Of a DNA stretch of 64,000 nt, positions 1 through 64,000 are shown piece after piece. Position 1 is the first letter of the stretch, and the number at the start of each line of letters is the position of its first letter. Origin of the DNA: Psammoneis japonica (lineage: Eukaryota); NCBI GenBank assembly GCA_008632985.1, contig QPGO01000032.1, positions 369,330 through 433,329 on the forward strand, read 5' to 3'. Below the pieces are notes generated by a model. The model ran no database searches. It was not told the DNA's origin and saw only the letters and a list, made by a program, of their open reading frames with translations. The translations under genes were made by a program, and so were the position numbers.

Positions 1-3000
1 GTCATCATCTTTGCACTTGTGCTCTGAGGCACCTTGCTTCAACCTGGATTCTTTCATTCAGTTTGGTCACAAAATGATCCCAAGGTGAGCTTTGCTTGAT
101 TTTTCTTCTTTCAGGGAATTCCATCAACCACCAACAACTTGCCAATTGGAGCGAGCATGCACCGCGTGATGCCACTCCCCCAAACATCAAGCACACAAAA
201 AGACAAGTGATCCCATCAACTTCAAATGTTTCAACAGCTTCTTTGTGCAGCTCTTGACCATTTCTTTCTGTGCAAAACACACACAAGCTAACAGCACCTG
301 TGTCAGCTGGGTTCATTGAGATTGGAGAAGAGGCAAAGTGAGCTCCCCTCCAGAAGTCAGAAAGTCAGCAACAACATCGTCAATTCTGGTGCTCTTTGTG
401 AACTTTTGGGTGGAGAATGTTCTCCAAGATGAGGCCATTTTAGTTGCCTGTCCTTTGTGATCTGATTTGCCCAAGAGTTGTTGGCACTGCAATTGTGGTG
501 GTGAAGATGGGGGCAATGTCCCCCCAAAGCCATCGCAGTTCTTGTGCCCATTGGCTGGGAATCATGTGAAGACATGCCAACTTGCTTTTCTGGCTTTTGT
601 TGTTCCTGCCGGTGATCTGCTCTTGCCTGCTTTCTTTCCAGCCCCTGACTCTTTGATCCTTGCCTTCAACTTCTCAATCTCAGCAAACCTGACTTCTCTG
701 CCTTTTTGCCAAGCCAGGTGTCTCTTTTGTTCAGCGACCCGTCCAAAGACATTTGCCATCTGGCTCCACTTTTGATCTGGAAGACTTGCATCAAGCTGAG
801 CCACCTGCTGCAGGTGCAGGTGCAGTTGGGCATCCTTGTCTGAAGCGCCACTCTCCCAGCCTGTGTGCCATCATGAAACACAGTGGCTGATGCCAAGATT
901 TTGTTTGCCGGTGCTCATTCTCTGGAAAAATGTTCTGCTGGCATCCCTTTCACAGTTTGAGGAGTCTGGTGGGTGAGTCAAGAACCCCCCCCCCCTCTGG
1001 CACTCCAAGGGACAACCAAATGAAGAAAGTTGGCAGCAGTGTGTGCCTCCCGTCTCTCTGGCTCTGACTCTCATCTGGCTGTTGCCCACATGGGGGCAGT
1101 GCTGGCTTGGTGGAGGAGGGTTCCCCCATCTGCAGAGCCTGGGCATGCCCTCTGGTTCTGGTGCCTTTGTCTGTGTCCAGCCGTGTTTGCCTCACACAAA
1201 CAATGCAGGGGTGCCAGGCTGAACTTCGCATTTTTGACAACTCGCCTCCTGTTTGCGCCAGCTGCACATTTTCTGTGGTCACCCACAACATGCACCCTGT
1301 CATCCCTTTGAGCAAACCCACCACAGATCACCTTGTGGCAGCAAGTCAAGAGCTCTGGACAGTGCCAAAATGGGTTGTCATCGCCCTTCACACATGCCAT
1401 GATGCTGAAGATGGGATGTCTTGAGCAGGGAGCACTCTATCTTCCTGCACGTTCCTTGCAACGCATTGAGGGAAGACAAATTAAAATCCTGGTTGGATGC
1501 ACAATTTGTTCAAATGCTCGTCACCCTTGATTTTTGAGAGGTGTCAACACACCCCGCATTGAAAATGTCCATGCAATTGGGCATTCACACATTTGCACAG
1601 ACAAACACAATTTCAAATTGCCAAAATTTTGAACATAAATTTGTGTGTCCTTGAAAACACAATGCTGTGATTTTGACCCAAGAAAAACGAAAAACCATCC
1701 AAAAAGCACAAGACCATCACAATCCAAGAAGCAGCGACACCATGGCCTCAGGATCCGTTGTTTGCCGCAGATCCAGGAAAGCACTGTTTGATTTGCTTCA
1801 GCAAGTTCATTGCATCATTGTCATTGCTGTTGCAGCTGTTGAGTCTAATTCTTTGTGGTGTGCCTTTCATTTGTGCAGAGCAAAGGAGAGAGCACGCGAC
1901 GGTCAAGAGGCTTCTTTTTCGCGTGGCGTGGCCAACCTCGCTGTCAACAACGTTGCTGCCAACGGGAACACGGGAACCCAAGAAATGGAAGAAGGGGCAA
2001 GCACAGTTTGGTGTTGTCATTGCTGTTCCAGCTGTTGAATCTAATCATTTCGTTTTTGCGTGCTTTTCAATTGTGCAGATCAAAGAGGAGCAAGCGACAA
2101 CAGCCAAGAGGCTTCTTTGTCACTTGGCACAGTGCACCCCGATGCCAACAACGTCACCACCAGCAGGAGTGCTTGAACCCAAGAAGTGGCAGAGCCCTTC
2201 ATGGTGGGGGCAGTGAATGGATGTCAGGGTGAAGCGGACGAAGAGAACAATGTTGACGAAAGGAAGGGCGAAAAAGACGAGATGGCCACAACTCAACATG
2301 TCAACTGAAAGAAGCAGACAACAAGGTGAGCAACATCATGTGCACGCTGGCTTGGTTTTTCTTGGTGTGTGTGTCCTTTTCCAAGCATCCTCAACAGCTC
2401 TGCCTTTTGCGTTTCAGCGGAGCCGAGAGGAGACGATGCAATCAACTGCAAACAGGAACATTCGGCAAGTCGTCCTAAGAACAGCTCTCTTTTCCTTTTC
2501 TGGCAACTCACACCAACTGTTCTTCCCTCTTGCATGCACTGCCACAGAGCATCCGATGAGGTGCAAAAGAACAATGCATGCGACCACCATTCTTGCAGCC
2601 AGAACCACAATGAATCCTTTGCGAACAAGTCTCAGGATGATGGCGCGCACTGCAAGACGGAGACGCACCTCCAATGGGCCCAGCAGGGCAAGAAAACCGA
2701 GGAGACTTGACGATTGAAAGTTTGTTTTCTGCACTGAGAATCACGAGAAACTGCGTGGTGGAGTGCTGGTTTGTTCAATTGCACCCTTCAATTGACTCTC
2801 CATTGATGTCACAGTTGTCAGCGCCGCAGCATTTGAATGTGTTGCACCACAGTTGAGAATGATGCTCCACCAGAAACACATTCCAGGAATGGAGAGCACC
2901 GATTCCTGGTGTTCCAGAAATGGGCCATCCCCCAGAAGATTGGAGGAACCTTCAAACCCAGAAATGTGTGACAGCAATTTGGCATCCAGGAATGAAAACC

Positions 3001-3470
3001 AGTGATCTCCGAGAAGGACGACCCAGCAATTGACCCAGGAAAAGGTGAAAATTCCAGCAATGTGTCTAGCAAAACCCTGTTTCTCCAGTGATTCCTCCAG
3101 AAAACGCGCCATGCCACATCCAAAGTTACGCGCAATGAAGTGCGCGCAAAAAATCAAGAAACAGGAGGAAATTTGCTGGAACTTTCGCGTGCAGTGTTCC
3201 CCGGGATTGCCACCTTTTACCCTGCTTCATTGACCACTCAGTGGTTGGTGATTGCAGACTTTTTCATGTCGGTCCAGCAGTCGGGCAGTCGGGGGGTCGG
3301 GGGGTCGGGGGGTCGGGCAGTCGGGCAGTGGGGCAGTCGGGCAGTGGGGCAGTGGGGCAGTCGGGCAGTCGGGTTGTCCGTCTGAATTTGAAAGTGTGTC
3401 CCTTGGATTTTGAAAGGGTGTGGGTTGTTTAGTGCAGATGAATTCTTCGGATTCTTGGAATTGTCATTGA
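1..3470. repeat. TpA-depleted, CA/TG-rich degenerate domain (probably repeat/TE-derived); CpG partly retained
   Basis: Very few TA dinucleotides; overlapping ORFs are Tyr-free and Cys/His/Gln-rich; contains a ~196-bp tandem duplication (1835 vs 2031). Confidence 0.6.
3278..3373 (+). repeat. G-rich 8-9-mer tandem repeat (CAGTCGGG/CAGTGGGG/GTCGGGGG)
   Basis: Direct reading; multiple G3-G6 runs. Confidence 0.9.
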
Positions 3471-4229
3471 CATGAGAGGTTGTGGGGACATCCAAAAAAA
3501 TCGATAAATTCCCTACGACGGGCACGTGGCACGCTTTTTCAGGAGAGCTCGAAAGTTCTGAAAAATTGGGATTGCCGGCGTGGCATGTTCAAAAATGCAT
3601 TCAGTTATATACAAAGATAATTTATCGTGAATTCTACACGAAAAAGTCACATTGGGGAAAACATCATATCGAACAATAAGTGAGTTTGTGCGATGCGCTA
3701 TTATGGCGATAAATTGGAAAAAAAGAGTGTCCGTGCACCTCGCCACAGCCCCAAAAATGGCATGAGACATCAAATATAACGGTCATCCGCGTGACCGGTG
3801 CGGTGGCCACGCCACTCAGCCGCCACAATACCGGCCCCGGCGGTAGGGCCCTACGTACGTACAGGCAATACAGCATGCAACGGCACACATACACCCACAC
3901 CCACAAAGAAAGACAAGTGGTCAATGCTCCCCGCAGGCCTGGTTTCCGCGGGAAGGGTGAATTCCCGGGGAATAATCGCCACGAATTACCGTTCGTTATA
4001 TATATACTAAATGCATGTATAAAAAATAATACACTGGTAATTCCCCGTGCTTCCCCTCTCGTACATTTCTACGCGTTCTACGTGCCGGGACGTAGGAGCC
4101 AGACGATCGACCGACCGCAACAGCAAAAATGGGCAACACGCCATGGCGCGTTCGCATCCCATTTATGACGGCTATTGTCAATCAATCACGACACCGTTCA
4201 ATGTATTCGATGGTGTCGATTGAACGGGA

Positions 4230-6350
4230 TCTGCAGCATAAAACACAAGATAAAATGTGATTGCACATGTGCAGAACACACCAGTGCAACTGATCGTTGG
4301 GCGTCAGTTGCTTTTTTGTTGTGCAACCACAAATGCAAGCCACAAAGCGCACAGCAAAGGCCAAGGCAAAAGTAGAACCACATGTGGCCAATGACAACAA
4401 TGTGTCGGATTGAACAGTCATGCTTGTTCTTTCAATTTGCACATCTTGTGTGCAGAATGAAGGGGATCGTTTGGATCACTCTTTTGTCGTGCACTCAGAA
4501 AGGCAAGCCATGAGGCGTCCAGTGTGAAGGATGAGGCAAAACAGGAACCTCACATGGTTGAAAAAAATGTGGCAGATTGATTGACAATGTTTGTTCTTCC
4601 CTTTGACCTGTCCCATGTGCAGAACACATTGCACCATTTTTTCCTTCTTGTGTCGTGTGGTCACAAATGCAAACCACAACGGCTCTAGAGCAAAGGCTGG
4701 GGCAAAAACAGAGCCGCACATGAACAATGTTGGTGTGCACGATTCAACGGTAAAGTTTGTTCTTCCCTTGCTCTGCCACAAGGGGCCGCTTTGTGTTGAT
4801 TTGTCGATGCATCCGTCATGGTCGTCGCCCGGCCAAACAAGAAAAAGGCACACCGGCCTGACCCAAATCAAACGGGAATCACCGCAATGCACTCGTTTTT
4901 TGTTCCCCTTGCAGCATGCATGCAGACAAAAGGTTGTTTTTGTCATGCCCTTTGTAACATTTAAAGGCTGCAACACGTCGCCGTGATGCATCAACTCTTG
5001 TCAGTGGCTGCACATTGCACTCCTCCTCATGTGTCGTGCGTCCATGCGGCTCTTTGCCAACGTGTGCTGACACTGCACGGTTTTGGCAGAACAGTGTGGG
5101 TACGTGCGAAGGAACACGCAGAACTGCACAGAGTTTTGCGCGTTCGACAGTGATCAACGTTGCTGCAGACAACTCCCACTCAGGGTTTCGAACCCCTGGC
5201 CTCCTGCCTGATGGTTGCGATGAACCACTCCGCTGTGAATTCACAATGCAACATGCATGCAGACAAAAGGTTGTTTTTGTCACGCCCTTTGTGACATTTA
5301 AAGGCTGTGACATGTCGCCGTGATGCATTGACTCTTGTCAGCAGCTGTGTGTTGCACCCTCCCCGAGCCCTTTCAGTCGTTCCTTCCCGCTAAATTGCCC
5401 TCATTTCCCGGGAATTCCCCAAAAGGGAAAGGCAATTCCCCCTTGCCCTTGCCATTTTGGGGAATCCCCAAACGGGCAAAATCAAACTAAGTTGGAACTC
5501 ATGGTCTCTGAAGCACCTCCTTGTCATCTGACCTCTCTCGGCACATCGTGTGGCACAGCACACTGAAGAGTTTGGAATTTTTCACATTTCGCGCACGGCG
5601 CAGCACTGTCCCCCATTTTTTTTAAATGCCCAGGTCTCCATTGAAAGGTCATCTGATCAAAGGCACTGTTCTTCACCATGCAAATCAAAACCCCTTTGAT
5701 CAGATGACATCTCAGTTGAGATCCCGCAAAGTCGCCAGCAGCTCCAATCACCCCCTCGCAGCATGACATTGTGCACATCTGCACGCGGTTTGGCATTTTT
5801 CCTTGTGCAAAATGTCAGTTGTGAATTTTGTGACATTTTCAAATGAGGAGCATTTCTGAGAGCTTTTTGCCCCCCCCCCCCCCCCCCCCCCCACAAACAC
5901 ACGCAAGCTCCCCCAGCTCTTTTTCAGTTGTTGGGAAATTCGACGAGATGTCCTTTTGCACATTGGCCGTGACTTCAGCATTGGATTCAGTGTGGAGCTG
6001 GAGCCATGCCTCAAGGACTTGTCACCCGCAGTTCCTGCATCTCGCACTTGCTCCCTCGCATGGTTGTTTGACACTCGCCACTCACCAGAGACAATGGGGC
6101 TCGGGGTTGCCGAGACATTTCACTTGAGACAAATGTGCAGCAGCAATGAAAATGCAACGAAATGATCAGGAGGAGGTCTGGGCATGATGAACCTGCGATC
6201 ATTTGTCAAAGAACAATTCGAGAGTTTTTTTTGCGACCACTGACCCCACTGCACTTCGTCAAAAACACTGGTCGATGCTCAATGCTCGTTTCTCTCTCTC
6301 TCAAAAGCAAAATCATCGTCTGTCAAGTCATTTTGAACAGCCGATTCAGC
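4230..6350. repeat. TpA-depleted degenerate domain with internal direct repeats (~4260/4612; ~4914/5254) and a poly-C tract
   Basis: gcatgcagacaaaaggttgtttttgtca...ttaaaggctg occurs twice; TA is scarce. Confidence 0.6.
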
Positions 6351-6699
6351 CTTAAGTGTTTCGAATCATTTATGTTGCACCTTTTGGTATGACAAATAAT
6401 GTTGAAAGCACGCAAATGTTGACTTTCATTCGTACGGCTGCAAGCAGTAATTGCCCAACGAGTCATTGGTGTCTGAGAACGACAGTAGACTCACTGCCCA
6501 CTTTAAGTATGACAACCACTTCGGCCACAATAAATGTTGTGTGATCACTTATCAAACGACAATTCGGAGGTTCTTGCTTGGAGACCACTAACCCCGTTGC
6601 ATTTCGCCAAACTTCTCTCACACACAAAAAACAAAATCATCGCAAAGAGAGAACACTACTTTCGAGAAACCAAAACATTGACACTTCATTAAGAGAACA

Positions 6700-8017
6700 A
6701 TGCATTTCCTTAGCCTTGCTTTCCTCTTGGCTGCTTGCGTCATTGACGCCAGTGGATCGGTCTCTGAGGACAACAATGCCTTAGTAAGTGCTGCAAAAAC
6801 TGGAGTCATTCTCATTGAATTACACCCGTTCTCATTCGTATTCTTTGCTCGTCTATCAGGTGCAGCTTGAAGACCTACCTGAAGGCGGTCCTGATGTCGA
6901 AGAAGAACAAGGTGGTGTTGTCGTCTTGGAAGGAGACGAGCAAGAACATCGTTATTTACGACGGCGTCCGGGCGGCATAGACAATTTACCCCCAGGCGTC
7001 AGATTGGTACCGGGTACCGGGAGCAACAACACCTTAATCATGACTGTTTACGTCTGGTACTGGCTGGGGGGCAAAGATTTGTGCATCAATCCTATCGAGT
7101 GGTGCAACACTAAAGTTATCGAAAAGTTTCATTTTGCAGAATTGTACAGAGACGAACCTAATATCAGTGTGCTCTACGCAATGGTGGAAGCTGGAGCCAC
7201 CTGCTGGGCCCCGGCTAAGGCCCTTACAAGGATGAACGCCGTGGTTCATGGAAAAGCCGAACTCACCGTCAAGCAAATAGCACGCATCGGGCCAATCCCC
7301 GAAGTCAGTTTCAGATCGAGTTTAAGCACGTGTACACTGTCTGTGGCATTCGCGGGAAGTGAGTCCGAAGCTGCAGCTTTTTCTCAAGGGACAGCTGGTG
7401 CATCGGTTGAACCGAATGGAATATGCCAAAACCTCCCGCCTACTCACAGGTGGAGAAGACATCGTATGTGTACCTATGGAAGTGGAGAAGTGGAAGCTAT
7501 TGGAGAGGCTGATGCTATTAGCACCGCTTCCTCTTTCTCCAAGGCGCTTGCAGAGTCCAGAAATACTCATTTCGTAAGCGTGATATCCAAAGGCAGGAGT
7601 CTCGATTCCTTTGAAGCTGTTGTGATTGGAGGAGCGTCGAGCTTCACTGCGGTAAAAAGTAGATCAATTACTACTGCCATCACCGATGTCGTTGCCGATG
7701 CAGATAGTTACACTTGGATTCAAAACTGCATAGAGTGGTTGGTGGATTTCTGTGGTAGCCACCACTTTCCTTGGTGCGAGCCATATAAAATCCACGAGTG
7801 TTGTACAGAAGCAGAGGCAGAGGCCACTACGGCGGTCAAAGCCAACGCCGAAGCTTTTGCCAAGGCTGTTGCGAAATCATTCGGGAACCTCGAAATCTCA
7901 GTTGCATTTAATGCATTCTTGAGACGCAACGAACTTACGGGCGCTGTCGATATGGGCTTGAACATGAATTCTGGCTTTTCTGCAGGAGCCGTCACCACCT
8001 GTAAAGCTAAGATCTAG
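6700..8017 (+). CDS. Secreted uncharacterised protein, family copy A (~413 aa); exons 6700-6783, 6860-8017
   Basis: Exon 1 MHFLSLAFLLAACVIDASG signal peptide; GTAAGT..CAG intron 6784-6859 joins in frame to ORF 6788..8017; clear paralogy with the 24.3 kb and 45.3 kb copies. Confidence 0.85.
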
Positions 8018-8418
8018 AAGGAACGATGGAATGCCCTGAGCGATTAGGGTCGATGAGCTCGTCTTTTCGTTGGGTGTTGGATGATTGTTTGGAAGTGCAT
8101 AGTGCATGTTTAGTGGAGATCAGCAGCATTAGATGGATTAGATGAAAGTTACTGAAACGGTCTCATCATGAGTGACACAAGTTCAGAGGAGAAGACGGGC
8201 TGAAGCTTGTCTCGCAAATAGATAATACATAACATAGTTATCAAGCCTTTGTATGTGTTTTTCACGTACTTTGTCTTTGTTCACAGAACATTGGATCACT
8301 CGACGGGATCGCAATGAATTGCGGTGCCCGCAACAAACAGTTTCTCTTGTTCGTGCTGTACGAGCTAATCACTTAGAATCGTGAAGGAGAAGATCGGATT
8401 CGAAGGCTGTCGGCACGC

Positions 8419-8990
8419 CTTAATCATGACTGTTTACGTCTGGTACTGGCTGGGGGCGAAAGACTTGTGCATCAATCCTATCGAGTGGTGCAAAACAAAA
8501 TTTATCGAAAAGTTTCAATTTGCAGAATTGTACAGAGACGAACCTGATAACAGCATGGTCTACGCAATGGTGGAAGCTGGAGCCACCTGCTGGGCCCAGG
8601 CTAAGGCCCTCACAAGGATGAAGGCCGGAGTCAAAACGATTACTTCTGCCATCACCGATGTCGTCGGCGATGCAGATGGTTACACTTGGATTCAAAATTG
8701 CGAAGAGTGGTTGGTGGATTTCTGCGGTAGCCACCATTTCCCTTGGTGCCAGCCAATTAAGATCTGCGAGTATTGTAGAGAAGCAGAAGCCGAGGCCTAT
8801 ACCAGGGTCAGCGCCAAGGCCGAAGCTTTTCCAAGGCTGTTGCGGAATCATTCGGGAACCTCGAAGTTTCAGTTGCAATGAATGCGTACTTATCATGCAA
8901 CGAACTTACGGGCGCAATCGACATGGGCTTTGAACAAGAATTCTGGTTTTTCTGCAGGAGTCGTCACTACCTGGTAGAGCCAAGACCTAA
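8419..8990 (+). pseudogene. Family copy B: 5'-truncated, internally deleted (~420 nt), frameshifted
   Basis: Starts at IMTVYVWYW; jumps from LTRM to AGVKTITSA; -1 shift at ~8830 (gcttttcca vs gctttttcca in copy C). Confidence 0.85.
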
Positions 8991-9108
8991 AAGGAACGAT
9001 GGAATGCGTTGAGCGCACAGGGGCGATGAGCTCCTCTTTTCGAGGGTTGCTGGACGATTGTTTGTAAGTGCATGTTTAGTGGAGATCAGCAGCACAGAAT
9101 GGAGTTAT

Positions 9109-9483
9109 TGCACTCGTGCTACCGACGTCATATAGTCCTGCGCACCAAAGCCCGTTGCATGGGGCCCTAATTGCTTTTGGTTGCAAGTGTCATGTGCTTT
9201 TCAGCCTTGCTAAGTTCTCCTCTCGACTCACAATACAAGCCAAGGTAAAAGTTTGCACAAAATTCTTCTGCAAGACTGTGTGACGCAACGACGTAAAATG
9301 GCTAGCATGAGCTTTAGAGCAGAGAGACACAAGCACAAGACAATGCAGAGCAAAAGCACTTACTTTCCGCGGTGACCAGCTAAGGCGAGATCCTGTTCAG
9401 CAGCTTCTCCACGAAACAGCGAATAAATTGCGGGCCACACAAGAAATTAAAAACTTTGTTGAGAAACAGGCATGCATGCACCC
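9109..9483 (-). pseudogene. Duplicated 3' fragment of the TPR gene at 26098-27274
   Basis: Near-identical to ~26123-26490 (offset 17006 over most of its length), with an extra ggggccc insertion at ~9161. Confidence 0.9.
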
Positions 9484-10519
9484 GGAGCCGCCCAAACCCC
9501 GTGCATCATGTCCCATCTCTGTGCCTCTCCAAAACTGTTGCCCTCCCCCGCAGCAAGCAACTCAGCCACTGTTGCCATGAGATGCAATGGAAAGGCAACA
9601 GCCATGCTCGACACTCGACAAAACCTGCACTCGCAAGGAAGGAGAAAAAGACAAACATGCCGTTAGAGTTGCAACGATTTCACGATGCTGAGATCCCCGT
9701 TGTGAAAAATTCAAAGCAACGAATCTCTTTTAAACACAACAAAGAGACGTTCCGCACCTTGGACAGCCTGGAGTGGATCCTCCTTGAAGAAACAGCAATG
9801 AGCTTGCAAACAAAACACATGGCAGCAACACAAAAATGAGCAACAAAATGATGTTTCACGACACCTGCAGAGCCGCCATCCAAGATCCAGCATGTGGGCA
9901 ACATCAACACAATGACAGAGATGCGATGCGCGGGTGCACACAAAACACATGGAAATGACCTTTCCGATGAACCCATCATGGATTTTCACAAACAAAGCTG
10001 TGCACATGTTCTTGCAATGACTGCCATCCCATCAATGCCTTGTTCGCCAGCGTTTGAGGTCAAAAGCGTTGTCAATTGCAAAACTCAGGATGAGCGGCGC
10101 AGGTGCAGCAAAAACAATTTGTGTTTTTTGCCAACGCGGAACTCTGACGTCTCCTGCACTCTGCTGCATTTGAGTCAAGTGTCACCAAAAAAATCAACTG
10201 CCGATGTCATGATGTTTTTTTGTCAAAGAGCTTGAAATCTGCTTGATCTGCTTCCACTCACCTGAGAACTGCTCATTTGCAAAAAAACAAGCTCCTTGAG
10301 TGCAAGAAAATCTGTCATGGCCACGAGCGCCAATGCGCGATGTCGAGCCCACTTCTGTGAAGAACAGGTTCCATGTGCTTGTTCTTCCTTGATGTCACGT
10401 GCGTGTGCACCGCGTGCTTGTCCCACGCTGTTGCTGATTTTTGCTTGATTTTTGTGCAAATTGCTGGCAATGTGACAATTCGTTCCAACTCAAGCTTCCA
10501 AGCAGAAGGGGGGGGGGGG

Positions 10520-13500
10520 GGGTCACAGCAACTCACAAAGAACAACACACACAGAATCCATGCATGTTTTTGTGCTGCTGTGCAATGGATGACTCTGAGG
10601 TGGTGTGTTTGTGCTGCATGAGAAAGGAGGAAAAAGTCTGCTGTGCATGTGTGTGTGAATCTTGTTGTTTTTGTCAACATGTTTTTGTCAACACAACTCT
10701 CCAAATGTTCTCTGGGTTCCATCAAAAAGACCCCCAACACCACTGTCAGTCTGCAGCTGGGTGTGTTGGCAGGCCATGCCAGTTTGTCCTTTCACTCTAG
10801 AGATGGGAGAGCTTGAAGTTGCTCTCACTCTCTTTTCTGGCTGGGCAATGAAGAAACTTGGCTCCAGCCACACACAACTGCACCAGATGGGCCTCACAGT
10901 GCTCAACCACAGCTCTCATCTCCATGGGTCCACAGCAACCCATGAAGAACAATGCACAAAGAATCCATGCACGTTTTTGTGCTGCTGTGCAATGGATGAT
11001 TCTGAGGTGGTGTTCATGCTGCACGAGAAAGGAGGAAAAAGTCTGCTGCATGTGCGTGTGTGAATCTTGTTGTTTTTGTCAACACAATTCTCTGAATGAT
11101 CTCTGGGTTCCATCAAAGGCCCCCAAAACACTGCCATCAGTCTGCAGCTGGGTGTGTTGGCAGGCCATGCCAGTTTGTCCTTTCACTCTGGAGATGGGAG
11201 AGCTTGAAGTTGCTCTCACTCTCTTTTCTGGCTGGGCAATGAAGAAACTTGGCTCCAGCCACACACAGCTGCACCAGATGGGCCTTGCAGTGCTCAACCA
11301 CAGCTCTCATTTCTGTGGATTCTGCCAGAGAGTTCACCAACATTCTCAGTCTGCAGATGATGTCTTTGTTGGTTGCGTTGTCATTTGCTTTCACTCTCTG
11401 GAGTTGCAAGCCCCCCAGCTCTGTGTTGGGCCAAGTGATGGGCATTGCAGCACTCAGCCACATTTCTCAAAGTGTTCCCTGGGCTCCACCAGAGACCATC
11501 ATCATTGCTCTCATCCTGCAGTTGTTGTGCTGATTGATTGCACATCAGGGTGTCAATTCCCACTTGAATGTGGGAATTTCAGTTCTGGCTGTGGCATGAA
11601 TGAGAAACAACTGCTGGCTCCTTGCTGCTGCCCAAGATGAGTGCATCGCTCAACCACATTTCTCAAAGTGTTTCTTCCCCTGGAAGAGACCTCAAAGTCT
11701 CTCAGCCTGCAGCTGTTGGGCTGGTTGGTTGCATCAGGGTGTCCCATCCCATCACTCTGGAGTCAGGAATTTCAGCTCACTCTTGCATGGACAAAGTGAC
11801 TTGGGGGTGCAATTGCAGCCAATGAGCCATGTGACTCTCAACCGCTGCTCTCATGTTGCTTTCCAGACAACCCTGGGGACCTGTGATGCCCTCAAACTGC
11901 ACTTGTTTGGTTGGTTGGTTGGTTGCACAATTGTGTGTCCTTTCTCTCTGCAGCAGTTGGAATTTCAGGTCTCACTCTGGCATGCACTCAGTGAGTGGGG
12001 GTTGCATCTGGGCCACGTGTTGGTTGTTGCACCACTCTGCCACCAACCTCAACATGTTCCCTGGGTTCCAACTGAGATCTTCAATGCTCCAAGCTTGCAG
12101 TTGTTTGCTGGTTTGTTGCATGAGAGTGTCCTTTCACTCTGGAGTCAGGAGTTTCAGCTCTCAATCTGGCATGGATGAAGTGACAGGTGGCTGCAACTGC
12201 ACCAGATGATCCTTCTTGCAACACTCCATTGCCATTCTCAAAGCTTTCCCTGGGTTCCTTTGAAGACCTTCAAGGCCATCAGCATGCAATTGTTGGGTCA
12301 GTTGGTTGCATCTGAGCATTCTTTCTCTGGAGTGTCAGGAGTTGCTCTGCGCTCACTCTGGCATGCACCCAGTGCCTGGTGGCTGCAAATGCACCAGATG
12401 AGCCTTCTTGCAACACTCCGCTGCTGTTCTCAAAGTGTTCCATGGGGTCCTCTGAGACCTTCAATGCCCTCAGCATGCAGCTGTTGGGTTGGTTGCTTGC
12501 ACCAGGGTGTTCTTTCTCTGAGGATTCAGGAGTTTTTCTGCTCTCTCTCTGATGGCAGGTGTTGAGTGTCTGGTGGCTGTAAATGCACCAGATGGGCATT
12601 GCAACACTCCACTGCCACTCTCAAAGTGTTCCCTGGGTCTCTCTGAAGACCTTCAATGCCCTCAGCGTGCAGCCATTGGGCTGGTTGTTTGTTCTTTCAG
12701 GGTGTCCCATCACATCACTCTGGAGTCAGGAATTTCAGCTCACTCTTGCATGGACAAAGTGACTTGGGGGTGCAATTGCAGCCAATGAGCCATGCAACTC
12801 TCAACCGCTGCTCTCATGTTGCTCTCCAGACAACCCTGGGAACCTTTGATGCCCTCAAACTGCACTTGTTTGGTTGGTTGGTTGCACAAGTGTGTGTCCT
12901 TTCTCTCTGCAGCAGCTGGAATCTCAGGTCTCACTCTGGCATGCACTCACTGAGTGGGGGCTGCATCTGGGCCACATGTTTGTTGTTGCATCACTCTGCC
13001 ACCAACCTCAACATGTTCCCTGGGTTCCAACTAAGATCTTCAATGCTCTGAGCTTGCAGTTGTTTTGCTGGTTTGTTGCATGAGGGTGTCTTTTCACTCT
13101 GGAGTCAGGAGATTCAGCTCTCAATCTGGCATGGATGAAGTGACAGGTGGCTGCAACTGCACCAGATGAGTCTTCTTGCAATGCTCCACCACTGTTCTCT
13201 AAGTGCTCCATGGGTTCCTCTGAAGACCATCAATGCCCTCAGCATGCAGCTGTTGGGTTGGTTGCTTGCATCAGGATGTTCTTTCTCTGAGGAGTCAGGA
13301 GTTGTTCTGCTCTCACTCTGGCATGCATTGAGTGTCTGGTGGCTGCAAATGCACCAGATGGGCATTGCAACACACCACCACCACTCTCAAAGTGTTCCCT
13401 GGGTCTCTCTGAAGACCTTCAATGCCCTCAGCATTCAGCTGTTGGGCTGGTTGTTTGTTTGCATCAGGGTGTTCTTTCTCTGAGGAGTCAGGAGTTTTTC

Positions 13501-15610
13501 TGCTCTCACTCTGGCATGCATTGAGTGTTTGGTGGCTGCAACCATGCCAGATGGTCCTTGCAACACTCCACCACCATTCTCAAAGTGTTCCCTGGGTGCC
13601 TCCAAACAACTTCAATGCCCTCAGCATGCAATTGTTGGGTTGGTTGTTTGCATCTGGGTGTTCTTTCACTGTTGATTTGGGAATTTTCTGCTCTCACCAT
13701 TTTTCCATTTAGTGTTTGGTGGCTGCAGCCGCACCCCAGATGGGTGTCCCAACACTCCACCACCACTCTCAAAGTGTTCCCCGGGTGCCTCCAAACAACT
13801 TCAATGCCCTCAGCATGCAGTTGTTGTCTTGGTTGTTTGCATCTGGGTGTTCTTTCACTGAGGACTCAGGAGTTTCTGCTCTCACCATGTCATGGATCAT
13901 GTGTCTGATGGTTGCAACCGCACCAGATGGGTGTTGCAACACTCCACCACCACAATGCTTTCAGCATGCAGTTGTTGTGGCTTGGTTGTTTGCATCAGGG
14001 TGTTCTTTCACTGTGGATTTGTGAGTTTCTGCTCTCACCATGTCATGGATTGAGTGCCTGGCAGCTGAAACTGCACCAGATGGGCATTGTGACACTCCAC
14101 CACTGTTCTCAAAGTGTTCCCTGGGTCCCTCTGAAGACATTCAATGCCCCCAGCATGCAGTTGTTGGGCTGGTTGTTTGCATCAGGGTGTCATTTCTCTC
14201 AGGAGTCAGGAGTTCTTCTGCTCTCACTCTGGCATGCATTGAGTGTCTTGCAGCTGCAACTGCACCAGATGGGCCTTGCAACACTCCACCACCACTCTCA
14301 AAGTGTTCTCTGGATGCCTTTGAAGAACTTCAATGCCCTCAGCATGCAGTTGCTGGCTTTGTTGTTTGCATCAGGGTGTTCTTTCACTGTGGATTCAGGA
14401 GTTTCTGCTCTCATCACTCAGCATTCAGCTGTTGGGCTGGTTGTTTGTTTGCATCAGGGTGTTCTTTCTCTGAGGAGTCAGGAGTTTTTCTGCTCTCACT
14501 CTGGCATGCATTGAGTGTTTTGCAGCTGCAACTGTGCCAGATGGTCCTTGCAACACTCCACCACCATTCTCAAAGTGTGCTCCCTGGGTGCCTCCAAATG
14601 ACTTCAATGCCCTCAGCATGCAATTGTTGGGTTGGTTGTTTGCATCTGGGTGTTCTTTCACTGTTGATTGGGGAGTTTCTTCTGCTCTCACCATGTCATG
14701 GATTGAGTGTTTGGTGGCTGCAGCCGCACCCCAGATGTGTGTTCCAACACTCCACCACCACTCTCAAAGCATTTCCCGGGTGCCTCCAAATGACTTCAAT
14801 GCCCTCAGCATGCAGTTGTTGGGTTGGTTGCCTGCATCAGGGTGTTCTTTCTCTGAGAAGTCAGGAGTTTTTCTGCTCTCACTCTGGCATGCATTGAGTG
14901 TCTGGTGGCTGCAACCGCACCAGATTGGCCTGGCAACACTCCACCACCATTGTTTGCATCAGGGTGTTCTTTCACTGAGGATTCAGGAATTTCTGTGCTC
15001 TCACCATGTCATGGATTAAGTGACCGGTGGCTGCAGCTGCACCAGATGGGCCTGCTGGCAACACTCCACCACTGTTCTCAAAGTGTTTCCTGGGTTTTTC
15101 TGAAGACCTTCAATGTCCTCAGCGTGCAGTTGTTGGGCAGGTTGTTTTCATTGGGGCGTTCTTTTGCTGTGGATTTAGGAGTTTCTGCTCTCACCACTTT
15201 TAATGGGCCAAGCAACCGGTGGTTGCAGCTGCGCCAGATGGGCCTGGCAACACTCCACCACCATTCTCAAAGCATTCCCTGGGTTCCTCCAAAGACCTTC
15301 AATGCCCTCAGCATGCAGTTGTTGGGATGTTTGGTTGCGCTGGGGTGTTTTTTCACTGTGGAGGAGTTGGGGGTTTCAGCTCTCACCATGGCATGGATCA
15401 AGTGACTGGGGGTGCAAGTGCTCCAGATGAGCCCTTCAACACCCACCCACCCCATTCTCAAAGGTGGGAGACCTTCAGTGCCCTCAGCATGCAGCTGGGT
15501 GGTTGGTTGGTTGCGTCAGGATGCTCTTTCACTGGTGGCTTTGTCCAGCACAGCTGCGCTGGGCAAGTCTTGCAACTTGCAACTCTCAACTGCTGTTCTC
15601 AAGTGTTCCC
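10520..15610. repeat. Tandem satellite, ~190-193-bp monomer, with ~410-bp and ~964-bp higher-order duplications
   Basis: Recurring gcaacactccaccacc..ctcaaagtgttccctggg..cttcaatgccctcagcatgca at ~12218, 12410, 12601, 13367, 13560, 13750 etc. Confidence 0.9.
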
Positions 15611-18600
15611 TGGCTTCCAAATGACAAACCGCCAAGCAAATTCTGGTGTGTCATGTGGAGTTTGGTGTGCTGTTGCATGTTGGACATTGGCGACATGACA
15701 GTTGGGGCTTGGACAACTGATGTGACATGGTGTTGGAGGGAAGCTTGATGGGTCATCCTCCAATGGCACTCACTTGTTGCAAGTGGTCGCAACAGGCCTC
15801 AGAGTGTCTTTGGGATCATTGTGTTGTTGTCATGCCAGCACTGTGAGTGGCTGAGTGATCCTCACACAGAGCTGGATTTGTTCAATTTTTGCTGCCCAGC
15901 ATGACATTTGATCACACTTGCATTGCAACATTTGTTTCATTTGTCCTGACGAACAAAAATCAAAAATGGGTCAAGCACAAATGAAAGCAGAACAAAGTGC
16001 AAAAAGTGAAAATTCATGAGATTAGATTTTGCTCAATCATTTTGGGTTTCTCTGAACAAGTTCTCAATCATGGCCCAAAGCTTCTGCACTGCTTCCACAG
16101 ACCAAATGTCTGCAACATGTTTCCGTGCTTGACAAGAGTGCAACTTGTCAATGACTGAAATTTTTCACATGCGTGCTGATTGCATGCACAGATCTTCAAC
16201 ACACACAATTGTCAATTTTGTTTCTTGGCACACAAACAAACAAATCTTTTTTGCTTGTTTTAAGCCACCTGTGTGGCTCATTCTGTCCACATTTCAAACA
16301 CTTGTCAAGAACAGTTTCACTTTCCCCCCTTCCATTTGTCAGATCCATGCCTTTGTTTGAGTTGCCTGTTTGGCTCACACAAGTGTTTTCTCTGTGTGCT
16401 GCAGTTTGCCACTTGCAGAGCAAAAATGAGTCTTTGACCAATGCAGCAGCTGCAAAATCAATTCTGTGATGTGCTTGTTGAGTGCAAGACCCAGACAAAC
16501 AACCCAGGTGAGAGTGAACAATTGCTTGTTGCCACAGTGTCTCTTGAAAATGATGTGAATGTCACTCAATGCATTGTTCATGCAGCGTGGCACCACACAG
16601 GTGCAGTCTCATTTCAGTTCGGAAGAAGGGTGGGTTCCAGTTTTGGGTGGTTGAGATCCACACTTGTGAGCAAAAAAGAAAAAAAAGAATGGACAATGTG
16701 CACCCTTGGTGTGACACAATCATCTTGTCAATGATGTGAGCCATGCTCACAGATGTTGAACAGATGGTTGTGGGTCTGGAACATCTTTTTGGAAGCCAGT
16801 TTTGGATGCTGCCTTTTGGGGAGCAACTGGCAAAAGGACACAGGTGACTTCAACTGTTTTCATGGGTGCCGCCAACTTCTGTTGTGTGCAAGTGACACTC
16901 ACAGGGTGTGGTGCAACAGTGAGGGGGTTGTTGCAGGTGTTTCATCATCCTGCTGTTTGACATGATGACTGCACTCATTCTGGCTGGTGCAAGGGACTCT
17001 TGGGGCTTTGTTTGTCTTTCTTGATTGTTTTGTCCCATTTCAACAACTGCGTCATTCAACAACAATGACAGGTGCACTGGACTGGGCATTTCAGTGAAAA
17101 AACAGACATTGATGCATGTGTTTTCTTGGCATGCTGGAGTTTGCCAGTTCAAACTGTCGTGGCATGTTGCGTCTCCTCAAGGTCATGGCGCACAGCTCCC
17201 AGTCACAATTGGCTGTTGACAGCACTGGTCCACACTGCTTTGTCAAATTGCCCATCAAAAAATCCATTCTCATCATGGCAGCAATGATTTCCAGTGCTGC
17301 TTGGAGCCTTGCAGAGAGAGCTGCCTGCACACACCAAGTTCCAGATCAATCCTGCTGTCAAGCTTGAATGTTGCCAGTTGCATTTGTTGACTCTTGCCAT
17401 TTGTCACATTCAATGTCCTTCCACACAGCAGATGCTTCCTGCACTGTTGCAAAGCCTTCAATCCACAATGTCAACAAACTGCACATCATTCCGTGTGAGC
17501 AAATGATGAAAATGGTTGTCCAACAGAAGTGTTCTGGCCAGCTGTCATCAATTGCCTGTCTCACTGGCAGCATTTTTTACAGTTTGATCCCAATCTCAGA
17601 AGCGCTGTCTGCTTGAAAATGCCTCTTCCCAGACAATGTGAACAGTTTGAGCTGTGCTCTGAATTGACTTGGTTGGAGCTGGCATGTTCACATGATCCAA
17701 GGTCCAACTGCCCACAGCTCCTCAGGAACTCGCACAAATTTTTGACACCTGATGACTGCACAGGATTGTCTCATGCAGCATTAGAAGGTGTTGTTTGAGC
17801 CATTGATTGAAACTTTTGGATGGTTCAATGCAGACATTCAGTTGATTTGATTGTCACAAATGATCATGACAAGCAAGGATTGCTTGTGTTTTTGACATGG
17901 AAAACAAAACCAAAGAAAGATCTGGTGCCTTTCTGCATCATCTTTGTTGAATGTGCCATCCAAGTCATGGGTGTCTGCAGAGTGCATTCCACTTTAGACC
18001 TTCAAAACATTTGCTGCAGCATCCAATGCAGAAGAAACAAAGATGTTGAGTGAAAAGTTCAGATGATGATCAAAGACATTGAATGAAGATGCCTTTCTTT
18101 GGGACACCCACCTTGTGATCACAATGACATTTCAACATGCTCTCCAGGTGTTTCTTGCACTTGGCGGCAACTGTTGCCACCACCGCAACTGATCCCATGA
18201 TCAACTTGAGTTGCATTGCTTGCATGTCTGCATTTTGGAAAGAAAAAGAATTGATTTTATGGGTTGTGAGCGTTTTTGTCAAAAACCACAGCAATGGCCG
18301 CACGGACATGGCCCAAAAGCATCATGTTGAGTCACCTGTGTGGCTCATTTTGTCCTCATTTTGAACTCTTGTTAAGAACAGCTTTGTTTGTTTTTTTCCT
18401 TCACACGTCAGATCTCTGCCTTTGCTTTAGTTGCCTGCATGGCTCATTTTGTCCTCATTTTAAACCTCTCAAGAACAGCTTCATTTGTCTCCTTTTCCCT
18501 CCATTTTGTCAGCTCTCTGCCTTTGCTTTGCTCTGTCTCTGCTGCACCTGTCCTTTTTTCCTGCTGGGCACTGCACAACTCATCCTCTGATCTGACATCC

Positions 18601-19419
18601 ACCAACAACAATGGCGTGCCTCTGTCACAATCCACCTTGTTGTCCTGGTTGGATGTGTGACAATGACACAACAACAACAGCCGTGCTCTCCAAAGACATT
18701 TTCTCAAAGGCATCTCCAGTGCTCTTCTTTCTCCATTTTGGCCTGAACCCTGATGATGACTTTGAGAAGCACACCCCCAGTGCTGCAGGAAGAGAAGCTT
18801 GGATGCAAACTTGCCAAGGGATGGTCTTTGCATCTCATGAAGCAAGCAATGGCACACCTGCTTGGAAAGCCAGCCACTGCCAGATGACAGAGACTGGGAA
18901 GATTGTCTCATCTTCTTCCCTGTCACCATCACCACAAAGGAAGACAATGACCAGAGTTCATCAGCCACACATCCTCAGTTCCAAGGGGTTCATTCTGGCA
19001 TTGAGTTTGATGACATGTCTTGGTGTCTTCTCCAATTGGAGCAACAGGCTTGCCAAGTGGATGGCGCATGATGCACAGGACAACACCACTTGAGAAGCTA
19101 AAATGGAGCATGTGGTGGTGTCCTCATGTCCCAGCAAACATTTGCCAAATGCCAAGCCAGATCATCATCATTGCCACAAATGCACATTGGTTTGACTTGC
19201 TGCCTGCATGACATGCAACCCAAATGCACTCAGAGTCCAGTTGATGAGTGGCCCAATTGTGATGTCTTTGCTCTCTTGATTTGGGAAGCTGCCAGCCTTG
19301 TCTTGGGCAGCAGCATCCCCTTGCATGATTCCTCCACAAACAAGAAGATGCCCAGCTGTGCAAGGTGTGGAAGCATGAGGCCCACAGAGGATGTGGCAAA
19401 GGAGGTGTGCAGTTGTCTT

Positions 19420-20630
19420 GGGATGGAATTGGAGGACTCCAGTGGGTTGCCAGGGACATGCCAACAACCATGGTTGGGGAGCAGCAAATGCCTTGACTTG
19501 TGTCAATGCAGCACCTTGTCTCTCTGACATGACTGGCTTTGGCCCAGCCAGCCAACCTGCAGAGACAATGGAAACATCTGTGCAACAGCACAAGTGCTCC
19601 ATTGTCTTGGGGGGTGACATTGGATGACTCAGTTGGGTCCCAGAGGATGCAATGACAAAAATGGTTGGGAAGCAAAGGCCTTGTCTTGTGTCAATGCAGT
19701 CCTTTGTCTCTCTGACATGAATGGGTTTGGCCCTGCCCACCCACCTGCAGAGACAAGAAAACCATCTGTGCAACAGTGCAAGTGCTCAGTTGTCTTGGGA
19801 CGGCTTTTGGCAACTCCATTGGATGATCCCAGAGAAGCCAACAACAACATTGGCTGGGAAGCAAAGGCCTTGGCTTGTGTCAATGCAGCCCTTTGTGTCT
19901 CTCTGACATGACTGGCTGGGTTTGGCCCCGCCACCCCACCTGCAGAGACAAGAAAACCATCTGTGTGCTCAGCTGCATTGGGGTTCTTTTGGCGACTTCA
20001 TTGGATCACAGAGGACACAGCAACAATGGCTGGGAAGCACATGCCTTGTCATCTTGTGTCAATGCAGCACCTTGTCTCTCTGACATGACTGGGTTTGGCC
20101 CAGCCAAGAACCAATTTGCAAGAAAGAAAGGGATCCATCTGCGCAACAGCGCAAGTGCTCAGTTGTCTTGGGATGGCTTTTGGTGACTCCGTTGGATCCC
20201 AGAGGAGCCAACAACAACAACGGCTGGGAAGCACATGCCTTGTCTTGTGTCAATGCAGCACCTTGTCTCTCTGACATGACTGGGTTTGACCAAGCCAAGA
20301 ACCAACTTGCAAGAAAGACAAGGGAGCCATCTGTGTGACAGCACAAGCACTCAGTTGTCTTGGGATGGGCACAAAAAACTTCATTGGGTCCCAGAGGAGG
20401 CAAGAACAACAATGGTTGGGAAGGAAAAGCCTGATCTTGGGCCAACACAGCTGCTTTTCTGTCTGATGTGATTGGCTTGTTGCTTTGGCCCAGCCACCTC
20501 ACCTGTGGAGACAAGGGAGCTTTCTGTGCCGTGTTGCAGTGCAAGTGCACAGTTGTCTTTGGACAGCCTTGCTTGGGTGCCTCCAAAGTGTCCCAGAAGA
20601 GCCAACAACAACCAGGACAGGGAATCACTG
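19420..20630. repeat. Tandem repeat, ~189-bp monomer, ~6 copies
   Basis: ttgtgtcaatgcagc..tgtctctctgacatga at ~19499, 19687, 19876, 20055, 20245. Confidence 0.9.
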
Positions 20631-23600
20631 AATGGAAATTCACAGTGTTCCCTGTCTCTCATTTGGGCGGAAAACCAAGAAAGAGCAGAAGAGCAAGACC
20701 CACCTTCAAGTTGCCCACTTTCTTTACAAGGTTGGTCTCCAAAGTTTTCATTTCACTGGCATGAAGGGTCTGTTTTTAAGCTTTCTGGAGAGAGGCAATT
20801 GTTTTGTTGGCAGCGGCAATTTTTGAACACACCAAATGGCAAAAAGGTGTTGATTGAGGTCCCGGAGCTGGGAGTGTGCAGCATGAGTGTGAAAATTGTT
20901 TCAATCTTCCAAGAACACATTGATGCAATAAAATCAAGATTTTTGAATGCATGTGTGACATTGGTGACTAGCTGAATGATTCGTCGAGGCAGTTTCAGAT
21001 CATTCAAGCCATCGTGTTGCAATGAAATCATTGACTTTTAAAACAAAGTCATTGCTGAAGACGAGATGCCAACAGGAAGAATCAACTGATGGTCAGGCTC
21101 GCATTTTGGCCAAAAACATGAATGGTCACTCCCTCACAAGACACAAAAATTGCAAACTCAAGTTGCATCCGACATCTGACAATGAGAGCAGTGGGGACAG
21201 GCAGTGGCATTGCGGATGGGACAGAATAAAATGCAGGACACAAGGTGAGAAAAACAAGTGGCAAAGGCATGGGGATCGGGTGTGCAGTGCAAACATCTGA
21301 CACTTGTGCACATCTTTGCATGCAGACGTCTGGACATGCAACCAAGGGCACAAAGGTGGCAGAAGCAGCACACAAGATGAGATTGCAAGAAAAACAAGAA
21401 ATGCACAAAACCTGGTCATTGGCACAAAGAGTTTTCTCTTGTTGCAGGCAACGCTTTGGCCTGCCAAACAGAAAGAGCACAGGGTGGATCATTGCAGAAT
21501 GATGTTGTTGCCTGCTGGTCCAGACGATTGTGAAGAGAGCAAGAGTGGTTGCAAGGGAGGACCAAAACACCACACCCATTGTGTGGAAACTGTGAAGGAC
21601 AACAGGAACTGGTGGAATGCAGGAGAAAAGAAGAATGGGAGGAAAAAGGGAGCACTGTTTGGTGTGCAGTGTAGAAATGACAAAAAAGAACATTTGCAAA
21701 TGAGATGACAAGCAGCACACAGCCAATGCACAATCAGGTCAAGAAGACAAATGAACATTGTGAACACATGGTTGTTGAGAAAGAAACAAGTGCAAGTGAC
21801 AAGTTTCACTGAGTGTCATTTCCTGCCTGGAAGGTCAGCCCAATTGTGGACAGACACACAAAAACAATGTCAAAACAGGCAGACATGAAAAATTGACAAG
21901 ATGTGTGTGTGATGTAACTGATTTGCACCAACCATTAAATCCCACTTGAAAGGTTCAAACAATGATTAAACTCCCTTTGTCAATGACTGTCAAGGACTTG
22001 TCAAGAACACATGATTCTGAACAAGAGAACATGAGTTCTGAACAAGAGCCACAACATTTTCCAGACAAAGGCATTTCAAAGAACACAATCATGACAACAG
22101 ATTGCCTGGATGTGACTGCAATTGACACACAAGATGTCAACATTGTCAAGTGGCTGCATTTGCAATTTCCAACATCCAATCCATCAATTCTGTGTGACTG
22201 ATCTGCCCTTCATGTGAACCCACAATTGATGTGTGATTGAAGTGCAACAATGTCAAAACACATGTGCACACACAAAATGTGCGTGACAGTGCACATTGCA
22301 ACAAAACAGCCACCTGGAAAAGGTTTGAAATCTTGATGTTGAGCATTTTTTAAAAGACAACAGCTTGCAGCTGTGAGAGAAATGTGCACAATTCAACAGA
22401 TGTCATTGGCACCTCAATCCTGTGCTCAGATGCTTGCACAGAAAAAAGTGAGAGATGGCACGTGACGCTCACACATTGTTTGCCTCTTTCTCTTCACAAG
22501 GATCGTTGCAAACACAAAGAGATTGAAGATCTGAAAGATCAGCAGTCAGCCCAAGATGCTGCTGGGAAGAAGACAATGACAATCTTCACACTGAGATCCC
22601 ACCCTTTAGAATCTGCACTTGTTTTTGAGGGGCTTGAAAAAATCTGCACCTGCTCCAAACAGAAATCTGGAATCTGCACCCCAGCGCAAATGTGTGCTGG
22701 ATGTGCACAGAACATGCCAGGCCCACCTGGGAAAGGGTTCTTCAAATCCAACAAAACCCAGTGCCATTTTCAACAGAGAATCAGCACAAATGTCTAGAAT
22801 CCTTGAAAATGTGCACCCGCTCCAAACCAAAATCTGGGGTGCAGATTTTCTGTGATGATCAGGGTGCATGGATCCCATGTTTTGTGATGTCTGCCGCGGC
22901 GCTGCACAGTGCTTTTTGGGCACAACTGTCAGCAATGAAGCCCTGGCAAGCACCGCCACAATGCAAAACACTGCTCATTGCAATGCACTGGTGGCCATTG
23001 TTGACAACAGACAATGCAGGTGGCCAGAGAAACCTCAAGGAGCTCCATGTTGACAAGTGCATCTGTTGGACAACTTTCTCCCAACTTGGGCTTGTTGTGA
23101 ACTCTGTTGGACAGAATGTGCTCGTGGAACAAGAGACCATGAAAGCTTGTCTCTTTGTCCTTGAGAGTTGAGAGTGTGTTCCCCAGCGACATTTGCCTCA
23201 CTCATTGCATGCAACAATGCAGTGTTTTGAGTGTTTTGGCAACTGTGGGCTCTGCTGCCTGCAGCCAGATGAGCCAGCCACTGGACAAACACACTGCGCC
23301 AGTTGCAACTTGCTTGCACCCAGCAAGTCATGACAATCAAATTTCCACATCCAGTGACATGGTCCCCAATGGTGCATGCCTCACTCATCCAATGACACAG
23401 TGTTCAATGTGCTCCAGTGATCAGGCTTTGGACAATCTGCTGCCAGATGAAAGTGCAATGTCAAAACAAACTGCACAGCAAATCGCGGCAATTGATTTTT
23501 CCTTGTCTGGTTTTCTCATCTTTTCTCATCCAAGGAAATTCAGGGCCAAGTGAGAAAAAGCTGCAACAGAAAACCCTGGAGACAGATGATCTTTTAGAGA

Positions 23601-24297
23601 ATTGTCGAGCTCTCTGCACACGACCTTGATGTGCAACAAAGACATCATCTTGACAGCTTTTTCATTTTGGTCGGCCACCGCAAAGCATGCAAAGGAATTG
23701 GCAACAACTTCAAAAGAGGGAAGTTCCTGCAAAAGTTGCCTCCACATGCAAAATTGTGATGTCAGTTTTACAAAGACACACAAAAATGACAGTGATTGAG
23801 AAATTTGGCAGCAGCCAAGATCCTGACAAAGTGTTTGAAAGTTCTCTTTTGCGCTTGTTTCTCCACCATCACAACTCATCATCTGGCATGATGTGTTTGT
23901 TGTTCACCAAGCCTGAATGCCGCAACACCCAAGGATGGCTCACCCTTCCTCTGGCTCTAATTGCCTGCTCTTGTTTGGCACGCCACAACTTGTTTTGCTT
24001 GTGCAAAGTGTTGTCTCTCTTTTTTTTTTGTCAAAGTCATTCAAACGCCACGGTAATTCTAGGACAAACATACATGGAGAGGACCCTTTAGTCATTTCAC
24101 TTTCGACAAATGTCTGTAAAGTGCCAGCAGTGTGATGAACCTTGTGATCATTTATCAAGCGACACGAGACCACTAACCACTAACCCCTAACCCCGTTGTA
24201 CTTCGTCAAAACGCTTCTCGTTTCTCTTACACGAAAAAGCAAAGTCATCGCAACGAGATAGAACACTAAAACGTTGACTCTTCATTAAAAGAGAACC

Positions 24298-25617
24298 ATG
24301 CGTTTCTTTACCCTTGCTTTCCTATTGGCCGCTTTCGCCATTGGCGTCAGTCGATCGGTCACTGAGGAAAACAATGCATCAGCAAGTGTTGCATGAAAAA
24401 ATGGAGTCTTTCTCATTGAATTATCCCCGTTCTCATTCGCATTCCTTTCTCGTCTATATCAGATGCAGCTGGAAGACCCATCTGAAGATGGTCCTGTTGA
24501 AGAAGAACAAGGTTATGTTGTCGTCTCGGAAGGAGACGAGCAAGAACATCGCTATTTACGACGCACGAGACCCTCTGGTAGAGGGGCGTTACCCGCTGGC
24601 GTCACCGTCGTGCCGGGTCCCCCGGGCATGATCACCATTATTTTGAGGGTTTACGTCTGGTACTTGCTGGGGGCGAAAGACTTGTGCATCAATCCTGTCG
24701 AGTGGTGCAACACTAAAGTTATCGAAGAGTTTGAATACGCAAAACTGTACCAAGACGAACCAGATGCGATTGCGGTCTACGCAATGGTGGAAGCTGGGGC
24801 CACCTGCTGGGCACAGGCTAAGTCCCTCTCAAGGCTAAACGCAATGGTTTATGGGCAAGCCGAGATCAGCTTCAAGCAAACAGGACGTCTCTTTCCAGAC
24901 CCCGAAATCGCCTTAAAATCGAAGTTGCATTCGTGTACACTGTCTGTGGCATTCGCCCGAAGTGAGTCCGAAGTTGCAGCTTTCTCTCAAGGGACAGCTG
25001 GTGCATCGGTGAAACCGAATGGAATGTGCAAAACCATCCCGCGCTTTCATAGGTGGTACAAGCGTCTCTGTACCACTGGACATGGAGAAGTGGAAGCTGC
25101 TTTCGAGGCTGATGCTCTTAGCGTTTCTTCCAGTTTCTCCCGTGCGCTTGCAGAGTCCAAAAATTCACCGTTAGTGAGCGTGATATCCAAAGGCAGGATC
25201 ATCCATTCCTTGGAGGCTGTTGTGGTTGGAGGAGCGTCGAGCTTCACTCGGTCCAGAGCCAAATCGTTTACTTCTCCCTTCACTGATGTCATCGCCGATG
25301 TAGATGGTTACACTTGGATTCAAAACTGCATAGAGTGGTTGGTGGACTTCTGCGGTTCTCATCGCTTTCCTTGGTGTGAGCAAGTGAAAATCAACGAGTA
25401 TTGTAAAGATGCAGAAGCAGAGGCCCATACCAGGGTCAGCGCCAAGGCCGACGCTTTTTCCAAGGCTGTTGCGGAATCATTTGGGAACCTCGAAGTTTCA
25501 GTTGCAATGAATGCGTATTTCAGACGCGACAAACTTACGGGCGTACTCGACATGGGCTTGAACAAGAATTCTGGTTTTTCTGCAGGAGTCGTCACTACCT
25601 GTACAGCCAAGACCTAA
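24298..25617 (+). CDS. Secreted uncharacterised protein, family copy C (~412 aa); exons 24298-24381, 24463-25617; GC-AG intron
   Basis: Exon 1 MRFFTLAFLLAAFAIGVS; donor GCAAGT at 24382 where paralogues have GTAAGT; exon 2 is the intact ORF 24463..25617. Confidence 0.8.
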
Positions 25618-26097
25618 AAGGAACGATGGAATGCGCTGAGCGAACAGGGGCGATGAACTCGTCTTTTCGCTGGGTGTTGGACGATTGTTTGGAAGTGCAT
25701 GTTTACTGGAGATCAGCAGTCCAAAATGGAGTTACTGAAAAGGTTTTACAATGAGTTGAGAGGAGAAGTTGGCTTGACTTGTTGACTCTGTGGCGTTGTC
25801 TCAATACTTAAAACGAATTTCGACCTAATTCATCTCTCCTGTTGTGTCTGAGAGAGAGTATTTGTGTGGGTGCGTTTACAAAAGGATTTCGTCTGATTTT
25901 TTTGAATGATCAAGCTAGTAGTTAGTACCAGGTATCTAATGGGGTGTCAGCCAGTTGTTTACTCTAGAGTAGCTCGGTGCCACACCAATTTATTATGTAC
26001 GTTCTCGGCAAACCCGTTTTCCTACTACTCGTCTTTTTAGTGGCACTTCATCCAGTTTCCTTTTGGCATTGTTAAACGAGCTACCAACCTTTTCTTT

Positions 26098-27274
26098 TTA
26101 CGCCCATCCTCGCAACTGGCAGTGCACTCGTGCTACCGACGTCATGTAGTCTTGCGCACCAAAGCCCGTTGCATAATTGCTTTTGGTTGCAAGTGTCATG
26201 TACTTTTCAGCCTTGCTAAGTTCTCCTCTCGACTCACAATACAAGCCAAGGTAAAAGTTTGCATAAAACTCTTCTGCAAGACTATGTGACGAAACGACGT
26301 AAAATGGCTAGTATGAGCTTTAGAGCAGAGAGACATAAGCACAAGACAATGCAGACCAAAAGTACTTACTTTCCGCGGTGACCTGCTAAGGCGAGGTCCT
26401 GTTCAGTAGCTTCTCCACGAAACAGCGAATAAACGGCGGACTAATACAAGAAATCAAAAACTCTTTTGAGCAACAAGCATGCATATACCGACAACCAGAC
26501 AACACAAGCAACATACCATAATTTTTCTGCGATCGGATCTTCCTCTTGGTAAGGACATCATGTCGGGAGGAGGAAGCGTCTTTGGATTGAGCTGCGACAA
26601 GCAAGCAATGTCCCACACAATTTCTTCGACATCCTGTGAGAGAAAAACGAAATAATACGTCAGGATGAAGCGAAAGCAGCGCATACGGTAGCACTGAGGC
26701 AGTTGCGACTTACTGCAGGATTGACTCTTACGTCGTATCGGAACTGCAGAGAGTGACAAGGCAACAATAGTCAATCGTGTTTGAGAAAGAAAAATAGGAA
26801 AACAAAGAAAAATAGGTGCTTTCAATTACCTGATCGCTCCCCTCCTTGAAACGATTCGCGTAATAGTAGCTAATTCCACGCTGCCATAGAAAAGGGCGGA
26901 GAGCACTGTCTGCCCGATCAACCTGATCGAACTTTTCAATCGAGCCCTCGACTGATCGTTATAATGAACAGAGTCAAAACAGAGAACAGAGACAAAGCAT
27001 GAGAAAACGGCATACAGGAACTGATAAGAAGCAGTGATAACTTACTGTCACCCTCCTTAAAGAGCTCCATGCCCTTTGCCAGTAGTTTACGTGGTGGTAT
27101 GGTGGTTGTAGAGATGTCATTGGTGGCCACCATGTGCATCGGGGTACGCCTTGAACGTGAAAACGCCGGCTTGGAATTCAATGACCTCGAGAACGCCTTG
27201 TTGTTCACAACAAGTGAACCGTTCGTCGGTAGCATCCAACATTGTAGAAGAGTCAAGATCATATACGTCCTCAT
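26098..27274 (-). CDS. Multi-exon TPR (NlpI-like) protein, probably plastid-targeted
   Basis: Spliced translation MRTYMILTLL..GMELFKEGDIEGSIEKFD..PFLWQRGISYYYANRFKEGSDQ|FRYDVRVNPA|DVEEIVW..|SAVYSLF..|EEFYANFYLGLYCE..DYMTSVARVHCQLRGWA*, with GT-AG introns; resembles the plant/bacterial 'LWQRG..DYM..A.VHC' TPR family. Confidence 0.8.
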
Positions 27275-27984
27275 CGTTGTTATGCACTTTTGGTACAATA
27301 TTTTTTGTTGTGGTTGTACGCAATCTGCAGCTGATGGGTGTTTCGAAAAACAGAACAATGCCAATCGGCAAGAAGATCTTCTTCTGAAATTCTTTTGAGT
27401 CTTGTTTGGGCGCAGAAACCGCCATCAGAATGAATTTTTCAATGTCCAGGGTGAGATTTAATCATATTCGTATTCTAATATGTTTTCATTAGTATTTAGT
27501 TTAAAATTCCTGAAGCATGAAAATAAAAATGGGTCGTGGATTGCGACAAAGTGTGTGTAGTGTGCGCCAAACAGAATTCCGAAGGGGCGAATCTTCAAGA
27601 TTCAGTTTCCATAGCTCGTTGCGAGGAAATTATCGTCACCAGCAACAAGCTGCTAAGCATCAGGGTAGGGCCCTACTTACGTGGCGAAGGGAGAGAGAGT
27701 GTGTGCGTGTGTGTGTCGGCACTGAGAGCTAGCAAGAAAAGGAGGGGTTGTTGCTGCTCTACTCTTTCCTCCGCTACTAGAGTCCATTTTGTAAATAAAG
27801 TCTTCTAGAGCTAGAAGTAGTAGGTACTCTCTACTCTAGAGTGCTCGGTATTGTTCGATCATCATCTCTAGCAACGTGCGGCATTCAAGAGATTATTTAT
27901 TATTTTTACACACTGCTCTATCCACAAGAAGTGAAAGAGTGAAATACGATAAAAGGCACGGATAAATTTCTAAGTGCCGCCCTT

Positions 27985-30900
27985 TCAATAGTCCTTCAGT
28001 ATCAACCAAAGTGCAATCACAAACAGCACGACCAGCACCACAGCGTACACAAGAACGTAGCACCGCAAACGTCTGTTGGTCCGCTCTTTCAATTCCCTAC
28101 GTAGGGGCTTCTTTGCTTGTTTCGACCTTCCCGCCACGTGGATGACACCAGCGGAGACGTACCGAACTAAAAAGCCCACGAAAATTGGAGCATAGAGGCC
28201 AACATACCATCCCGAGCATGTTCTGTCAGTTACGCTATCATCATTTTGCGCAAGGCCCAACAAAGAAAACGATCCCATATTGACTGGGAAATTAACGGCA
28301 TCCTCTGTGCTTGTGAAACCACTTTGCTCCGGCAGACATCGATGCTCCGAGACAACCGTGCTTTCAATAAAGGACTTGGATTGGGAGAACAAGCCGGAAA
28401 AGATTTGTAGAACTGGTGAATCAGCAACATCTTTAACGAACGGAATTCGGCAGTTGTCAGAAGCTTGTAAGTCGCCGCTACAAACAAAAGCTAAATACAC
28501 TCGGTAACTTACTGGAAAACGTGATTGGTTCCATGGTGCCGCTAAACAAAAGGCCAAAGAATGCAAGAAAAAAGCCAATGACAGTAACAACGTTCCCCGG
28601 CGGCACTACAAGAGGTAAGAATAGAGACCAGGCAGTCGAAAACCAAGCAAGGACCACATATGCCGCGCAGAAGTGGAACCACATACTTATTGACTGACGA
28701 AGCCACCACGTGATCAAAGCTGCGATAAAAGCTTGACTCAAGTGCTCAATGGACGACATTATGTTGACAGCAAGAAAGTAGGCATTGACGTCGTAGCCGG
28801 ATGCAGCCTCCCTAAAGAATTCAGTTTGTTTGTCGGTAATGTCTTTCGCTGCTGTCAAGCCAATTAAGACCGAAAAAATCACGCAAATTTTGAGACCAAA
28901 ACTGTTCAAATAGTTCAGGGGATTCGCAGAAAGGTTCGTTAGCAAGATTTGAGCCGACTACTACCTACCGGTAGAGAGAAGTTGGGCACGGTGACGGTCA
29001 CACTTACCGTTGTAATTCTTCAGATCCAAGAGTGGCATAGCTATATACCTCGGGAAGCGCGGGAGCCAAGACTTCTGCATCAGTTGAAGTGAGCACTTCA
29101 AATGGAATGGTAGCATTCGTCTCGACAGTGACTTCCGCAGTTCCTGCCATGGCGGAAATCAAAGCCGACGCGCCAATGATGACGACGGTGTCAATAATCT
29201 TGCTGAAATAGTTGCGCCGCCAGACTAATGCGTAGCGCTTCATTTGAATCCAGAGTTGTCCAGCAAATGCCGGTTTCTTAACCGCGCTGGGTATGTCATA
29301 TGGCCTTGGTGCACTGTAAAATTCTCGCTCACCCCGACTCATTTCCATGAAGTAATCATTCCATTTCTCGAAGAGTTCCTCCCTTCTAGCTTTTGCTACT
29401 TCTTCGTCGACTTCTTCCTTTCGACTTGATGGGCCAGCTGCGTGAAAGCAGTGGCCGGAGTAGGTCGATGTCTGCCTACGTCGCAGACTCGGGAGTGGTG
29501 CTTCTTCGTGAACTGTATGACTAGATTCCCAATCACCCATTTCATGCAGTCCAATAGGCAGACCGGGAGATTGACCGCGACAGAGTGACGGAGGAGGTGG
29601 GGCCGTTGACAGCCCTTCGTAGCATCTGGGAGCCGCCATTGTTTGAGATGATCTTTGCGGCGGGTATGGGCACAGGTGGCCCGTGCTTATGTCGATAAGC
29701 CAGTCTGCAATACTCTCCCCCGGGGAACAGGGATACTCACTAAAATATTCACTAACGTATCGCAACGGCCCGTGATAAACCATTTTTCCGCCAGCTCCGA
29801 GCAGAATCAGGGAATCAAACAGGTCGAAAATAGACTTTCGAGGTTGGTGGATCACGCTGCAGGCTGACAAACCCTCCTTGTCAACAAGCGAACGTAGACA
29901 ATTCATGACCAAGAATGCAGAGCTCGCGTCAAGGCCTAGCGCAGTTTTCAGAGTCAAGATGTGGTGTATGAGTTAATGCGTTTGCGATCGACACAAAGAG
30001 CTCAACGGTCCGTACCTGACGTGGGCTCGTCAAGAACAATCGAGGACGGCCGCGCCATCAACTCTAGTCCTATGTTGACCCGTTTTCGTTCTCCTCCCGA
30101 AACTCCACGCCTCCTTACATCACCGACAATGCTATGACCAACACGAGTGAGACCTAGGGAAGCAATTGTCTTGTCAGCCAGGTCCTCAATCTCATAGCTG
30201 TCCGTTCCTTGTGGTAAACGGAAACGACCACTGTACAGAAAATTTTCTCTAACCGTCAGCTCAGCGTAGACGATGTCATCCTTGGGTCGCATATAGTCAC
30301 GATTCAGACGAGATGACAAAAACGAGATTATTCATTCTTTTCTTTTGGAAATGTCTGAGGAGCGGAAAGAGCAGCAAGACTTACCTGAGGGACAAATCCG
30401 AGAAGAGACTTGTGGGCATCGATGTCTGCCACCTTGCCGTTGATTTTGGTAACGCCCGACACCTTGCCGTATGATGCGCGGCCACAAAGAGCATTCAGTA
30501 GACTTGTTTTGCCAGCCCCTGACCCTCCCATGATAGCTGTCATTGTCCCCGGTTGCAGTCGGCCGGTTACGTCGTCGACAACTCTTATGGACTTCCCACC
30601 TATTTCAAGTGTTAACGACAAATGCTGAAAACTTATGTCGAGACCTCGTTTCGCCCTGGGAGTTCTTCCGGCTTCTTCATCTTCGCCTTCAAGGCCAAGG
30701 ACCGCAGCTTCCTTCAAAAACAATGGGTAGTACTTGACAAAATCGTCTTTACCGACCGACTTCGGGGATGAAACCCTTTCTCTGTTTCTGGTACCGCCTC
30801 GACGACCAGAAGTAACATCACCAATGCTGGTAGCACGACTTGTCACTCTGTCAAGAAGGGTCGGCTGCAAAGCTCTGCTCTGTTTCCGGATGAGCTCGGT

Positions 30901-32110
30901 AAATCTGGAGACAATATGATGAATCTGAACATCACTCAAGAACGTTGATAGCTCAGAAATGTAGAATAAGGCGAAAGGAATACTCCCTTCCCTATCCACT
31001 CCCATGTTTCGCGCAATACTATTGTACAATGCTGCACATTCTTCTACCGTAGGCCCAAAATTGCTAGACTCTGCAAACACTCGAATGAAGTGGGCTTCAA
31101 AAATGTCCCTTGACACCGCAGATGCATCTCGCGGCGCACCGCCGAGGCTATTCATTCTTGTTACAAATTCTTTCAGCTGAAAGGAATTCAGCTTTAAGAT
31201 TTTGTTAAGTTCTCTGTAAGACACTTCGTCTCTATCCCCATAGAGCTCATAAAAGAACTCTCCTGGATCAAAATCAATAGTTCCATCTGGATTGAACTTT
31301 ACCGTCAAGCTACCTTCATCTCTATTGCCACCAGCTCCATCTGCGGCCTGCATTTCGCGAGCACGCTTCACTAACAATTCCAACTGTGGTCGCACGCGTT
31401 TCAACCGTTCTTGATTCTGGGATTCAATCAACGGTGCCATTTTGGCGTCGAGGCGGCGCTTTTGCAGTTCCTTCACCTTGTCTGAGACACGTTTGTTGTA
31501 CCTCAAAGTCAAACCCCAAATTATGTACGAGACTGCTGCAATGCCAACCGCAATGATACCAAAATAGCCCGCACTTTGCCTTTGAAGACTTTTGCTTCCA
31601 ACGCCGCAAGCATCACATTTCAGTTCTGGTTCCGCCGTCTATAAGGTAACAATCCCACCGCCAGAAAGGGAGTGGACAGAGACGTAAGTATCGCTTCGTC
31701 GTCAGGAGGCGAGGGCCAACTACATTAAGGTACGTACCTTGTGAGGGCAAAACTTCCCAGATGGGCAAGCAATTTCTGTAACCTGGAGGACGACACAAGA
31801 AGTTTTGCCGAAGCCAATGAGAACTCTGCAGAAGAACTTTCAGAAAACCCAAGTTCATACATGGACATACCGAATCTGGACAGAACATGCCAACCGGGCA
31901 GTTAAGGTACATATTTTCTCCTTCTGGGCACCTTATTCCGGCAAACAAATCTCCAAATAGAAAGTCATCTCTTGTCCTCCTCCTAATTTCTTCACAGCTT
32001 TCTGTGACGCCGTCTTTGCAAATGAAACCCGCAGGACAGTTCGACTGAGCGAAGCCGACCCGCGTGCAACAAAATAAGATGAGAATAAGCCACGACGCGC
32101 CGCATTTCAT
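27985..32110 (-). CDS. ABCG (White-type) half-transporter with signal peptide and Cys-rich N-terminal ectodomain; multi-exon
   Basis: Walker A GGSGAGKT, signature VSGGERKR, Walker B IVLDEPTSG|LD, H-loop IHQPR, followed by an ABC2 membrane domain; N-terminus MKCGASWLILILFCC with CPAGFIC/CPVGMFCP. Confidence 0.9.
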
Positions 32111-32170
32111 GATTGCTGTGTTAGCCTGTAGATGTTGTTTGACTTCAATAGTTTCCGGTTGTCTCAGAAA

Positions 32171-32320
32171 ATATGAGTGAGAGATCGTCAGTGGTTTACG
32201 TTTGGGTTGATGTTTTGTTCCCACGAATCAAAACGGTTGTCTTAGATAATATGAGTGAGAGATCGTCAGTGGTTTACGTTTGTATTGATGTTGTTTTGTT
32301 CCCACGAATCATCAAAACGC
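32171..32320. repeat. ~78-bp tandem duplication upstream of the ABCG start
   Basis: atatgagtgagagatcgtcagtggtttacgtttg at 32171 and 32249. Confidence 0.85.
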
Positions 32321-32473
32321 GACGCTTGATCAGATTCACGTTGACTGACTACCACAAACCTCGTACGCAGCGATTGGCAAAAATGGGACTGCTATTCGCG
32401 ACCCCTGACTCGTGGTTGGCAAATTGGAATAGCTCGTTGAATGCCTCATCAACTTGCCCCGGAACCAGAGTAG

Positions 32474-33535
32474 CTAGCTTAAGACGTGACCTTCTTTCAT
32501 AGACACACTAACAAGCTCTCCACTAGCTTGGTAATGCCGGATAATAGCCCTGGCTTCCCCAGTTGTCGGACAGCAAGCGCCCATTGAGATTTCAAAATCA
32601 CGATCATGCTTTGACTCACTGGTGCTTGTCCCGTCTCCCAGCGAGGTGTCATATCCCAAGGTACAACCCAAATCTAGTTTTGAGATCCAGGCTGAAGCTA
32701 TGGTCTTGGCGCTAGTAGCATCGCGGTCCGAATCTATGCCCTCATTCATATCATCTTGATCACTATCAGTGAATTCTTCACCGCTTTCGGCTTCGCGTTT
32801 TGGTTGTTGCGGCTCAAAGCGTTCCCATTTAACTCTTTGAAGCATCCATGGCTGGTTTATGGATGACATTCGACATTTTGTTTCCTTTTCCCAGACAATA
32901 GAGGATGGCGGTGTCTGCAAGACCGTCACTTTGCAGGAGGAGCAATCGTTTTCTGCAGCTGGAGCTTCTGCAGCTCGTGGAGGAACTCGGAAGAATCTTG
33001 CAGCCATTGCTGAGTTATGCGTCATTTCAACAATATTAGAACTGCTGTCCTCCTGATCTTTACAAACACACAGGTTGGTAGACAGAACAACTCTTGAATT
33101 CATGTAAGAGAAAGGTAGGCTGGACAGCAGTTCATGAGACGTCTCAGAAAACAGGTTGACAGGTCCACTACTATAACCACCATTGTCCCAGTAAATGAAT
33201 CCATCATTAGCTCTGTTTAGATACGGACCGCTTTCCTCTTTGTTGTCTCCACGGTTGACAAAAGGAACCTCCCGAATTCCTTGCACCGCTCCACCACAAG
33301 AACGCATTACTTCTTCGACTGCCTGAACGTTCTCGTTATCGGAATCATTGACGAACCATTTATACGTTGTGAGCTTATCACAAAACGTATCGAAACGAGG
33401 AGAAGCACAGGAAGCGAGCGCATCACCACTTGTTGCTCTGAGCAACGCAATGAAAAAGGCGACGGATGCTTTTCGCGTGAGCAATACGACAGCATTCCGG
33501 TCCAAACGATTTCTGATAACACTACTTGTTGTCAT
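32474..33535 (-). CDS. Hypothetical protein (~353 aa)
   Basis: Long ORF of normal composition with a hydrophobic N-terminal segment; YLNRANDGFIYW core; family not recognised; start uncertain. Confidence 0.7.
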   Translation of the reverse strand: MTTSSVIRNRLDRNAVVLLTRKASVAFFIALLRATSGDALASCASPRFDTFCDKLTTYKWFVNDSDNENVQAVEEVMRSCGGAVQGIREVPFVNRGDNKEESGPYLNRANDGFIYWDNGGYSSGPVNLFSETSHELLSSLPFSYMNSRVVLSTNLCVCKDQEDSSSNIVEMTHNSAMAARFFRVPPRAAEAPAAENDCSSCKVTVLQTPPSSIVWEKETKCRMSSINQPWMLQRVKWERFEPQQPKREAESGEEFTDSDQDDMNEGIDSDRDATSAKTIASAWISKLDLGCTLGYDTSLGDGTSTSESKHDRDFEISMGACCPTTGEARAIIRHYQASGELVSVSMKEGHVLS

Positions 33536-34001
33536 GTCAAGGGATAAGCGCAAGTAAGCAATACGGTAAATGTTATCAGTGTTGAGAAGAAAGAGAAGCG
33601 GTTGCAGCAGCGGCGTTCGAGTTCATCGTATCGCCTCCTTGCCGTTCGCGCTCGTCACTCGGCACTCCGTCGTGCGTGTCAGCCTTTATCAAAACTTCAG
33701 ATTTGTTTATATTGTAATTCGAACGCGAAATTTTCGAATTCGCGTAGGAATGCGTAGGCTAATACCATGATAAGTTGCCTCCGACAATATGTCGCTTTTG
33801 GGAGAGCTCAGAGCTCGCGTCCTTTCATCTCTCATGAAATCTTTGACATCATCGGACTATCGGACGAGACAATGGCCGGTGTCCGGTGTTGTCCGGTGTT
33901 GATAGTGTTCAGAGAGCTGAAACAGCTGTTGATGTCGTGGTGTGAGGTCGAGTGGTGACCCATTGTCTTCGTTTGTATAAATATATCAAAAAATTAAAGT
34001 T

Positions 34002-35486
34002 ATGCTTTGGCAAAGTGATACAAGACGACGTTGGCGTTACGCCGTCGTCTGCTTTTTTCTGCTTCTTCTGCCCAACGCTACCAGAGCGTGGACCCCCCAT
34101 CCATGTACTCGCTTTTGCAGTATATCGCCACCAACAGCTCTGCAATCGCAAGTGTCACCAATACTACGTCCATGTCTTCGTTCAATGAGGAACGGAACTA
34201 AACGACTGATCAAGCAATCTCTACCTCCGATTGCACCCCAAGAAGAAAAGGATGTTCGATTCAAGAAACAATTTCGACCAAAGTTTGTTGCGAGGGAATT
34301 TCTTCTTGGTGTCAGAATAATGTGTCTAATCCATCCGCTTCTAATGATATCATCGTTCTTGGTGCATTTGGTTCGAGTAAATGCTGCCAGTTCAATCTCG
34401 GTTGTTGTGCCGATGAATGAGCTTGGTACCACGACTGTCACATCCGCCGTACATGGTGCGGTACCGAACGTCATTTTGCTGCAAAGAATCCAAAATTCGC
34501 TCATTTCCAACTTTCAAGACATTTTTGTCTTTCCAGTGACAGAAGAGATTGCCTACCGTGGGTTTGCTCACGCGTTTGGTGCAGCAATTTCGCAAATCAA
34601 TCTCTGGTGGTTTGTAACTTTTTGTCGGTATCTTTCACCGTTACTTGTTCTGGGAATGCATGTCCTGTATGATATAGGATCAGTTTTTGCTATCTTGTTG
34701 AGTAAAGAGGCGATCCAAGGGAACGTTATGAGGCTAGCCTCTCTCGTACCGAAACTGATTTTATTGCCGACGAAAATTGCAATCGTTTCGACCTTACGGC
34801 AGCCCAAAGAAGAGGGGAGAGTTGAAAGCAAAGGCATCGATGAGGGACTCTTCCAAGATACAAAGGAGGCATATTTCAATGACAGCTTGTCAACAAACTT
34901 CACAATCGAAACGTCATCTGCAAATAATAATGCAACTGATGAAAGTAACCGAGTTGGTCCATTCAACCACAATCTCTTCATTTCAAAGGCAGTGTCCAAA
35001 AAGAGTGGCTTGTCTTCGGAGTCCATTGAACCGATTGCCGACCTGTCTGTTGCTCGCAGTGCCAGATGGTGTGGGGCATACAACTTTGGGATTGCACACC
35101 TGGGATTCTCCTCTGCTAATAATGTTGCTGGTTTCACTTCGGACCGGATCTTATATCTGAGCCGAGGGTTTCAAAAGTGCATTGGTACAATAATCTCGTC
35201 GCTTTTGGTTGAAAGTCGGCTTGTGGTACAACGACGGACACTTTGGGGAGCTATTGGTGCGCACATGGTTTATAACGGAATTACTCATCTGACTCCACTC
35301 CCAAAGTTCATGTCACTTTGGGTAGCGCTGTGTCAGCCAAACAGTCAAGTGTCTGTCAAACCGTGGATTGTTCCTCTGCAAGCCGCTGTGGTGTTTTCCA
35401 TTCACACAAAGCTACTTTGGTCTATTGCTAGTTCCTTGCGTGGGATCGAAAACAGATTTCAGAGAAATGACACGACCCAGTCTTGA
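34002..35486 (+). CDS. CPBP/Abi (CAAX protease type II) intramembrane glutamic protease-like protein, probably plastid-targeted
   Basis: Motifs PVTEEIAYRG, FGIAH and AHMVYN; signal peptide followed by RAWTP. Confidence 0.8.
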   Translation: MLWQSDTRRRWRYAVVCFFLLLLPNATRAWTPHPCTRFCSISPPTALQSQVSPILRPCLRSMRNGTKRLIKQSLPPIAPQEEKDVRFKKQFRPKFVAREFLLGVRIMCLIHPLLMISSFLVHLVRVNAASSISVVVPMNELGTTTVTSAVHGAVPNVILLQRIQNSLISNFQDIFVFPVTEEIAYRGFAHAFGAAISQINLWWFVTFCRYLSPLLVLGMHVLYDIGSVFAILLSKEAIQGNVMRLASLVPKLILLPTKIAIVSTLRQPKEEGRVESKGIDEGLFQDTKEAYFNDSLSTNFTIETSSANNNATDESNRVGPFNHNLFISKAVSKKSGLSSESIEPIADLSVARSARWCGAYNFGIAHLGFSSANNVAGFTSDRILYLSRGFQKCIGTIISSLLVESRLVVQRRTLWGAIGAHMVYNGITHLTPLPKFMSLWVALCQPNSQVSVKPWIVPLQAAVVFSIHTKLLWSIASSLRGIENRFQRNDTTQS

Positions 35487-35699
35487 CGTGTTTCGAAGCA
35501 CGAATGCCTCCATGCGCGAATTTTTGGAAGGTGACATTTCTAGCGGTACTTGACAGAGCTCGCTATAGAACTGGCAACCTCTGTCATAGAACTGAGAATC
35601 TTGGAGAACGAATGCCCTGTCCCCCCTCTCTCTCTCTAAACACATGCAACTTTGTCCCACGTACAAGAATCCAAAGTTAGTCTCGCGCCATCCGCTGAT

Positions 35700-37860
35700 A
35701 ACCTGGGTTTTGATGCATGCTGCACAGCACAATGCTGACAGTGTTTGTGAAGAATCAATAGTTTAAATTGGAAATGGCTAGATACACTCCCTCCTGTTGA
35801 CCGCGTTTGCGTGTGCACACAACATTTCACAATGTGTTTTTTCTGCTGCCCATCACACAGTGCTTGGCACCTGTTTTCCACTCACAGCCCCAGTGTTTTG
35901 ATGCGTGCATGATGGCTTCAGTTGCACAACAGCTGGCAACACATCATCGAACATCAAGCCATTTTTTTTTGGGGGGGGGGGGGGGNGGGAAGAAGCCACC
36001 GTCTTGCCAGCAGAGATGTTGCCCAGGGGTGCATGGCTGGCCAGCACTCACACCAGCTGTGCATGCAAACCTGTGCTTGCTTGCTGCTCACCTTTTTGAC
36101 ATCCAACAATGTGAGGGGTTTTGTTTTCGAAAAAAAAGAAGGCAAAGGTTGACCACTCTTCTCTGCAGACAGTGGCACAAACTGGGCACACAAATCTGCT
36201 GCCAGCTGACAACATGGGGTGGTGTGCATTTGAAAAGAAATCCAATTGGGCTCACCATGACAGCAAAATTTTGTGCCAATGTGAGCAAAGCCAACAATGA
36301 CATGTGTAGAGTCTGAGCACTGCAAGCTTGAAGCTCCAGCTGTTGCACACACCAGCGCCACATGTGCAGATGTTTGCACTGAGAATCATGTGCTGAACTT
36401 CCCTCTTAACTTCTGCAGTGTGATGATGCAATGCTGACATGCCCAAGAAACAAGCACCTCTGTCATGACAAAGCTGCTCAGCCATTCACAGGTGCTGGAG
36501 CTGCAAACAAGAAAACAGCACAGAGTTTGTTTCTAGAAAGTTCAGCAGAGAGGCTTGTGTGAGCCATGAATGATGAAAACACAGGGGCCACAGTGCTTGG
36601 AGCACCACACTTTTCAGGGCTGATTGCCTGCCACCACACCCCCCCCCCCCCCCCACCTTTCATTGTTGGAATTGTCACTGATGCTGGTGAGTGCTGCGCC
36701 ATTGTCTCTTGTTGGCACAGAGTGCAGCATCTTGGGATGGTCTCACCACCAGTTGGACAACAACCATGCTGCGCAGGCTTGTGCCATGGCATTTGGGCAT
36801 TTGCTGTTGTTCCCAGTTGAGCAACTGTTTTTGTTGGGAGCTNTTCTGTCTTTGGGCTTTTTGTGTTGGCGGAGCAGCTCCAGACTGGTGTGTGCTTCCC
36901 ATGGCCAAAGCATGGCAAGACCTCACTTCATTGCAGCTGCAGCTTTGCAGCAAGCCTGGCACCAGTGACAACCAATGACAGTGTGTGAAACCACGCAGGA
37001 AAATTGCCCTGTGCCAGTGGCACATCTGAAGAAAATGTGTGGCCAAGCTGGAAATGATGTCCTTCAAGTGTGGGGAAGTTTGTGCACTGACAAAATTGCC
37101 TCATTTTCCATTGGCAATTGCTCACATCTCAGCCACTGGATGCTTTCACCACAGAGCACAGAGCTTGTGCACAGGATTCTGTGGGCCCAGCATCACATGC
37201 ACAGCCCCACCTGGGGCTGGAGTGCATCTCTTCACAGCACATGAGACCAGCGCACAAAGCTCGGCCCTTTTGAGAAACTGGCTCATCATTCTCGCCATTC
37301 ATTCATGAGGAGTCATTCAACCAAAAAGTGATTCGGCACCTCATCAATGATGTGTTGCACCTTGAAGCTCCACTCTCCATTCTCCCACCCTGGCGGGCCT
37401 TCCTCTCGGTTTTTGACTGTGGCACATGTGCCAGCACTGGGGATGTCCGAGCCCCTTTGCTGACCCAAACAGCATGCTTTCTGTCCTGCTCAAACAGGAT
37501 TGCTGGAAACCACTCTCTGGCAACAGATGAAAGACTCCAACACCACAATGCTTTTCATCAAAGAACACCCCGCAGACTTGTCCATGTCACAGTGAGGAAC
37601 CCCCAGTTGTTGAGCACAAACTCTGAGCCTCATCTTTGCATTTGTTGCTGTGGCCAAAGGCAGCCTTGTCCATCAATTGCTGCTGACCCACGATGCAAGT
37701 CCCGATGCACAAAATGAATGACACTTGCAAAATGTGCCTGCCAGTTGAGGCTTTTTTTTGCTGCTGCTGCTTTCACAGCAGGCAGCACATGCCACCAGGT
37801 CTCCATTCTTTGCCCCTTTTGAACCAGCACTGATGCACCGGCATGTCATGAGTCATCATC
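35700..37860. repeat. TpA-depleted ~2.1-kb domain between the CPBP paralogues
   Basis: Composition; poly-G and poly-C tracts; two N bases. Confidence 0.65.
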
Positions 37861-37948
37861 TCCTCTAGAAAGGGGGAAGTGGAGACCAACGCTGTGCCAT
37901 CTCAACGAGGCGTTCGACGGGGGCTCGTCATGATTGTCGAGTGCCCGT

Positions 37949-37990
37949 TGAATGAATGAATGAATGAATGAATGAATGAAAATGAATGAG
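37949..37990 (+). repeat. (TGAA)n microsatellite
   Basis: Direct reading. Confidence 0.95.
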
Positions 37991-38463
37991 CTGAATGTTT
38001 TTGCGGTGTGAGCGGATGCCGTTTGTGACGTCGCGGCGAACCCAGCATCCACGCAATTGCCTTCTGCGCACGCACTGCATCATACTGCGCCTTGTTTCGC
38101 TTCTTTGTGCTGTTGATTGGATTGGCGATTATCGCTCTTATCATCATTTTTTCTCCTCTACTCTCTATCTGTCTTCTTCCCCTTTTTTGTTTCCGTCAAT
38201 AACACAGAATAGGTGCCATAGAATGAGAATCTTGGAGAACGAACGTCCCACATGCAACTAGCAGGCCCCATGTACCGGTATGAAAACACGCATCCAAAGT
38301 ATAATCGCTCGATCCGCTGAAAACCTGGGTTTTGATGCATACCACACAAGCATAACACTGGCTGTGTTTCTGAAGAATCAACAGTTTAATTTGGAAACGA
38401 CTATCTACACTCCGTACGATACTGTTGACCGTGTTTGCGGCCTTATCTCCAAGTCTCCAAGCC

Positions 38464-39784
38464 ATGCCTCGAAGGCAACATGATACTTCTACTTGTACCG
38501 GCGCGGTAACGATTTGTTTGACAATGCTCTGGTTCGCGCTGCTATTTGTCCACGTCACTGCCTTTGTTCCCCATCCAACAAGGACTTCGATTCGCTTTAG
38601 TTCACCGTCTTATTTGTGCGCTCAAGGTCCATTCCAACCACTAAAGGATGGAACGAAAAGAATTGTGAAGCATTCGTTACCTCCAATTCCACCTCAAGAT
38701 GAGAATGTTTCGATCAAAGACCAGTTCCGTCCAAAATTCGTTGTAAAGGAATTCTTGATGGGACTAAGAGTCATGTGCCTTATTCACCCCTTTCTTATGA
38801 TGGCTTCGCTCCTGATGCACCTACTAAGGATTAGGTTTTCGCCGGTGACAAGTCCAATCCTGGGCCCGAACCACCTGGCGAACCTTTCCTTGGTGTTCGA
38901 TTACAAATCCAAATGTCTTTTGAAACAATTTTTCAGCCCCAATTCCGCTGTCTTCATGTTTTTATTCTCTCCAGTCATTGAGGAAGTCGCATAAAATTGG
39001 TCAGTGGTTGGGGGCCTTGAGCTCCCAGATCGATATCTGGTGGTTTGTCAAGATTTGCCAATTCTTTCCGCCAAGTCTAGCTCTTGCCCTCCCATTCCTC
39101 GGGATCGCAATAAAGTTGTTTCAGGTTCTGGTTGAACGGAAGGCTTGGCAAGCAACTGTTTTAGGACTGGCATCCATGATTCCAATGTTAATTCTCCTTC
39201 GGACAAAAATAGCAATTGTGTCGGGCATACGAAGACCGAAAGACACCGAGAAGCCGAAGACAGACGACGAAGTGTCGGTGAACGAGACTGAAATCGAGGT
39301 GGTGCCGAATCACGCTGGCCCTCTCAATCATAATTAATACATTTCAAAGGTGGTTGCCAAGGATGGTAATCCGTACTTTGAGTCCATTGCAGGAATTGCA
39401 GATTCTTCCGTGACCATGAATGCCAAATGGTATGGAGCATATGAGTTTGGACTGGGACATTTGCTAGTCTTTCCATACTTTCAAAAGTGTCTCGGCACAA
39501 TAGTTTCATCGCTTTTGGTAGAGAGTCGGCTTGCGGTTCGACGGAGGACGCTGTGGGGAGCGTTTGGAGCACACATTGCGTACTACTGTTTTGGCGCTGT
39601 GTCGCCGCTCTCGCGATTACTTTCATATATCTATATTTTTCAGGCCAAAATGAATTGGGGGGTCGATCTTTTGGTTGCTGTGCCAATCGTCTTCGCTATT
39701 CATACGAAAATGCTTTGGTCTTTTGCAAGCTTCCTTCGTGACGTTGAGACACGACTTTCAAGAATAGAGGCTGCTTCCATCTAA
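38464..39784 (+). pseudogene. Disrupted CPBP/CAAX-protease paralogue
   Basis: Colinear with 34002..35486 (LPPIPPQ..FRPKFV; FQKCLGTIVSSLLVESRL); frameshift/stop right after EEVA (38992) and in-frame TAA at 39335-39337. Confidence 0.7.
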
Positions 39785-39907
39785 CTTGGTGAGGTGTTGA
39801 GATTGACAGAGACATGTTGTATTTCCTGTAGATAGTAGCTATCCCCCCTCGGAAGTAGTCGTTATCGTTTGCATTGACCTACCGGTAGTCACAACCCAAA
39901 CATCTTT

Positions 39908-40789
39908 TCACAGTGAATCCCCATATATATCGCGGTGCTGCATTTCAGGAGCGTCGCCCTTTCTGCTAAAGCTTGCAACATACACGACTCGTTTTCCCGC
40001 TTGTACTGGACTTCCAGCATGTGTAACACAGCCGCCAAACAAGAGTGCTGTTCCTCCAGAGGGTTTCATGATCATGGACGGATCCTCGATGCGATGACCA
40101 CGAGCATCTTGCGACCAAAAGGCTGTTCCTCCACCAGAAAAATCCACATACGGACACGACAGTGGCAATAAGACAGTCAGGGCTTGAGCGTCCTTGTGAG
40201 CCAGGAATTCTCCTCCTTTAGTGTACACATTAATTGCCGGTTCTCGAGATGAAAACGAAAGTTGATGGCTTGCAAACAAGTCACTGACAGAGTCGGTTCC
40301 AAAGAGCTCAGTCGCCAGTGAGGGTAAGGAGTCGTCAATGTAGTGTATAATTCGTAGCAAAATGTCATTCAAAAGAGCATCAATGTCATCAGGAAGTGGT
40401 TCAGCACACGGTGTATTGGTTGCAGCTGCCCGTTCTGCGGCCTTGATCGTTGGTAGCCGTACAAGCCCGGGCTTATCGAGACATGTTGTTGGTGTTGCCC
40501 GACTCGCAGCCTTCAGACACGATTCAATCAAAAACTTGCATTCATGTGGAGACACGATATTAAAGAGTTGCAATACGCTCTCGCCATTCTTGACTCGCTC
40601 TCCCACCGACAGGCCAGAGACGTCATTGTCAAAGTGTGTCTCTGCAAAATGTGGCTCCGCTTTCGTTCGATCTTCACCCACTAGTCTCGTACTCTTTATG
40701 ACATTAAAGTTTATTGAAAAGCTTTCGACATGCTGGTACCTGAGGTGTATCGATAAAGAGAAGGCTGCGGTAACAAACAGCGATCTCAT
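39908..40789 (-). CDS. 2OG-Fe(II) oxygenase (prolyl-hydroxylase-like)
   Basis: HKD...H...RVVYVAS facial triad and 2OG-binding motif; FSGGGTAF; signal-like N-terminus. Confidence 0.85.
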   Translation of the reverse strand: MRSLFVTAAFSLSIHLRYQHVESFSINFNVIKSTRLVGEDRTKAEPHFAETHFDNDVSGLSVGERVKNGESVLQLFNIVSPHECKFLIESCLKAASRATPTTCLDKPGLVRLPTIKAAERAAATNTPCAEPLPDDIDALLNDILLRIIHYIDDSLPSLATELFGTDSVSDLFASHQLSFSSREPAINVYTKGGEFLAHKDAQALTVLLPLSCPYVDFSGGGTAFWSQDARGHRIEDPSMIMKPSGGTALLFGGCVTHAGSPVQAGKRVVYVASFSRKGDAPEMQHRDIYGDSL

Positions 40790-41292
40790 TGTCAACGACT
40801 TTGAAGAAGAAATTTTGCGATAGATTTTGATTTGAAGAAATGAGGTCTGTAGTTCTGTGCGTTCATGCTGCGCCAAAAACGTCATTCAGCGATTTGAGAT
40901 TTCAAGATTCAAGTCGTGAATCTATCACTCACTCCTTATCATTTTAAATCTTAACAGTTTCGTATAAAATTCATGTGACGATCGCTAAGAGAGCACTCCA
41001 GTCGCGTTTTTCAGCCAATCAGGATGCGTAATTTTGTAACGAGAAAGCAACGGAACGCTAAACACAAAAATGCCGATGTTGTTTCACTGCAAAACACACA
41101 CAACGACGATTTCTGTCATTCGTCATTCGTGTTCCACCTTTTGCCAAGTGTTCAAGCGAAGCGAGGCCTCTCAAGCCCCTCGAATCATCTCTTGTTACGT
41201 AAGCTGCTGTTTACGTTTCGCTACTGCAGCGCTACTTTTCTCTTCGATTGAAATTATTCCGCTCCTCATACAGTATCATCAATAACACAACA

Positions 41293-43233
41293 ATGTTAGA
41301 CTTATTTGCGGTATTCACAACCTTTATTGCATCCATACGGAGCGTTGGTACCGCTTGTACCATGGCCATGGTGGGAGTGTACTTGCACCGTCGATCGTTC
41401 ATTGTGGGCGAAGGCAAACGAACGCTGGCACTCATATCTCAGCAAGTGACAATCCCGTTGTTTCTCTTTACAAAAATTGTGTACTGCAATCAGGATTGGT
41501 CCGACGCACCGTGTCCGGACATTACTAGTAAACTTGAAGATGTGTGGGCCTTGCTCCTGTGGCCGGCTTATGTTGTGTCTTGTGGGCTGTTGGTGGGCTG
41601 GGCTGCAGCCTATGTATCCAAGACGCCACCAGCGCAGTTTCGAAGTGTGCTTGCAGCTTGTGCGTTTGGCAATTCAACAGGACTGCCAATCACTCTTCTC
41701 ACTGTAGTTCATGCAAACTTTCCAGATACGACTGAACTGGGACGAGTGGATCCAACTCTGTTTCTATCTGTCTATCTTCTCTTGTATCCCGTGCTACAGT
41801 GGGGTGTTGGAGGATGGTTACTTGCGCCTCTAGAGGAGGATGACGACGATGAATCGTCAACGGACGAGGAGGAGCAAGATGTAAAGACGAGTCCACTTTT
41901 GAAAAACAAGCACGAAGAACCCTCTGTGGAAGAGGGCCACGCCGATCAGTCACTGCTATCGCCCAGGTCACACCGAATGCGCCGAACAAGTGTACCGGGA
42001 CATGTGGGACGCAATGTGCTCAACAATAAGGAAATGCTTCATCACTACGAGTACCTTCGCAGGGGGATTTCTGAAACAGATGCCAGTCTCTACATTTCAA
42101 ATGCGGATTTGGTGCAAATGGCTAGTCAATTTGAAAACATTCCGGCACCACCTGTGCAGTCCGCTACTCGTCAATACTCGGCACCAGCAGCTCCGCAGTC
42201 GTCAAGAAACAATGGCGATGCAGGCCCAGGAGACTGTGCTACTGGTTCTTTGCCCGGTTATCAGGTGCAAGACTACGCGACTCCTCCAACTCAACCGCAG
42301 CAACTATCGTCACCTGCCTATCAACGACGAAACCAAGCTGCTCCAAACTCTGTTACGGAATCTACTGAAAAGTCCTTGCTCTTGCCAGCTGATCAAAACA
42401 ACGACGACGATGATGGTGATTCTCAAGCAAAGAGCTGTGCTTCCAGCGTCTTTGAAGCGGAACGCTTGTGGGATATTGGTGCCAAGATTATATCAAGATG
42501 TTTGCAACCACCCGTGGTGGGAGCCATGATGGGATTGGTGGTGGCATCGACACCTGTTTTGCGTGGGATCTTTGTGGATTTGGAACGACGGTCCGCGGCT
42601 CCACTGGAATGGCTTTTTGATGGACTCTATGCGGTAAGTGTTGATTGCGTCGTGCATATATGATGAGCTCTCTTTTGTTTTGTTTTGATAAGCCGCTGAT
42701 GCCATGCAATTGTCCACGCCTCTGTGGTTGCTCAGGTTGGCCAAGCTGCGGTACCCATCAATATGATTATTCTTGGATGCAACCTTTCTGCAAGTCAACT
42801 GACCAAGCCGGATCCGCGTCCTCCTTTCATCGAAACCATGGCGGCGATTGTTGTGGGGAAAATGGTCGTCATGCCCATTGTCGGTATCCTTACGGCGCTC
42901 CTGTTTGACCGATACTTTTGGGACATTCCTGAGTGTAAGCCCATTGTTTTCTTATTCTGGTTATTTGTGCATCTGTGATGATTTACTCTCTTGAATAGAG
43001 TCTAATATTGGTGTGTCTTTTTCTTTCACAGCCATCAATGCTTCCTTCTACTTGGTGTGCATGATTGTTTTTATTACGCCGACCGCGAATAATGTGATGG
43101 TGATGGTTGAATTGTCCGGAAGTGGTACAAGGGAAGGGATTGCACAAGTATTGCTTGGCAGTACGCTGTGGCGCCGATTGTTTTGAGCATGTCCATGACC
43201 GTTGTTGTAGGAGTGGCGAGTCAATGGTCGTAA
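41293..43233 (+). CDS. PILS/auxin-efflux-carrier (Mem_trans) family transporter; 3 exons; one apparent frameshift at ~43150
   Basis: FGNSTGLPITL, LQPPVVG, GQAAVPINMIILGCNL, TPTANN, WQY; introns 42634-42735 and ~42934-43031. Confidence 0.85.
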
Positions 43234-43364
43234 CGTTCATTTTTTCTTTTTTTTTTCTGCAACAGCAATTGTTGTGGGAACTCTCTAGACTACGGTAGTT
43301 GGGAAATAGTTTTAGAAAATAGATGATACCCGGGTTTACAGTGCTATTCTTTTGAGTCCCTATT

Positions 43365-44932
43365 CTACGCCTTGTCGAGCTTTAAAATGGCTCGGTACAA
43401 TGACAATACATGGGCATACGCCTTGTTGAGAAACTCCTTCTTGGCTTCTTTCGTACTGATGCCGCCCAGGTCTTCTTGATGTACCTTGAGGAGACGTTTC
43501 TTAACCATGATTCGGTACTTGGTTTCGTACTATCCTGATGAAACAAGTCACCCATTCGTTGAAGCTTGTACATTTCAAACGCAATCTGGACCTGTCGCGG
43601 TGTAATCTTGGCTGCAACACTGGCGCTTGCAGCGTCGCCGTCCGATAAGGGCTGGAAAAAGGATTCGTCGTCCACATTCACGTTGAGTGCCGGAATCCAT
43701 GGCTGCTTGTCACGACAAGCTTGATCAAACAGTTCGTAGTCGACCCGGTTTCGCAACGCGACGAACGCAGGTGCTGGATCTTCCACATTGACTTCGACAA
43801 CGTTCTGGTCGTCTTGGCAAAAACTGTAAACCGCTTTCAACATGGCCTTGCCATGCCCAGCACGTTGAAAAGGTGGTAATATCAAAGCCTGACAGATTCG
43901 AACCACCATACCAGGCTTGGGTTTCTTGAAGGGTGACGAGAAGAAGAACAATGTCACGTAACCTGCAAGTGAGTAGCGGCTGTCTTGTTGTTTGCAAAAG
44001 AGATAGAGAACTTTCCAATGGCCACCATCTTGGTTCAGCACGTCAACAGAGTCAGCGGTTTCGATAAACCACATTGCCAAGTTTTGAACGCAGCCATGAT
44101 AATCCGCTACCCCTGGATCTTTACCGTTTGCCATACACAGAACAAAGTCCGTTTCTATACCGGTCAACTGGAGTTGGTATGTTTCCACAACGCTGCCGAT
44201 TGGCTCCTCTAGATAATCATTGTTAATCTGATGACTTTCAATATCACTCCTAGAGCAAGGTGGCAGTCCCTTGCCAACCTTTTCCAGAACTTCTTCCACT
44301 GGCATGCGTCTGCGTCGAGTTCTGCCTTCTGCTGCGTCGTCATCCTCTTCTGCCGAAGAACACGTGTACAGAGAAGCTGACGATGATTCCTCTGCTGTCT
44401 CATCCTCGGGCGATGAAGAATCTTGATCGCATTCTGTGTTTTCCTTCTCAGTGTTCTTCTGTCCGGAATCCGAATTGTCGAAGCGTACGCGTTTCGCGTT
44501 CTTGTCGCTCTGCCTCGTGATTACTCTTTTCTTCTTCTTGGATACGTCAACAGACACGCTGCAAGTTCGACAAGATGGTGCCAGGTCGACAACTATCGAT
44601 AAGTGATGAGTAGATTCCTCATCATGGTGCTTATGAGATGAGTGCGTCTTGCCCCCCAACTCCTTTAAGGCTTCCAGCGACGGAAGATACCCTCGAATCC
44701 ATTCGCCATCAGGAAAACACTGATGGGTAAACTCGGGACGAAAGGTGCTTCCCATCAGACGAAAGGAAATACAACGAGCTGCCGATGAGAGATGTGGATC
44801 ATCTTCATCCCTGGGATCAGACTTATGGTCCTCTTGCGGCAGCGACAGCGCCATGGTGCCGTCGGTTTGCGTCGTCATTGTCGTACAAGAGGAGGAGGAC
44901 GAACGACGAGCTGACGAGGTCTTACGCATCAT
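43365..44932 (-). CDS. HAT1: Histone acetyltransferase type B catalytic subunit; apparent frameshift at ~43520
   Basis: FRPEFTHQCF..EWIRGY, WFIETAD, RICQALILPPFQRAGHG, NVEDPAPAF; shifted tail reads YRIMVKKRL. Confidence 0.85.
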
Positions 44933-45334
44933 CGAATAAAATATTTACGAAAAATGACTGAATGTTATTAAGTCATTCTTTCAAATGACCCAATTACATA
45001 TGCTCCAGTGCGATGCACGACCAACATCTTCTTTTTCAGTGTTGTATTTTAATTTAAGAGTGCCATGGGCGTATGATGTCTCCGACAAAATTTGTAAACC
45101 TTACTTAACGAGTGTTCATTTTCTTATGTCTTTTTCGTAGCTGTTCACAGAGAAGATGACTGGTCTTTGTCGTAAATGTTGCGATCATTTATCAAACGCG
45201 AATTTCTTCTTTTTATCCGCGTGACCGCAAGAACACTCGACTCACTCTTGTTCTCACAAAAACAAAATCACTTCAAAGTGAACATTAAAACACTTACAAA
45301 GAACAAAACGTCGAGCACTCTCAACAAAGAGACC

Positions 45335-46658
45335 ATGCGTTTCCTTACCCTTGCTTTCCTGATGGCCGTTTGCGCCATTGGCGTCAGTGGATCGGACACG
45401 GAGGATAACAACGCCTCGGTAAGTATCACTGTTGTTTGTGTTTTGCATTTAGAATCCATTCTTTCTTTCCTCATTGTGCAATCCCCATCCTCGTTTATAC
45501 TTTCTTGCTCCTCTATCAGGTGCAGCTGGAAGACCTAACCGGAGTAGATCCCCATGAAGAAGAACAAGGTGGTGTTGTCGTCTTGGAGGACGACGGAGAT
45601 AATCGTTCTTTACGTGGGAAATTGGCATTGCCCCCAGGCGTCACCGCCGTAACCCGACGAGGCATCACAACCTATACGATGAAGATTCGGCTCTGGTATT
45701 GGCTGAGGCAGAAAGACTTGTGCATCAACCCTCTCGAGTTCTGCAACGCTTTCCTCTCTGAGAGATTTGACTCTGCACAATTGTGGGCCAAAGACGTTGA
45801 TGAAGGCTTCGTCCACACTTATGTTGCGGCTGGGGCCACCTGCTGGGCTACGGCTAAGGCCACCGCAAGAACGAGCGCTCTCATTGATGCGGAAGCATTG
45901 CTCACAGTCAAGCAACGAGGACGGATCGGACCAGTCCCTGAAATCAATTTCCAATCGAAGTTGCACAAGTGTCAGCTGTCTGTGGCATTCAGCAGGTCTT
46001 CCGCTGAAGGTGCCGCCTACACTGAAGGCACAGCTGGTGCTGATGTTGATCCGAAGGCGGTGTGCAGGACCTTACCTTCAAACCACCCGTTCAAAAAAAC
46101 TCGTCGCTGTACTGATGGCGGCGGAAGCGTGGAAGCCTATGGAACGGCCGATGCTGTTGCCACCGCATCCAATCTCTCCGTGCGCTTGCGGAGTCCAGAA
46201 TCTCACAGAAAGTAAGCGTGATTTCCCGGGGCAGGAGCGTTGATTTCTTTGATGCGGTTGTGGTTGGCGGAGCATCGAGCTTCACGCAGGCCGGAGCCAA
46301 GAGTCTTACTACTGCTACGCTAATGTCGTCGCCAACGCTGATGCTTACAATTGGGTTGATAATTGCATCGAGTGGTGGCAATGGTTCTGCACTGGGCACC
46401 GGTGGTGCCCCTTTTGTACGTGGGAAAATGTCGGTGGACATTGCAATCGGCAGAAGCACACGCTCAAGCCGCAGAGGTGCCTATGCGGATGCCTTTTCCA
46501 AGGCTGTGGCGAAATCATTCGGTGACCTCGAAGTCTCAGTTGCAATGAATGCGCAGTTTCAGCGCAACCCCTCTACTGGAAAGATTGACATGAGCTTGTC
46601 GTCTAAAACTGACTTCTCTGCGGGAGTCGTCACTACCTGTAGGGCCAGGGCATCCTAG
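45335..46658 (+). CDS. Secreted uncharacterised protein, family copy D; exons 45335-45418, 45520-46658; several small frameshifts (pseudogene or assembly error)
   Basis: MRFLTLAFLMAVCAIGVSG signal peptide; same intron position as copies A and C; shifts at ~46180, ~46318 and ~46450-46480. Confidence 0.7.
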
Positions 46659-47060
46659 AAAGAATGGCGAAATGTGCTGAGAGAACAAGGCACAACGCAA
46701 GGTTGCGAGTTGGGCGACACGTAGGAGTTTAGTAGGGCGGCGGCCAGATCATGAGTGATACAAGTTGAGAAACGAAGCCGGTTTGAAGCATGTGTCGCGA
46801 AATGATACTGTAATAGTTATTAGCAAGTACGTGTTATATGTAAAGCATTCAGAGTGTACCTTTCAACATATGTGAGTTGTCGCCTCCATGCTCTTTCGTC
46901 GCCCACATGATCGCACGCGTCTTGGATATGCCGTTGGAGCCTGAGACAACGGGGCGTCCACGGAATGACGCAAAAGGCTGTTGTCTTTTGCCGATAAATA
47001 ATTTGTAGCGAGGCATTCTTTAGTTACCCGCGGTTATGATTACTATGAAATCACAGCTAA

Positions 47061-48421
47061 CTAGCATACGCCCGGAATGAAGCGATACGGAACTAGTTCC
47101 TTGTATGTGTCCCAATCTTTGCCATACTTTGCTTGGCACATGGCATCGTCACGAATGGATCGATGTATCAGGAGGATACAAAAGTAAATGGCGTAAAAGT
47201 ACGGAACAATACTGCCAAACCCACACACCAAACACCAGCTCACGCCCATAATATAGTCGCCGGTATAGTTAATCTTGCGTGCCATTCCCCACCACCCACT
47301 CGTCAGTAGTTTTGTACCGCGCTTGGTTTGTAAAAACGTCAAGTGTGACACGGCTGGATCGTTTGGATCACGCCGAAAGGCATCCTTTTGGCCGTTGGCT
47401 CCGCGAAACATGGCGTAACCCACCATGTGGACGGCAACAATACCCATCAGGCCAGGCAGAGACAAGTGCGGATCGTGCTTGACTAGATACCGGGCTTGCA
47501 ACGAGTACGTAAACGGCACCCATGCCAGATCTCCAAAGCAAAGCATAAAGCCAAAGCCGTCTGTTGTAATATCCATGGTTGTGAGAATAGCTCGTTCTTG
47601 ATAGAGTGCATCCCATACATAGACGCCCTGAAAGACATTGATTAGAATCATGGACCCCGTCACGTATCCGAGTTGTTCATGTTGTTGTATTAGACAACTT
47701 ATGTTGAGCAACATCCAACCAATCAAGCCGGGCCGAAGTTCACAAAAGACTTTCCAGTCAAAGTCAAACCAACGAGGATTAAGCTCCCGCCCAATGAAAA
47801 AGTCATAAACGGGATTCCCACTGTCGCCTCCGTCTGCCAAGATCTTGCCCTTACCAAAGGATGAGAGATACAAGTATAAACTAAAGACAAGGCATATAGC
47901 TGAAGTCACGAGTGACAGAGAACAAAAGTTATCGTGGAGTACAGCAGAGGAGCCGATCCCAGCTGCCAGACCTCATTTTCTGTGTGTACCACGGCCATCC
48001 GACCTGTGAGACAAGTAACGTTATCCAAAAGTCAAGTGACCGTTGATACGATATACCAATCGGTGGTCTGCGTTACCCTTGATGGGTGCTCCTTGCACCA
48101 ATTCACACGGCAAGAATCGTTCCAACACCACCAGAAACAAAAGTAGCCGAAAACACCAGTAGTGCACTGAAACAAAATGCTACTGCTCCAGTCCTTTTCT
48201 GATTGACAGCCGGGACACAAACCGGACTCTCCAAGACGGCATTCCAAAAGCGCTTTTCACGAAAGTCTTGCAAAAAGCCGAAATCTAAACGACCCAACTC
48301 GGCCCAGTACCCAAAGCAAACAGAGCGGAGGCAGCAAAACTGTGGTTGCAAAAGCACCAATCGGACCATTGAATTCGTAGTGGAAATCTTTCTTTTCTTT
48401 AGAAGAAGAAGACATTGTCAT
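47061..48421 (-). CDS. ERG24: Delta14-sterol reductase (ERG24/LBR/TM7SF2 family); 5' part frameshifted in this assembly
   Basis: YEFNGPIG, YDFFIGRELNPR, ELRPG, TTMDITTDGFGFML, LLTSGWWGMARKINY, CQAKYG. Confidence 0.85.
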
Positions 48422-48574
48422 GGAAGGAGTTCAGAGGACTGGTTATGCCGTTGTTGCTGTGTTGTTGTGGTGTTGCAGTGTAGCGTTGTACCGGTATGTG
48501 TTGTTGAGGGACAGCAACAGCGCGCACATACATGCAACGTGGCGAGATTGGAAGATACAACCAAGTAATGAATG

Positions 48575-49005
48575 TACGTACTCTAGTGCTAGCTAGTAGT
48601 AGAGAGTAGTAGATAGAGGCTCTCTACTAGCTAGCTACTTCTCTAGAGTAGTAGCTACTATCTACTCTCTACTCTAGCTACTCTAGCTCTAGTAGTAGAG
48701 CTACTCTCTAAGATACTCTAGCTAGCTCTACTCTAGAGCTAGCTACTAGCTCTACTAGCTATCTTGCTCACCGGTGTGTATCTTGCTTGCTTACAGTATC
48801 TTACTTATCTAGGGCCCATCTTCTCTAGAGTAGAGAGGCTAGCCTCTAAAGCTAGCTATAGCGAGGCTCTAGCTAGAGAGTAGTAGTGAGCTATCTCTAC
48901 CGGTGCTGTAGGCCCTATGGAGCTAGCTACCTACTAGTAGTAGTAGCTCTACTAGAGCTAGCTAGAGGGCCCTCTCTCTAGAGAGAGGCCTGCCAGCTAG
49001 CCAGG
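48575..49005. repeat. CTAG/TAG/AGAG/AGCT low-complexity patch
   Basis: Dense ctagctag, tagtag, ctctagag and agggccct. Confidence 0.9.
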
Positions 49006-49283
49006 GCTCCAAACGTTTAAGAGATGCTTCTTGGCACTCTTGGACAATGAACTTATGAACAGATTCCAGATCTGGATCATGAGAATGTCATGCACAAGAA
49101 TGCAAACATAGAAGCGTCAAAGAGATGCTTCTAGGTGCTAATGGAAAATAAACTTATAAACAGATTCCAGATCCACACAAATAAGAACGTAATAAAGAAT
49201 GTAACCATAGAAAGCTTATGCAGGGCCGGCCACTCAGATTTTTCGTGCACTCGGAACGTGCTTCGCGTCCGTGGCAGAATGAG

Positions 49284-52200
49284 TTACAGCTGATGGCGAT
49301 TCCCGGACCTACGGAGAACAGGAGGTGTCAACGATGGACATCCAATGTCAGCCGTCAAGGGCGGGAAGTGGTCATTGCCGTCATGCGTCGTTTCATGGTG
49401 TCGAGTTTGTGGATGTGATGGAAGAAAATCAATAGCGTCGGGTTCAGTCATTTCCGGTAAATATCTGTTGCGGCTCGTTGGCTGTTTGACCTTGCTCTCG
49501 TCGAAATGCGTCTCTTCCTGGTGTGCGGCTTGAGGATGTGATGGGAGACAATCATTATGGTTGGGTTCGGTCATTTCCGGTAATCTTCTGTTGAGGCTTG
49601 TTCTCGGTTCGACCTCGCTCTCATTGATTGTATCTAGAGCGCGTCCTACATATGGAGAGAAGCGATGGTCGGTAACATCATGGTCAGATGGTGCCGCGTT
49701 ATTGGAAGGTGCTTGCCTGCTCTGATATTGTCTACCGCCATAACTAGACTTCCGTTGAATTCTACCACTCAGATTGCGGCTGCTTGTAAGAGGAATTATG
49801 CTGGTCTGGCGATACCTCAGTGGTGAAGGAGGAAAGAACACTGTCTCTTGCATTGTGTTGCCGTCACTATCCGTCGTCAACCTGATAACGGCAAGCGATT
49901 CGTCGTCTTCTTCATCATCATGCACACCATAATATATACTCGCTCTTGATGAGTACCTGTGCAAGTCAAAACTGGTGGGATCGTCGACGTCATCGCCAGT
50001 CTGCAGGAGAATACGGTAACGTTGTAGCCATGGGAACAGCGCAGTGACAAAAAGCAGTCTCCAGCAGGAGCCTGCTCTGTTTCCGAAACGCTCGCCATGG
50101 CGAAGCTTCATCAAGTACATTGTGCCTAACAGTTCAATGTACGGATGCCGATGGGCCTCTTGGACAATAACATCGGTCAAAAAGAGTGATGGATAAGCAT
50201 CCAGATCCAAATTGCCGAGCTTGCCGACACCAGGTGCGAGGAAGTTTGTGTCAAGTCGACCGACATAGAGAGCTGCTCCTCCTACCAACCGCAACATGCG
50301 AACAAAAACGAAAGCCACCGTCAGTGCAAAGTTTGTACATTCTGTGACTACAACTGCGATGTTGGAAGGCGCAGGCCGGGTGCGATAAAATCCTCTCCAG
50401 TAATTCCTTCGATAAAGGATGAGAAAGATTTGTCGAACGGATATAGTAACCACGATGCCTGGCGAAGCAACATGATAGGGATTAAAAGAGAAGCCCGGGA
50501 AAGGAAACGTGCAAGCAATTACTAAAATGGATGAGGTAGCTCACCTACTACAATTGCAATGAATCCCAGAGCAAGATGCCGGGTAACCTGAGGTTGAAAT
50601 CAAGGTAAGTTGTATGCGGGCTTTGGTAGCAGCAGAAAGAACGTTTAGAGTTTGATGAGAATCGACTTACTTGCCAAAGGCAAAAAAAGAGGAGAATACC
50701 AAACAGGCCACCAAACAGTAGGGAACTGAAAAGAACACCCCAAAACATCGAACCGGACAAAACTGTAATGTGTTGCACCTTTAATCGGTGTCGAAGAAAC
50801 CTCTGGTCCCTTAACGATGGAATGAGACCGCTTCGTAGTTTTATGATAGTCGACGCAACCGATGGCGCATAGACAAGCGCAGTAGCCATTGCCGTCACCG
50901 TGGCGATTATTGTTCCAACTATGAATGGCCACGTGAGCCTGGACAGAAGACGGAAAGAAATTGAGGAGACGTCGTTGGCGAAAGATCTATCTTGCAGCCG
51001 TTTCAAAAGCACTTACATGTACGTCTCTTCGGGATATAAGCTGTTGACTGAATCTGCAACTGCGTTGGCAATCACCATGGCAAGTTCCGCAGTATTTTGG
51101 TCCCGACCAAGAGCTGCATCTACTGTAAGATTCAAATCCTCCAACAGTGATGTGACGTTGTCAGAAGGTAACAGAGAACCGCCAGAATTCGAAACCGCGG
51201 ATGCAATGAGCTCAGCGGAACGCTGGTCTACGGCGTCAAGAAACTGCTCCGTAACTTCAGGCCCTACCCAGGTGTTAAAAAGCGAAAAGAAGTATGTTGC
51301 ATTTCCACTTTCAATCAAAGTTTGGTAGTCATACTCTTGATTGATACGGCTTGTAATGAGAACGCCAAAGACTAAGATGATAGCCGCGACCTACGAAAGA
51401 GAAGTACAAAAGATTGAATCAGTCAGTTAGTCTCACAGAAGAAGAGACAAGGCAATTGGCGAGCGTGCAATCCTTTCTTACTATGAACTGAGTGAAGTTG
51501 CTAGCCAAGAACCGCCCCGAGAAACTAATACCCTCTTTCTCTGCAAGGTCTTTTGAATAGATCTTCTTGTACGTCCAACGGAACCCACCGGCTCTCGTGC
51601 AATCTTCTTCTGTCTTGGCAAAATTGATCAACGCTTGACCAAAGAACGAGTCCACGACATTTTCGTCGTCGAAGTGTTGGACAACGTTCAAGGCATTAGC
51701 ACCCATCAATGATACCTTCTCGGCGGTTGCCTTTTTCAGTTGAGCTTCCGCACGGACGTTGCTTGGGTATGGAAAGAACTTCAAGTCCTGGATTGACGGA
51801 ATCGCTAGACCGATCAAGTGAAAAAGGTGGATGATCATGGTCATTGTACCCAGCGCAAATGACGTTGCGCTGAGAAAACTACCGCCGATCCCATCACCAC
51901 CGGTACGCTGTTCAGGTGGGATTAGCAGTGGGAGATAGGTGAAGCAACCAACTGCGATAAGGCCAATTAAAGAACGGGAAGGTTTCTTTGCACTGACGCC
52001 ATTCCCCATGCTTCCTATGCCCATAAAGAGCAATCCATACACACTAACCAATCATAATGTTAGAGTCCGCAATAAGGTTGCGAAGGGTGGCACACAATGC
52101 ATTCATGGACGTACCTCAGCGATAGAAATCGAAGCAGCCATACTACGACACTGGAAATGACGGTGCACGCAAAGGCGTCAGCGTTACTGCCGATAGTGGT

Positions 52201-53336
52201 GCGGGCCTCGTACGAAGGGCACTTCTCATAGTGGAAACGAAACTGCCAGTCTGCATTCAGTTGCGGAGAGAAAAGCAGCTGTCAGAAGAGACTTGTTTGT
52301 TAAAAAGAACTGCAACTCCACGTCAAATAATACTCACAATAGGTGAAATAGCTCATAATAAACGTGGCCCACAGGCAAATAACCAGTCCTTTACTCTTGT
52401 ACGTCTGAGCAACGAAGTCAATCGCAGAAAGAGTCACCAGACGATTGAGCCCTTCTTTTTCCACCGGTGCTGGTTGAGCTTGCTCCAAATCAAACTCTTT
52501 AGAGTCTACCGTCGGTTCTGTCATATCTTCGCGCTCTAACAGCGTGTGCTCAATCAATGGGACACCTTCATCCCCCGAAGCAAACACATCATCAAAGTTA
52601 GTGGACGTTTTGCTTTCATTATGGAAGTTGTACAGTTTGACGTCGCTTGTCAGTCCTCTCGCTAGCGTTTCAACGCAAAATGTTGCACCTTCCTCCCCAT
52701 TGGTCGCAGCTAGTATCATTTCCTTAATCAGTGCTTCGTTCGAAGCCAAATCCCGTTCATCGTACAATGTGAACATGAGCTTTAGCAAGTCTTCGGTCAG
52801 TAGCTTTGGCTCGGCGTCACCTGTTATATCATGTAAAATCATGTTTGTTACCTGCTGCAAGAGATTCTCGGGCGGATGTACGAAATCTTCCTTGGCAACA
52901 GACTTCAACATATCATTCCGAGACGTTGCCTTCAGCAGGGTAGGGATGAAGAGCACGGCAACCATTTCCATCAAGTCTATGCAGTCCTCATCACCGCCCC
53001 CCAATCCACGCAAAACGGTTGTTTGAACTTGCTCTTCCGTAACCGATATGCCATATCTTGAGGACAAAAGCGGACAATATCAATATCTGTGCGAAAATGA
53101 ATAGAGCTAAAAAGTGAGAATGTGCATTCCGCATTCCGAAAAAGCGATAGTGCCGTTCTCGTCTCACCTCGAATTGAACAATCTTGTCGAATTTCCTGTG
53201 CATCTGTTTGGTGTAGAGCAGAGATGTATTCTAACTCTTTTAAGTCTGCGGCCGCACCGATTGGGCGATCAAATTTAAGCGACATGGCAAAGCAGCTAAT
53301 GAATGTCCACAATAATGCCATCTCTTGAATCATCAT
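49284..53336 (-). CDS. Multi-exon polytopic membrane protein, possibly STRA6/RBP-receptor-like; start uncertain
   Basis: Series of minus-strand exons with GT-AG junctions and many TM segments; C-terminal VGRLD..L..G....D.Y...L....EAHRHP and RAGSCWRLLF..ALFPWL. Confidence 0.65.
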
Positions 53337-53757
53337 CTGCGATTGGTAGAGAATAGTTCGTTAGCAATTTCTTCAAAATGAGCAAGCACGAACGCGAACG
53401 CGGATAAAAAAATCGAAACCCAAAACGCGGCAGAGGGACTGATTTGGTAGCGGATTATGACGATGCTGTCTTATTGAAGGGCTATTAAGGTCTTTGTTTC
53501 ACGACTCAACCTACATACGGCAGGTCTTTTCACCCATGTTCGGTCCACGTCATTTTCGCATCGCACGACCGCAACCTAAACGAACCCGCGTTTATGGCAA
53601 CTTCAAAGTACTGGCAACATAAGCAGCAACAACAATAACAAGTACCATACTCTCTCAGAGCATCATTGGTCGCAACAACGCAAGAAAAAGCGCAACCTTC
53701 TTTTCACTCTGACCGACAACACAACTGGCAAGTTTAAGCATTGATAAGGCCACAAAC

Positions 53758-56392
53758 ATGAGCGGAGTTGACGACTCTGGAAGAGTGAAGCGGAGGATGG
53801 ACAGCGGAATCCCTCTCTCGCTCCGAGTCGTCCCCGTACAAGCCAGAACCGTGGTCCCGACGATTCGATCCCGATATCACGAGGTATTGACGATGGGATG
53901 CCTTCTCTTCCGCCTCCTACATCAAGAAGTTATGACCCAAGCCCACAAGAAGTATCGAAAGAAGAAGACTCCACGAGACTTGCCAACGACGTTGATCAAG
54001 ACATGGTGTTGTCAACGCAAGGAGACCATCTCCCAGAAGAAGAAGATATTGAGAGCAACGAAATTGTAGATGAGAAGGCTCAACAACCCATCAAGATCGG
54101 AAATCGATTCACCCGACGAACGAAGATCATGTTCGCCGCATTGCTATTGCTGGTTGTCGCAGTTGCAGTGGTTGTTCCGGTGTTGTTAATCGGGAACGAT
54201 GATGATACTAGTGATCCTGCGCCCGCCCCGACCGATTTGCCTGGTAATACCAGCACTTTAGACCCTTCCCTCCTGGAACTGATCCTCCAGGCACCGATCC
54301 TCCAGGCACTGATCCTCCAGGAACCGCCCCGCCGACCAGTTCTCCAGGATTCGTCGTACCGAATTCAGTGACTGCCCTCGACGAAAACCTCCTCCGGCTT
54401 GCTGTAACCTCAGCAAGACTCTGCGTGGATGTCAATCAGAACAATACAGAGGAGCTTCAGCCCACGGCGGCGGTATTTACAGATGAACCTGACAAGTCAA
54501 TGGTGGTTCAGGTAGAGAATGTCTGCTTTGGCGTATTCCGTGCTACAAGTGGCACTACTAATGACTGGCTTCAAAATCTGAATCAAAGGCTAGCAAACAA
54601 TGTGTGCTCCAACTTGACGGGTGAATGCTGTACGTCTTTTGTTGGATATCGTAATGGTTACACCACGTCTTTTCAGACGGAGTTTGAGGAGGCTATGTAT
54701 CAATGCAAAGATAACTGCCCGGACTGCGAAGTTGTTTTGACGGGTACGTCATCTGTTGGTTTCTGAATTGCCTTCTCGCCCATATTTTCCTCGTACTCTT
54801 AGCGACTGTGTGATCTTGTTTCAGGAACTAGTCAAGGAGCAGCAGTTGCGCACGTGGCCGCCGTGTTCTTGGACGATCTGGACCCGGCAGTTTTAAACTT
54901 TGGACAGCCACGAACCCTTGAAGCTCCCTGCAATCCTATTAATCGCAGTCGCATGTTTCGTTTCATCAATACGATCGTCTTTGAAGACCAACTCCTATAC
55001 GATAGTGTTCCCTTTCTGGCTTCCCGTGGAAATCCAGTACACATGGGCCATCTCTTTGTGCTTGGAGAGGACATTCAAAACCTTGCGTATTTTCCTGACG
55101 GAGAGGCGCCAAACGTAGGATTTGGGGACATTGCTATAAGAAACGTTGCCGACGCTCACCTTTTGGTGCATTACTTAGCACGTCTTGAGACTCTTTGGAA
55201 CTCAAGTACACTGCCCGTGTCAATAGATGGATTTGCAATTGGAGAAAAATGCACACGCGGTAGTGAGTGCGTCGCACCTCAAATTTGTGGATTTGGTGTA
55301 TGTACAGAGGGAAACAATGGAGATCCATGTTCAACCGATGAACACTGCTTAGCCGGAGTCTGTGTCGAGGCCCAGTGTGCCGAGGAAGACACCGGGGCTA
55401 TGTCTGACACTTTTTTTGTACCGTCCATGATTACCGAGCTTGACTTTGATTTCTTGTCATTGAGCCTCCAGGCTGCTAATTTGAGCGTTGCCTTGGCGGC
55501 TGAAGACACTGAAGCTCTGCTCCCAGATGCTTCTGTTTTTCTTGACGAACCTGACGAGGCGCTCGTTATGAAGCAAAACAATACCTGCTTTGTTGTCTTT
55601 AGAGGTACCACCCCGTCTTTGGATGACTGGCGCCAAAACCTCGACCCAGGCACTGCTATGGACGTTTGTTCCACCACTGGAAAATGCTGTACCACTCGGG
55701 CCGGGTTCAGAGACGCATACGTGAACACTACTTACCGTGCCAGTCTTGAGGCCGCCGCCCGTCAGTGTGTGCAAGATTGTCCCGAGTGTGAAGTAGTATT
55801 CACAGGGCCCTCTCAAGGTGGGGCTGTTGCGCTGGTCGCAGCCATCTTTATGGATGACTTGAAGCCCAGCCTGATTACGCATGGACAGCCACCTGCGGTA
55901 GAAGCGCCCTGCGATGTGCTTGACACAAGCCGATACTATCGCTTTGTCAACACTGTCGTAAGGAACGACGATCTTAGATTCGACCCTGTTCCATTCTTGC
56001 ATGACGCCTTTGGCAATACCGATGACTTTGGGCATTTAATAATCATGGGAGAGGACCTGGAAAACGTTGCATATTATCCTGATGGCGGTGAGTATCCAGA
56101 TATCGGGTTGACAGACTTCGCCATCCAGTCCCTTCTTGAAGTGCATCTCCCCTTCAGATATAGGGACAGACTATTAAGCATTGCCGCCGAAGGGAAATTT
56201 CCGCTACAGATTGGAGGTTGGGCAATCTCTCAAAAGTGCAGCTTGGGCAGTCAATGTGTTTCGCCGAATATATGCGGAAGGGGGCAATGCACGGAGGGGG
56301 CCGTCGGCGACCCATGCGGAAACGACGAGGACTGCGTGTTTTCAAGCTGTGGTTTCTTTCGTAACGAGTGTTTCCGTAATGATGAACCCTGA
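53758..56392 (+). CDS. Membrane-anchored tandem class-3 lipase (two alpha/beta-hydrolase domains with Cys-rich linkers); intron 54744-54824; apparent frameshifts at ~53780 and ~54270
   Basis: TM FAALLLLVVAVAVVVPVLL; VFRAT..DWLQNL and VFRGT..DWRQNL; GTSQG and GPSQG elbows; DSVP/DPVP; His motifs. Confidence 0.8.
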
Positions 56393-59300
56393 AGATATCA
56401 TTTTAAACGTTGGCTTTATACTGTCCTGCTAGTAAAGCATCTTGCTAGTTTGATTCCGAGCAATCAAGCTGTTTTCCAATGCTCGCCTTCCGTTCCTTCC
56501 TTGACCTGAAACACTTTAGGTGTGGAGAGACCTGCCTACAGACACCCCACAATCACCTATGAAGTATTGCAGTCCTTTGCATCCCATCATCTCCATCACA
56601 CATTCCCTCCCGACAGCAAACAAACACCATCATCATCGTCGCTGTTGGGTTGGTGCGTCCGGTGGATCAGGACTGCCCACAATCAGATCAAAATGCTGTC
56701 AATGCTCTGGCAGTGATGAGCTTCCCCACTTGGGTGATGTTTCGTAGCAAGCGGAATAGATGGAGATGGAGTTGGCCTCCAATCCACAAAGAAAGAAGTC
56801 CCCATGTTCACATGTGAAGCTGGCAATGCTGGTGCAGTGAAAGCAAAGAACAAGGGCATTTCTTGATTCTGCCACCTGATCCTGGGCAAAAATTGCTCTG
56901 CCACTGGAAGGCTCAGCTGCTCACAGGCTGGTGGGTGCTGCTGTTGCATTTGCCAACAACACAGAGCAGTGGTGCTTGGGGGGGGGGGATCAAACAACTC
57001 TTGTGGCTGGCTGGATGCCGTGCACCTCATTGAACAGAGAACAGCATTTGTGGGACTGTCAACGGCAAGAACTCCAAGCCTGTGAAGCTTGTGCCTGTTG
57101 CCTTTGAGTTTTAACTGGCTTTGTGATTGCGTTCTTGAGGGCTGTCATTTTTCCACTCTAAAAGGGCTTGTGCAGGAGCTTGCAGGGCCACACACACAGC
57201 ATGCAGAAAAATGCGACATTGTGGAGTGCAGAATGAGCAAATTGAGCAAGTCATCAAAGACACTTGAGTGCAAGATGCCAGACAGCAAGCAGTGGTGACC
57301 AGGGACACAAACACACAGTTGAATGAGGAGGGTCATGTGGTGCAATGCTGGCAGTGCATCATGGCTCAATTTTGCTTTTTTCAGCCATGCAAATGCTCAA
57401 AGTGAGTTTTTACACAACAACCCTCATGATCAATCAAAAGTTGGGTGGGAAGTGCCAAACTCCACATCTGGTGCAGTGGCACAATGCATGGCATGACACG
57501 AAGGTGCAACAGACTGCTGCAAACAAAGAAAGTGGCCAAGGAGGCTGATCATCATAATCTGCACACAACTGTGCCAACAAAGGCTGTGCAGCTGGCTGCT
57601 GGCTTTTTTAAGCACCAAAAGTTCATCTGGCAAGCACAGACATTGTGAGAAAGAAAGCCGTGCCACCAGTTTGCACAAAAAAAAGCTTGGATTGCATCAG
57701 AAGTCATGCAGCATTGCAAACTGTCATTTCCCATGGGTGCTTCTTGAGCACAGAGGTGTGCACAGTGCAGCACAGTGCAAACAGCTGCACCAAGTTGTGG
57801 CTCTGTGTGTGACAAAGTGGCTGGTGGCTGAGGCAGTGCAACCAAGCAACAGAGCATGCAATGTGCTGGGTGCAGCAATGGCAGTGCTGCTGCTGTTCAG
57901 CCATGTGCTGCCAATTTGAGCAATGCACTGCTGGCTGCTTGAGCTTCTCTTGCATCCACCAAAGAAGCCACCAGCAAGTGCCTCATCTCATGCTTGAGTT
58001 GCCAATGTCATGCAGCCAGCTGCTCTGACTTTGACCAGCATCGCTCAGCCTTCAAAAGCAAGTTGCGAGTTTGGCTGTGATGGCACATGTGTGGTGCAAA
58101 AAGTGGCCAATGCAAGGCACTGGGGATGCAACCACCATTGCTCCAGCCAAAATGTTGAGCTTGGTGTGTTGCAAGACTTCCAGCACCTTGCTTGGTTGTC
58201 CTCCACAGACTTGATCACTCAACAGCAGCGGTTGTGCATGTGCTTGTTACAACAGACATTTGATGCACACAAAGTTGAAGAAGCAAATTCAAAAAACTTG
58301 CTTCTTTGAGCATTTGGTGGGAGAACCTGGAAGAAGAAGAACAGAAACTCTTGCAGGAGGGCATGAGAGCTCAAACATGTGGCATTGCACTCAGAACATG
58401 GAAAGAAAAATGAAAAGTGCATTGTGCACACCAAAAAAGAAGAAGAGCAAGGTCAAAGCTGCTGCTTCAAGCCCAAAAATGCCCTGCACTCCAGTGCCAA
58501 CATGGTGCTTTCAATTGACTCTCAACCTCAAGCCCCAGCAGTGCTCAAAGCAGAGCTGACAATCATGCTGTGAGGCAAAAGATGCTGGCACAAGGCTCGT
58601 GCTGGTTTGCATTGGAGATTCTGGCTGTGGACGCAAGAGAGAAAGATTGGTGCACTCAGAAACTGCCACAATTGTCAGTGGTTGTTGGACAAGGTTCCCA
58701 CACCAAAGCCATTGCTGCAAGTGTTGCAAAGCCAGAAAAGAAGACAGAAAAAACAAACTTGGCATGCAGAACAACAGAATTTGTTTGCTGTGGCAGCAGA
58801 GGCAATGGGGCATGTTTTGCAACTTGTTTTGGCGAGGTCTTGGCACCAAGGTCAGTCAGGCACCTGTGACAAGCCTGCCTGGGGGTTGGTGCAACCCCAG
58901 GTTCTGCACTTTGCTTCCAGTTTGTAAAAGTCAAAAACTTGGTGCAATGCATTGCAACAGCCCATGGGGGCTGCAAATGAGATCCAAGGATGGTCTGGTG
59001 GCACGTCAGGTGGTGACAATGTTTCAAGGTCTGGCCACATGCTGTGCAGTGTCATGGAGCTGTTCTTTGGCAATGCTCAGATTTCTTGAGGTCACAACTT
59101 AAGTTCTGTGATTTGTGACAACAAGAAGTTGGTTGCCATTTTCTCTCTTTTCTGGGCTTGTCTTGTGTGCTGAAGTGCAAGACATTTGCTTGGCAGGCAC
59201 ACAACTTGTCACATTTTGTTGCTGTCATGCAGACACAGACCCAACCATCTGCACATTTGCCAGCAGCCTGCACAGTGCAGCTGCCTCCACAGCACTCCAG

Positions 59301-61310
59301 CATGGCATCAGAGCACCAAATTGCTGGTGTCCTGCAACAGAGGAGCATCAAAGCTTTCACTGCTGCATGGCTGCAGCACCCCACTCATCATGTTGCCAGC
59401 ATGGCTGGAATTTCAACAAAGCCAGAAAATTTTGCTGAAGGCAACTGATGGCTGACTCTGTCATTGTTGTGCTGCATTTCAGGTGGTGTGTTGTGGGGCA
59501 TCACTGCTCTGGGTCCCTCCCCAGGGTTGGCAATGTTTTTGGCAGCACTTGATGCATGGCACATGCTGGGCTGCAGGGAAGTCTCTGCAAATGTGTTGAG
59601 AAAGGCACTGCCATCTTGTCTGTCATGCATGCACACACTTGTGCAGAGCAACTGACTTGTCCACATGGACGAGCAACTCATGCAAAATGAACACCTCCGT
59701 TGATGCAGCACACATCCATTCTGTGACTGCAGCTGCCCAGTTGCCACATGCACAAGCCTTCTCCAGGCTGGATTGTTGAAATTTGAGTTCAGGGTCACAA
59801 CTTCACAGACAACAGAGAGCTGTTGAAAGTCATGTCTTTCAAAAAACAATCTGTTGTGACTCATGTCTTTTGACAATGATCTGTTGTGAGCCATGTCTTT
59901 CAACAACAAAAAACACATCAAATGCCATGACAGTCACATGTGAAAAAAAAAGGGTCAACCAAATTCAAGCTGGCACTGCACAATGCTGCAAACAGCCTTG
60001 AAGTGAGAATGCATTTTTCTGCATGCCACGACAAAATGTCCAGAGAGGCAAGTGAAGTTTTGATGTGAGTGTTGAGAGCATTTTGACAAGGCCAAGTCCA
60101 GCTCTTGAGTTTTTGTGGCTGTGTGAGTCACGGGGTTTGGTGTGCCAACCTTTTTGTCTCAATGCAGCAACCCTTGTTTCCAATTGCAAGCTGTCCTGTG
60201 GGCACTTTTTTCAGAAGCTTCTTCTTGCAGAACATTGCAGAGTGCCACACTTGGAGGCCTTGGCCAGCCCTCTCATCCATGTTGCAAACTGGTTCTCATG
60301 AATTGATGTGATGAGTTTGCAAGTCAAACCAGTTTTGCTGGACTTGTGTGAGCATGGCAGCATTCTTTCTTTTGTTGCAGTGGGTGCTTGGGCTTGTTCA
60401 TCCAGCAGCAGATGCTGCAGAAATGACAAAAACAGGTGCTGCATCATGAGTGGTGTGAGTCCACTCTTCTGGCGCCAAGCCATTTTCTGCTTCTTTGTGA
60501 ACTCACATTTGCTTGCTTGCCATGTTTTCACAGGCATCAAAAACAGCCAATGGGGGCATCTCATTTGTGCAAATTTTCAAGAAGTTGAGAGATGTTGCCA
60601 AAATTGCATGAGTCCAAGCAGGCATCTTTCAGGTCAACCTGGAGCTTTTCAATCTCAGTCATTTGCAGGTTGTCATGAGACATTTGATGGCGAACTTTGG
60701 GAGGACAGGATCAGCACATCTTCTTGAGTTTGCTGGACATTTCCATCTGGGGCAGACTTCTTTTCAAAAATGACAAAATGCAGCAGAGCCCAAAACCCTG
60801 CTGGAGCCTGGAGCACATGACTGGCTGAAACTTCAGCCCCCACAAGCACTGTTCTCTCATGGGATGCAAGTGACAGCAACCAAGTTGTTGGAGGCAGGCC
60901 CCAGTTTTGTGGGGCTCATGGCACCTGCGCAGCTTCCAAAACATTTCTTGTGGGGCTGGGATGCACCTCTGTTGATGGACACTCTGCTCACATGCATTTC
61001 AGTTGCAAGGCTTCTGCACTGCAGAGAGTGAGAGTTTGTTCAAGCTCTTCATGTGCTGGAACTTGTGCCATGCATGTTGTCATGCAACAGCTCCTGTGTG
61101 GTGATGCACATTGGAAATTGGATTGACATCTTCACAACTCAACAACACAGCTCTTTTCACAGTTGATGCAACTTTCAACAGACTTTTCACAAAGGCCGCA
61201 AGCACGCACCACCAAATGCCATGCCACCCAAGCCAAAGCTCAGCACAATGATGGCAGCACACAGCACACCCCACTGAAACATCATCTGGCATCTGTTGCA
61301 GTGTTGCTCA

Positions 61311-61358
61311 CAACAACAACAACAACAGCAACAACAGCAACAACAACAACAACAACAA
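61311..61358 (+). repeat. (CAA)n microsatellite
   Basis: Direct reading. Confidence 0.95.
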
Positions 61359-63112
61359 AATTGCTCCAAAGCTGCTGAGCTGCTCCACTGCCAAAGTCCT
61401 CAACAAGAGCCAAAAGCACTGTGCCACTCTTTTGTCAAACTCAAGCCAACCAAGCAACTCTTTTGGTTGTGGCAGCACCAACAAGGTGGTGATTGCAGCA
61501 GTGTTTGACTTTTGTGCTGCTGCATGGCTGCAACTCAACCTCAAACACAACAGTGATGGCACCCCTCCCTCATGCTCAAATTCCTTGCTCTTGACTGGCA
61601 CCCAATGTGGCTTGCAACAGCTGCACCCTTCATGGAGCAACAGCAGTTTGCAAGCTTGTTGGGCACTGCAAAGTGCAAAAGATGAGCTGGCAGGATCCAC
61701 AGCCACAGCCCTCATGTTGACAGAGCTTGTGGCAAGCTTGCTGCATGTTGCCCATTTCATGGCATGAAATGCAAAAAAACGAATGTGCTGGCATGGAAGG
61801 GGTTGTGTTAATTTGTGCAGTGCTGGCAGAGCATGGGTGGCACCATCATCTGGACACTGGTGTCAGGTGTCGGAAATGATGACATCTGGTCTCTGCACTT
61901 GTTTTCACATGCTGGTGGCAGGTGATGATCATGAGCCCCTGGGCACCTTGTTGTCCCTCTGAGAATGTCTGTCCCTGAAATGAAGTGGTCAGATTCTAAA
62001 GAGGGCTGTGGCTTGCAGAAGCCTTTTTGGATGATGACAATGAGGCCATTGTTGTGTGCTCACAACATTGTCTGGTGGCCCCTCTTGCTTGGCACTTTCC
62101 AGATTGTGGGCATGCTTTGGAGTGGGAAGACACCTTTCTCAAACAAATGCTCTCCTTTTGAGGCAAGAGGAGCAATGGCCTCCATTCAGCACAAGCTCTG
62201 TGACATGTTTGCAGCCCTCTGCAGTTTGGAGCTCTGCAGCACATTTTTGCAGTGCTCAGCTTCCAAAAAACAGGCAATGGAGTCACTGGCACAAATCCCC
62301 CCTTCAACAAAGTTTCTTGTTGGTGTCCATGGAGATCTTGTGTCCCTTGAACAAAGTTTGTGGAAGCTCCTGATGTGCAAGATCTTTCCTCTGCCATTCT
62401 TTGGCACGTGCTTGTTGAGGGCTGCTTTGATGCCTGGTGTGGGGCAACCCCTGACTGTTTGGACACAGATGCTGCATGCACAGCTGTTGTTTCTTCTGGA
62501 GCTGCCAACAGCGTGTGTTGCAACATTTCATTCATCTTCTGTGCTCATGAGCAGCAAAAAGGAGCAAAAACAAGTCAAAGCTTGCTCTGAAACAACACTG
62601 AAATCTGCCTGGCAGGCCATCAATTTTGAAGCTGACTTTCAAAATGTGTGGATCATCCAGAGCATTTGAGCTTGGATTGTGCATCACCACATTGAAGGTC
62701 AGAATTTTGGCTGCCTCTTGCTGTGCCCAACCTCGCGCACAATTTTTGGATGGAGAGCTGTGTCTTTTGCACTCTTGCAAATGGCAAGCAAGACAAACCA
62801 GCTGTGCTGTGGGCTGCAGCAGTTGTCAAACAAAGGCCGCTGCATTTTCAAAGAAATGGAGTGCAAAAAGGATGGCAAGGAAGGGAGAGGAGAAGGCACT
62901 CAAAGAAAATCATTCAAAGGAGATCTCCTGCAATAGAGCAGGCTTGCCATGTGTTGGAAAACCAAGTTGCTGGAGAGGCTGCAAAGCAACAGATTTCAGC
63001 ACCTGTGAAAATTGTTCTGCATCACATGGGGAACATTTCATGATGATGATGACGTCACATTTGACAATGACAGTTAGTTGATGATGGCAGCAGGTTCTCT
63101 GGGATGCTTTAA

Positions 63113-63628
63113 GGCTGGATCGATGTTTAGCGGCATTTTTTTAAATAGCTCGTGATTTTATAATTTTCTCGTACTTCGCCCGTGTTATTTTGCGATGCCT
63201 CTGAGCACCCCCAAACACTTATGATATGTGTGTGTCTAGCCCCCATCAGGGCTGTTAGACCTTTATATGAACTACACTTATCAACCTTCAAACGCCAATT
63301 ATCGAATTGGGTGCGGTTGTTATATTCGACAAACCGCTGTTTTTCGCCAAAATCGGACTATTAATGGTAGATAAGCCGTAACTTTCCAGGAAAGGCCGAT
63401 AATTGGCGTTTGACTGGCTATAGACATATCTACGGTCGTTATTCTAGAGATCCCGAACCTTGATATTCATTGTCAATGCATTCTATGATGTCTTACAAAC
63501 GGACAAAGTTCGACCTGTCGCTGAATTTTTTTTTGGCGAACGCGCGCATTAATAGTACGAAAAATCCGGGTTATTTTTAAACATTTACGAGCTCTAAATA
63601 AAATCGACCGCTAAACATCGATCCATCC
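63113..63628. mobile_element. Non-autonomous DNA transposon (MITE), 516 bp, with 21-bp TIRs and TTAA on both flanks
   Basis: GGCTGGATCGATGTTTAGCGG (63113-63133) vs CCGCTAAACATCGATCCATCC (63608-63628), 1 mismatch; TTAA at 63109-63112 and 63629-63632; weaker subterminal inverted similarity. Confidence 0.85.
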
Positions 63629-64000
63629 TTAACATCACAAGTTGGGAGACAGACATGAGCTTGGTTCTTCTGCAGTGTGTTTTGTTCTTGGGGTTCAAAA
63701 GTGACCCAGAGCTTGTCAAACCCAGCTTTGGCTTTCAAGCCCATGCAAAGCACCACAGCAAAATGACCCTGCAGAAGATCAAAATCTTTGTTGACTTCTC
63801 ATTGCTTGCTGGCAGTCCACTTCTGTTGTGCACAACTTCTGGTGGACATTTTTGAATGCACAAAAGCCAGGGCATTGAAAGCAAGTGCCTGTGCAATGCA
63901 CACACATCCCAATCCTGCAACTCCAAATGCCAAAGAGAAGTTCTCGATGCTCTTTGAAAATGAACGGATGAGCAGATTCCAGATCTGGGCCAATGAGAAC

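Follow-up and report, generated by a model that had tools for sequence, protein, structure and literature searches.

How does a stretch of diatom nuclear DNA come to be divided between intact genes and intervals almost emptied of TpA, and does the loss of TpA and CpG record how long these intervals have been silent, or only how far the silent state extends? The window in question, the whole 64,000 bp that we analysed, had been predicted to have a sharp two-compartment architecture with roughly half of its length depleted in TpA, and a dinucleotide scan by sliding windows and a two-state HMM, with frequencies given as observed/expected (o/e), agrees closely with this.

Compartments of the window

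The HMM delimits six TpA-depleted blocks (1-3504, 4252-6352, 9449-24053, 35784-38082, 56566-63074 and 63631-64000) that together make up 29,388 of the 64,000 bp, or 45.9% of the window. TpA o/e is 0.03-0.07 in the blocks versus 0.59-0.64 in the gene islands, such that the blocks hold 75 TpA, compared with ~1,211 if they had the gene-island rate; the longest run free of TA spans 2,709 bp (59100-61809, in block 56566-63074). The block edges are sharp to ~20-50 bp, and the closest long ORFs are 174-436 bp away, in keeping with the expectation that the edges would fall within a few hundred bp of intact genes.

CpG subdivides the blocks. It is kept, at an o/e of ~0.6 (37-40 per kb versus 53 per kb in the islands, where CpG o/e is ~0.95), in 1895-3504, 4252-6352 and 9449-10426, which we refer to as TA-only DNA, and it is lost (o/e 0.08-0.22) in 1-1894, 10427-24045, 35811-37889, 56661-63120 and 63620-64000. 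The original prediction had drawn this same distinction between domains that keep CpG and domains that have lost both steps, although it overlooked those at 1-1.9 kb and 35.8-38.1 kb, and the block that it placed at 1.9-3.2 kb extends to 3504. The features of the window are as follows.

1..3504, TpA-depleted block with 12 TA (TA o/e 0.05); 1-1894 is also CpG-lost and 1895-3504 is TA-only
1816-2194, 201-bp tandem pair within block 1..3504
3505..4251, unmutated 747-bp islet flanked by TA-only blocks (TA o/e 0.89, CG o/e 1.30)
4252..6352, TA-only block (TA o/e 0.07, CG o/e 0.61) with an internal pair at 4910-5026 / 5247-5362
6353..9448, gene island with an unnamed ~400-aa gene-family copy; its last 340 bp (9109-9448) belong to a before/after pair
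9109..9478, plus strand, partly converted edge copy of a duplication whose intact paralog lies at 26123..26484
9449..10426, TA-only rim of the largest block, with 2 TA and 38.9 CG per kb
10427..24053, core low in both TpA and CpG (TA 2.5 per kb, CG 7.1 per kb)
Within 10427..24053, repeats: 2 x 400-bp (10520-11313), 189-bp tandem array (11437-15523), 191-bp array (19410-20628)
24054..35783, gene island with a gene-family copy, an ABCG-type transporter with introns and an Rce1-like protease
26123..26484, plus strand, intact paralog of 9109-9478 within a gene island
35784..38082, block low in both TpA and CpG, occupying all of the space between two RNA-derived contigs
37890-38082, CpG-dense TA-only rim, with 17 CG in 193 bp (88 CG per kb) and no TA
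38083..56565, gene island with 2OG-Fe(II) oxygenase-like, Mem_trans, HAT1-like, ERG24 and class 3 lipase genes
56566..63074, block low in both TpA and CpG (TA o/e 0.03, CG o/e 0.10); its first 95 bp (56566-56660) form a TA-only rim
63109..63632, MITE-like insertion of 524 bp, unmutated, bounded by 25-nt terminal inverted repeats that each carry TTAA at the outer end; no TA-only rim
63631..64000, TpA- and CpG-depleted block resuming past the insertion (HMM)

The two depletions do not strictly co-vary. When the sequence is cut into 128 windows of 500 bp, both TA and CG are low in 45 and kept in 70, TA is low with CG kept in 11, and the two that keep TA with low CG are one CTAG-rich low-complexity stretch and one edge window. 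All five real CpG-depleted cores are nested within TpA-depleted blocks, and 4.7 kb is TA-only. Taken as a whole, the window is probably best explained as gene islands alternating with a compartment of diatom nuclear DNA whose chromatin would be silent.

The idea that these domains correspond to repeats fared unevenly: tandem arrays do lie in the blocks, but no transposon protein domain was found there, and the Pfam cut-off was reached by none of the 167 ORFs scanned from blocks and islets (181 ORFs found). For the islet at 3505..4251, terminal inverted repeats were not found, its three ORFs have no Pfam match, and Rfam and tRNA searches were blank. A foreign origin of the blocks, whether transposon or viral, thus lacks protein-domain support, and only the tandem arrays and a pile-up of contigs from run X1 at 22-24 kb indicate repeats.

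In-place transitions and their sequence rule

The density of pyrimidine-purine steps (TA+CG+CA+TG) agrees within 1% across the compartments (gene islands 241.1 per kb, TA-only DNA 239.5, both-depleted DNA 241.3). Relative to the islands, TA-only DNA has lost 52.0 TA+CG per kb and gained 50.3 CA+TG, and both-depleted DNA has lost 84.9 and gained 85.2; CG itself falls from 53.2 per kb in gene islands to 7.2 per kb in both-depleted DNA with a matching gain of CA+TG. Because the density of these steps is equal across compartments, the lost TA and CG became CA and TG by in-place transitions, an argument that, like the one from sequence context below, presupposes ancestral DNA resembling the gene islands. 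The predicted convergence on CA/TG is accordingly seen both in this balance and in a CA/TG o/e of 1.6 in the CpG-kept blocks and 1.8-2.0 in the CpG-lost ones.

Comparisons between copies, several of them with small counts, capture the changes at individual sites. The edge copy at 9109-9478 differs from its paralog at 26123-26484 by eight TA converted to CA/TG, with two differences reversed and 12 TA common to both; the direction count of 8 versus 2 alone gives p=0.11, and in the same pair TA was converted at 8 of 20 sites versus none of 15 changed for CG (Fisher p=0.006). Double differences in which CA in one copy faces TG in the other correspond to one site struck on opposite strands in the two copies, and 30 of these occur in 1,554 columns of eight depleted pairs versus one in the 2,455 columns that three gene-island pairs provide (p=7e-12). 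Three such doubles and one transversion constitute the differences of a 98%-identical array pair, and five doubles are found in the pair 4910-5026 / 5247-5362 of a TA-only block. CpG also decays in place, as seen in six CG<>CA/TG differences in the pair 1816-1993 / 2012-2194 and at 22031, 23889 and 23924, where the window carries CA or TG and other copies among the X1 contigs carry CG. In duplicates within TA-only DNA, TpA is fully converted and CpG loss is partial (2/8 and 6/18 site-copies).

These observations weigh heavily against the reading that no mutation took place, and that the blocks reflect a native avoidance of TA and CG (in foreign or satellite DNA, or through selection) or an artefact of sequencing modified bases. 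The step density equal to within 1%, the directional change of TA to CA/TG in the paralog pair at the block edge, and the near restriction of CA<>TG doubles to depleted pairs are all difficult to accommodate on this reading, even though no recognisable transposon or viral protein occurs in the blocks and the satellite that makes up much of 11.4-15.5 kb has most of its CA/TG states in common between copies. With regard to an artefact, the read-derived contigs of run X1 reproduce the depleted sequence, with no other letters over 785 bp and one over 675 bp, which argues against an artefact of assembly. Read-derived unitigs of up to 5,966 bp, at a depth of ~62, agree letter for letter with both compartments of the window, an outcome that noisy reads or systematic miscalls would not produce; as X1 may be the read set behind the window assembly, these matches exclude error in assembly or polishing and not error within the reads. 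On balance we consider an absence of mutation highly improbable.

The surviving TpA steps reveal the context of the process. Relative to gene-island expectation, RTAY retains 1 of ~341, the one-sided contexts RTAR and YTAY retain 24 of ~650, and YTAR retains 50 of ~217. The products agree: the gain in TA-only DNA is 9.7 per kb for YTGY but 2.5 per kb for RTGR, and all four informative one-sided sites in the edge pair obey TAY -> TGY. The rule of TpA erasure is A -> G at 5'-TAY-3', equivalent to T -> C at RTA on the opposite strand, and the surviving contexts and YTGY products both uphold the TAY process as originally proposed.

This equivalence leaves a mirror-image chemistry to be weighed, in which a TET/JBP-type enzyme would oxidise the T of RTA to 5-hydroxymethyl- or 5-formyl-uracil, and mispairing of that base with G would give T -> C within the same architecture. 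Being one event viewed on opposite strands, the two are indistinguishable by sequence, and the enrichment of 5-hydroxymethyluracil at TpA and TpC steps in the DNA of dinoflagellates speaks for a modified thymine. The one study with measured mutations, discussed below, instead puts forward a putative ADAT2-like adenine deaminase, and we regard thymine modification as improbable.

Rims, cores and the question of age

TpA depletion extends as far as or beyond CpG depletion at 7/7 gene-facing edges (HMM). The excess is 8, 27, 95 and 193 bp at four of these edges, the first two values (2/7) falling within the resolution of the method, and 978, 1610 and 2101 bp at the other three. At the two edges made by the unmutated insertion, TpA depletion stops short of CpG depletion. 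Wherever TA-only DNA occurs, it forms the rim of a block on the side facing genes.

Agreement of the shared edges within 8-193 bp, and the fact that both losses end as TG/CA, might suggest a single dual-specificity deaminase acting on A and C in DNA (TA -> TG and CG -> TG) without cytosine methylation, and ADAT2 of amphioxus and Trypanosoma is reported to be active on both bases (cited in bioRxiv 10.64898/2026.01.13.699255). Such an enzyme would, however, have to spare CG in 4.7 kb and in rims that lack TA, and to convert 8/20 TA with 0/15 CG in the edge copy. Its target base would have T as 5' neighbour for one reaction and G as 3' neighbour for the other, for which no single context rule suffices, and the hypermutation reported from Bigelowiella natans is restricted to TpA. 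We therefore think one enzyme very unlikely.

A more serious contender is pure staged decay, in which both processes act on all silent DNA, TA-only DNA is younger and the CpG level dates a block. The nesting of the depletions and the absence of a true class with low CG and kept TA would follow naturally, CpG is already about one third lower in TA-only blocks and is decaying between internal duplicates, and the abrupt steps from TA-only to both-depleted DNA at 1894/1895 and 10426/10427 fit blocks of unlike age. TA-only DNA has a slightly higher density of residual TpA (18 in 4,689 bp versus 57 in 24,699 bp in both-depleted DNA, p=0.046), and residual TA and CG show a weak correlation (Spearman 0.30, p=0.024); both results lean towards an axis of age. 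Against this, TA-only DNA occupies the gene-facing side at 7/7 gene-facing edges and 0/2 insertion edges. The surviving TA classes are moreover alike in both kinds of block, with 6/18 residual TpA in TA-only and 19/57 in both-depleted DNA lying outside the resistant YTAR context (hand count). Per-copy CpG loss at ~4% non-target divergence is 0/30 in the edge/island pair, 2/8 in a TA-only pair and at least 3/6 in a core pair, and these different losses at like divergence, small as the counts are, hint at different rates.

The rim at 37890-38082 is also informative. Contigs of set X2 carry CT..AC introns at 9/9 listed joints and are of RNA origin on this basis; they cover 33863-35778 and 38084-39831 and end 6 and 2 bp from HMM edges, contig ends being at most a weak hint of transcript ends. 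The CpG-dense rim ends at the start of the second contig, just upstream of a transcribed gene, and its 88 CG per kb exceeds the gene-island level. It looks like old DNA that would have stayed unmethylated and not like newly silenced DNA, which again fits poorly with staged decay. A difference in footprint or rate fits the TA-only state no worse than one in age, and we judge pure staged decay to be unlikely, if by some way the most credible of these alternatives.

The notion of two mutational clocks consequently survives in part. The processes are separable and nested and TpA saturates before CpG, but TA-only DNA is not shown to be younger and is found only as gene-facing rim. The use of TpA as a dating clock does not survive: TpA is saturated in both TA-only and both-depleted DNA, with the same classes of surviving context in each, and is therefore without dating resolution. 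The silenced compartment is mappable from sequence alone; clean dating is not possible.

Known systems and a proposed mechanism

RIP changes CpA to TpA, raises AT content, is triggered by duplication and mutates both copies. The window resembles it in the context-specific transition hypermutation of non-genic or repeated DNA and in sharp, dinucleotide-skewed compartments beside intact genes. We reject the direction of RIP, as it is opposite here (TA o/e 0.03-0.07, CA/TG o/e 1.6-2.0), and likewise its trigger, as no excess of differences at TA sites is seen in the gene-island pairs (80%, 84% and 87% identity) and, in a 91%-identical pair, the converted copy is only the one at the block edge. 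Gene-island duplicates (80-91% identity) are untouched and only the edge copy was struck, thus duplication is not the trigger. RIP itself is described from Neurospora and other ascomycetes (PMC7296669).

The process in the window would share with TadA/ADAT2-3 and ADAR an A -> I change read as G with T or U directly 5' of the target A, unlike them requiring chromosomal DNA as substrate over whole domains that include satellite arrays. ADAR prefers a 3' G and the target in the tRNA anticodon loop is U-A-C, to which the +1 pyrimidine here is closer. ADAR-type editing of double-stranded RNA fixed via retrotransposition is rejected, as contiguous domains are erased, among them satellite arrays, a duplicated gene flank and a promoter-side rim, and as the preferred 3' neighbour is a pyrimidine. 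The native substrates are tRNA position 34 for TadA/ADAT2-3 and double-stranded RNA for ADAR (discussed in bioRxiv 10.64898/2026.01.13.699255).

The inner CpG loss resembles the decay of methylated transposons, in that non-genic DNA exchanges CpG for TpG/CpA and genes retain a CpG o/e of ~0.95, with methylation presumed in our case; it differs in lying within a wider TpA-erased domain. A CpG o/e of 0.08-0.16, as here, is far below the usual outcome of ordinary CpG decay. In diatoms, DNMT5-dependent CG methylation is reported to be limited to transposons, and 5mC to co-localise with H3K9me3 and H3K27me3 (PMC9998398, PMC12344493).

The closest precedent is one 2026 preprint on the chlorarachniophyte B. 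natans (Mettrop et al., bioRxiv 10.64898/2026.01.13.699255), which reports local hypermutation restricted to TpA in integrated giant-virus and virophage DNA. There, 230/231 hypermutations were A -> G or T -> C, all of these at TpA per the authors, the mutations fell in delimited regions, one of them silent in transcription, and the regional mutation rate was up ~1000-fold in a process active in only some lines. Both systems share the change at TpA giving TpG/CpA, delimited regions beside normal genome and long-term TpA depletion with CpA+TpG enrichment, and in both single-copy DNA can be affected, so the process is not triggered by duplication. They differ in degree and setting. TA o/e is 0.03-0.07 in our diatom compared with a Rho of 0.45 in the B. 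natans NCLDV region, and 46% of the window is affected, satellite arrays included, without recognisable viral or transposon genes. The pyrimidine preference at +1 is absent from the main text of the preprint, which likewise does not mention CpG, whereas here a core of CpG loss is nested within. Finally, B. natans offers measured mutations, and our process is known from its signature.

We consider it likely that two independent, context-specific transition processes act in place in silent DNA, and that they differ in rate and footprint and are not clean clocks. The first, A -> G at TAY, has removed ~94% of TpA and fills each putatively silent interval up to the neighbouring transcription units, probably through enzymatic deamination of adenine in DNA, by analogy with the mutation-accumulation lines of B. 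natans. The second, CpG -> TpG/CpA, is slower or less complete and confined to a core within TpA-erased blocks, and probably stems from deamination of 5-methylcytosine, the mark of transposons in diatoms. TA-only DNA would then be the gene-facing rim of the silent compartment, in which CpG decay is weak or absent. The data show in which direction and context the bases changed, that they did so in place, and how the depletions nest and where they sharply end; which enzymes act, and that the DNA is methylated and its chromatin silent, we infer.

More tentatively, and with somewhat less than an even chance of being right, we suggest that diatoms have a chromatin-guided 5'-TAY-3' DNA mutator that rewrites all silent intervals base-for-base as far as the flanking transcription units end, independently of cytosine methylation and over a wider reach. 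If so, the map of TA erasure would preserve a fossil trace of heterochromatin, with the TA-only rims representing silent chromatin without 5mC; together with Bigelowiella, TpA editing would be an old, SAR-wide genome defence, opposite in sense to fungal RIP. The unmutated insertion at 63109..63632, set in a fully erased block, indicates either that it inserted very recently or that the process is episodic and not continuous. This MITE-like element is the only clear mobile element in the window.

Segmentation of TpA and CpG depletion

Segmentation of the window with 1-kb sliding windows and a two-state HMM over TA and CG positions resolves six blocks of TpA-depleted DNA that together make up 29,388 of the 64,000 bp (45.9%), and bears out the original prediction of two compartments with TpA depletion over about half of the sequence. 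The observed/expected ratio (o/e) of TA is 0.03-0.07 in the blocks versus 0.59-0.64 in the TA-normal parts, here termed gene islands; 75 TpA are present in the blocks where 1,211 are expected from the gene-island rate, and the longest run without TA extends over 2,709 bp (chance probability ~1e-48).

TpA-depleted blocks (HMM)
1-3504
4252-6352
9449-24053
35784-38082
56566-63074
63631-64000

CpG-depleted segments (HMM)
1-1894
10427-24045
35811-37889
56661-63120
63620-64000

All real CpG-depleted segments are nested within the TpA-depleted blocks and form cores depleted of both dinucleotides, while CpG is kept at ~0.6 o/e in the TA-only stretches 1895-3504, 4252-6352 and 9449-10426, which sum to 4,689 bp. 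Among 128 windows of 500 bp, both dinucleotides are low in 45 and kept in 70, and 11 have low TA with CG kept; the distinction drawn earlier between TpA-depleted domains that keep or lack CpG thus holds, and the accompanying list of domains was right in its description but overlooked 1-1.9 kb and 35.8-38.1 kb. The remaining two windows, with TA kept and CG low, are one edge window and a CTAG stretch. The latter (48578-49187) is a 610-bp CTAG/TAG-rich low-complexity sequence with many short inverted repeats, scored as CpG-depleted by the HMM and located in the spacer upstream of ERG24; with a TA o/e of 1.7 and a CG o/e of 0.17, its composition is the reverse of that of the erased blocks, and the TpA process has left it alone.

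The window is eukaryotic, and its TA-normal parts carry long ORFs with recognisable protein families, namely ERG4/ERG24 (E=9e-123), ABC transporter, Rce1-like, Hat1_N, Mem_trans, class 3 lipase and 2OG-Fe(II) oxygenase. The ERG24 fragment has 77% identity to its top unnamed matches, and its top named matches are diatoms (Odontella aurita 76%, Stephanodiscus 72%, Cyclostephanos 70%). A gene family of ~400 aa is present in three copies (6584-8126, 24183-25719 and 45258-46684) with fragments at 8415-9110; the copies are 66-80% identical in DNA, multi-copy yet all unmutated. The family matches no Pfam family, and a 384-aa protein from it gave no usable ESM Atlas match. No tRNA gene or Rfam family was found anywhere in the window, and RNA genes therefore do not account for its unmutated islets.

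Conversion in place and the TAY context

Transitions leave the purine/pyrimidine sequence of DNA unchanged. If TA and CG are converted only to CA or TG, the density of pyrimidine-purine steps must therefore stay constant, and this constancy is what we observe.

Pyrimidine-purine steps by compartment (per kb)
Gene islands: TA+CG+CA+TG 241.1
TA-only DNA: TA+CG+CA+TG 239.5; TA+CG lost 52.0; CA+TG gained 50.3
Both-depleted DNA: TA+CG+CA+TG 241.3; TA+CG lost 84.9; CA+TG gained 85.2

A pair of repeat copies provides a before/after comparison.

9109-9478 (+), copy at a block edge
26123-26484 (+), intact paralog within a gene island

The two are 91% identical. Eight TA of the intact paralog are CA/TG in the edge copy, two differences run in reverse and 12 TA are common to both, while none of the 15 CG differs (TA versus CG, Fisher p=0.006); past 9478, a transition-tolerant alignment of the pair yielded spurious matches only. 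Eight repeat pairs in depleted DNA contain 30 CA<>TG double sites in 1,554 aligned columns, compared with one in the 2,455 columns from three gene-island pairs (p=7e-12). Such a site is what results when the two copies of one ancestral TA or CG are hit independently, each on a different strand. The constant step density, the before/after pair and the CA<>TG doubles lead us to reject a native composition for the blocks, and on this sequence evidence the depletion arose by mutation in place. The differences between two 98%-identical array units consist of three CA<>TG doubles and one transversion, from which it follows that conversion was completed while almost nothing else changed; we infer hypermutation rather than slow drift.

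A sequencing artefact was also considered and rejected, since read-derived contigs of sequencing run X1 reproduce the window sequence in erased and intact compartments alike, at a depth of ~62. They carry no other letter in 785 bp (23014-23798) and one in 675 bp (35971-36645) of depleted DNA, and none in 5,966 bp of gene island. This agreement, in a run that is possibly the read set behind the window assembly and not an independent sample, excludes errors of assembly or polishing, and contigs of this kind would not come from noisy reads. At 36245 the X1 contig has G where the window has A, and isolated N letters occur at 35986 and 36843, all inside an erased block.

The TpA that survive in the blocks are a non-random sample of contexts (R, purine; Y, pyrimidine).

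Surviving TpA in the blocks by context (expected from gene islands)
RTAY (TAY on both strands): 1 left, ~341 expected, survival 0.3%
RTAR/YTAY (TAY on one strand): 24 left, ~650 expected, survival 3.7%
YTAR (TAY on neither strand): 50 left, ~217 expected, survival 23%

The products agree with these contexts: TA-only DNA has gained 9.7 YTGY per kb versus 2.5 RTGR per kb, and ~2.2 per kb of this RTGR gain is what CpG loss alone should give. In the before/after pair, four of four informative one-sided sites fit TAY -> TGY (equivalently, RTA -> RCA). The TAY process named in the original prediction is borne out on all three counts, and the event is A -> G at 5'-TAY-3', or equally T -> C at RTA on the opposite strand, the attacked base (A or T) not being distinguishable from sequence. 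TGY and RCA are about equal in frequency, with hits shared about evenly between the two strands. Comparing TGY with RCA, a runs test gave no sign of processive one-strand tracts in the eight depleted segments: z lies between -1.3 and +1.1 in six of them, the exceptions being a z of -2.6 for segment 9449-10426 and of +4.5 for the array, whose pattern is periodic.

Block edges, rims and the loss of CpG

The edges of the blocks are as sharp as TA-site spacing allows. Around 35784, TA occurs at -25, -20, -5 and -1 and next only at +523, and at 38082 the last TA lies at -216 and the subsequent ones at +1, +48 and +57. The nearest long ORFs are 174-436 bp away from block edges, in line with the expectation of intact genes within a few hundred bp. 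At nine of nine listed joints on 26281-31869, contigs of run X2, recorded as 'DNA?', leave out 76-106 bp bounded by CT..AC; these joints correspond to GT..AG introns of minus-strand genes, and the X2 contigs are therefore RNA-derived. Two of them, 33863-35778 and 38084-39831, stop short of the HMM edges of block 35784-38082 by 6 and 2 bp, a weak hint at most, resting on contig ends, that this block fills the gap between two transcription units. Mean X2 word depth is 0-0.09 in bins of 22001-24668 and 36008-38008, a lack of cover that is not evidence of silence, and short intergenic spacers in the gene islands are not erased, so lack of transcription would be insufficient by itself. Direct repeats of ~79% identity (35582-35811 and 38214-38439) flank the same block, and the RNA-derived contigs on either side extend over them.

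At seven of seven gene-facing edges, TpA depletion reaches at least as far as CpG depletion (HMM), with offsets of 8, 27, 95 and 193 bp at four edges, the first two being within the resolution of the method, and of 978, 1610 and 2101 bp at the other three. Such TA-only margins, or rims, are missing from the two edges made by an unmutated insertion. The rim at 37890-38082 contains 17 CG in 193 bp, which is denser than the gene islands, has no TA for 216 bp and stops at the start of an RNA-derived contig; it resembles old, unmethylated DNA on the promoter side that the TpA process reached all the same.

CpG in the cores falls from 53.2 to 7.2 per kb with a matching gain of CA+TG. Six CG<>CA/TG differences separate the repeat pair 1816-1993 / 2012-2194, and at 22031, 23889 and 23924 the window has CA or TG where most other copies among the X1 contigs have CG. 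Surviving CpG are spread far more evenly over sequence contexts than surviving TpA. Deamination of 5mC would be the natural reading of this loss, given these differences between copies, a TpA process that ran without a CpG component in Bigelowiella natans, according to a preprint (bioRxiv 10.64898/2026.01.13.699255), and diatom CG methylation reported (PMC12344493, PMC9998398) to be restricted to transposons together with H3K9me3 and H3K27me3.

The prediction that TpA goes first and CpG later is correct as kinetics, as TpA saturates before CpG. Read purely as age, it would make TA-only DNA younger silenced DNA than the cores, in keeping with the strict nesting of the two depletions, the abrupt steps at 1894/1895 and 10426/10427 and a CpG content of TA-only DNA that is already down by about a third, its internal duplicates having lost 2/8 and 6/18 site-copies. 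Residual TA is also slightly denser in TA-only DNA (p=0.046) and correlates weakly with residual CG (Spearman 0.30, p=0.024). Against this, TA-only DNA is always gene-facing and absent at both insertion edges, a CpG-dense TA-free rim lies beside an RNA-derived contig, and TpA is saturated in both classes with an equal mix of surviving contexts (non-YTAR 6/18 versus 19/57 by hand count). Per-copy CpG loss, moreover, is 0/30 in the edge/island pair, 2/8 in a TA-only pair and at least 3/6 in a core pair, all at ~4% non-target divergence, a contrast in small numbers that hints at different rates, not ages. We therefore rank pure age staging below a footprint-or-rate reading, with CpG decay weak close to active genes. 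Most CA/TG states in tandem-array columns are common to all copies, and the array does not give the order of TA versus CG loss. Of the two separate clocks that had been proposed, the mapping of a silent compartment by its sharp edges stands, and dating is of limited use because TpA saturates too fast to serve for dating at all and the CpG level is confounded by the reach of methylation. Overall, we regard the observation as confirmed and its interpretation as partly supported.

Known systems and the contents of the blocks

The nearest known system is the TpA hypermutation of Bigelowiella natans, for which the preprint proposes an ADAT2-like deaminase as a candidate only. As far as its main text goes, the window differs in lineage and in completeness of erasure; the +1 pyrimidine rule and the nested CpG core are absent from that text, and edges adjoining transcribed DNA are an addition here (bioRxiv 10.64898/2026.01.13.699255). 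RIP (repeat-induced point mutation) was rejected: its chemistry runs in the opposite direction, its defining features are not found, and gene-island duplicates of 80-91% identity are untouched, which argues that duplication is not the trigger. The literature searched gave no description of a targeted A:T -> G:C mutator in diatoms, and such a mutator is so far known from one 2026 preprint on an unrelated alga (bioRxiv 10.64898/2026.01.13.699255). The window contributes, beyond this, the mass balance, a TAY rule whose products are asymmetric, TA-only rims on the gene-facing side and block edges that match RNA-derived contigs. If true, a large part of a diatom genome would have been rewritten by such a mutator, a second type of eukaryotic genome-defence hypermutation with chemistry opposite to RIP, and repeat annotation, transposon dating and composition-based gene finding would be biased in such genomes. 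With edges this sharp, the silent compartment can be read off the sequence alone; the TAY rule narrows down which enzyme to look for, and the TA-only rims allow the mutator's dependence on cytosine methylation to be tested directly.

Local repeats, including 189-bp and 191-bp tandem arrays, account for ~6 kb of the blocks. None of 167 ORFs scanned from blocks and islets reaches a curated Pfam cut-off (167 of the 181 stop-free frames with 80 aa or more, omitting 14 from the tandem array), and this window by itself gives no ground for calling the blocks transposon relics. A PRC2_EED_ins match (E=6e-6, 26.8 bits versus a cut-off of 27) is spurious, as it sits on an asparagine run, and Colicin_V and DUF483 matches are weak and under their cut-offs. 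Summed X1 word depth, which is not a copy number, is 155-888 at 22001-24001 versus ~62 on gene islands and suggests a multi-copy family.

Unmutated islets and a microsatellite
63109-63632, 524-bp MITE-like element inserted within a fully erased block
3505-4251, 747-bp islet between two TA-only blocks
3277-3373, (GCAGTCGG)n microsatellite of 12 units in a TA-only block

The MITE-like element has 25-nt terminal inverted repeats (96% complementary), a TA o/e of ~0.9 and a CG o/e above 1.4; the TTAA at each outer end would fit a piggyBac-like target-site duplication. Either the element is very young or the mutation process is episodic; in Bigelowiella, mutation occurred in some lines only, according to the preprint (bioRxiv 10.64898/2026.01.13.699255). 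The islet (TA o/e 0.89, CG o/e 1.30) is without inverted termini and has no Pfam, Rfam or tRNA match, and may represent either a recent insertion or an element that is protected; GATAAA occurs at both of its junctions, possibly by chance. The microsatellite has kept its CpGs.

What the first reader, a model, noticed from the sequence alone, without database searches (positions are those of the whole stretch)
9190..9483. Directional TAY->TGY (RTA->RCA) mutagenesis captured in a duplicated gene fragment: candidate 'reverse-RIP' genome-defence system
Seen: 9190-9425 aligns with the intact TPR gene (offset 17006) with 12 substitutions by eye. Seven destroy a TpA: 9196 TAC>TGC, 9258 ATA>ACA, 9278 TAT>TGT, 9306 GTA>GCA, 9330 ATA>ACA, 9357 GTA>GCA and 9401 GTA>GCA. 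All seven are A>G in 5'-TAY, on either strand. About four more follow at 9435-9480 (e.g. catatacc>catgcacc), just before the fully depleted domain starts. The CpGs in this segment are retained, so 5mC deamination does not explain it. Known: fungal RIP runs the other way (CpA>TpA), and TadA-derived DNA adenine deaminases prefer TA/TAC contexts. Inference: a repeat- or heterochromatin-targeted A>G process (an adenine deaminase, decay of a modified base, or biased T:G repair) that spreads over domain edges.
Basis: partly seen in the sequence, partly recalled or inferred. Interest (0 to 1): 0.95.

Follow-up and report, generated by a model that had tools for sequence, protein, structure and literature searches.

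The report
TpA-erasing hypermutation at diatom repeat domains
A copied piece of an ordinary gene lying against a block of repeats in a diatom genome has had about half of its TA steps rewritten to TG or CA. It marks the edge of a process that has removed nearly every TA from 44% of this window, a kind of targeted mutation first reported in 2026 in an unrelated alga and whose enzyme is still unknown.

Summary
Window 9109-9483 is a 93% copy of the 3' end of an expressed, conserved TPR gene (26123-26490). Of 22 parental TpA, 10 are CpA/TpG in the copy, all at or beyond 9190. Two differences run the other way, and 15 of 15 CpG are kept. Diatom orthologues polarise 3 of 3 testable sites: the gene holds the ancestral state.

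The fragment abuts a 14.5-kb repeat domain that is almost TpA-free. Five such domains cover 28.4 kb (44%) of the window. In them TpA o/e is 0.04 against 0.61 outside, CpA/TpG 1.8, CpG 0.22, and G+C is unchanged. Edges are sharp (under 250 bp).

Surviving TpA follow a model in which each strand is hit independently, with rates TAT > TAC > TAG > TAA (about 7:5:2.5:1). The older flanking part of the same duplication shows no such bias, so position next to the domain matters, not duplication.

TpA-only A:T>G:C hypermutation of silent inserted DNA was shown by mutation accumulation in Bigelowiella natans (bioRxiv 2026). This window comes from a diatom, for which eight searches found no report. It is a new member of a known kind; the enzyme is unknown.

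The parts
9109..9483 (-). Pseudogene fragment: a copy of the last two exons and the intervening intron of the TPR gene. It is 93.4% identical to the parent over 361 aligned bases, and an 8-bp insert near 9160 breaks the frame.
   Evidence: translations aligned to orthologues
9190..9483. Zone of partial TpA conversion. Ten of 19 parental TpA are now CpA/TpG: RTAY sites 6 of 7, one-sided TAY sites 4 of 8, YTAR sites 0 of 4 (class counts for 9190-9483 taken from the per-site list plus the two sites). All CpG are kept. The 3 TpA in 9109-9189 are unconverted.
26098..26490 (-). Parent: 3' end of a conserved diatom TPR-domain gene. The terminal exon ends at the stop at 26098-26100 and runs to 26281. 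The GT-AG intron is 26282-26369 and the upstream exon 26370-26440. It is transcribed and spliced in a contig of run X2.
   Evidence: (Fistulifera solaris homologue with PF07719)
1..3429 (.). Domain D1: TpA o/e 0.05, CpG only partly lost (o/e 0.41). It runs off the window start.
4374..6352 (.). Domain D2: TpA o/e 0.07, CpG largely kept (o/e 0.62).
9449..23957 (.). Domain D3 (14.5 kb): 35 TpA (o/e 0.04), CpG o/e 0.16, CpA 1.87, TpG 1.80. Its content is repeated elsewhere in the genome, and no Pfam family is found in six frames.
9449..10450 (.). Shoulder of D3 that is already TpA-free but keeps normal CpG density (8-11 per 250 bp).
11437..15534 (.). Array of roughly 189-194-bp tandem repeats inside D3 (17 units aligned). 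Unit lengths are not multiples of three.
19378..20510 (.). Second roughly 189-bp tandem array, a different family. It has the highest summed contig depth of the stretch laid.
35784..38082 (.). Domain D4: TpA o/e 0.03, CpG o/e 0.27. It holds the window's two N (35986, 36843).
56758..62933 (.). Domain D5: TpA o/e 0.02, CpG o/e 0.08. It contains the longest TpA-free run (2709 bp, 59100-61809).

Best explanation
The window comes from a diatom whose repeat-rich, presumably silent chromatin domains undergo a DNA-level, TpA-specific transition process. In it, TpA becomes TpG when the A of one strand changes and CpA when the A of the other strand changes. The two strands of a TpA are hit independently. 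The rate depends on the base 3' of the A: TAT > TAC > TAG > TAA. The process is confined to domains with sharp edges but reaches about 300 bp beyond the repeats. The gene fragment at 9190-9483 is neutral DNA with a known ancestor that happens to lie in that fringe, so it records the process half-way. A second, slower and separable process, most simply deamination of methylated CpG, removes CpG from the same domains. Because both processes end in CpA/TpG, G+C does not move. SHOWN: the direction of change, the dinucleotide and trinucleotide specificity, the domain structure, the dependence on position rather than on duplication, and the decoupling from CpG loss. INFERRED: that the domains are heterochromatin, that the event is enzymatic and occurs on DNA in situ (by analogy with the de novo mutations seen in Bigelowiella natans), and that the chemistry is adenine deamination to hypoxanthine. 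I hold that last step at about 0.4; it cannot be told from T-directed chemistry by sequence alone.
For: (1) Polarity. At the three exonic sites where a TA change alters the protein (9258 Tyr>Cys, 9196 Tyr>His, 9401 Thr>Ala), the parent gene and all 3 orthologues share the residue and the copy differs.
(2) Specificity in the fragment. Ten of 22 parental TpA are converted against 2 reverse cases, and 15 of 15 CpG are kept. By class, 6 of 7 RTAY sites, 4 of 11 one-sided sites and 0 of 4 YTAR sites are converted, and all 4 one-sided conversions lie on the TAY strand.
(3) Position. The older part of the same duplication (8372-9110) has 0 lineage-specific TA>CA/TG changes.
(4) Domains. The five domains total 28,390 nt. 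They hold 69 TpA (o/e 0.04) against 1523 (o/e 0.61) in the other 35,608 nt. CpA and TpG are 1.83 and 1.79 against 1.16 and 1.20. G+C is 0.486 against 0.472. TpA-free runs reach 2709 bp, whereas the chance of 1 kb without TpA at the outside density is about 3e-19. Edges fall within one 250-bp bin.
(5) Kinetics. Survival is 48 of 233 expected for YTAR, 20 of 657 for one-sided and 1 of 328 for RTAY (Fisher p=1e-18). A four-parameter strand-independent model fits all ten context classes (X2=4.0, 6 df, p=0.68) and beats a context-free model (p=3e-24). The products TGY and RCA are enriched more (1.67x, 1.75x) than TGR and YCA (1.38x, 1.34x).
(6) Post-amplification hits. Columns holding both CA and TG among repeat units number 27 of 86 and 13 of 67. 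Other double-transition pairs give 0-15 of 16-86 and 0-6 of 7-58.
(7) Separable from CpG loss. D1, D2 and 9449-10450 are TpA-free with CpG o/e 0.41-0.62 or normal counts.
(8) Not a consensus error of this assembly. Contigs built from run X1 match TpA-free stretches with 0 differences (10040-10463, 17304-17821, 22040-23798), and one contig spans the D3 right edge (23949-24695).
(9) Precedent. In B. natans mutation-accumulation lines, 230 of 231 mutations in two silent viral inserts were A>G or T>C, all at TpA (Results section of the preprint).
Against: The fragment alone is modest evidence: 10 against 2 gives p=0.039, and only 3 sites are polarised by outgroups. For the saturated domains no unmutated reference copy exists, so ancestral TpA is inferred from composition. 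The survival model also assumes that the domains once had the TpA context spectrum of the gene-rich part of the window. The CA/TG co-occurrence excess is only about 2-3 fold, and alignment noise contributes to it. All read support comes from one sample (X1-X3 share a sample and study), whose sequencing platform is not on record. There are no methylation, chromatin, expression or de novo mutation data for this organism, and no genome is held, so no enzyme could be sought. Unlike B. natans, the targets here show no viral or transposon protein signature.
Confidence: 0.8

Rival explanations
1. Same targeted process, but the chemistry acts on the thymine. The T of RTA would be modified (for example hydroxylated to 5-hydroxymethyluracil, or further modified) or mis-repaired in T:G intermediates, giving T>C. 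The A>G changes are then the view from the other strand.
For: Sequence cannot distinguish A>G in 5'-TAY from T>C in 5'-RTA. The palindromic TpA target and the strand-symmetric products (CpA 1.83 against TpG 1.79) fit either reading. From recall, not from any call here: 5hmU in dinoflagellates is enriched at TpA. A search listing only shows a 5hmU mapping paper for Breviolum.
Against: No thymine hydroxylase or 5hmU is on record for diatoms in what I searched. The only experimental precedent (the B. natans preprint, Discussion) proposes A-deamination, also without proof.
Confidence: 0.2
2. RNA-level editing. Double-stranded RNA from the repeats is hyper-edited A>I, and the edited sequence returns to the genome by reverse transcription or RNA-templated repair.
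For: Both strands are affected and only A>G/T>C is seen. A 5' U preference is known for ADAR, as stated in the preprint's Discussion.
Against: The intron of the captured gene fragment is converted like its exons, in place, next to the domain, while the rest of the duplication is not. The tandem satellite arrays and the sharp domain edges are not retro-copies. The 3' preference T>C>G>A does not match the 3' G preference I recall for ADAR (recalled, not tested). ADARs are, from recall, restricted to animals. In B. natans the mutations arose in situ in a single-copy insert.
Confidence: 0.04
3. Nothing targeted. The fragment shows ordinary pseudogene drift, and the domains are repeats with an intrinsic or selected TA- and CG-poor composition.
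For: The direction test on the fragment alone is weak (p=0.039). UpA under-representation is general; it is 0.61 even in the gene-rich part.
Against: TpA o/e of 0.02-0.07 over 28 kb of unrelated repeat families is far from the general level. A fitted two-strand kinetic pattern among survivors, CA/TG polymorphism among repeat units and outgroup polarity also argue against it. In 338 kb around ERG24 homologues in 70 metagenome loci, no locus with G+C below 0.63 has a 500-bp window with 2 or fewer TpA.
Confidence: 0.03
4. Artefact. A base modification at TpA (and CpG) in these domains makes the sequencing chemistry or the polishing step miscall the bases.
For: All supporting reads come from one sample whose platform is not on record. 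The window has two isolated N.
Against: Word-depth contigs (about 55-80x) rebuilt from the run reproduce the TpA-free sequence with 0 differences and bridge a domain edge. The changes are clean transitions that alter conserved codons in a copy while the parent 17 kb away reads normally. Partial, context-ranked conversion is not what I expect of a miscall.
Confidence: 0.03

Closest known systems
TpA hypermutation of integrated viral DNA in Bigelowiella natans (Mettrop et al., bioRxiv 10.64898/2026.01.13.699255; I read the abstract, Results and Discussion and ran term finds; its supplements are closed)
   Same: Only TpA is hit, giving TpG or CpA depending on the strand. Changes are almost only A>G/T>C. 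The process is confined to particular genomic regions. The long-term trace is TpA depletion with CpA+TpG enrichment in clusters of 1-kb windows. [quoted passage not shown]
   Different: The lineage differs: a diatom (stramenopile) rather than a chlorarachniophyte (rhizarian). The targets here are multi-copy satellite-like repeats without viral or transposon protein signal. Erasure is near-complete (o/e 0.04 against 0.45 for their NCLDV insert). CpG loss coincides, which their text never mentions (0 occurrences of 'CpG'). A 3'-neighbour hierarchy and a roughly 300-bp fringe into flanking DNA are seen here; their main text has 0 occurrences of 'context' or 'trinucleotide'. No de novo rate is available here.
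Repeat-induced point mutation (RIP) of fungi
   Same: A dinucleotide-specific, transition-only, saturating mutagenesis that wrecks repeated DNA and leaves a diagnostic dinucleotide skew, with leakage into neighbouring unique DNA (established knowledge; search listings).
   Different: The direction is opposite: RIP makes TpA from CpA, and this process destroys TpA. The mutated base is A/T, not C/G. Duplication is not the trigger here, since the parent copy and the older duplicated part are untouched. Dependence on a meiotic stage and on RID-type enzymes is untestable here.
Decay of methylated CpG to TpG/CpA in silenced repeats
   Same: It explains the CpG o/e of 0.08-0.27 in D3-D5 and ends in the same CpA/TpG products.
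   Different: It cannot remove TpA. The fragment keeps 15 of 15 CpG while losing 10 of 22 TpA. TpA-free stretches with normal CpG exist.
Nucleic-acid adenosine deaminases (bacterial TadA, eukaryotic ADAT2/3, animal ADAR) and TadA-derived adenine base editors
   Same: A>I is read as G. U/T lies 5' of the target A. The natural TadA target is, from recall, U-A-C in the anticodon loop, which resembles the TAY preference found here. The preprint names an ADAT2 homologue as its candidate.
   Different: No protein of this organism could be examined. Known cellular enzymes act on RNA. ADAT2 is universal in eukaryotes, so its presence explains nothing specific. The 3' order T>C>G>A has not been compared with any enzyme here.
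Polymerase eta 'WA' hotspot mutagenesis in patch repair (somatic hypermutation phase 2; recalled)
   Same: A>G at TA motifs. It could be recruited by G:T mismatches from 5mC deamination in the same domains.
   Different: WA includes AA, yet ApA is not depleted (o/e 1.28 in domains against 1.17 outside). Transversions at A are not enriched. TpA loss occurs where CpG is intact.

Membership tests
TpA-targeted A:T>G:C hypermutation (as described in Bigelowiella natans) | Mutations fall on TpA and give TpG or CpA | tested here: met
   Ten of the 27 differences in 9109-9483 are parental TpA>CpA/TpG (24 differences, three more at 9478, 9479 and 9483). Domains hold 69 TpA against about 1214 expected from the outside density, with CpA/TpG at 1.8.
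TpA-targeted A:T>G:C hypermutation (as described in Bigelowiella natans) | Direction is A/T to G/C (TpA ancestral) | tested here: met
   Three of 3 protein-altering sites are polarised by 3 orthologues. The count is 10 forward against 2 reverse.
TpA-targeted A:T>G:C hypermutation (as described in Bigelowiella natans) | Confined to discrete genomic regions, with the rest of the genome ordinary | tested here: met
   Five domains have edges within 250 bp. The older duplicated segment outside the fringe has 0 such changes.
TpA-targeted A:T>G:C hypermutation (as described in Bigelowiella natans) | Targets are of foreign (viral or transposon) origin | tested here: inconclusive
   There is no credible Pfam family in six frames of D3 or in 57 ORFs of D1, D2, D4 and D5. 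The sequences are multi-copy repeats. Their origin is unknown.
TpA-targeted A:T>G:C hypermutation (as described in Bigelowiella natans) | Elevated de novo rate measured in mutation-accumulation lines | not testable with these tools
   Only one sample holds the sequence, and no genome is held.
Fungal RIP | C:G>T:A transitions, typically CpA>TpA, raising TpA | tested here: not met
   The polarity is opposite.
Fungal RIP | Triggered by sequence duplication, with both copies mutated | tested here: not met
   The parent copy keeps the ancestral residues and is expressed. The 83%-identical older part of the duplication is unaffected.
5mC-deamination CpG decay | Loss of CpG to TpG/CpA | tested here: met
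   This holds for the domain cores only: CpG o/e 0.08-0.27 in D3-D5. It is not met in the fragment, where 15 of 15 are kept. Methylation itself was not testable.
Adenosine-deaminase (TadA/ADAT/ADAR-like) editing | A deaminase with a CDA-fold active site acting on the substrate | not testable with these tools
   No proteome of the organism is available. Only the A>G outcome and the T-A-Y context are compatible.

The most novel reading that the evidence does not exclude
Diatoms possess the same TpA-editing genome defence as chlorarachniophytes. On this reading it is old and widespread in the SAR supergroup rather than a curiosity of one alga. It would be a heterochromatin-coupled DNA adenine deaminase with a TadA-like T-A-Y preference that acts on each strand independently. 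It would work faster than CpG decay, so TpA-free shoulders with intact CpG mark newly silenced DNA, and it would spread about two nucleosomes beyond its target. That would make it a second, independent eukaryotic 'mutate-the-invader' system beside RIP and APOBEC, with an A-directed chemistry for which I know of no natural DNA precedent.
Probability: 0.35. Interest if true: 0.9.

Novelty: new member of a known kind. Interest (0 to 1): 0.74.

Why it matters
Targeted hypermutation of unwanted DNA is known from fungi (RIP, C>T) and animals (APOBEC, C>U; ADAR on RNA). An A:T>G:C counterpart restricted to TpA was first shown in 2026 in one rhizarian alga, and no enzyme has been identified.

Finding its saturated footprint in a diatom has four consequences:
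- It shows the process is not a peculiarity of one species or of giant-virus inserts.
- It places the process in a group that, from recall, includes genetically tractable species.
- It gives a quantitative substrate rule (TAT>TAC>TAG>TAA, strands independent) against which candidate deaminases or thymine-modifying enzymes can be tested in vitro.
- It shows how the process relates to CpG decay and to domain edges.

In practice, TpA-free/CpA+TpG-rich domains are a simple sequence-only marker for silent chromatin in such genomes. They also warn gene finders, because these regions give long spurious ORFs without Tyr codons.

Tried and rejected
- Whole genome: none is held, so genome-wide spectra and enzyme searches were impossible.
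- Earlier notes of this scan: nothing by place, words or sequence.
- Runs: one holder (X1) plus two runs of the same sample. No RNA holder is listed.
- Rfam: 0 matches.
- Pfam on ORFs of 150 aa or more in the domains, on six read-through frames of D3 and on 57 stop-to-stop ORFs of D1, D2, D4 and D5: nothing credible. The SMK1, DUF483 and Colicin_V hits score below their cut-offs. The PRC2_EED_ins hit (26.8 bits against a cut-off of 27) lies on a poly-Asn run and is rejected as low complexity.
- Purine/pyrimidine 36-mer matching, meant to find heavily transition-mutated copies of the window's normal DNA inside the domains: none apart from the known fragment and the tandem units.
- Degenerate repeat pattern in metagenome contigs: 0 hits.
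- Seventy metagenome loci around ERG24 homologues (338 kb): no TpA-free domain. These are gene-rich contigs, so the result serves only as a compositional control and is no evidence about relatives.
- The 384-aa ORF family (24463-25617 and paralogues): no Pfam family and no homologue.
- My hand reading suggested an alternative splice acceptor in the TPR gene. One search showed that the RNA-supported junction keeps the conserved frame, so I dropped the idea.
- Polymerase-eta WA mutagenesis and GC-biased conversion were considered and set aside. ApA is not depleted and G+C is unchanged.

Full report
**1. The observation**

Window 9109-9477 aligns to 26123-26484 at 93.4% identity over 361 bases. 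Inside 9190-9425 there are 12 substitutions. Seven of them (9196, 9258, 9278, 9306, 9330, 9357, 9401) change a TA of the 26-kb copy into TG or CA. One more lies at 9438, and two more lie at 9478 and 9479, just beyond the local alignment.

In all, 10 of 22 TpA of the 26-kb copy are CpA/TpG in the 9-kb copy. Two sites differ the other way (9131, 9448), and all 15 CpG are shared. Substitutions are enriched at TpA nucleotides: 8 of 34 against 14 of 254 in 9190-9477 (p=0.0016). The direction test gives 10 against 2, p=0.039. Taken alone this is suggestive, not overwhelming.

**2. What the two copies are**

The 26-kb copy is the 3' end of a real gene on the minus strand. A contig of run X2 joins 26281 to 26370. 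This removes a GT-AG intron (26282-26369) and keeps an open frame that ends in ...LAEEFYANFYLGLYCESRGELSKAEKYMTLA....

That peptide finds three 230-269-aa proteins at 66-67% identity. One is from the diatom Fistulifera solaris and carries a TPR Pfam domain.

The 9-kb copy is a dead fragment (exon, intron, exon) with a frame-breaking 8-bp insert. Where TA changes alter the protein, the orthologues decide the polarity. At Tyr>Cys (9258), Tyr>His (9196) and Thr>Ala (9401), the gene and all three orthologues agree and the fragment is the odd one out. So TpA is ancestral and CpA/TpG derived.

**3. The organism**

An ERG4/ERG24 exon (47061-47909) has diatoms as its best named relatives: Odontella aurita 76%, Stephanodiscus 72%, Cyclostephanos 70%. 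Nothing exceeds 77% among listed proteins or 81% among metagenome loci. With the Fistulifera hit, the window comes from a diatom that is not itself in the protein collection. It is not Bigelowiella natans.

**4. The larger structure**

The fragment is the fringe of something much bigger. In 1-kb and 200-bp bins the window falls into two states. Five domains total 28,390 nt (44%): D1 1-3429, D2 4374-6352, D3 9449-23957, D4 35784-38082 and D5 56758-62933.

| Measure | Five domains (28,390 nt) | Rest of window (35,608 nt) |
|---|---|---|
| TpA count | 69 | 1523 |
| TpA o/e | 0.04 | 0.61 |
| CpA o/e | 1.83 | 1.16 |
| TpG o/e | 1.79 | 1.20 |
| CpG o/e | 0.22 | 0.93 |
| G+C | 0.486 | 0.472 |
| ApA o/e | 1.28 | 1.17 |

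TpA-free runs reach 2709, 1782 and 1626 bp. At the outside density, 1 kb without TpA has a probability of about 3e-19. TpA density steps from about 10 per 250 bp to 0-1 within one bin at all nine edges.

As a composition control I used 338 kb from 70 metagenome loci around ERG24 homologues. No locus with G+C below 0.63 holds a 500-bp window with 2 or fewer TpA.

D3 consists largely of two families of roughly 189-194-bp tandem repeats. It has no protein-family signal in any frame. Its sequences are multi-copy in the genome: summed contig depth reaches about 2600 against about 65 for unique stretches.

**5. Is the depletion mutational?**

Three lines of evidence say yes.

First, polarity in the fragment (section 2).

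Second, among aligned repeat units, columns that hold CA in some units and TG in others are the commonest double-transition class. They number 27 of 86 and 13 of 67 columns, against 0-15 of 16-86 and 0-6 of 7-58 for the other classes. This is expected if ancestral TA or CG were resolved independently after amplification. The excess is only 2-3 fold, and alignment noise contributes.

Third, the few surviving TpA are not random. Call a TpA 'RTAY' if the A of both strands is followed by a pyrimidine, 'one-sided' if this holds for one strand, and 'YTAR' if for neither.

| Class | Surviving TpA | Expected from outside spectrum | Survival |
|---|---|---|---|
| YTAR | 48 | 233 | 21% |
| One-sided | 20 | 657 | 3.0% |
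| RTAY | 1 | 328 | 0.3% |

These differ with Fisher p=1e-18.

I then fitted a Poisson model in which each strand's A is lost independently, at a rate set only by its 3' neighbour. It fits all ten context classes (X2=4.0, 6 df, p=0.68). The rate-times-time values are TAT 3.36, TAC 2.40, TAG 1.21 and TAA 0.48. The model beats a context-free model at p=3e-24.

The half-converted fragment shows the same ranking: RTAY 6 of 7, one-sided 4 of 11 with all four on the TAY strand, and YTAR 0 of 4. The products TGY and RCA are more enriched than TGR and YCA.

One caveat applies. The model assumes that the domains began with the TpA context spectrum of the gene-rich part of the window.

**6. Position, not duplication**

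The fragment is the tail of a longer and older duplication. In it, 8372-9110 matches 24589-25737 at 83%, and there are further paralogues at 6890-8140 and 45530-46680. A four-way alignment gives 0 lineage-specific TA>CA/TG changes in 8372-9110. The three TpA in 9109-9189 are also unconverted.

Conversion starts near 9190, about 290 bp before the repeats, and the parent copy is untouched. The process therefore follows the domain and its fringe, unlike RIP, which follows duplication.

**7. Relation to CpG loss**

CpG is nearly gone in D3-D5 (o/e 0.08-0.27). It is much better kept in D1 (0.41) and D2 (0.62). It is at normal density in the first kilobase of D3 (8-11 per 250 bp), although all of these stretches are TpA-free. 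The fragment has lost TpA but no CpG.

The two losses are thus separable, and TpA loss is the faster. The simplest reading is ordinary decay of methylated CpG superimposed on a distinct TpA process. Methylation itself was not testable here. Because one process raises and the other lowers G+C, base composition hides both.

**8. Artefact?**

Contigs rebuilt from run X1 have word depth of about 55-80. They match TpA-free stretches without a single difference (10040-10463, 17304-17821, 22040-22651, 22624-23039, 23014-23798). One contig crosses the right edge of D3 (23949-24695). The runs come from one sample, possibly the one that was assembled, and their platform is not on record. This rules out a polishing error but not every chemistry-specific miscall. 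Clean, context-ranked transitions in a pseudogene whose parent reads normally make an artefact unlikely.

**9. What is known**

Eight full-text searches were run. They found one relevant work: Mettrop et al., bioRxiv 10.64898/2026.01.13.699255.

- In mutation-accumulation lines of the chlorarachniophyte B. natans, 231 of 302 nuclear point mutations fell in two integrated viral regions.
- Of these, 230 were A>G or T>C, and all of those were at TpA.
- The rate was about 6e-7 per site per generation, 1000-fold above background.
- The authors propose A-deamination and name an ADAT2 homologue, without proof.
- Their text contains no 'CpG', 'context', 'trinucleotide' or 'diatom'.

No search returned a report of this signature in diatoms. 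This holds for the searched library only.

**10. Mechanism and rivals**

My best account is a DNA-level, domain-targeted, strand-independent change at TpA. I favour adenine deamination at about 0.4. Thymine-directed chemistry is an equally sequence-compatible rival at about 0.2.

- RNA editing followed by retro-copying is unlikely. The intron and exons are converted in place, the fringe is positional, the targets are satellites, and the 3' preference does not resemble what I recall for ADAR.
- Polymerase-eta WA mutagenesis is disfavoured, because ApA is not depleted and TpA is lost where CpG is intact.
- GC-biased conversion is disfavoured, because G+C is unchanged.

**11. Verdict**

The phenomenon is striking: 44% of the window is stripped of TpA. 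It is not categorically new, because the kind of process was described in 2026 in another lineage.

What is new here:
- the lineage (a diatom);
- the saturated state on cellular repeats rather than viral inserts;
- the 3'-neighbour rate hierarchy with independent strands;
- the roughly 300-bp fringe recorded in a datable host-gene fragment;
- the demonstrable decoupling from, and precedence over, CpG decay.

The enzyme, the targeting signal and present-day activity remain open.

Noticed in passing
window 6788-8017, 8381-8881, 24463-25617, 45436-46215 (+ strand): This is an orphan ORF family with three long copies and one truncated copy in 64 kb, at 65-84% nucleotide identity. It has no Pfam family and no homologue among 6694 word-sharing candidates. 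It seems to be a lineage-specific, locally duplicating gene.
   Followed up: partly
window 48600-48760 (1-kb bin 48001-49000): This is the opposite extreme of composition: TpA o/e 1.33 and CpG 0.55. A CTAG-rich 44-bp tandem repeat sits in the intergenic space next to the ERG24 gene.
   Followed up: no
window 3277-3373: A (GCAGTCGG)x12 microsatellite sits exactly at the right edge of domain D1.
   Followed up: no
window 11437-15534 and 19378-20510: Both satellite families have a unit of about 189-194 bp. That is close to a nucleosome repeat length, so the unit may be related to phasing in silent chromatin.
   Followed up: no
window 35986 and 36843: The only two N of the window are single ambiguous bases inside domain D4. 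They could be heterozygous or copy-variable sites in a repeat.
   Followed up: no
all TpA-free domains, e.g. 14040-14897, 61935-62669: With TAA and TAG gone, only TGA stops remain. The domains are therefore full of overlapping ORFs of 100-285 codons, in several frames and without any Tyr, which could be a trap for gene prediction.
   Followed up: partly
window 9820-10483 (read laying tables 2 and 7, run X2): Short contigs of the RNA-like run X2 lie partly on the TpA-free shoulder of D3 and continue into unlike, TA-containing sequence. They may be transcripts of an unmutated relative of this stretch elsewhere in the genome.
   Followed up: no

Follow-up and report, generated by a model that had tools for sequence, protein, structure and literature searches.

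Repeats and satellites in the nuclear genome of the diatom Psammoneis japonica have probably been rewritten in place by a strand-symmetric, long-lasting process that changes A to G in the context T-A-N and is accompanied by a CpG component, with a chemistry that would be that of a deaminase. The evidence comes from a window of 64,000 nucleotides of diatom nuclear DNA, 45% of which lies in six discrete domains that have lost the dinucleotide TpA and whose boundaries are sharp on a scale of 200 bases or less. These domains are multi-copy repeats and satellites of about 190 bp. Their main features and those of the adjoining DNA are as follows, with positions counted from the first base of the window.

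1-3600, unstranded: second depleted domain, truncated by the start of the window, with TpA near zero throughout.
4200-6200, unstranded: third depleted domain, with TpA nearly gone and CpG mostly kept.
9109-9479, forward strand: inner edge of paralogue A (partner at 26123-26490), partly hypermutated and used for a before/after comparison.
9480-24030, unstranded: TpA-depleted multi-copy repeat domain, the block on which the finding rests, with TA at about 0.03 of expectation and CA/TG about doubled.
9480-10481, unstranded: margin with loss of TpA only (2 TpAs in 1 kb, 40 CpGs kept), at a depth of about 260-290, equal to 4-5 copies.
10523-11322, forward strand: recent tandem duplication of about 400 bases, with copies at 10523-10931 and 10930-11322 that were compared.
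11427-15550, forward strand: satellite I, about 20 diverged units of 189-193 bases, of the about 190-bp class.
15551-19400, unstranded: high-copy repeats, unclassified and with no credible Pfam domain.
19400-20650, forward strand: satellite II, units of about 189-191 bases.
20651-24030, unstranded: unclassified repeats, including the least saturated stretch.
35800-38000, unstranded: fourth depleted domain, lying between two direct repeats, at 35565-35811 and at 38204-38439, and containing two single Ns (35986 and 36843).
56600-62900, unstranded: fifth depleted domain, in which TpA is absent over 2709 bases (59100-61809), a longer run than any other in the window.
63600-64000, unstranded: sixth depleted domain, of which the window covers only the beginning.

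The repetitive nature of the block is evident from read data, in which summed contig depth reached 219-2992 in its 22 bins, that is, 4-50 times the single-copy level of about 55-65, versus 108-202 in eight flanking bins. The aligned copies differ from one another by 819 transitions and 436 transversions. Among 228 open reading frames of at least 70 aa in the domains, no credible viral or transposon Pfam domain was found.

The block retains 36 TpAs where about 630 would be expected, and its longest TpA-free run, 1782 bases, would arise with a probability of about 3e-34 at the density seen outside. Across 1-kb bins between 10 and 24 kb, observed-to-expected ratios are 0.00-0.08 for TA, 0.05-0.23 for CG, and 1.6-2.35 for CA and TG. 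Dense TpA stops at 9448 and restarts at 24054, in agreement with the limits assigned to the block by the initial annotation, which had also proposed that the surviving TpAs are mostly YTAR. Counting upheld this proposal: the survivors comprise 27 YTAR (11 TTAA, 9 TTAG, 4 CTAA and 3 CTAG), five RTAR, four YTAY and no RTAY, so that YTAR makes up 75% (95% CI 58-88%) of them versus 19% (288 of 1514) of the TpAs beyond the domains (Fisher p=1.3e-12; binomial p=5e-13). The excess persists if each class is assigned the 25% expected from flat mononucleotide composition. When expected NTAN counts were derived from outside-domain sequence scaled by length, a baseline of flanking genic DNA from which the repeats' own ancestral composition may differ, the observed and expected numbers in the block were 0 and 171 for RTAY, 5 and 172 for RTAR, 4 and 168 for YTAY, and 27 and 120 for YTAR. 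This is the order RTAY << RTAR = YTAY << YTAR that had been predicted, and a uniform depletion across the classes is rejected (likelihood ratio 108, 3 df, p=3e-23). The pattern recurs in the five other domains, where the corresponding pairs are 2 and 170, 12 and 171, 6 and 168, and 25 and 119 (Fisher p=1e-7). As for individual sites, all 15 positions originally listed as YTAR are indeed YTAR, within 1 base, and the three listed exceptions (GTAA at 12580, TTAC at 17578 and TTAT at 18258) are genuine; the list was correct in what it gave and incomplete, having omitted 18 TpAs (9664, 9731 and 16 between 20725 and 23958), of which 12 are YTAR and six are exceptions. The least saturated part of the block, 20.7-22.0 kb, contributes 11 of the 36 survivors and five of the nine that are not YTAR.

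YTAR survives best because neither of its strands reads TAY, which is why the leftovers are mostly TTAA, TTAG, CTAA and CTAG. A multiplicative two-strand model with four parameters accounts for all 16 NTAN classes (deviance 10.8, 12 df, p=0.54) and yields per-strand survivals of 0.06 for TAT, 0.10 for TAC, 0.32 for TAG and 0.62 for TAA, corresponding to losses, in -ln survival, of about 2.8 : 2.3 : 1.1 : 0.5 for a 3' T, C, G and A. The effect of the 3' base is thus a graded order, T>=C>G>A, rather than a switch between pyrimidine and purine. TAR is attacked too, more slowly, since YTAR itself is 78% depleted in the block. Nor are the surviving TpAs merely fresh back-mutations, because the Y..R context accounts for 23.5% of CA/TG in the cores versus 75% of surviving TpAs. 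Loss is confined to A after T: AA, CA and GA are undepleted, with AA at 1.0-1.5 of expectation across domain bins, and T in TG, TT and TC is unaffected.

The direction of change can be read from the products. In zones where TpA is lost and CpG mostly kept, RTAR+YTAY falls by 22.4 per kb and YTGY+RCAR rises by 20.9 per kb, a match predicted by TAY->TGY, while the alternative products RTGR+YCAY gain only 7.7 per kb. Two paralogues, A and B, adjoin the block; they are 80-91% identical and unmutated save at one inner edge, where the last 285 bases (9195-9479) show TG or CA at 10 sites that are TA in the distant copy, with two sites of the reverse kind. All 10 changes fit TAY->TGY on one strand. 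Within the block, the young duplicates starting at 10523 and 10930 are 33 transitions and 2 transversions apart, with 10 of their differences being CA/TG doublets, and over seven usable duplicate pairs inside the domains, CA stands opposite TG in 40 of 47 double-transition dinucleotide differences, which implies that the common ancestor carried TA or CG at these places. Older copies are mixed, with 303 transitions to 162 transversions over seven pairs. The changes therefore occurred in situ, after local duplications. The earlier identification of TAY as the target is supported by four mutually independent lines (survivor contexts, product balance, the paralogue edge and the young duplicates), and an in-situ TAY->TGY mutation process is very probable.

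The same comparisons bear on the view that no special process operated, and that the domains consist of DNA, either foreign or under selection, in which TpA and CpG are intrinsically scarce, after the manner of virus-like avoidance of UpA and CpG, or represent an artefact of sequencing or assembling modified bases. The two single Ns within one domain and the derivation of all reads from one sample are compatible with an artefact; however, duplicates inside the domains differ by CA-versus-TG doublets, ordinary paralogous DNA has been converted at the block edge, and the depletion is strand-symmetric in non-coding satellites. Moreover, contigs from run X1 (the reads of one sample, possibly the one from which the window itself was assembled) at full single-copy depth (58-82) match pieces of the block with 0 other letters, whereas strand-discordant reading should give mixed calls. 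This explanation is close to refuted and may be regarded as very improbable.

The satellites record how long the process has been at work. In satellite I, CA and TG are mixed in many homologous dinucleotide columns, and derived transversions in 17 satellite units have produced five TpAs and one CpG where 31 and 35 would be expected. Changes that make CA (61 seen, 29 expected) or TG (56 seen, 37 expected) are in excess, and for the remaining 12 dinucleotides the ratio of seen to expected is mostly about 0.5-1.5. TpAs and CpGs that arose later have thus been removed as well, and the process is long-lasting. In place of the mutagenesis near saturation suggested by the initial annotation, a long-lasting balance is the better reading, given that satellite TpAs made later are gone as well. 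Both strands are hit equally: the block contains 542 YTGY and 485 RCAR, and no strand-coordinated runs were found in five domain stretches (|z|<=2.2).

A->G on one strand and T->C on the other leave the same sequence behind, so that a thymine chemistry fits equally well and is accordingly a rival, in which the T of R-T-A would be oxidised, for example by a dioxygenase of the TET/JBP type, to 5-hydroxymethyl- or 5-formyl-uracil that mispairs with G and gives T->C. Such mispairing is a proposed property of 5-formyluracil, and the resulting T->C is the mirror image of TAY->TGY. However, the unaffected T in TG, TT and TC would require a strict reading of the 3' A, and the mutations of the chlorarachniophyte Bigelowiella natans, which offer a precedent, are read by their authors as deamination of A (10.64898/2026.01.13.699255). 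Oxidation of thymine appears improbable.

CpG is the second dinucleotide lost, with 135 observed in the cores versus 1095 expected. Per-strand survival of CpG by 5' base is 0.185 for T, 0.33 for A, 0.33 for C and 0.62 for G (flat model p=1.5e-10), making T[C]G the most depleted context, and TCA, TCC and TCT show no loss of C. The core of CpG loss is narrower than that of TpA loss, and the edges of the two are not shared. CpG loss starts abruptly past 10481, where CpG density drops from about 35 to about 3 per kb with TpA unchanged, so that TpA loss passes the CpG-depleted core by about 1 kb at 9480-10481. Similar behaviour is seen in 1-3600, where the number of CpGs per 200 bases climbs towards 3600, from 1-3 up to 8-12, and in 4200-6200. 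YTAR survival is 0.30 in the margins and 0.18 in the core.

Both losses might be assigned to a single bifunctional DNA deaminase of the TadA/ADAT2 kind that requires a 5' T and makes the T[A]Y and T[C]G signatures alike; the narrower CpG core would then reflect a slower cytosine reaction or a higher dose, with no separate methylation-driven process. For A and C alike, depletion is strongest where the 5' neighbour is T, and the zones with TpA loss only already have CpG at 34.7 versus 52.9 per kb, with survival in the same context order (YCGR 0.60, mixed 0.64, RCGY 0.76). A single enzyme is nevertheless not the simplest explanation, because the edges differ and a single-dose model predicts far fewer YTAR survivors in the core than the observed 0.18: CpG collapses at 10481 without any change in TpA, and the modest difference in YTAR survival between margin and core accompanies a roughly five-fold difference in CpG loss in -ln terms. 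The undepleted TCA, TCC and TCT also count against it. This explanation is unlikely, even though amphioxus ADAT2 (BjADAT2) has been reported to deaminate C at 5'-TCG-3' in DNA, and A as well (PMC10354150).

The overhang of TpA loss beyond the CpG core would be explained by a two-step scheme resembling somatic hypermutation, in which deamination of 5-methyl-CpG leaves a T:G mismatch and error-prone long-patch repair mutates nearby A:T pairs. Somatic hypermutation by AID and polymerase eta likewise couples cytosine deamination to A:T mutation within a bounded region, where a 5' T/A is preferred. The hotspot of polymerase eta, WA, includes both TA and AA, and the pathway also yields A->T and A->C, so that its spectrum is not limited to transitions. 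In the diatom, however, AA is untouched, at 1.0-1.5 of expectation, contrary to an AID plus polymerase-eta type; the young duplicates differ almost by transitions alone (33 to 2), and 4200-6200 has lost TpA with little CpG loss. The two-step scheme is even less probable than thymine oxidation.

Under the preferred reading, an in-situ T-A-N process with a CpG component, the A of 5'-T-A-N-3' becomes G on either strand at a rate set by the 3' base in the order given above, turning TpA into TpG, or into CpA if the opposite strand is hit. A second component strips CpG over the narrower core, most strongly at T[C]G; it would stem either from 5-methylcytosine decay or from the same enzyme acting on cytosine on the side. 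The chemistry would be enzymatic deamination of DNA adenine to hypoxanthine, read as G, by a putative TadA/ADAT2-like deaminase directed to silenced repeats. Such adenine-deaminase chemistry is the likeliest candidate, though one held with somewhat less than even confidence. TadA and ADAT2-ADAT3 share with the diatom process an A->I change read as A->G and a T/U on the 5' side of the target A. The natural site of bacterial TadA, U-A-C-G, is itself a TAY site, and in most tRNA substrates of eukaryotic ADAT2/3 a purine follows A34, which places the diatom preference closer to bacterial TadA than to ADAT2/3. Engineered adenine base editors are DNA-acting forms of such deaminases. Natural TadA is described as having no action on DNA, and the adenine motif of BjADAT2 in E. 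coli is GAA, unlike the diatom TAY (PMC10354150).

Among repeat-directed mutation systems, RIP of Neurospora and other ascomycetes offers a likeness in that it loads repeats with transitions, hitting both strands, within domains from which some mutation leaks into adjacent sequence. RIP, however, converts CpA to TpA and leaves an AT-rich product, whereas in the diatom TpA is destroyed by A:T->G:C change, and GC content remains 0.48 versus 0.47 outside. Its diagnostic thresholds are a high TpA/ApT and a low (CpA+TpG)/(ApC+GpT); here these indices are 0.045 in the block versus 0.70 outside and 1.93 versus 1.21, both opposite in direction to the ascomycete signature. RIP acts on duplicated DNA, at a stage preceding meiosis and by means of a RID/DNMT4-type enzyme; the diatom domains are multi-copy too, but paralogues A and B are mutated at one inner edge only. 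TCG-targeted hypermutation of repeats occurs in basidiomycete fungi. Together with the decay of CpG in methylated repeats, it resembles the diatom pattern in giving CpG->TpG/CpA in repeats with T[C]G most affected, yet it accounts for the CpG component only and leaves the loss of TpA unexplained. Diatoms are reported to methylate transposable elements and to possess enzymes of unknown function, DNMT4, that are akin to RID of the RIP pathway (PMC9998398).

The closest precedent comes from mutation-accumulation lines of B. natans, in which, out of 231 mutations in two regions of viral origin, 230 were A->G or T->C, all of these on TpA according to the authors, at a rate about 1000 times background, and for which an ADAT2 homologue was proposed (Mettrop et al., bioRxiv 10.64898/2026.01.13.699255). 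Both cases involve A:T->G:C change at TpA, giving TpG or CpA on either strand within discrete regions, and both leave TpA-poor, CpA+TpG-rich clusters as a long-term trace; by the preprint's window thresholds, 27 of the 64 1-kb windows examined here qualify. The two differ in several respects. In B. natans a de novo rate was measured, whereas in the diatom the process is deduced from its end state; the targets are a single-copy giant-virus insert and a virophage insert in the former, and multi-copy repeats and satellites in the latter. TpA is mildly lowered (Rho 0.45) or unlowered in B. natans but reduced to about 0.03 of expectation in the diatom, whose domains have also lost CpG, in contrast to the unelevated G:C->A:T of the B. 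natans type. The main text of the preprint makes no mention of CpG, trinucleotide, context, flanking, or diatom, and relative to that main text the 3'-base rule, the co-loss of CpG and the diatom host are new.

Several consequences follow for the study of diatom genomes and of DNA deamination. Removal of TAA and TAG (the block has 19 TAA, 13 TAG and 333 TGA triplets) creates long spurious open reading frames in dead repeats, which can mislead gene and repeat annotation. Loss of TpA may be an earlier or broader mark of silent chromatin than decay driven by methylation. The order T>=C>G>A provides a quantitative fingerprint that can be compared with the de novo mutations of B. natans, and it narrows the enzyme search because it lies nearer to the U-A-C site of TadA than to the usual eukaryotic ADAT2/3 sites. 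A natural adenine deaminase of chromosomal DNA, if true, would be relevant to base-editing research. So far, in the literature found, TpA-specific hypermutation is represented by a single preprint, on a single chlorarachniophyte; its occurrence in another, distant lineage would make it a candidate for a widespread eukaryotic genome defence, a candidacy strengthened by the fact that the process has run to completion over 45% of the 64-kb window. In its most far-reaching form, which is possible but rather doubtful, diatom genome defence would employ a natural TadA-like TAY DNA adenine deaminase on silenced repeats, possibly acting at T[C]G too, hitting both strands over many generations until TpA is erased to completion, and shared with Bigelowiella from before the split of stramenopiles and Rhizaria, as an "adenine RIP" of the SAR supergroup.

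Six sharply bounded domains, which together account for 29,055 of the 64,000 bases of the window, are depleted of TpA (TA observed/expected 0.00-0.08) and enriched in CA and TG (1.6-2.35). In ordinary DNA, the corresponding ratios are ~0.5-0.7 for TA and ~0.8-1.2 for CG (dinucleotide counts per kb), and GC content is alike inside and outside the domains (0.486 and 0.473, respectively). Domain cores, the parts low in both TpA and CpG, have a CG observed/expected of 0.05-0.23. The domains are as follows:

1-3600, depleted domain
4200-6200, depleted domain
9480-24030, depleted domain (the block), composed of two satellites with ~190-base units, one young duplication and unclassified repeats
35800-38000, depleted domain
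56600-62900, depleted domain
63600 to the window end, depleted domain

The depletion of TpA extends beyond that of CpG: 9480-10481 holds 2 TpAs and 40 CpGs, after which CpG drops abruptly. Two islands of ~600-700 bases with normal or high TpA density (3601-4199 and 62901-63599) lie between domains, and their edges are sharp within ~100 bases. An 8-base microsatellite at 3277-3373 (GCAGTCGG, 12 copies) retains its CpGs inside a zone without TpAs. The window contains just two Ns, each a single base (35986 and 36843), and one depleted domain holds both. The ordinary DNA at 48600-49000 is a CTAG- and TAG-rich low-complexity stretch with 31-36 TpAs and 1-2 CpGs per 200 bases, a composition opposite to that seen in the depleted domains.

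Surviving TpAs follow a flank rule. The initial annotation held that those of the block are mostly YTAR, the class with no TAY on either strand, which would imply a TAY target. All 18 positions it named are correct, and 27 of all 36 block TpAs are YTAR, although its list missed 18 further TpAs, 12 of which are YTAR. Its predicted order of depletion (RTAY << RTAR = YTAY << YTAR) is found in the block (Fisher p=1.3e-12), and equal depletion of all NTAN classes is rejected (p=3e-23). The other five domains serve as an independent replicate (p=1e-7), and a flat baseline for the expected counts leaves the verdict unchanged.

Table. TpAs by flanking class, seen/expected in the domains and counted outside them (n=1514); expected counts are those of flanking DNA, used in place of the repeats' own ancestral composition and scaled by length.
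RTAY: block 0/171; other five domains 2/170; outside 410
RTAR: block 5/172; other five domains 12/171; outside 412
YTAY: block 4/168; other five domains 6/168; outside 404
YTAR: block 27/120; other five domains 25/119; outside 288

A four-parameter model, in which the T-A-N of each strand is mutated independently with a survival dependent on its 3' base, reproduces 16 of 16 NTAN counts (deviance 10.8, 12 df, p=0.54), with fitted per-strand survivals of 0.62 for TAA, 0.32 for TAG, 0.10 for TAC and 0.06 for TAT. YTAR, which is likewise 78% depleted, is the class with slow substrates on both strands. An A two bases after TA is enriched 2.15-fold among survivors. The TAY target is supported and sharpened by these survivor counts as well as by the mutation products, a paralogue edge and duplicated sequences.

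The products that discriminate between base changes derive from RTAR and YTAY sites, where TAY to TGY yields YTGY or RCAR and TAY to CAY yields RTGR or YCAY. Per kb of the TpA-only zones, where TpA is lost and CpG mostly kept, RTAR and YTAY change by -22.4, YTGY and RCAR by +20.9, and RTGR and YCAY by +7.7. The 3' end of the paralogous ordinary segment adjoining the block (9109-9483) is 91% identical to its partner (26123-26490); over its final 285 bases, 10 sites with TA in the far copy read TG or CA in the copy adjoining the block, and 2 sites show the reverse. TAY to TGY on one strand fits 10 of 10 of these changes, RTAR and YTAY cases all included, their direction being taken from parsimony and adjacency to the block because the stretch has no outgroup.

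Direct repeats of ordinary DNA bracket each of the two depleted domains whose full extent falls in the window and whose flanks are mapped. The block sits between paralogous segments (6181-9482 and 24129-26489) that are 80-91% identical, and domain 35800-38000 sits between ~250-base copies (35565-35811 and 38204-38439) and also between tandem CAAX-protease-like paralogues. In the bracketing repeats, TA has changed to TG or CA only at the domain-facing edge of each left-hand copy.

Within the block, 33 transitions and 2 transversions separate the two copies of a ~400-base tandem duplication (10523-10931 and 10930-11322). These differences include 10 dinucleotides that read CA in one copy and TG in the other, which requires that an ancestral TA or CG was resolved separately in the two. 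Across seven of nine duplicate pairs (two with overlapping ranges were left out), CA/TG makes up 40 of 47 double-transition dinucleotide differences, and the remaining 7 are CC/TT, CT/TC, AT/GC and AG/GA; TA and CG were thus present in the ancestral sequences, whose descendants are not intrinsically of this composition. The flanks of the CA/TG doublets (R..R 12, R..Y 6, Y..Y 13, Y..R 9) do not separate as expected into R..Y derived from TA and Y..R derived from CG, in a test of low power near saturation. A purine/pyrimidine-collapsed self-comparison of the window revealed no inverted repeats and no hidden homology of the domains to normal DNA beyond the paralogue flanks.

CpG loss is also context dependent. 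In the cores, 135 of 1095 expected CpGs are left, with a per-strand survival of 0.185, 0.33, 0.33 and 0.62 when the base 5' of C is T, A, C and G, respectively, and C outside CpG is not depleted. CpG density is also reduced in the TpA-only zones, from 52.9 to 34.7 per kb, and contexts rank there as they do in the cores. This loss resembles the ordinary decay of methylated repeats. Conceivably, one enzyme is responsible for both components, as amphioxus ADAT2 is reported to deaminate both bases in DNA, C within TCG and A within a GAA motif (PMC10354150); however, TpA and CpG losses end at different edges, which argues for two processes.

The duration of the process is recorded in one of the satellites, for which 17 units of 189-193 bases (from 11427-15550) were aligned and changes, including 248 transversions, were scored away from the consensus. 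The transversions yielded 5 TpAs against 31 expected by context and 1 CpG against 35, CA-creating (61 versus 29 expected) and TG-creating (56 versus 37) changes are in excess, and most of the remaining 12 dinucleotides fall within ~0.5-1.5 of expectation. Newly arisen TpA and CpG are likewise removed, and the composition therefore reflects a balance maintained over a long time by a strong, persistent bias rather than a single old burst. Plus- and minus-strand products are balanced in the block (YTGY 542, RCAR 485). The domain stretches examined contain no runs of TG versus CA along the DNA; processive single-strand events are thus not indicated, and the pattern is consistent with numerous independent hits at single sites of either strand. 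Collectively, these data demonstrate that TAY has been mutated to TGY and CpG to TpG or CpA in situ, in a strand-symmetric, context-dependent and long-lasting manner confined to the repeat domains.

Contigs of one public DNA run (single-copy depth ~55-82) match pieces of the block with 0 differences. The summed depth of contigs with at least 85% likeness is 219-2992 across the block versus 108-202 in its flanks, indicating that the genome carries the block's sequence in multiple copies; matching copies differ by 819 transitions and 436 transversions. The exact matches argue against a consensus artefact, although the run may be the assembly's own sample and is thus not an independent confirmation. 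Within the block, saturation is lowest at 20700-22000, a stretch with 11 of the 36 TpAs and 5 of the 9 non-YTAR survivors that may be younger or less strongly targeted.

Stop trinucleotides of the block comprise 19 TAA, 13 TAG and 333 TGA, making TGA effectively the sole stop; with TGA as the sole common stop, chance alone would yield ORFs of 244-290 aa, as estimated from trinucleotide counts. Because TAA and TAG have nearly vanished, chance ORFs of 200-290 aa are numerous in the domains and could be taken for genes. No transposon or viral Pfam domain was detected in 228 stop-to-stop ORFs of at least 70 aa (150 + 78) from the domains. The matches obtained, listed below as bits/cut-off, were judged compositional chance, none being credible:

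Colicin_V, 16.4/29.3
Ntox30, 22.7/25
PRC2_EED_ins, 26.8/27
SMK1_alpha_su, 30.3/27, in a satellite ORF

The ordinary parts of the window encode eukaryotic genes, namely delta-14 sterol reductase, HAT1, ABC transporter pieces and a class-3 lipase. Among the best protein matches of the sterol reductase fragment (76-78% identity), the named ones are diatom proteins. From this gene content, the window is assigned to diatom nuclear DNA without a close relative in the protein collection. Neither tRNA genes nor Rfam families reaching the gathering score were detected in the window. Three further genes encode paralogous Cys-containing proteins of ~400 aa, two of which flank the block:

6788-8017, plus strand, paralogous Cys-containing protein
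24397-25617, plus strand, paralogous Cys-containing protein
45409-46215, plus strand, paralogous Cys-containing protein

These paralogues carry no Pfam domain, and inspection by eye of the proteins at 6788-8017 and 24397-25617 revealed no deaminase-type H-x-E / P-C-x-x-C motif.

With a TpA/ApT of 0.045 and a (CpA+TpG)/(ApC+GpT) of 1.93, the block is shifted in the direction opposite to ascomycete RIP. Diatom transposons are described as methylated, and RID-related DNMT4 genes whose function is not known are present in diatoms (PMC9998398). No literature report of TpA-depleting hypermutation in diatoms was found, and one preprint provides a precedent for the TpA part: in mutation-accumulation lines of Bigelowiella natans, 230 of 231 new mutations in two virus-derived regions were A to G or T to C, all on TpA according to the authors, at ~1000 times the background rate, with an ADAT2 homologue proposed as the enzyme (bioRxiv 10.64898/2026.01.13.699255). 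The main text of this 2026 preprint makes no mention of CpG, trinucleotide, context, flanking or diatom. Under its window thresholds, 27 of 64 1-kb windows qualify here versus 0 of 222 in diatom-like metagenome DNA (47 loci around ERG24 relatives, 247 kb). In those loci, TA observed/expected falls below 0.2 in 1 of 424 overlapping 1-kb windows, at a locus with 66% GC, a negative that is weak evidence because such contigs rarely hold repeats and include no close relative (best 76-78% protein identity).

A TadA/ADAT2-like enzyme aimed at silent repeats may deaminate adenine in their DNA. In tRNA, bacterial TadA acts at a U-A-C-G site, and eukaryotic ADAT2/3 acts mostly at U-A-purine; TAY is closer to the bacterial site than to the eukaryotic ones. 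Oxidation of thymine in place of adenine deamination is improbable, and error-prone repair mutating A:T pairs is less probable still, being weakened by the untouched AA and the near absence of transversions. Adenine deamination is the preferred reading. The pattern in this one window represents a very recently described kind of process, here near completion and in a new lineage, and the 3'-base context rule makes the question of the enzyme testable.
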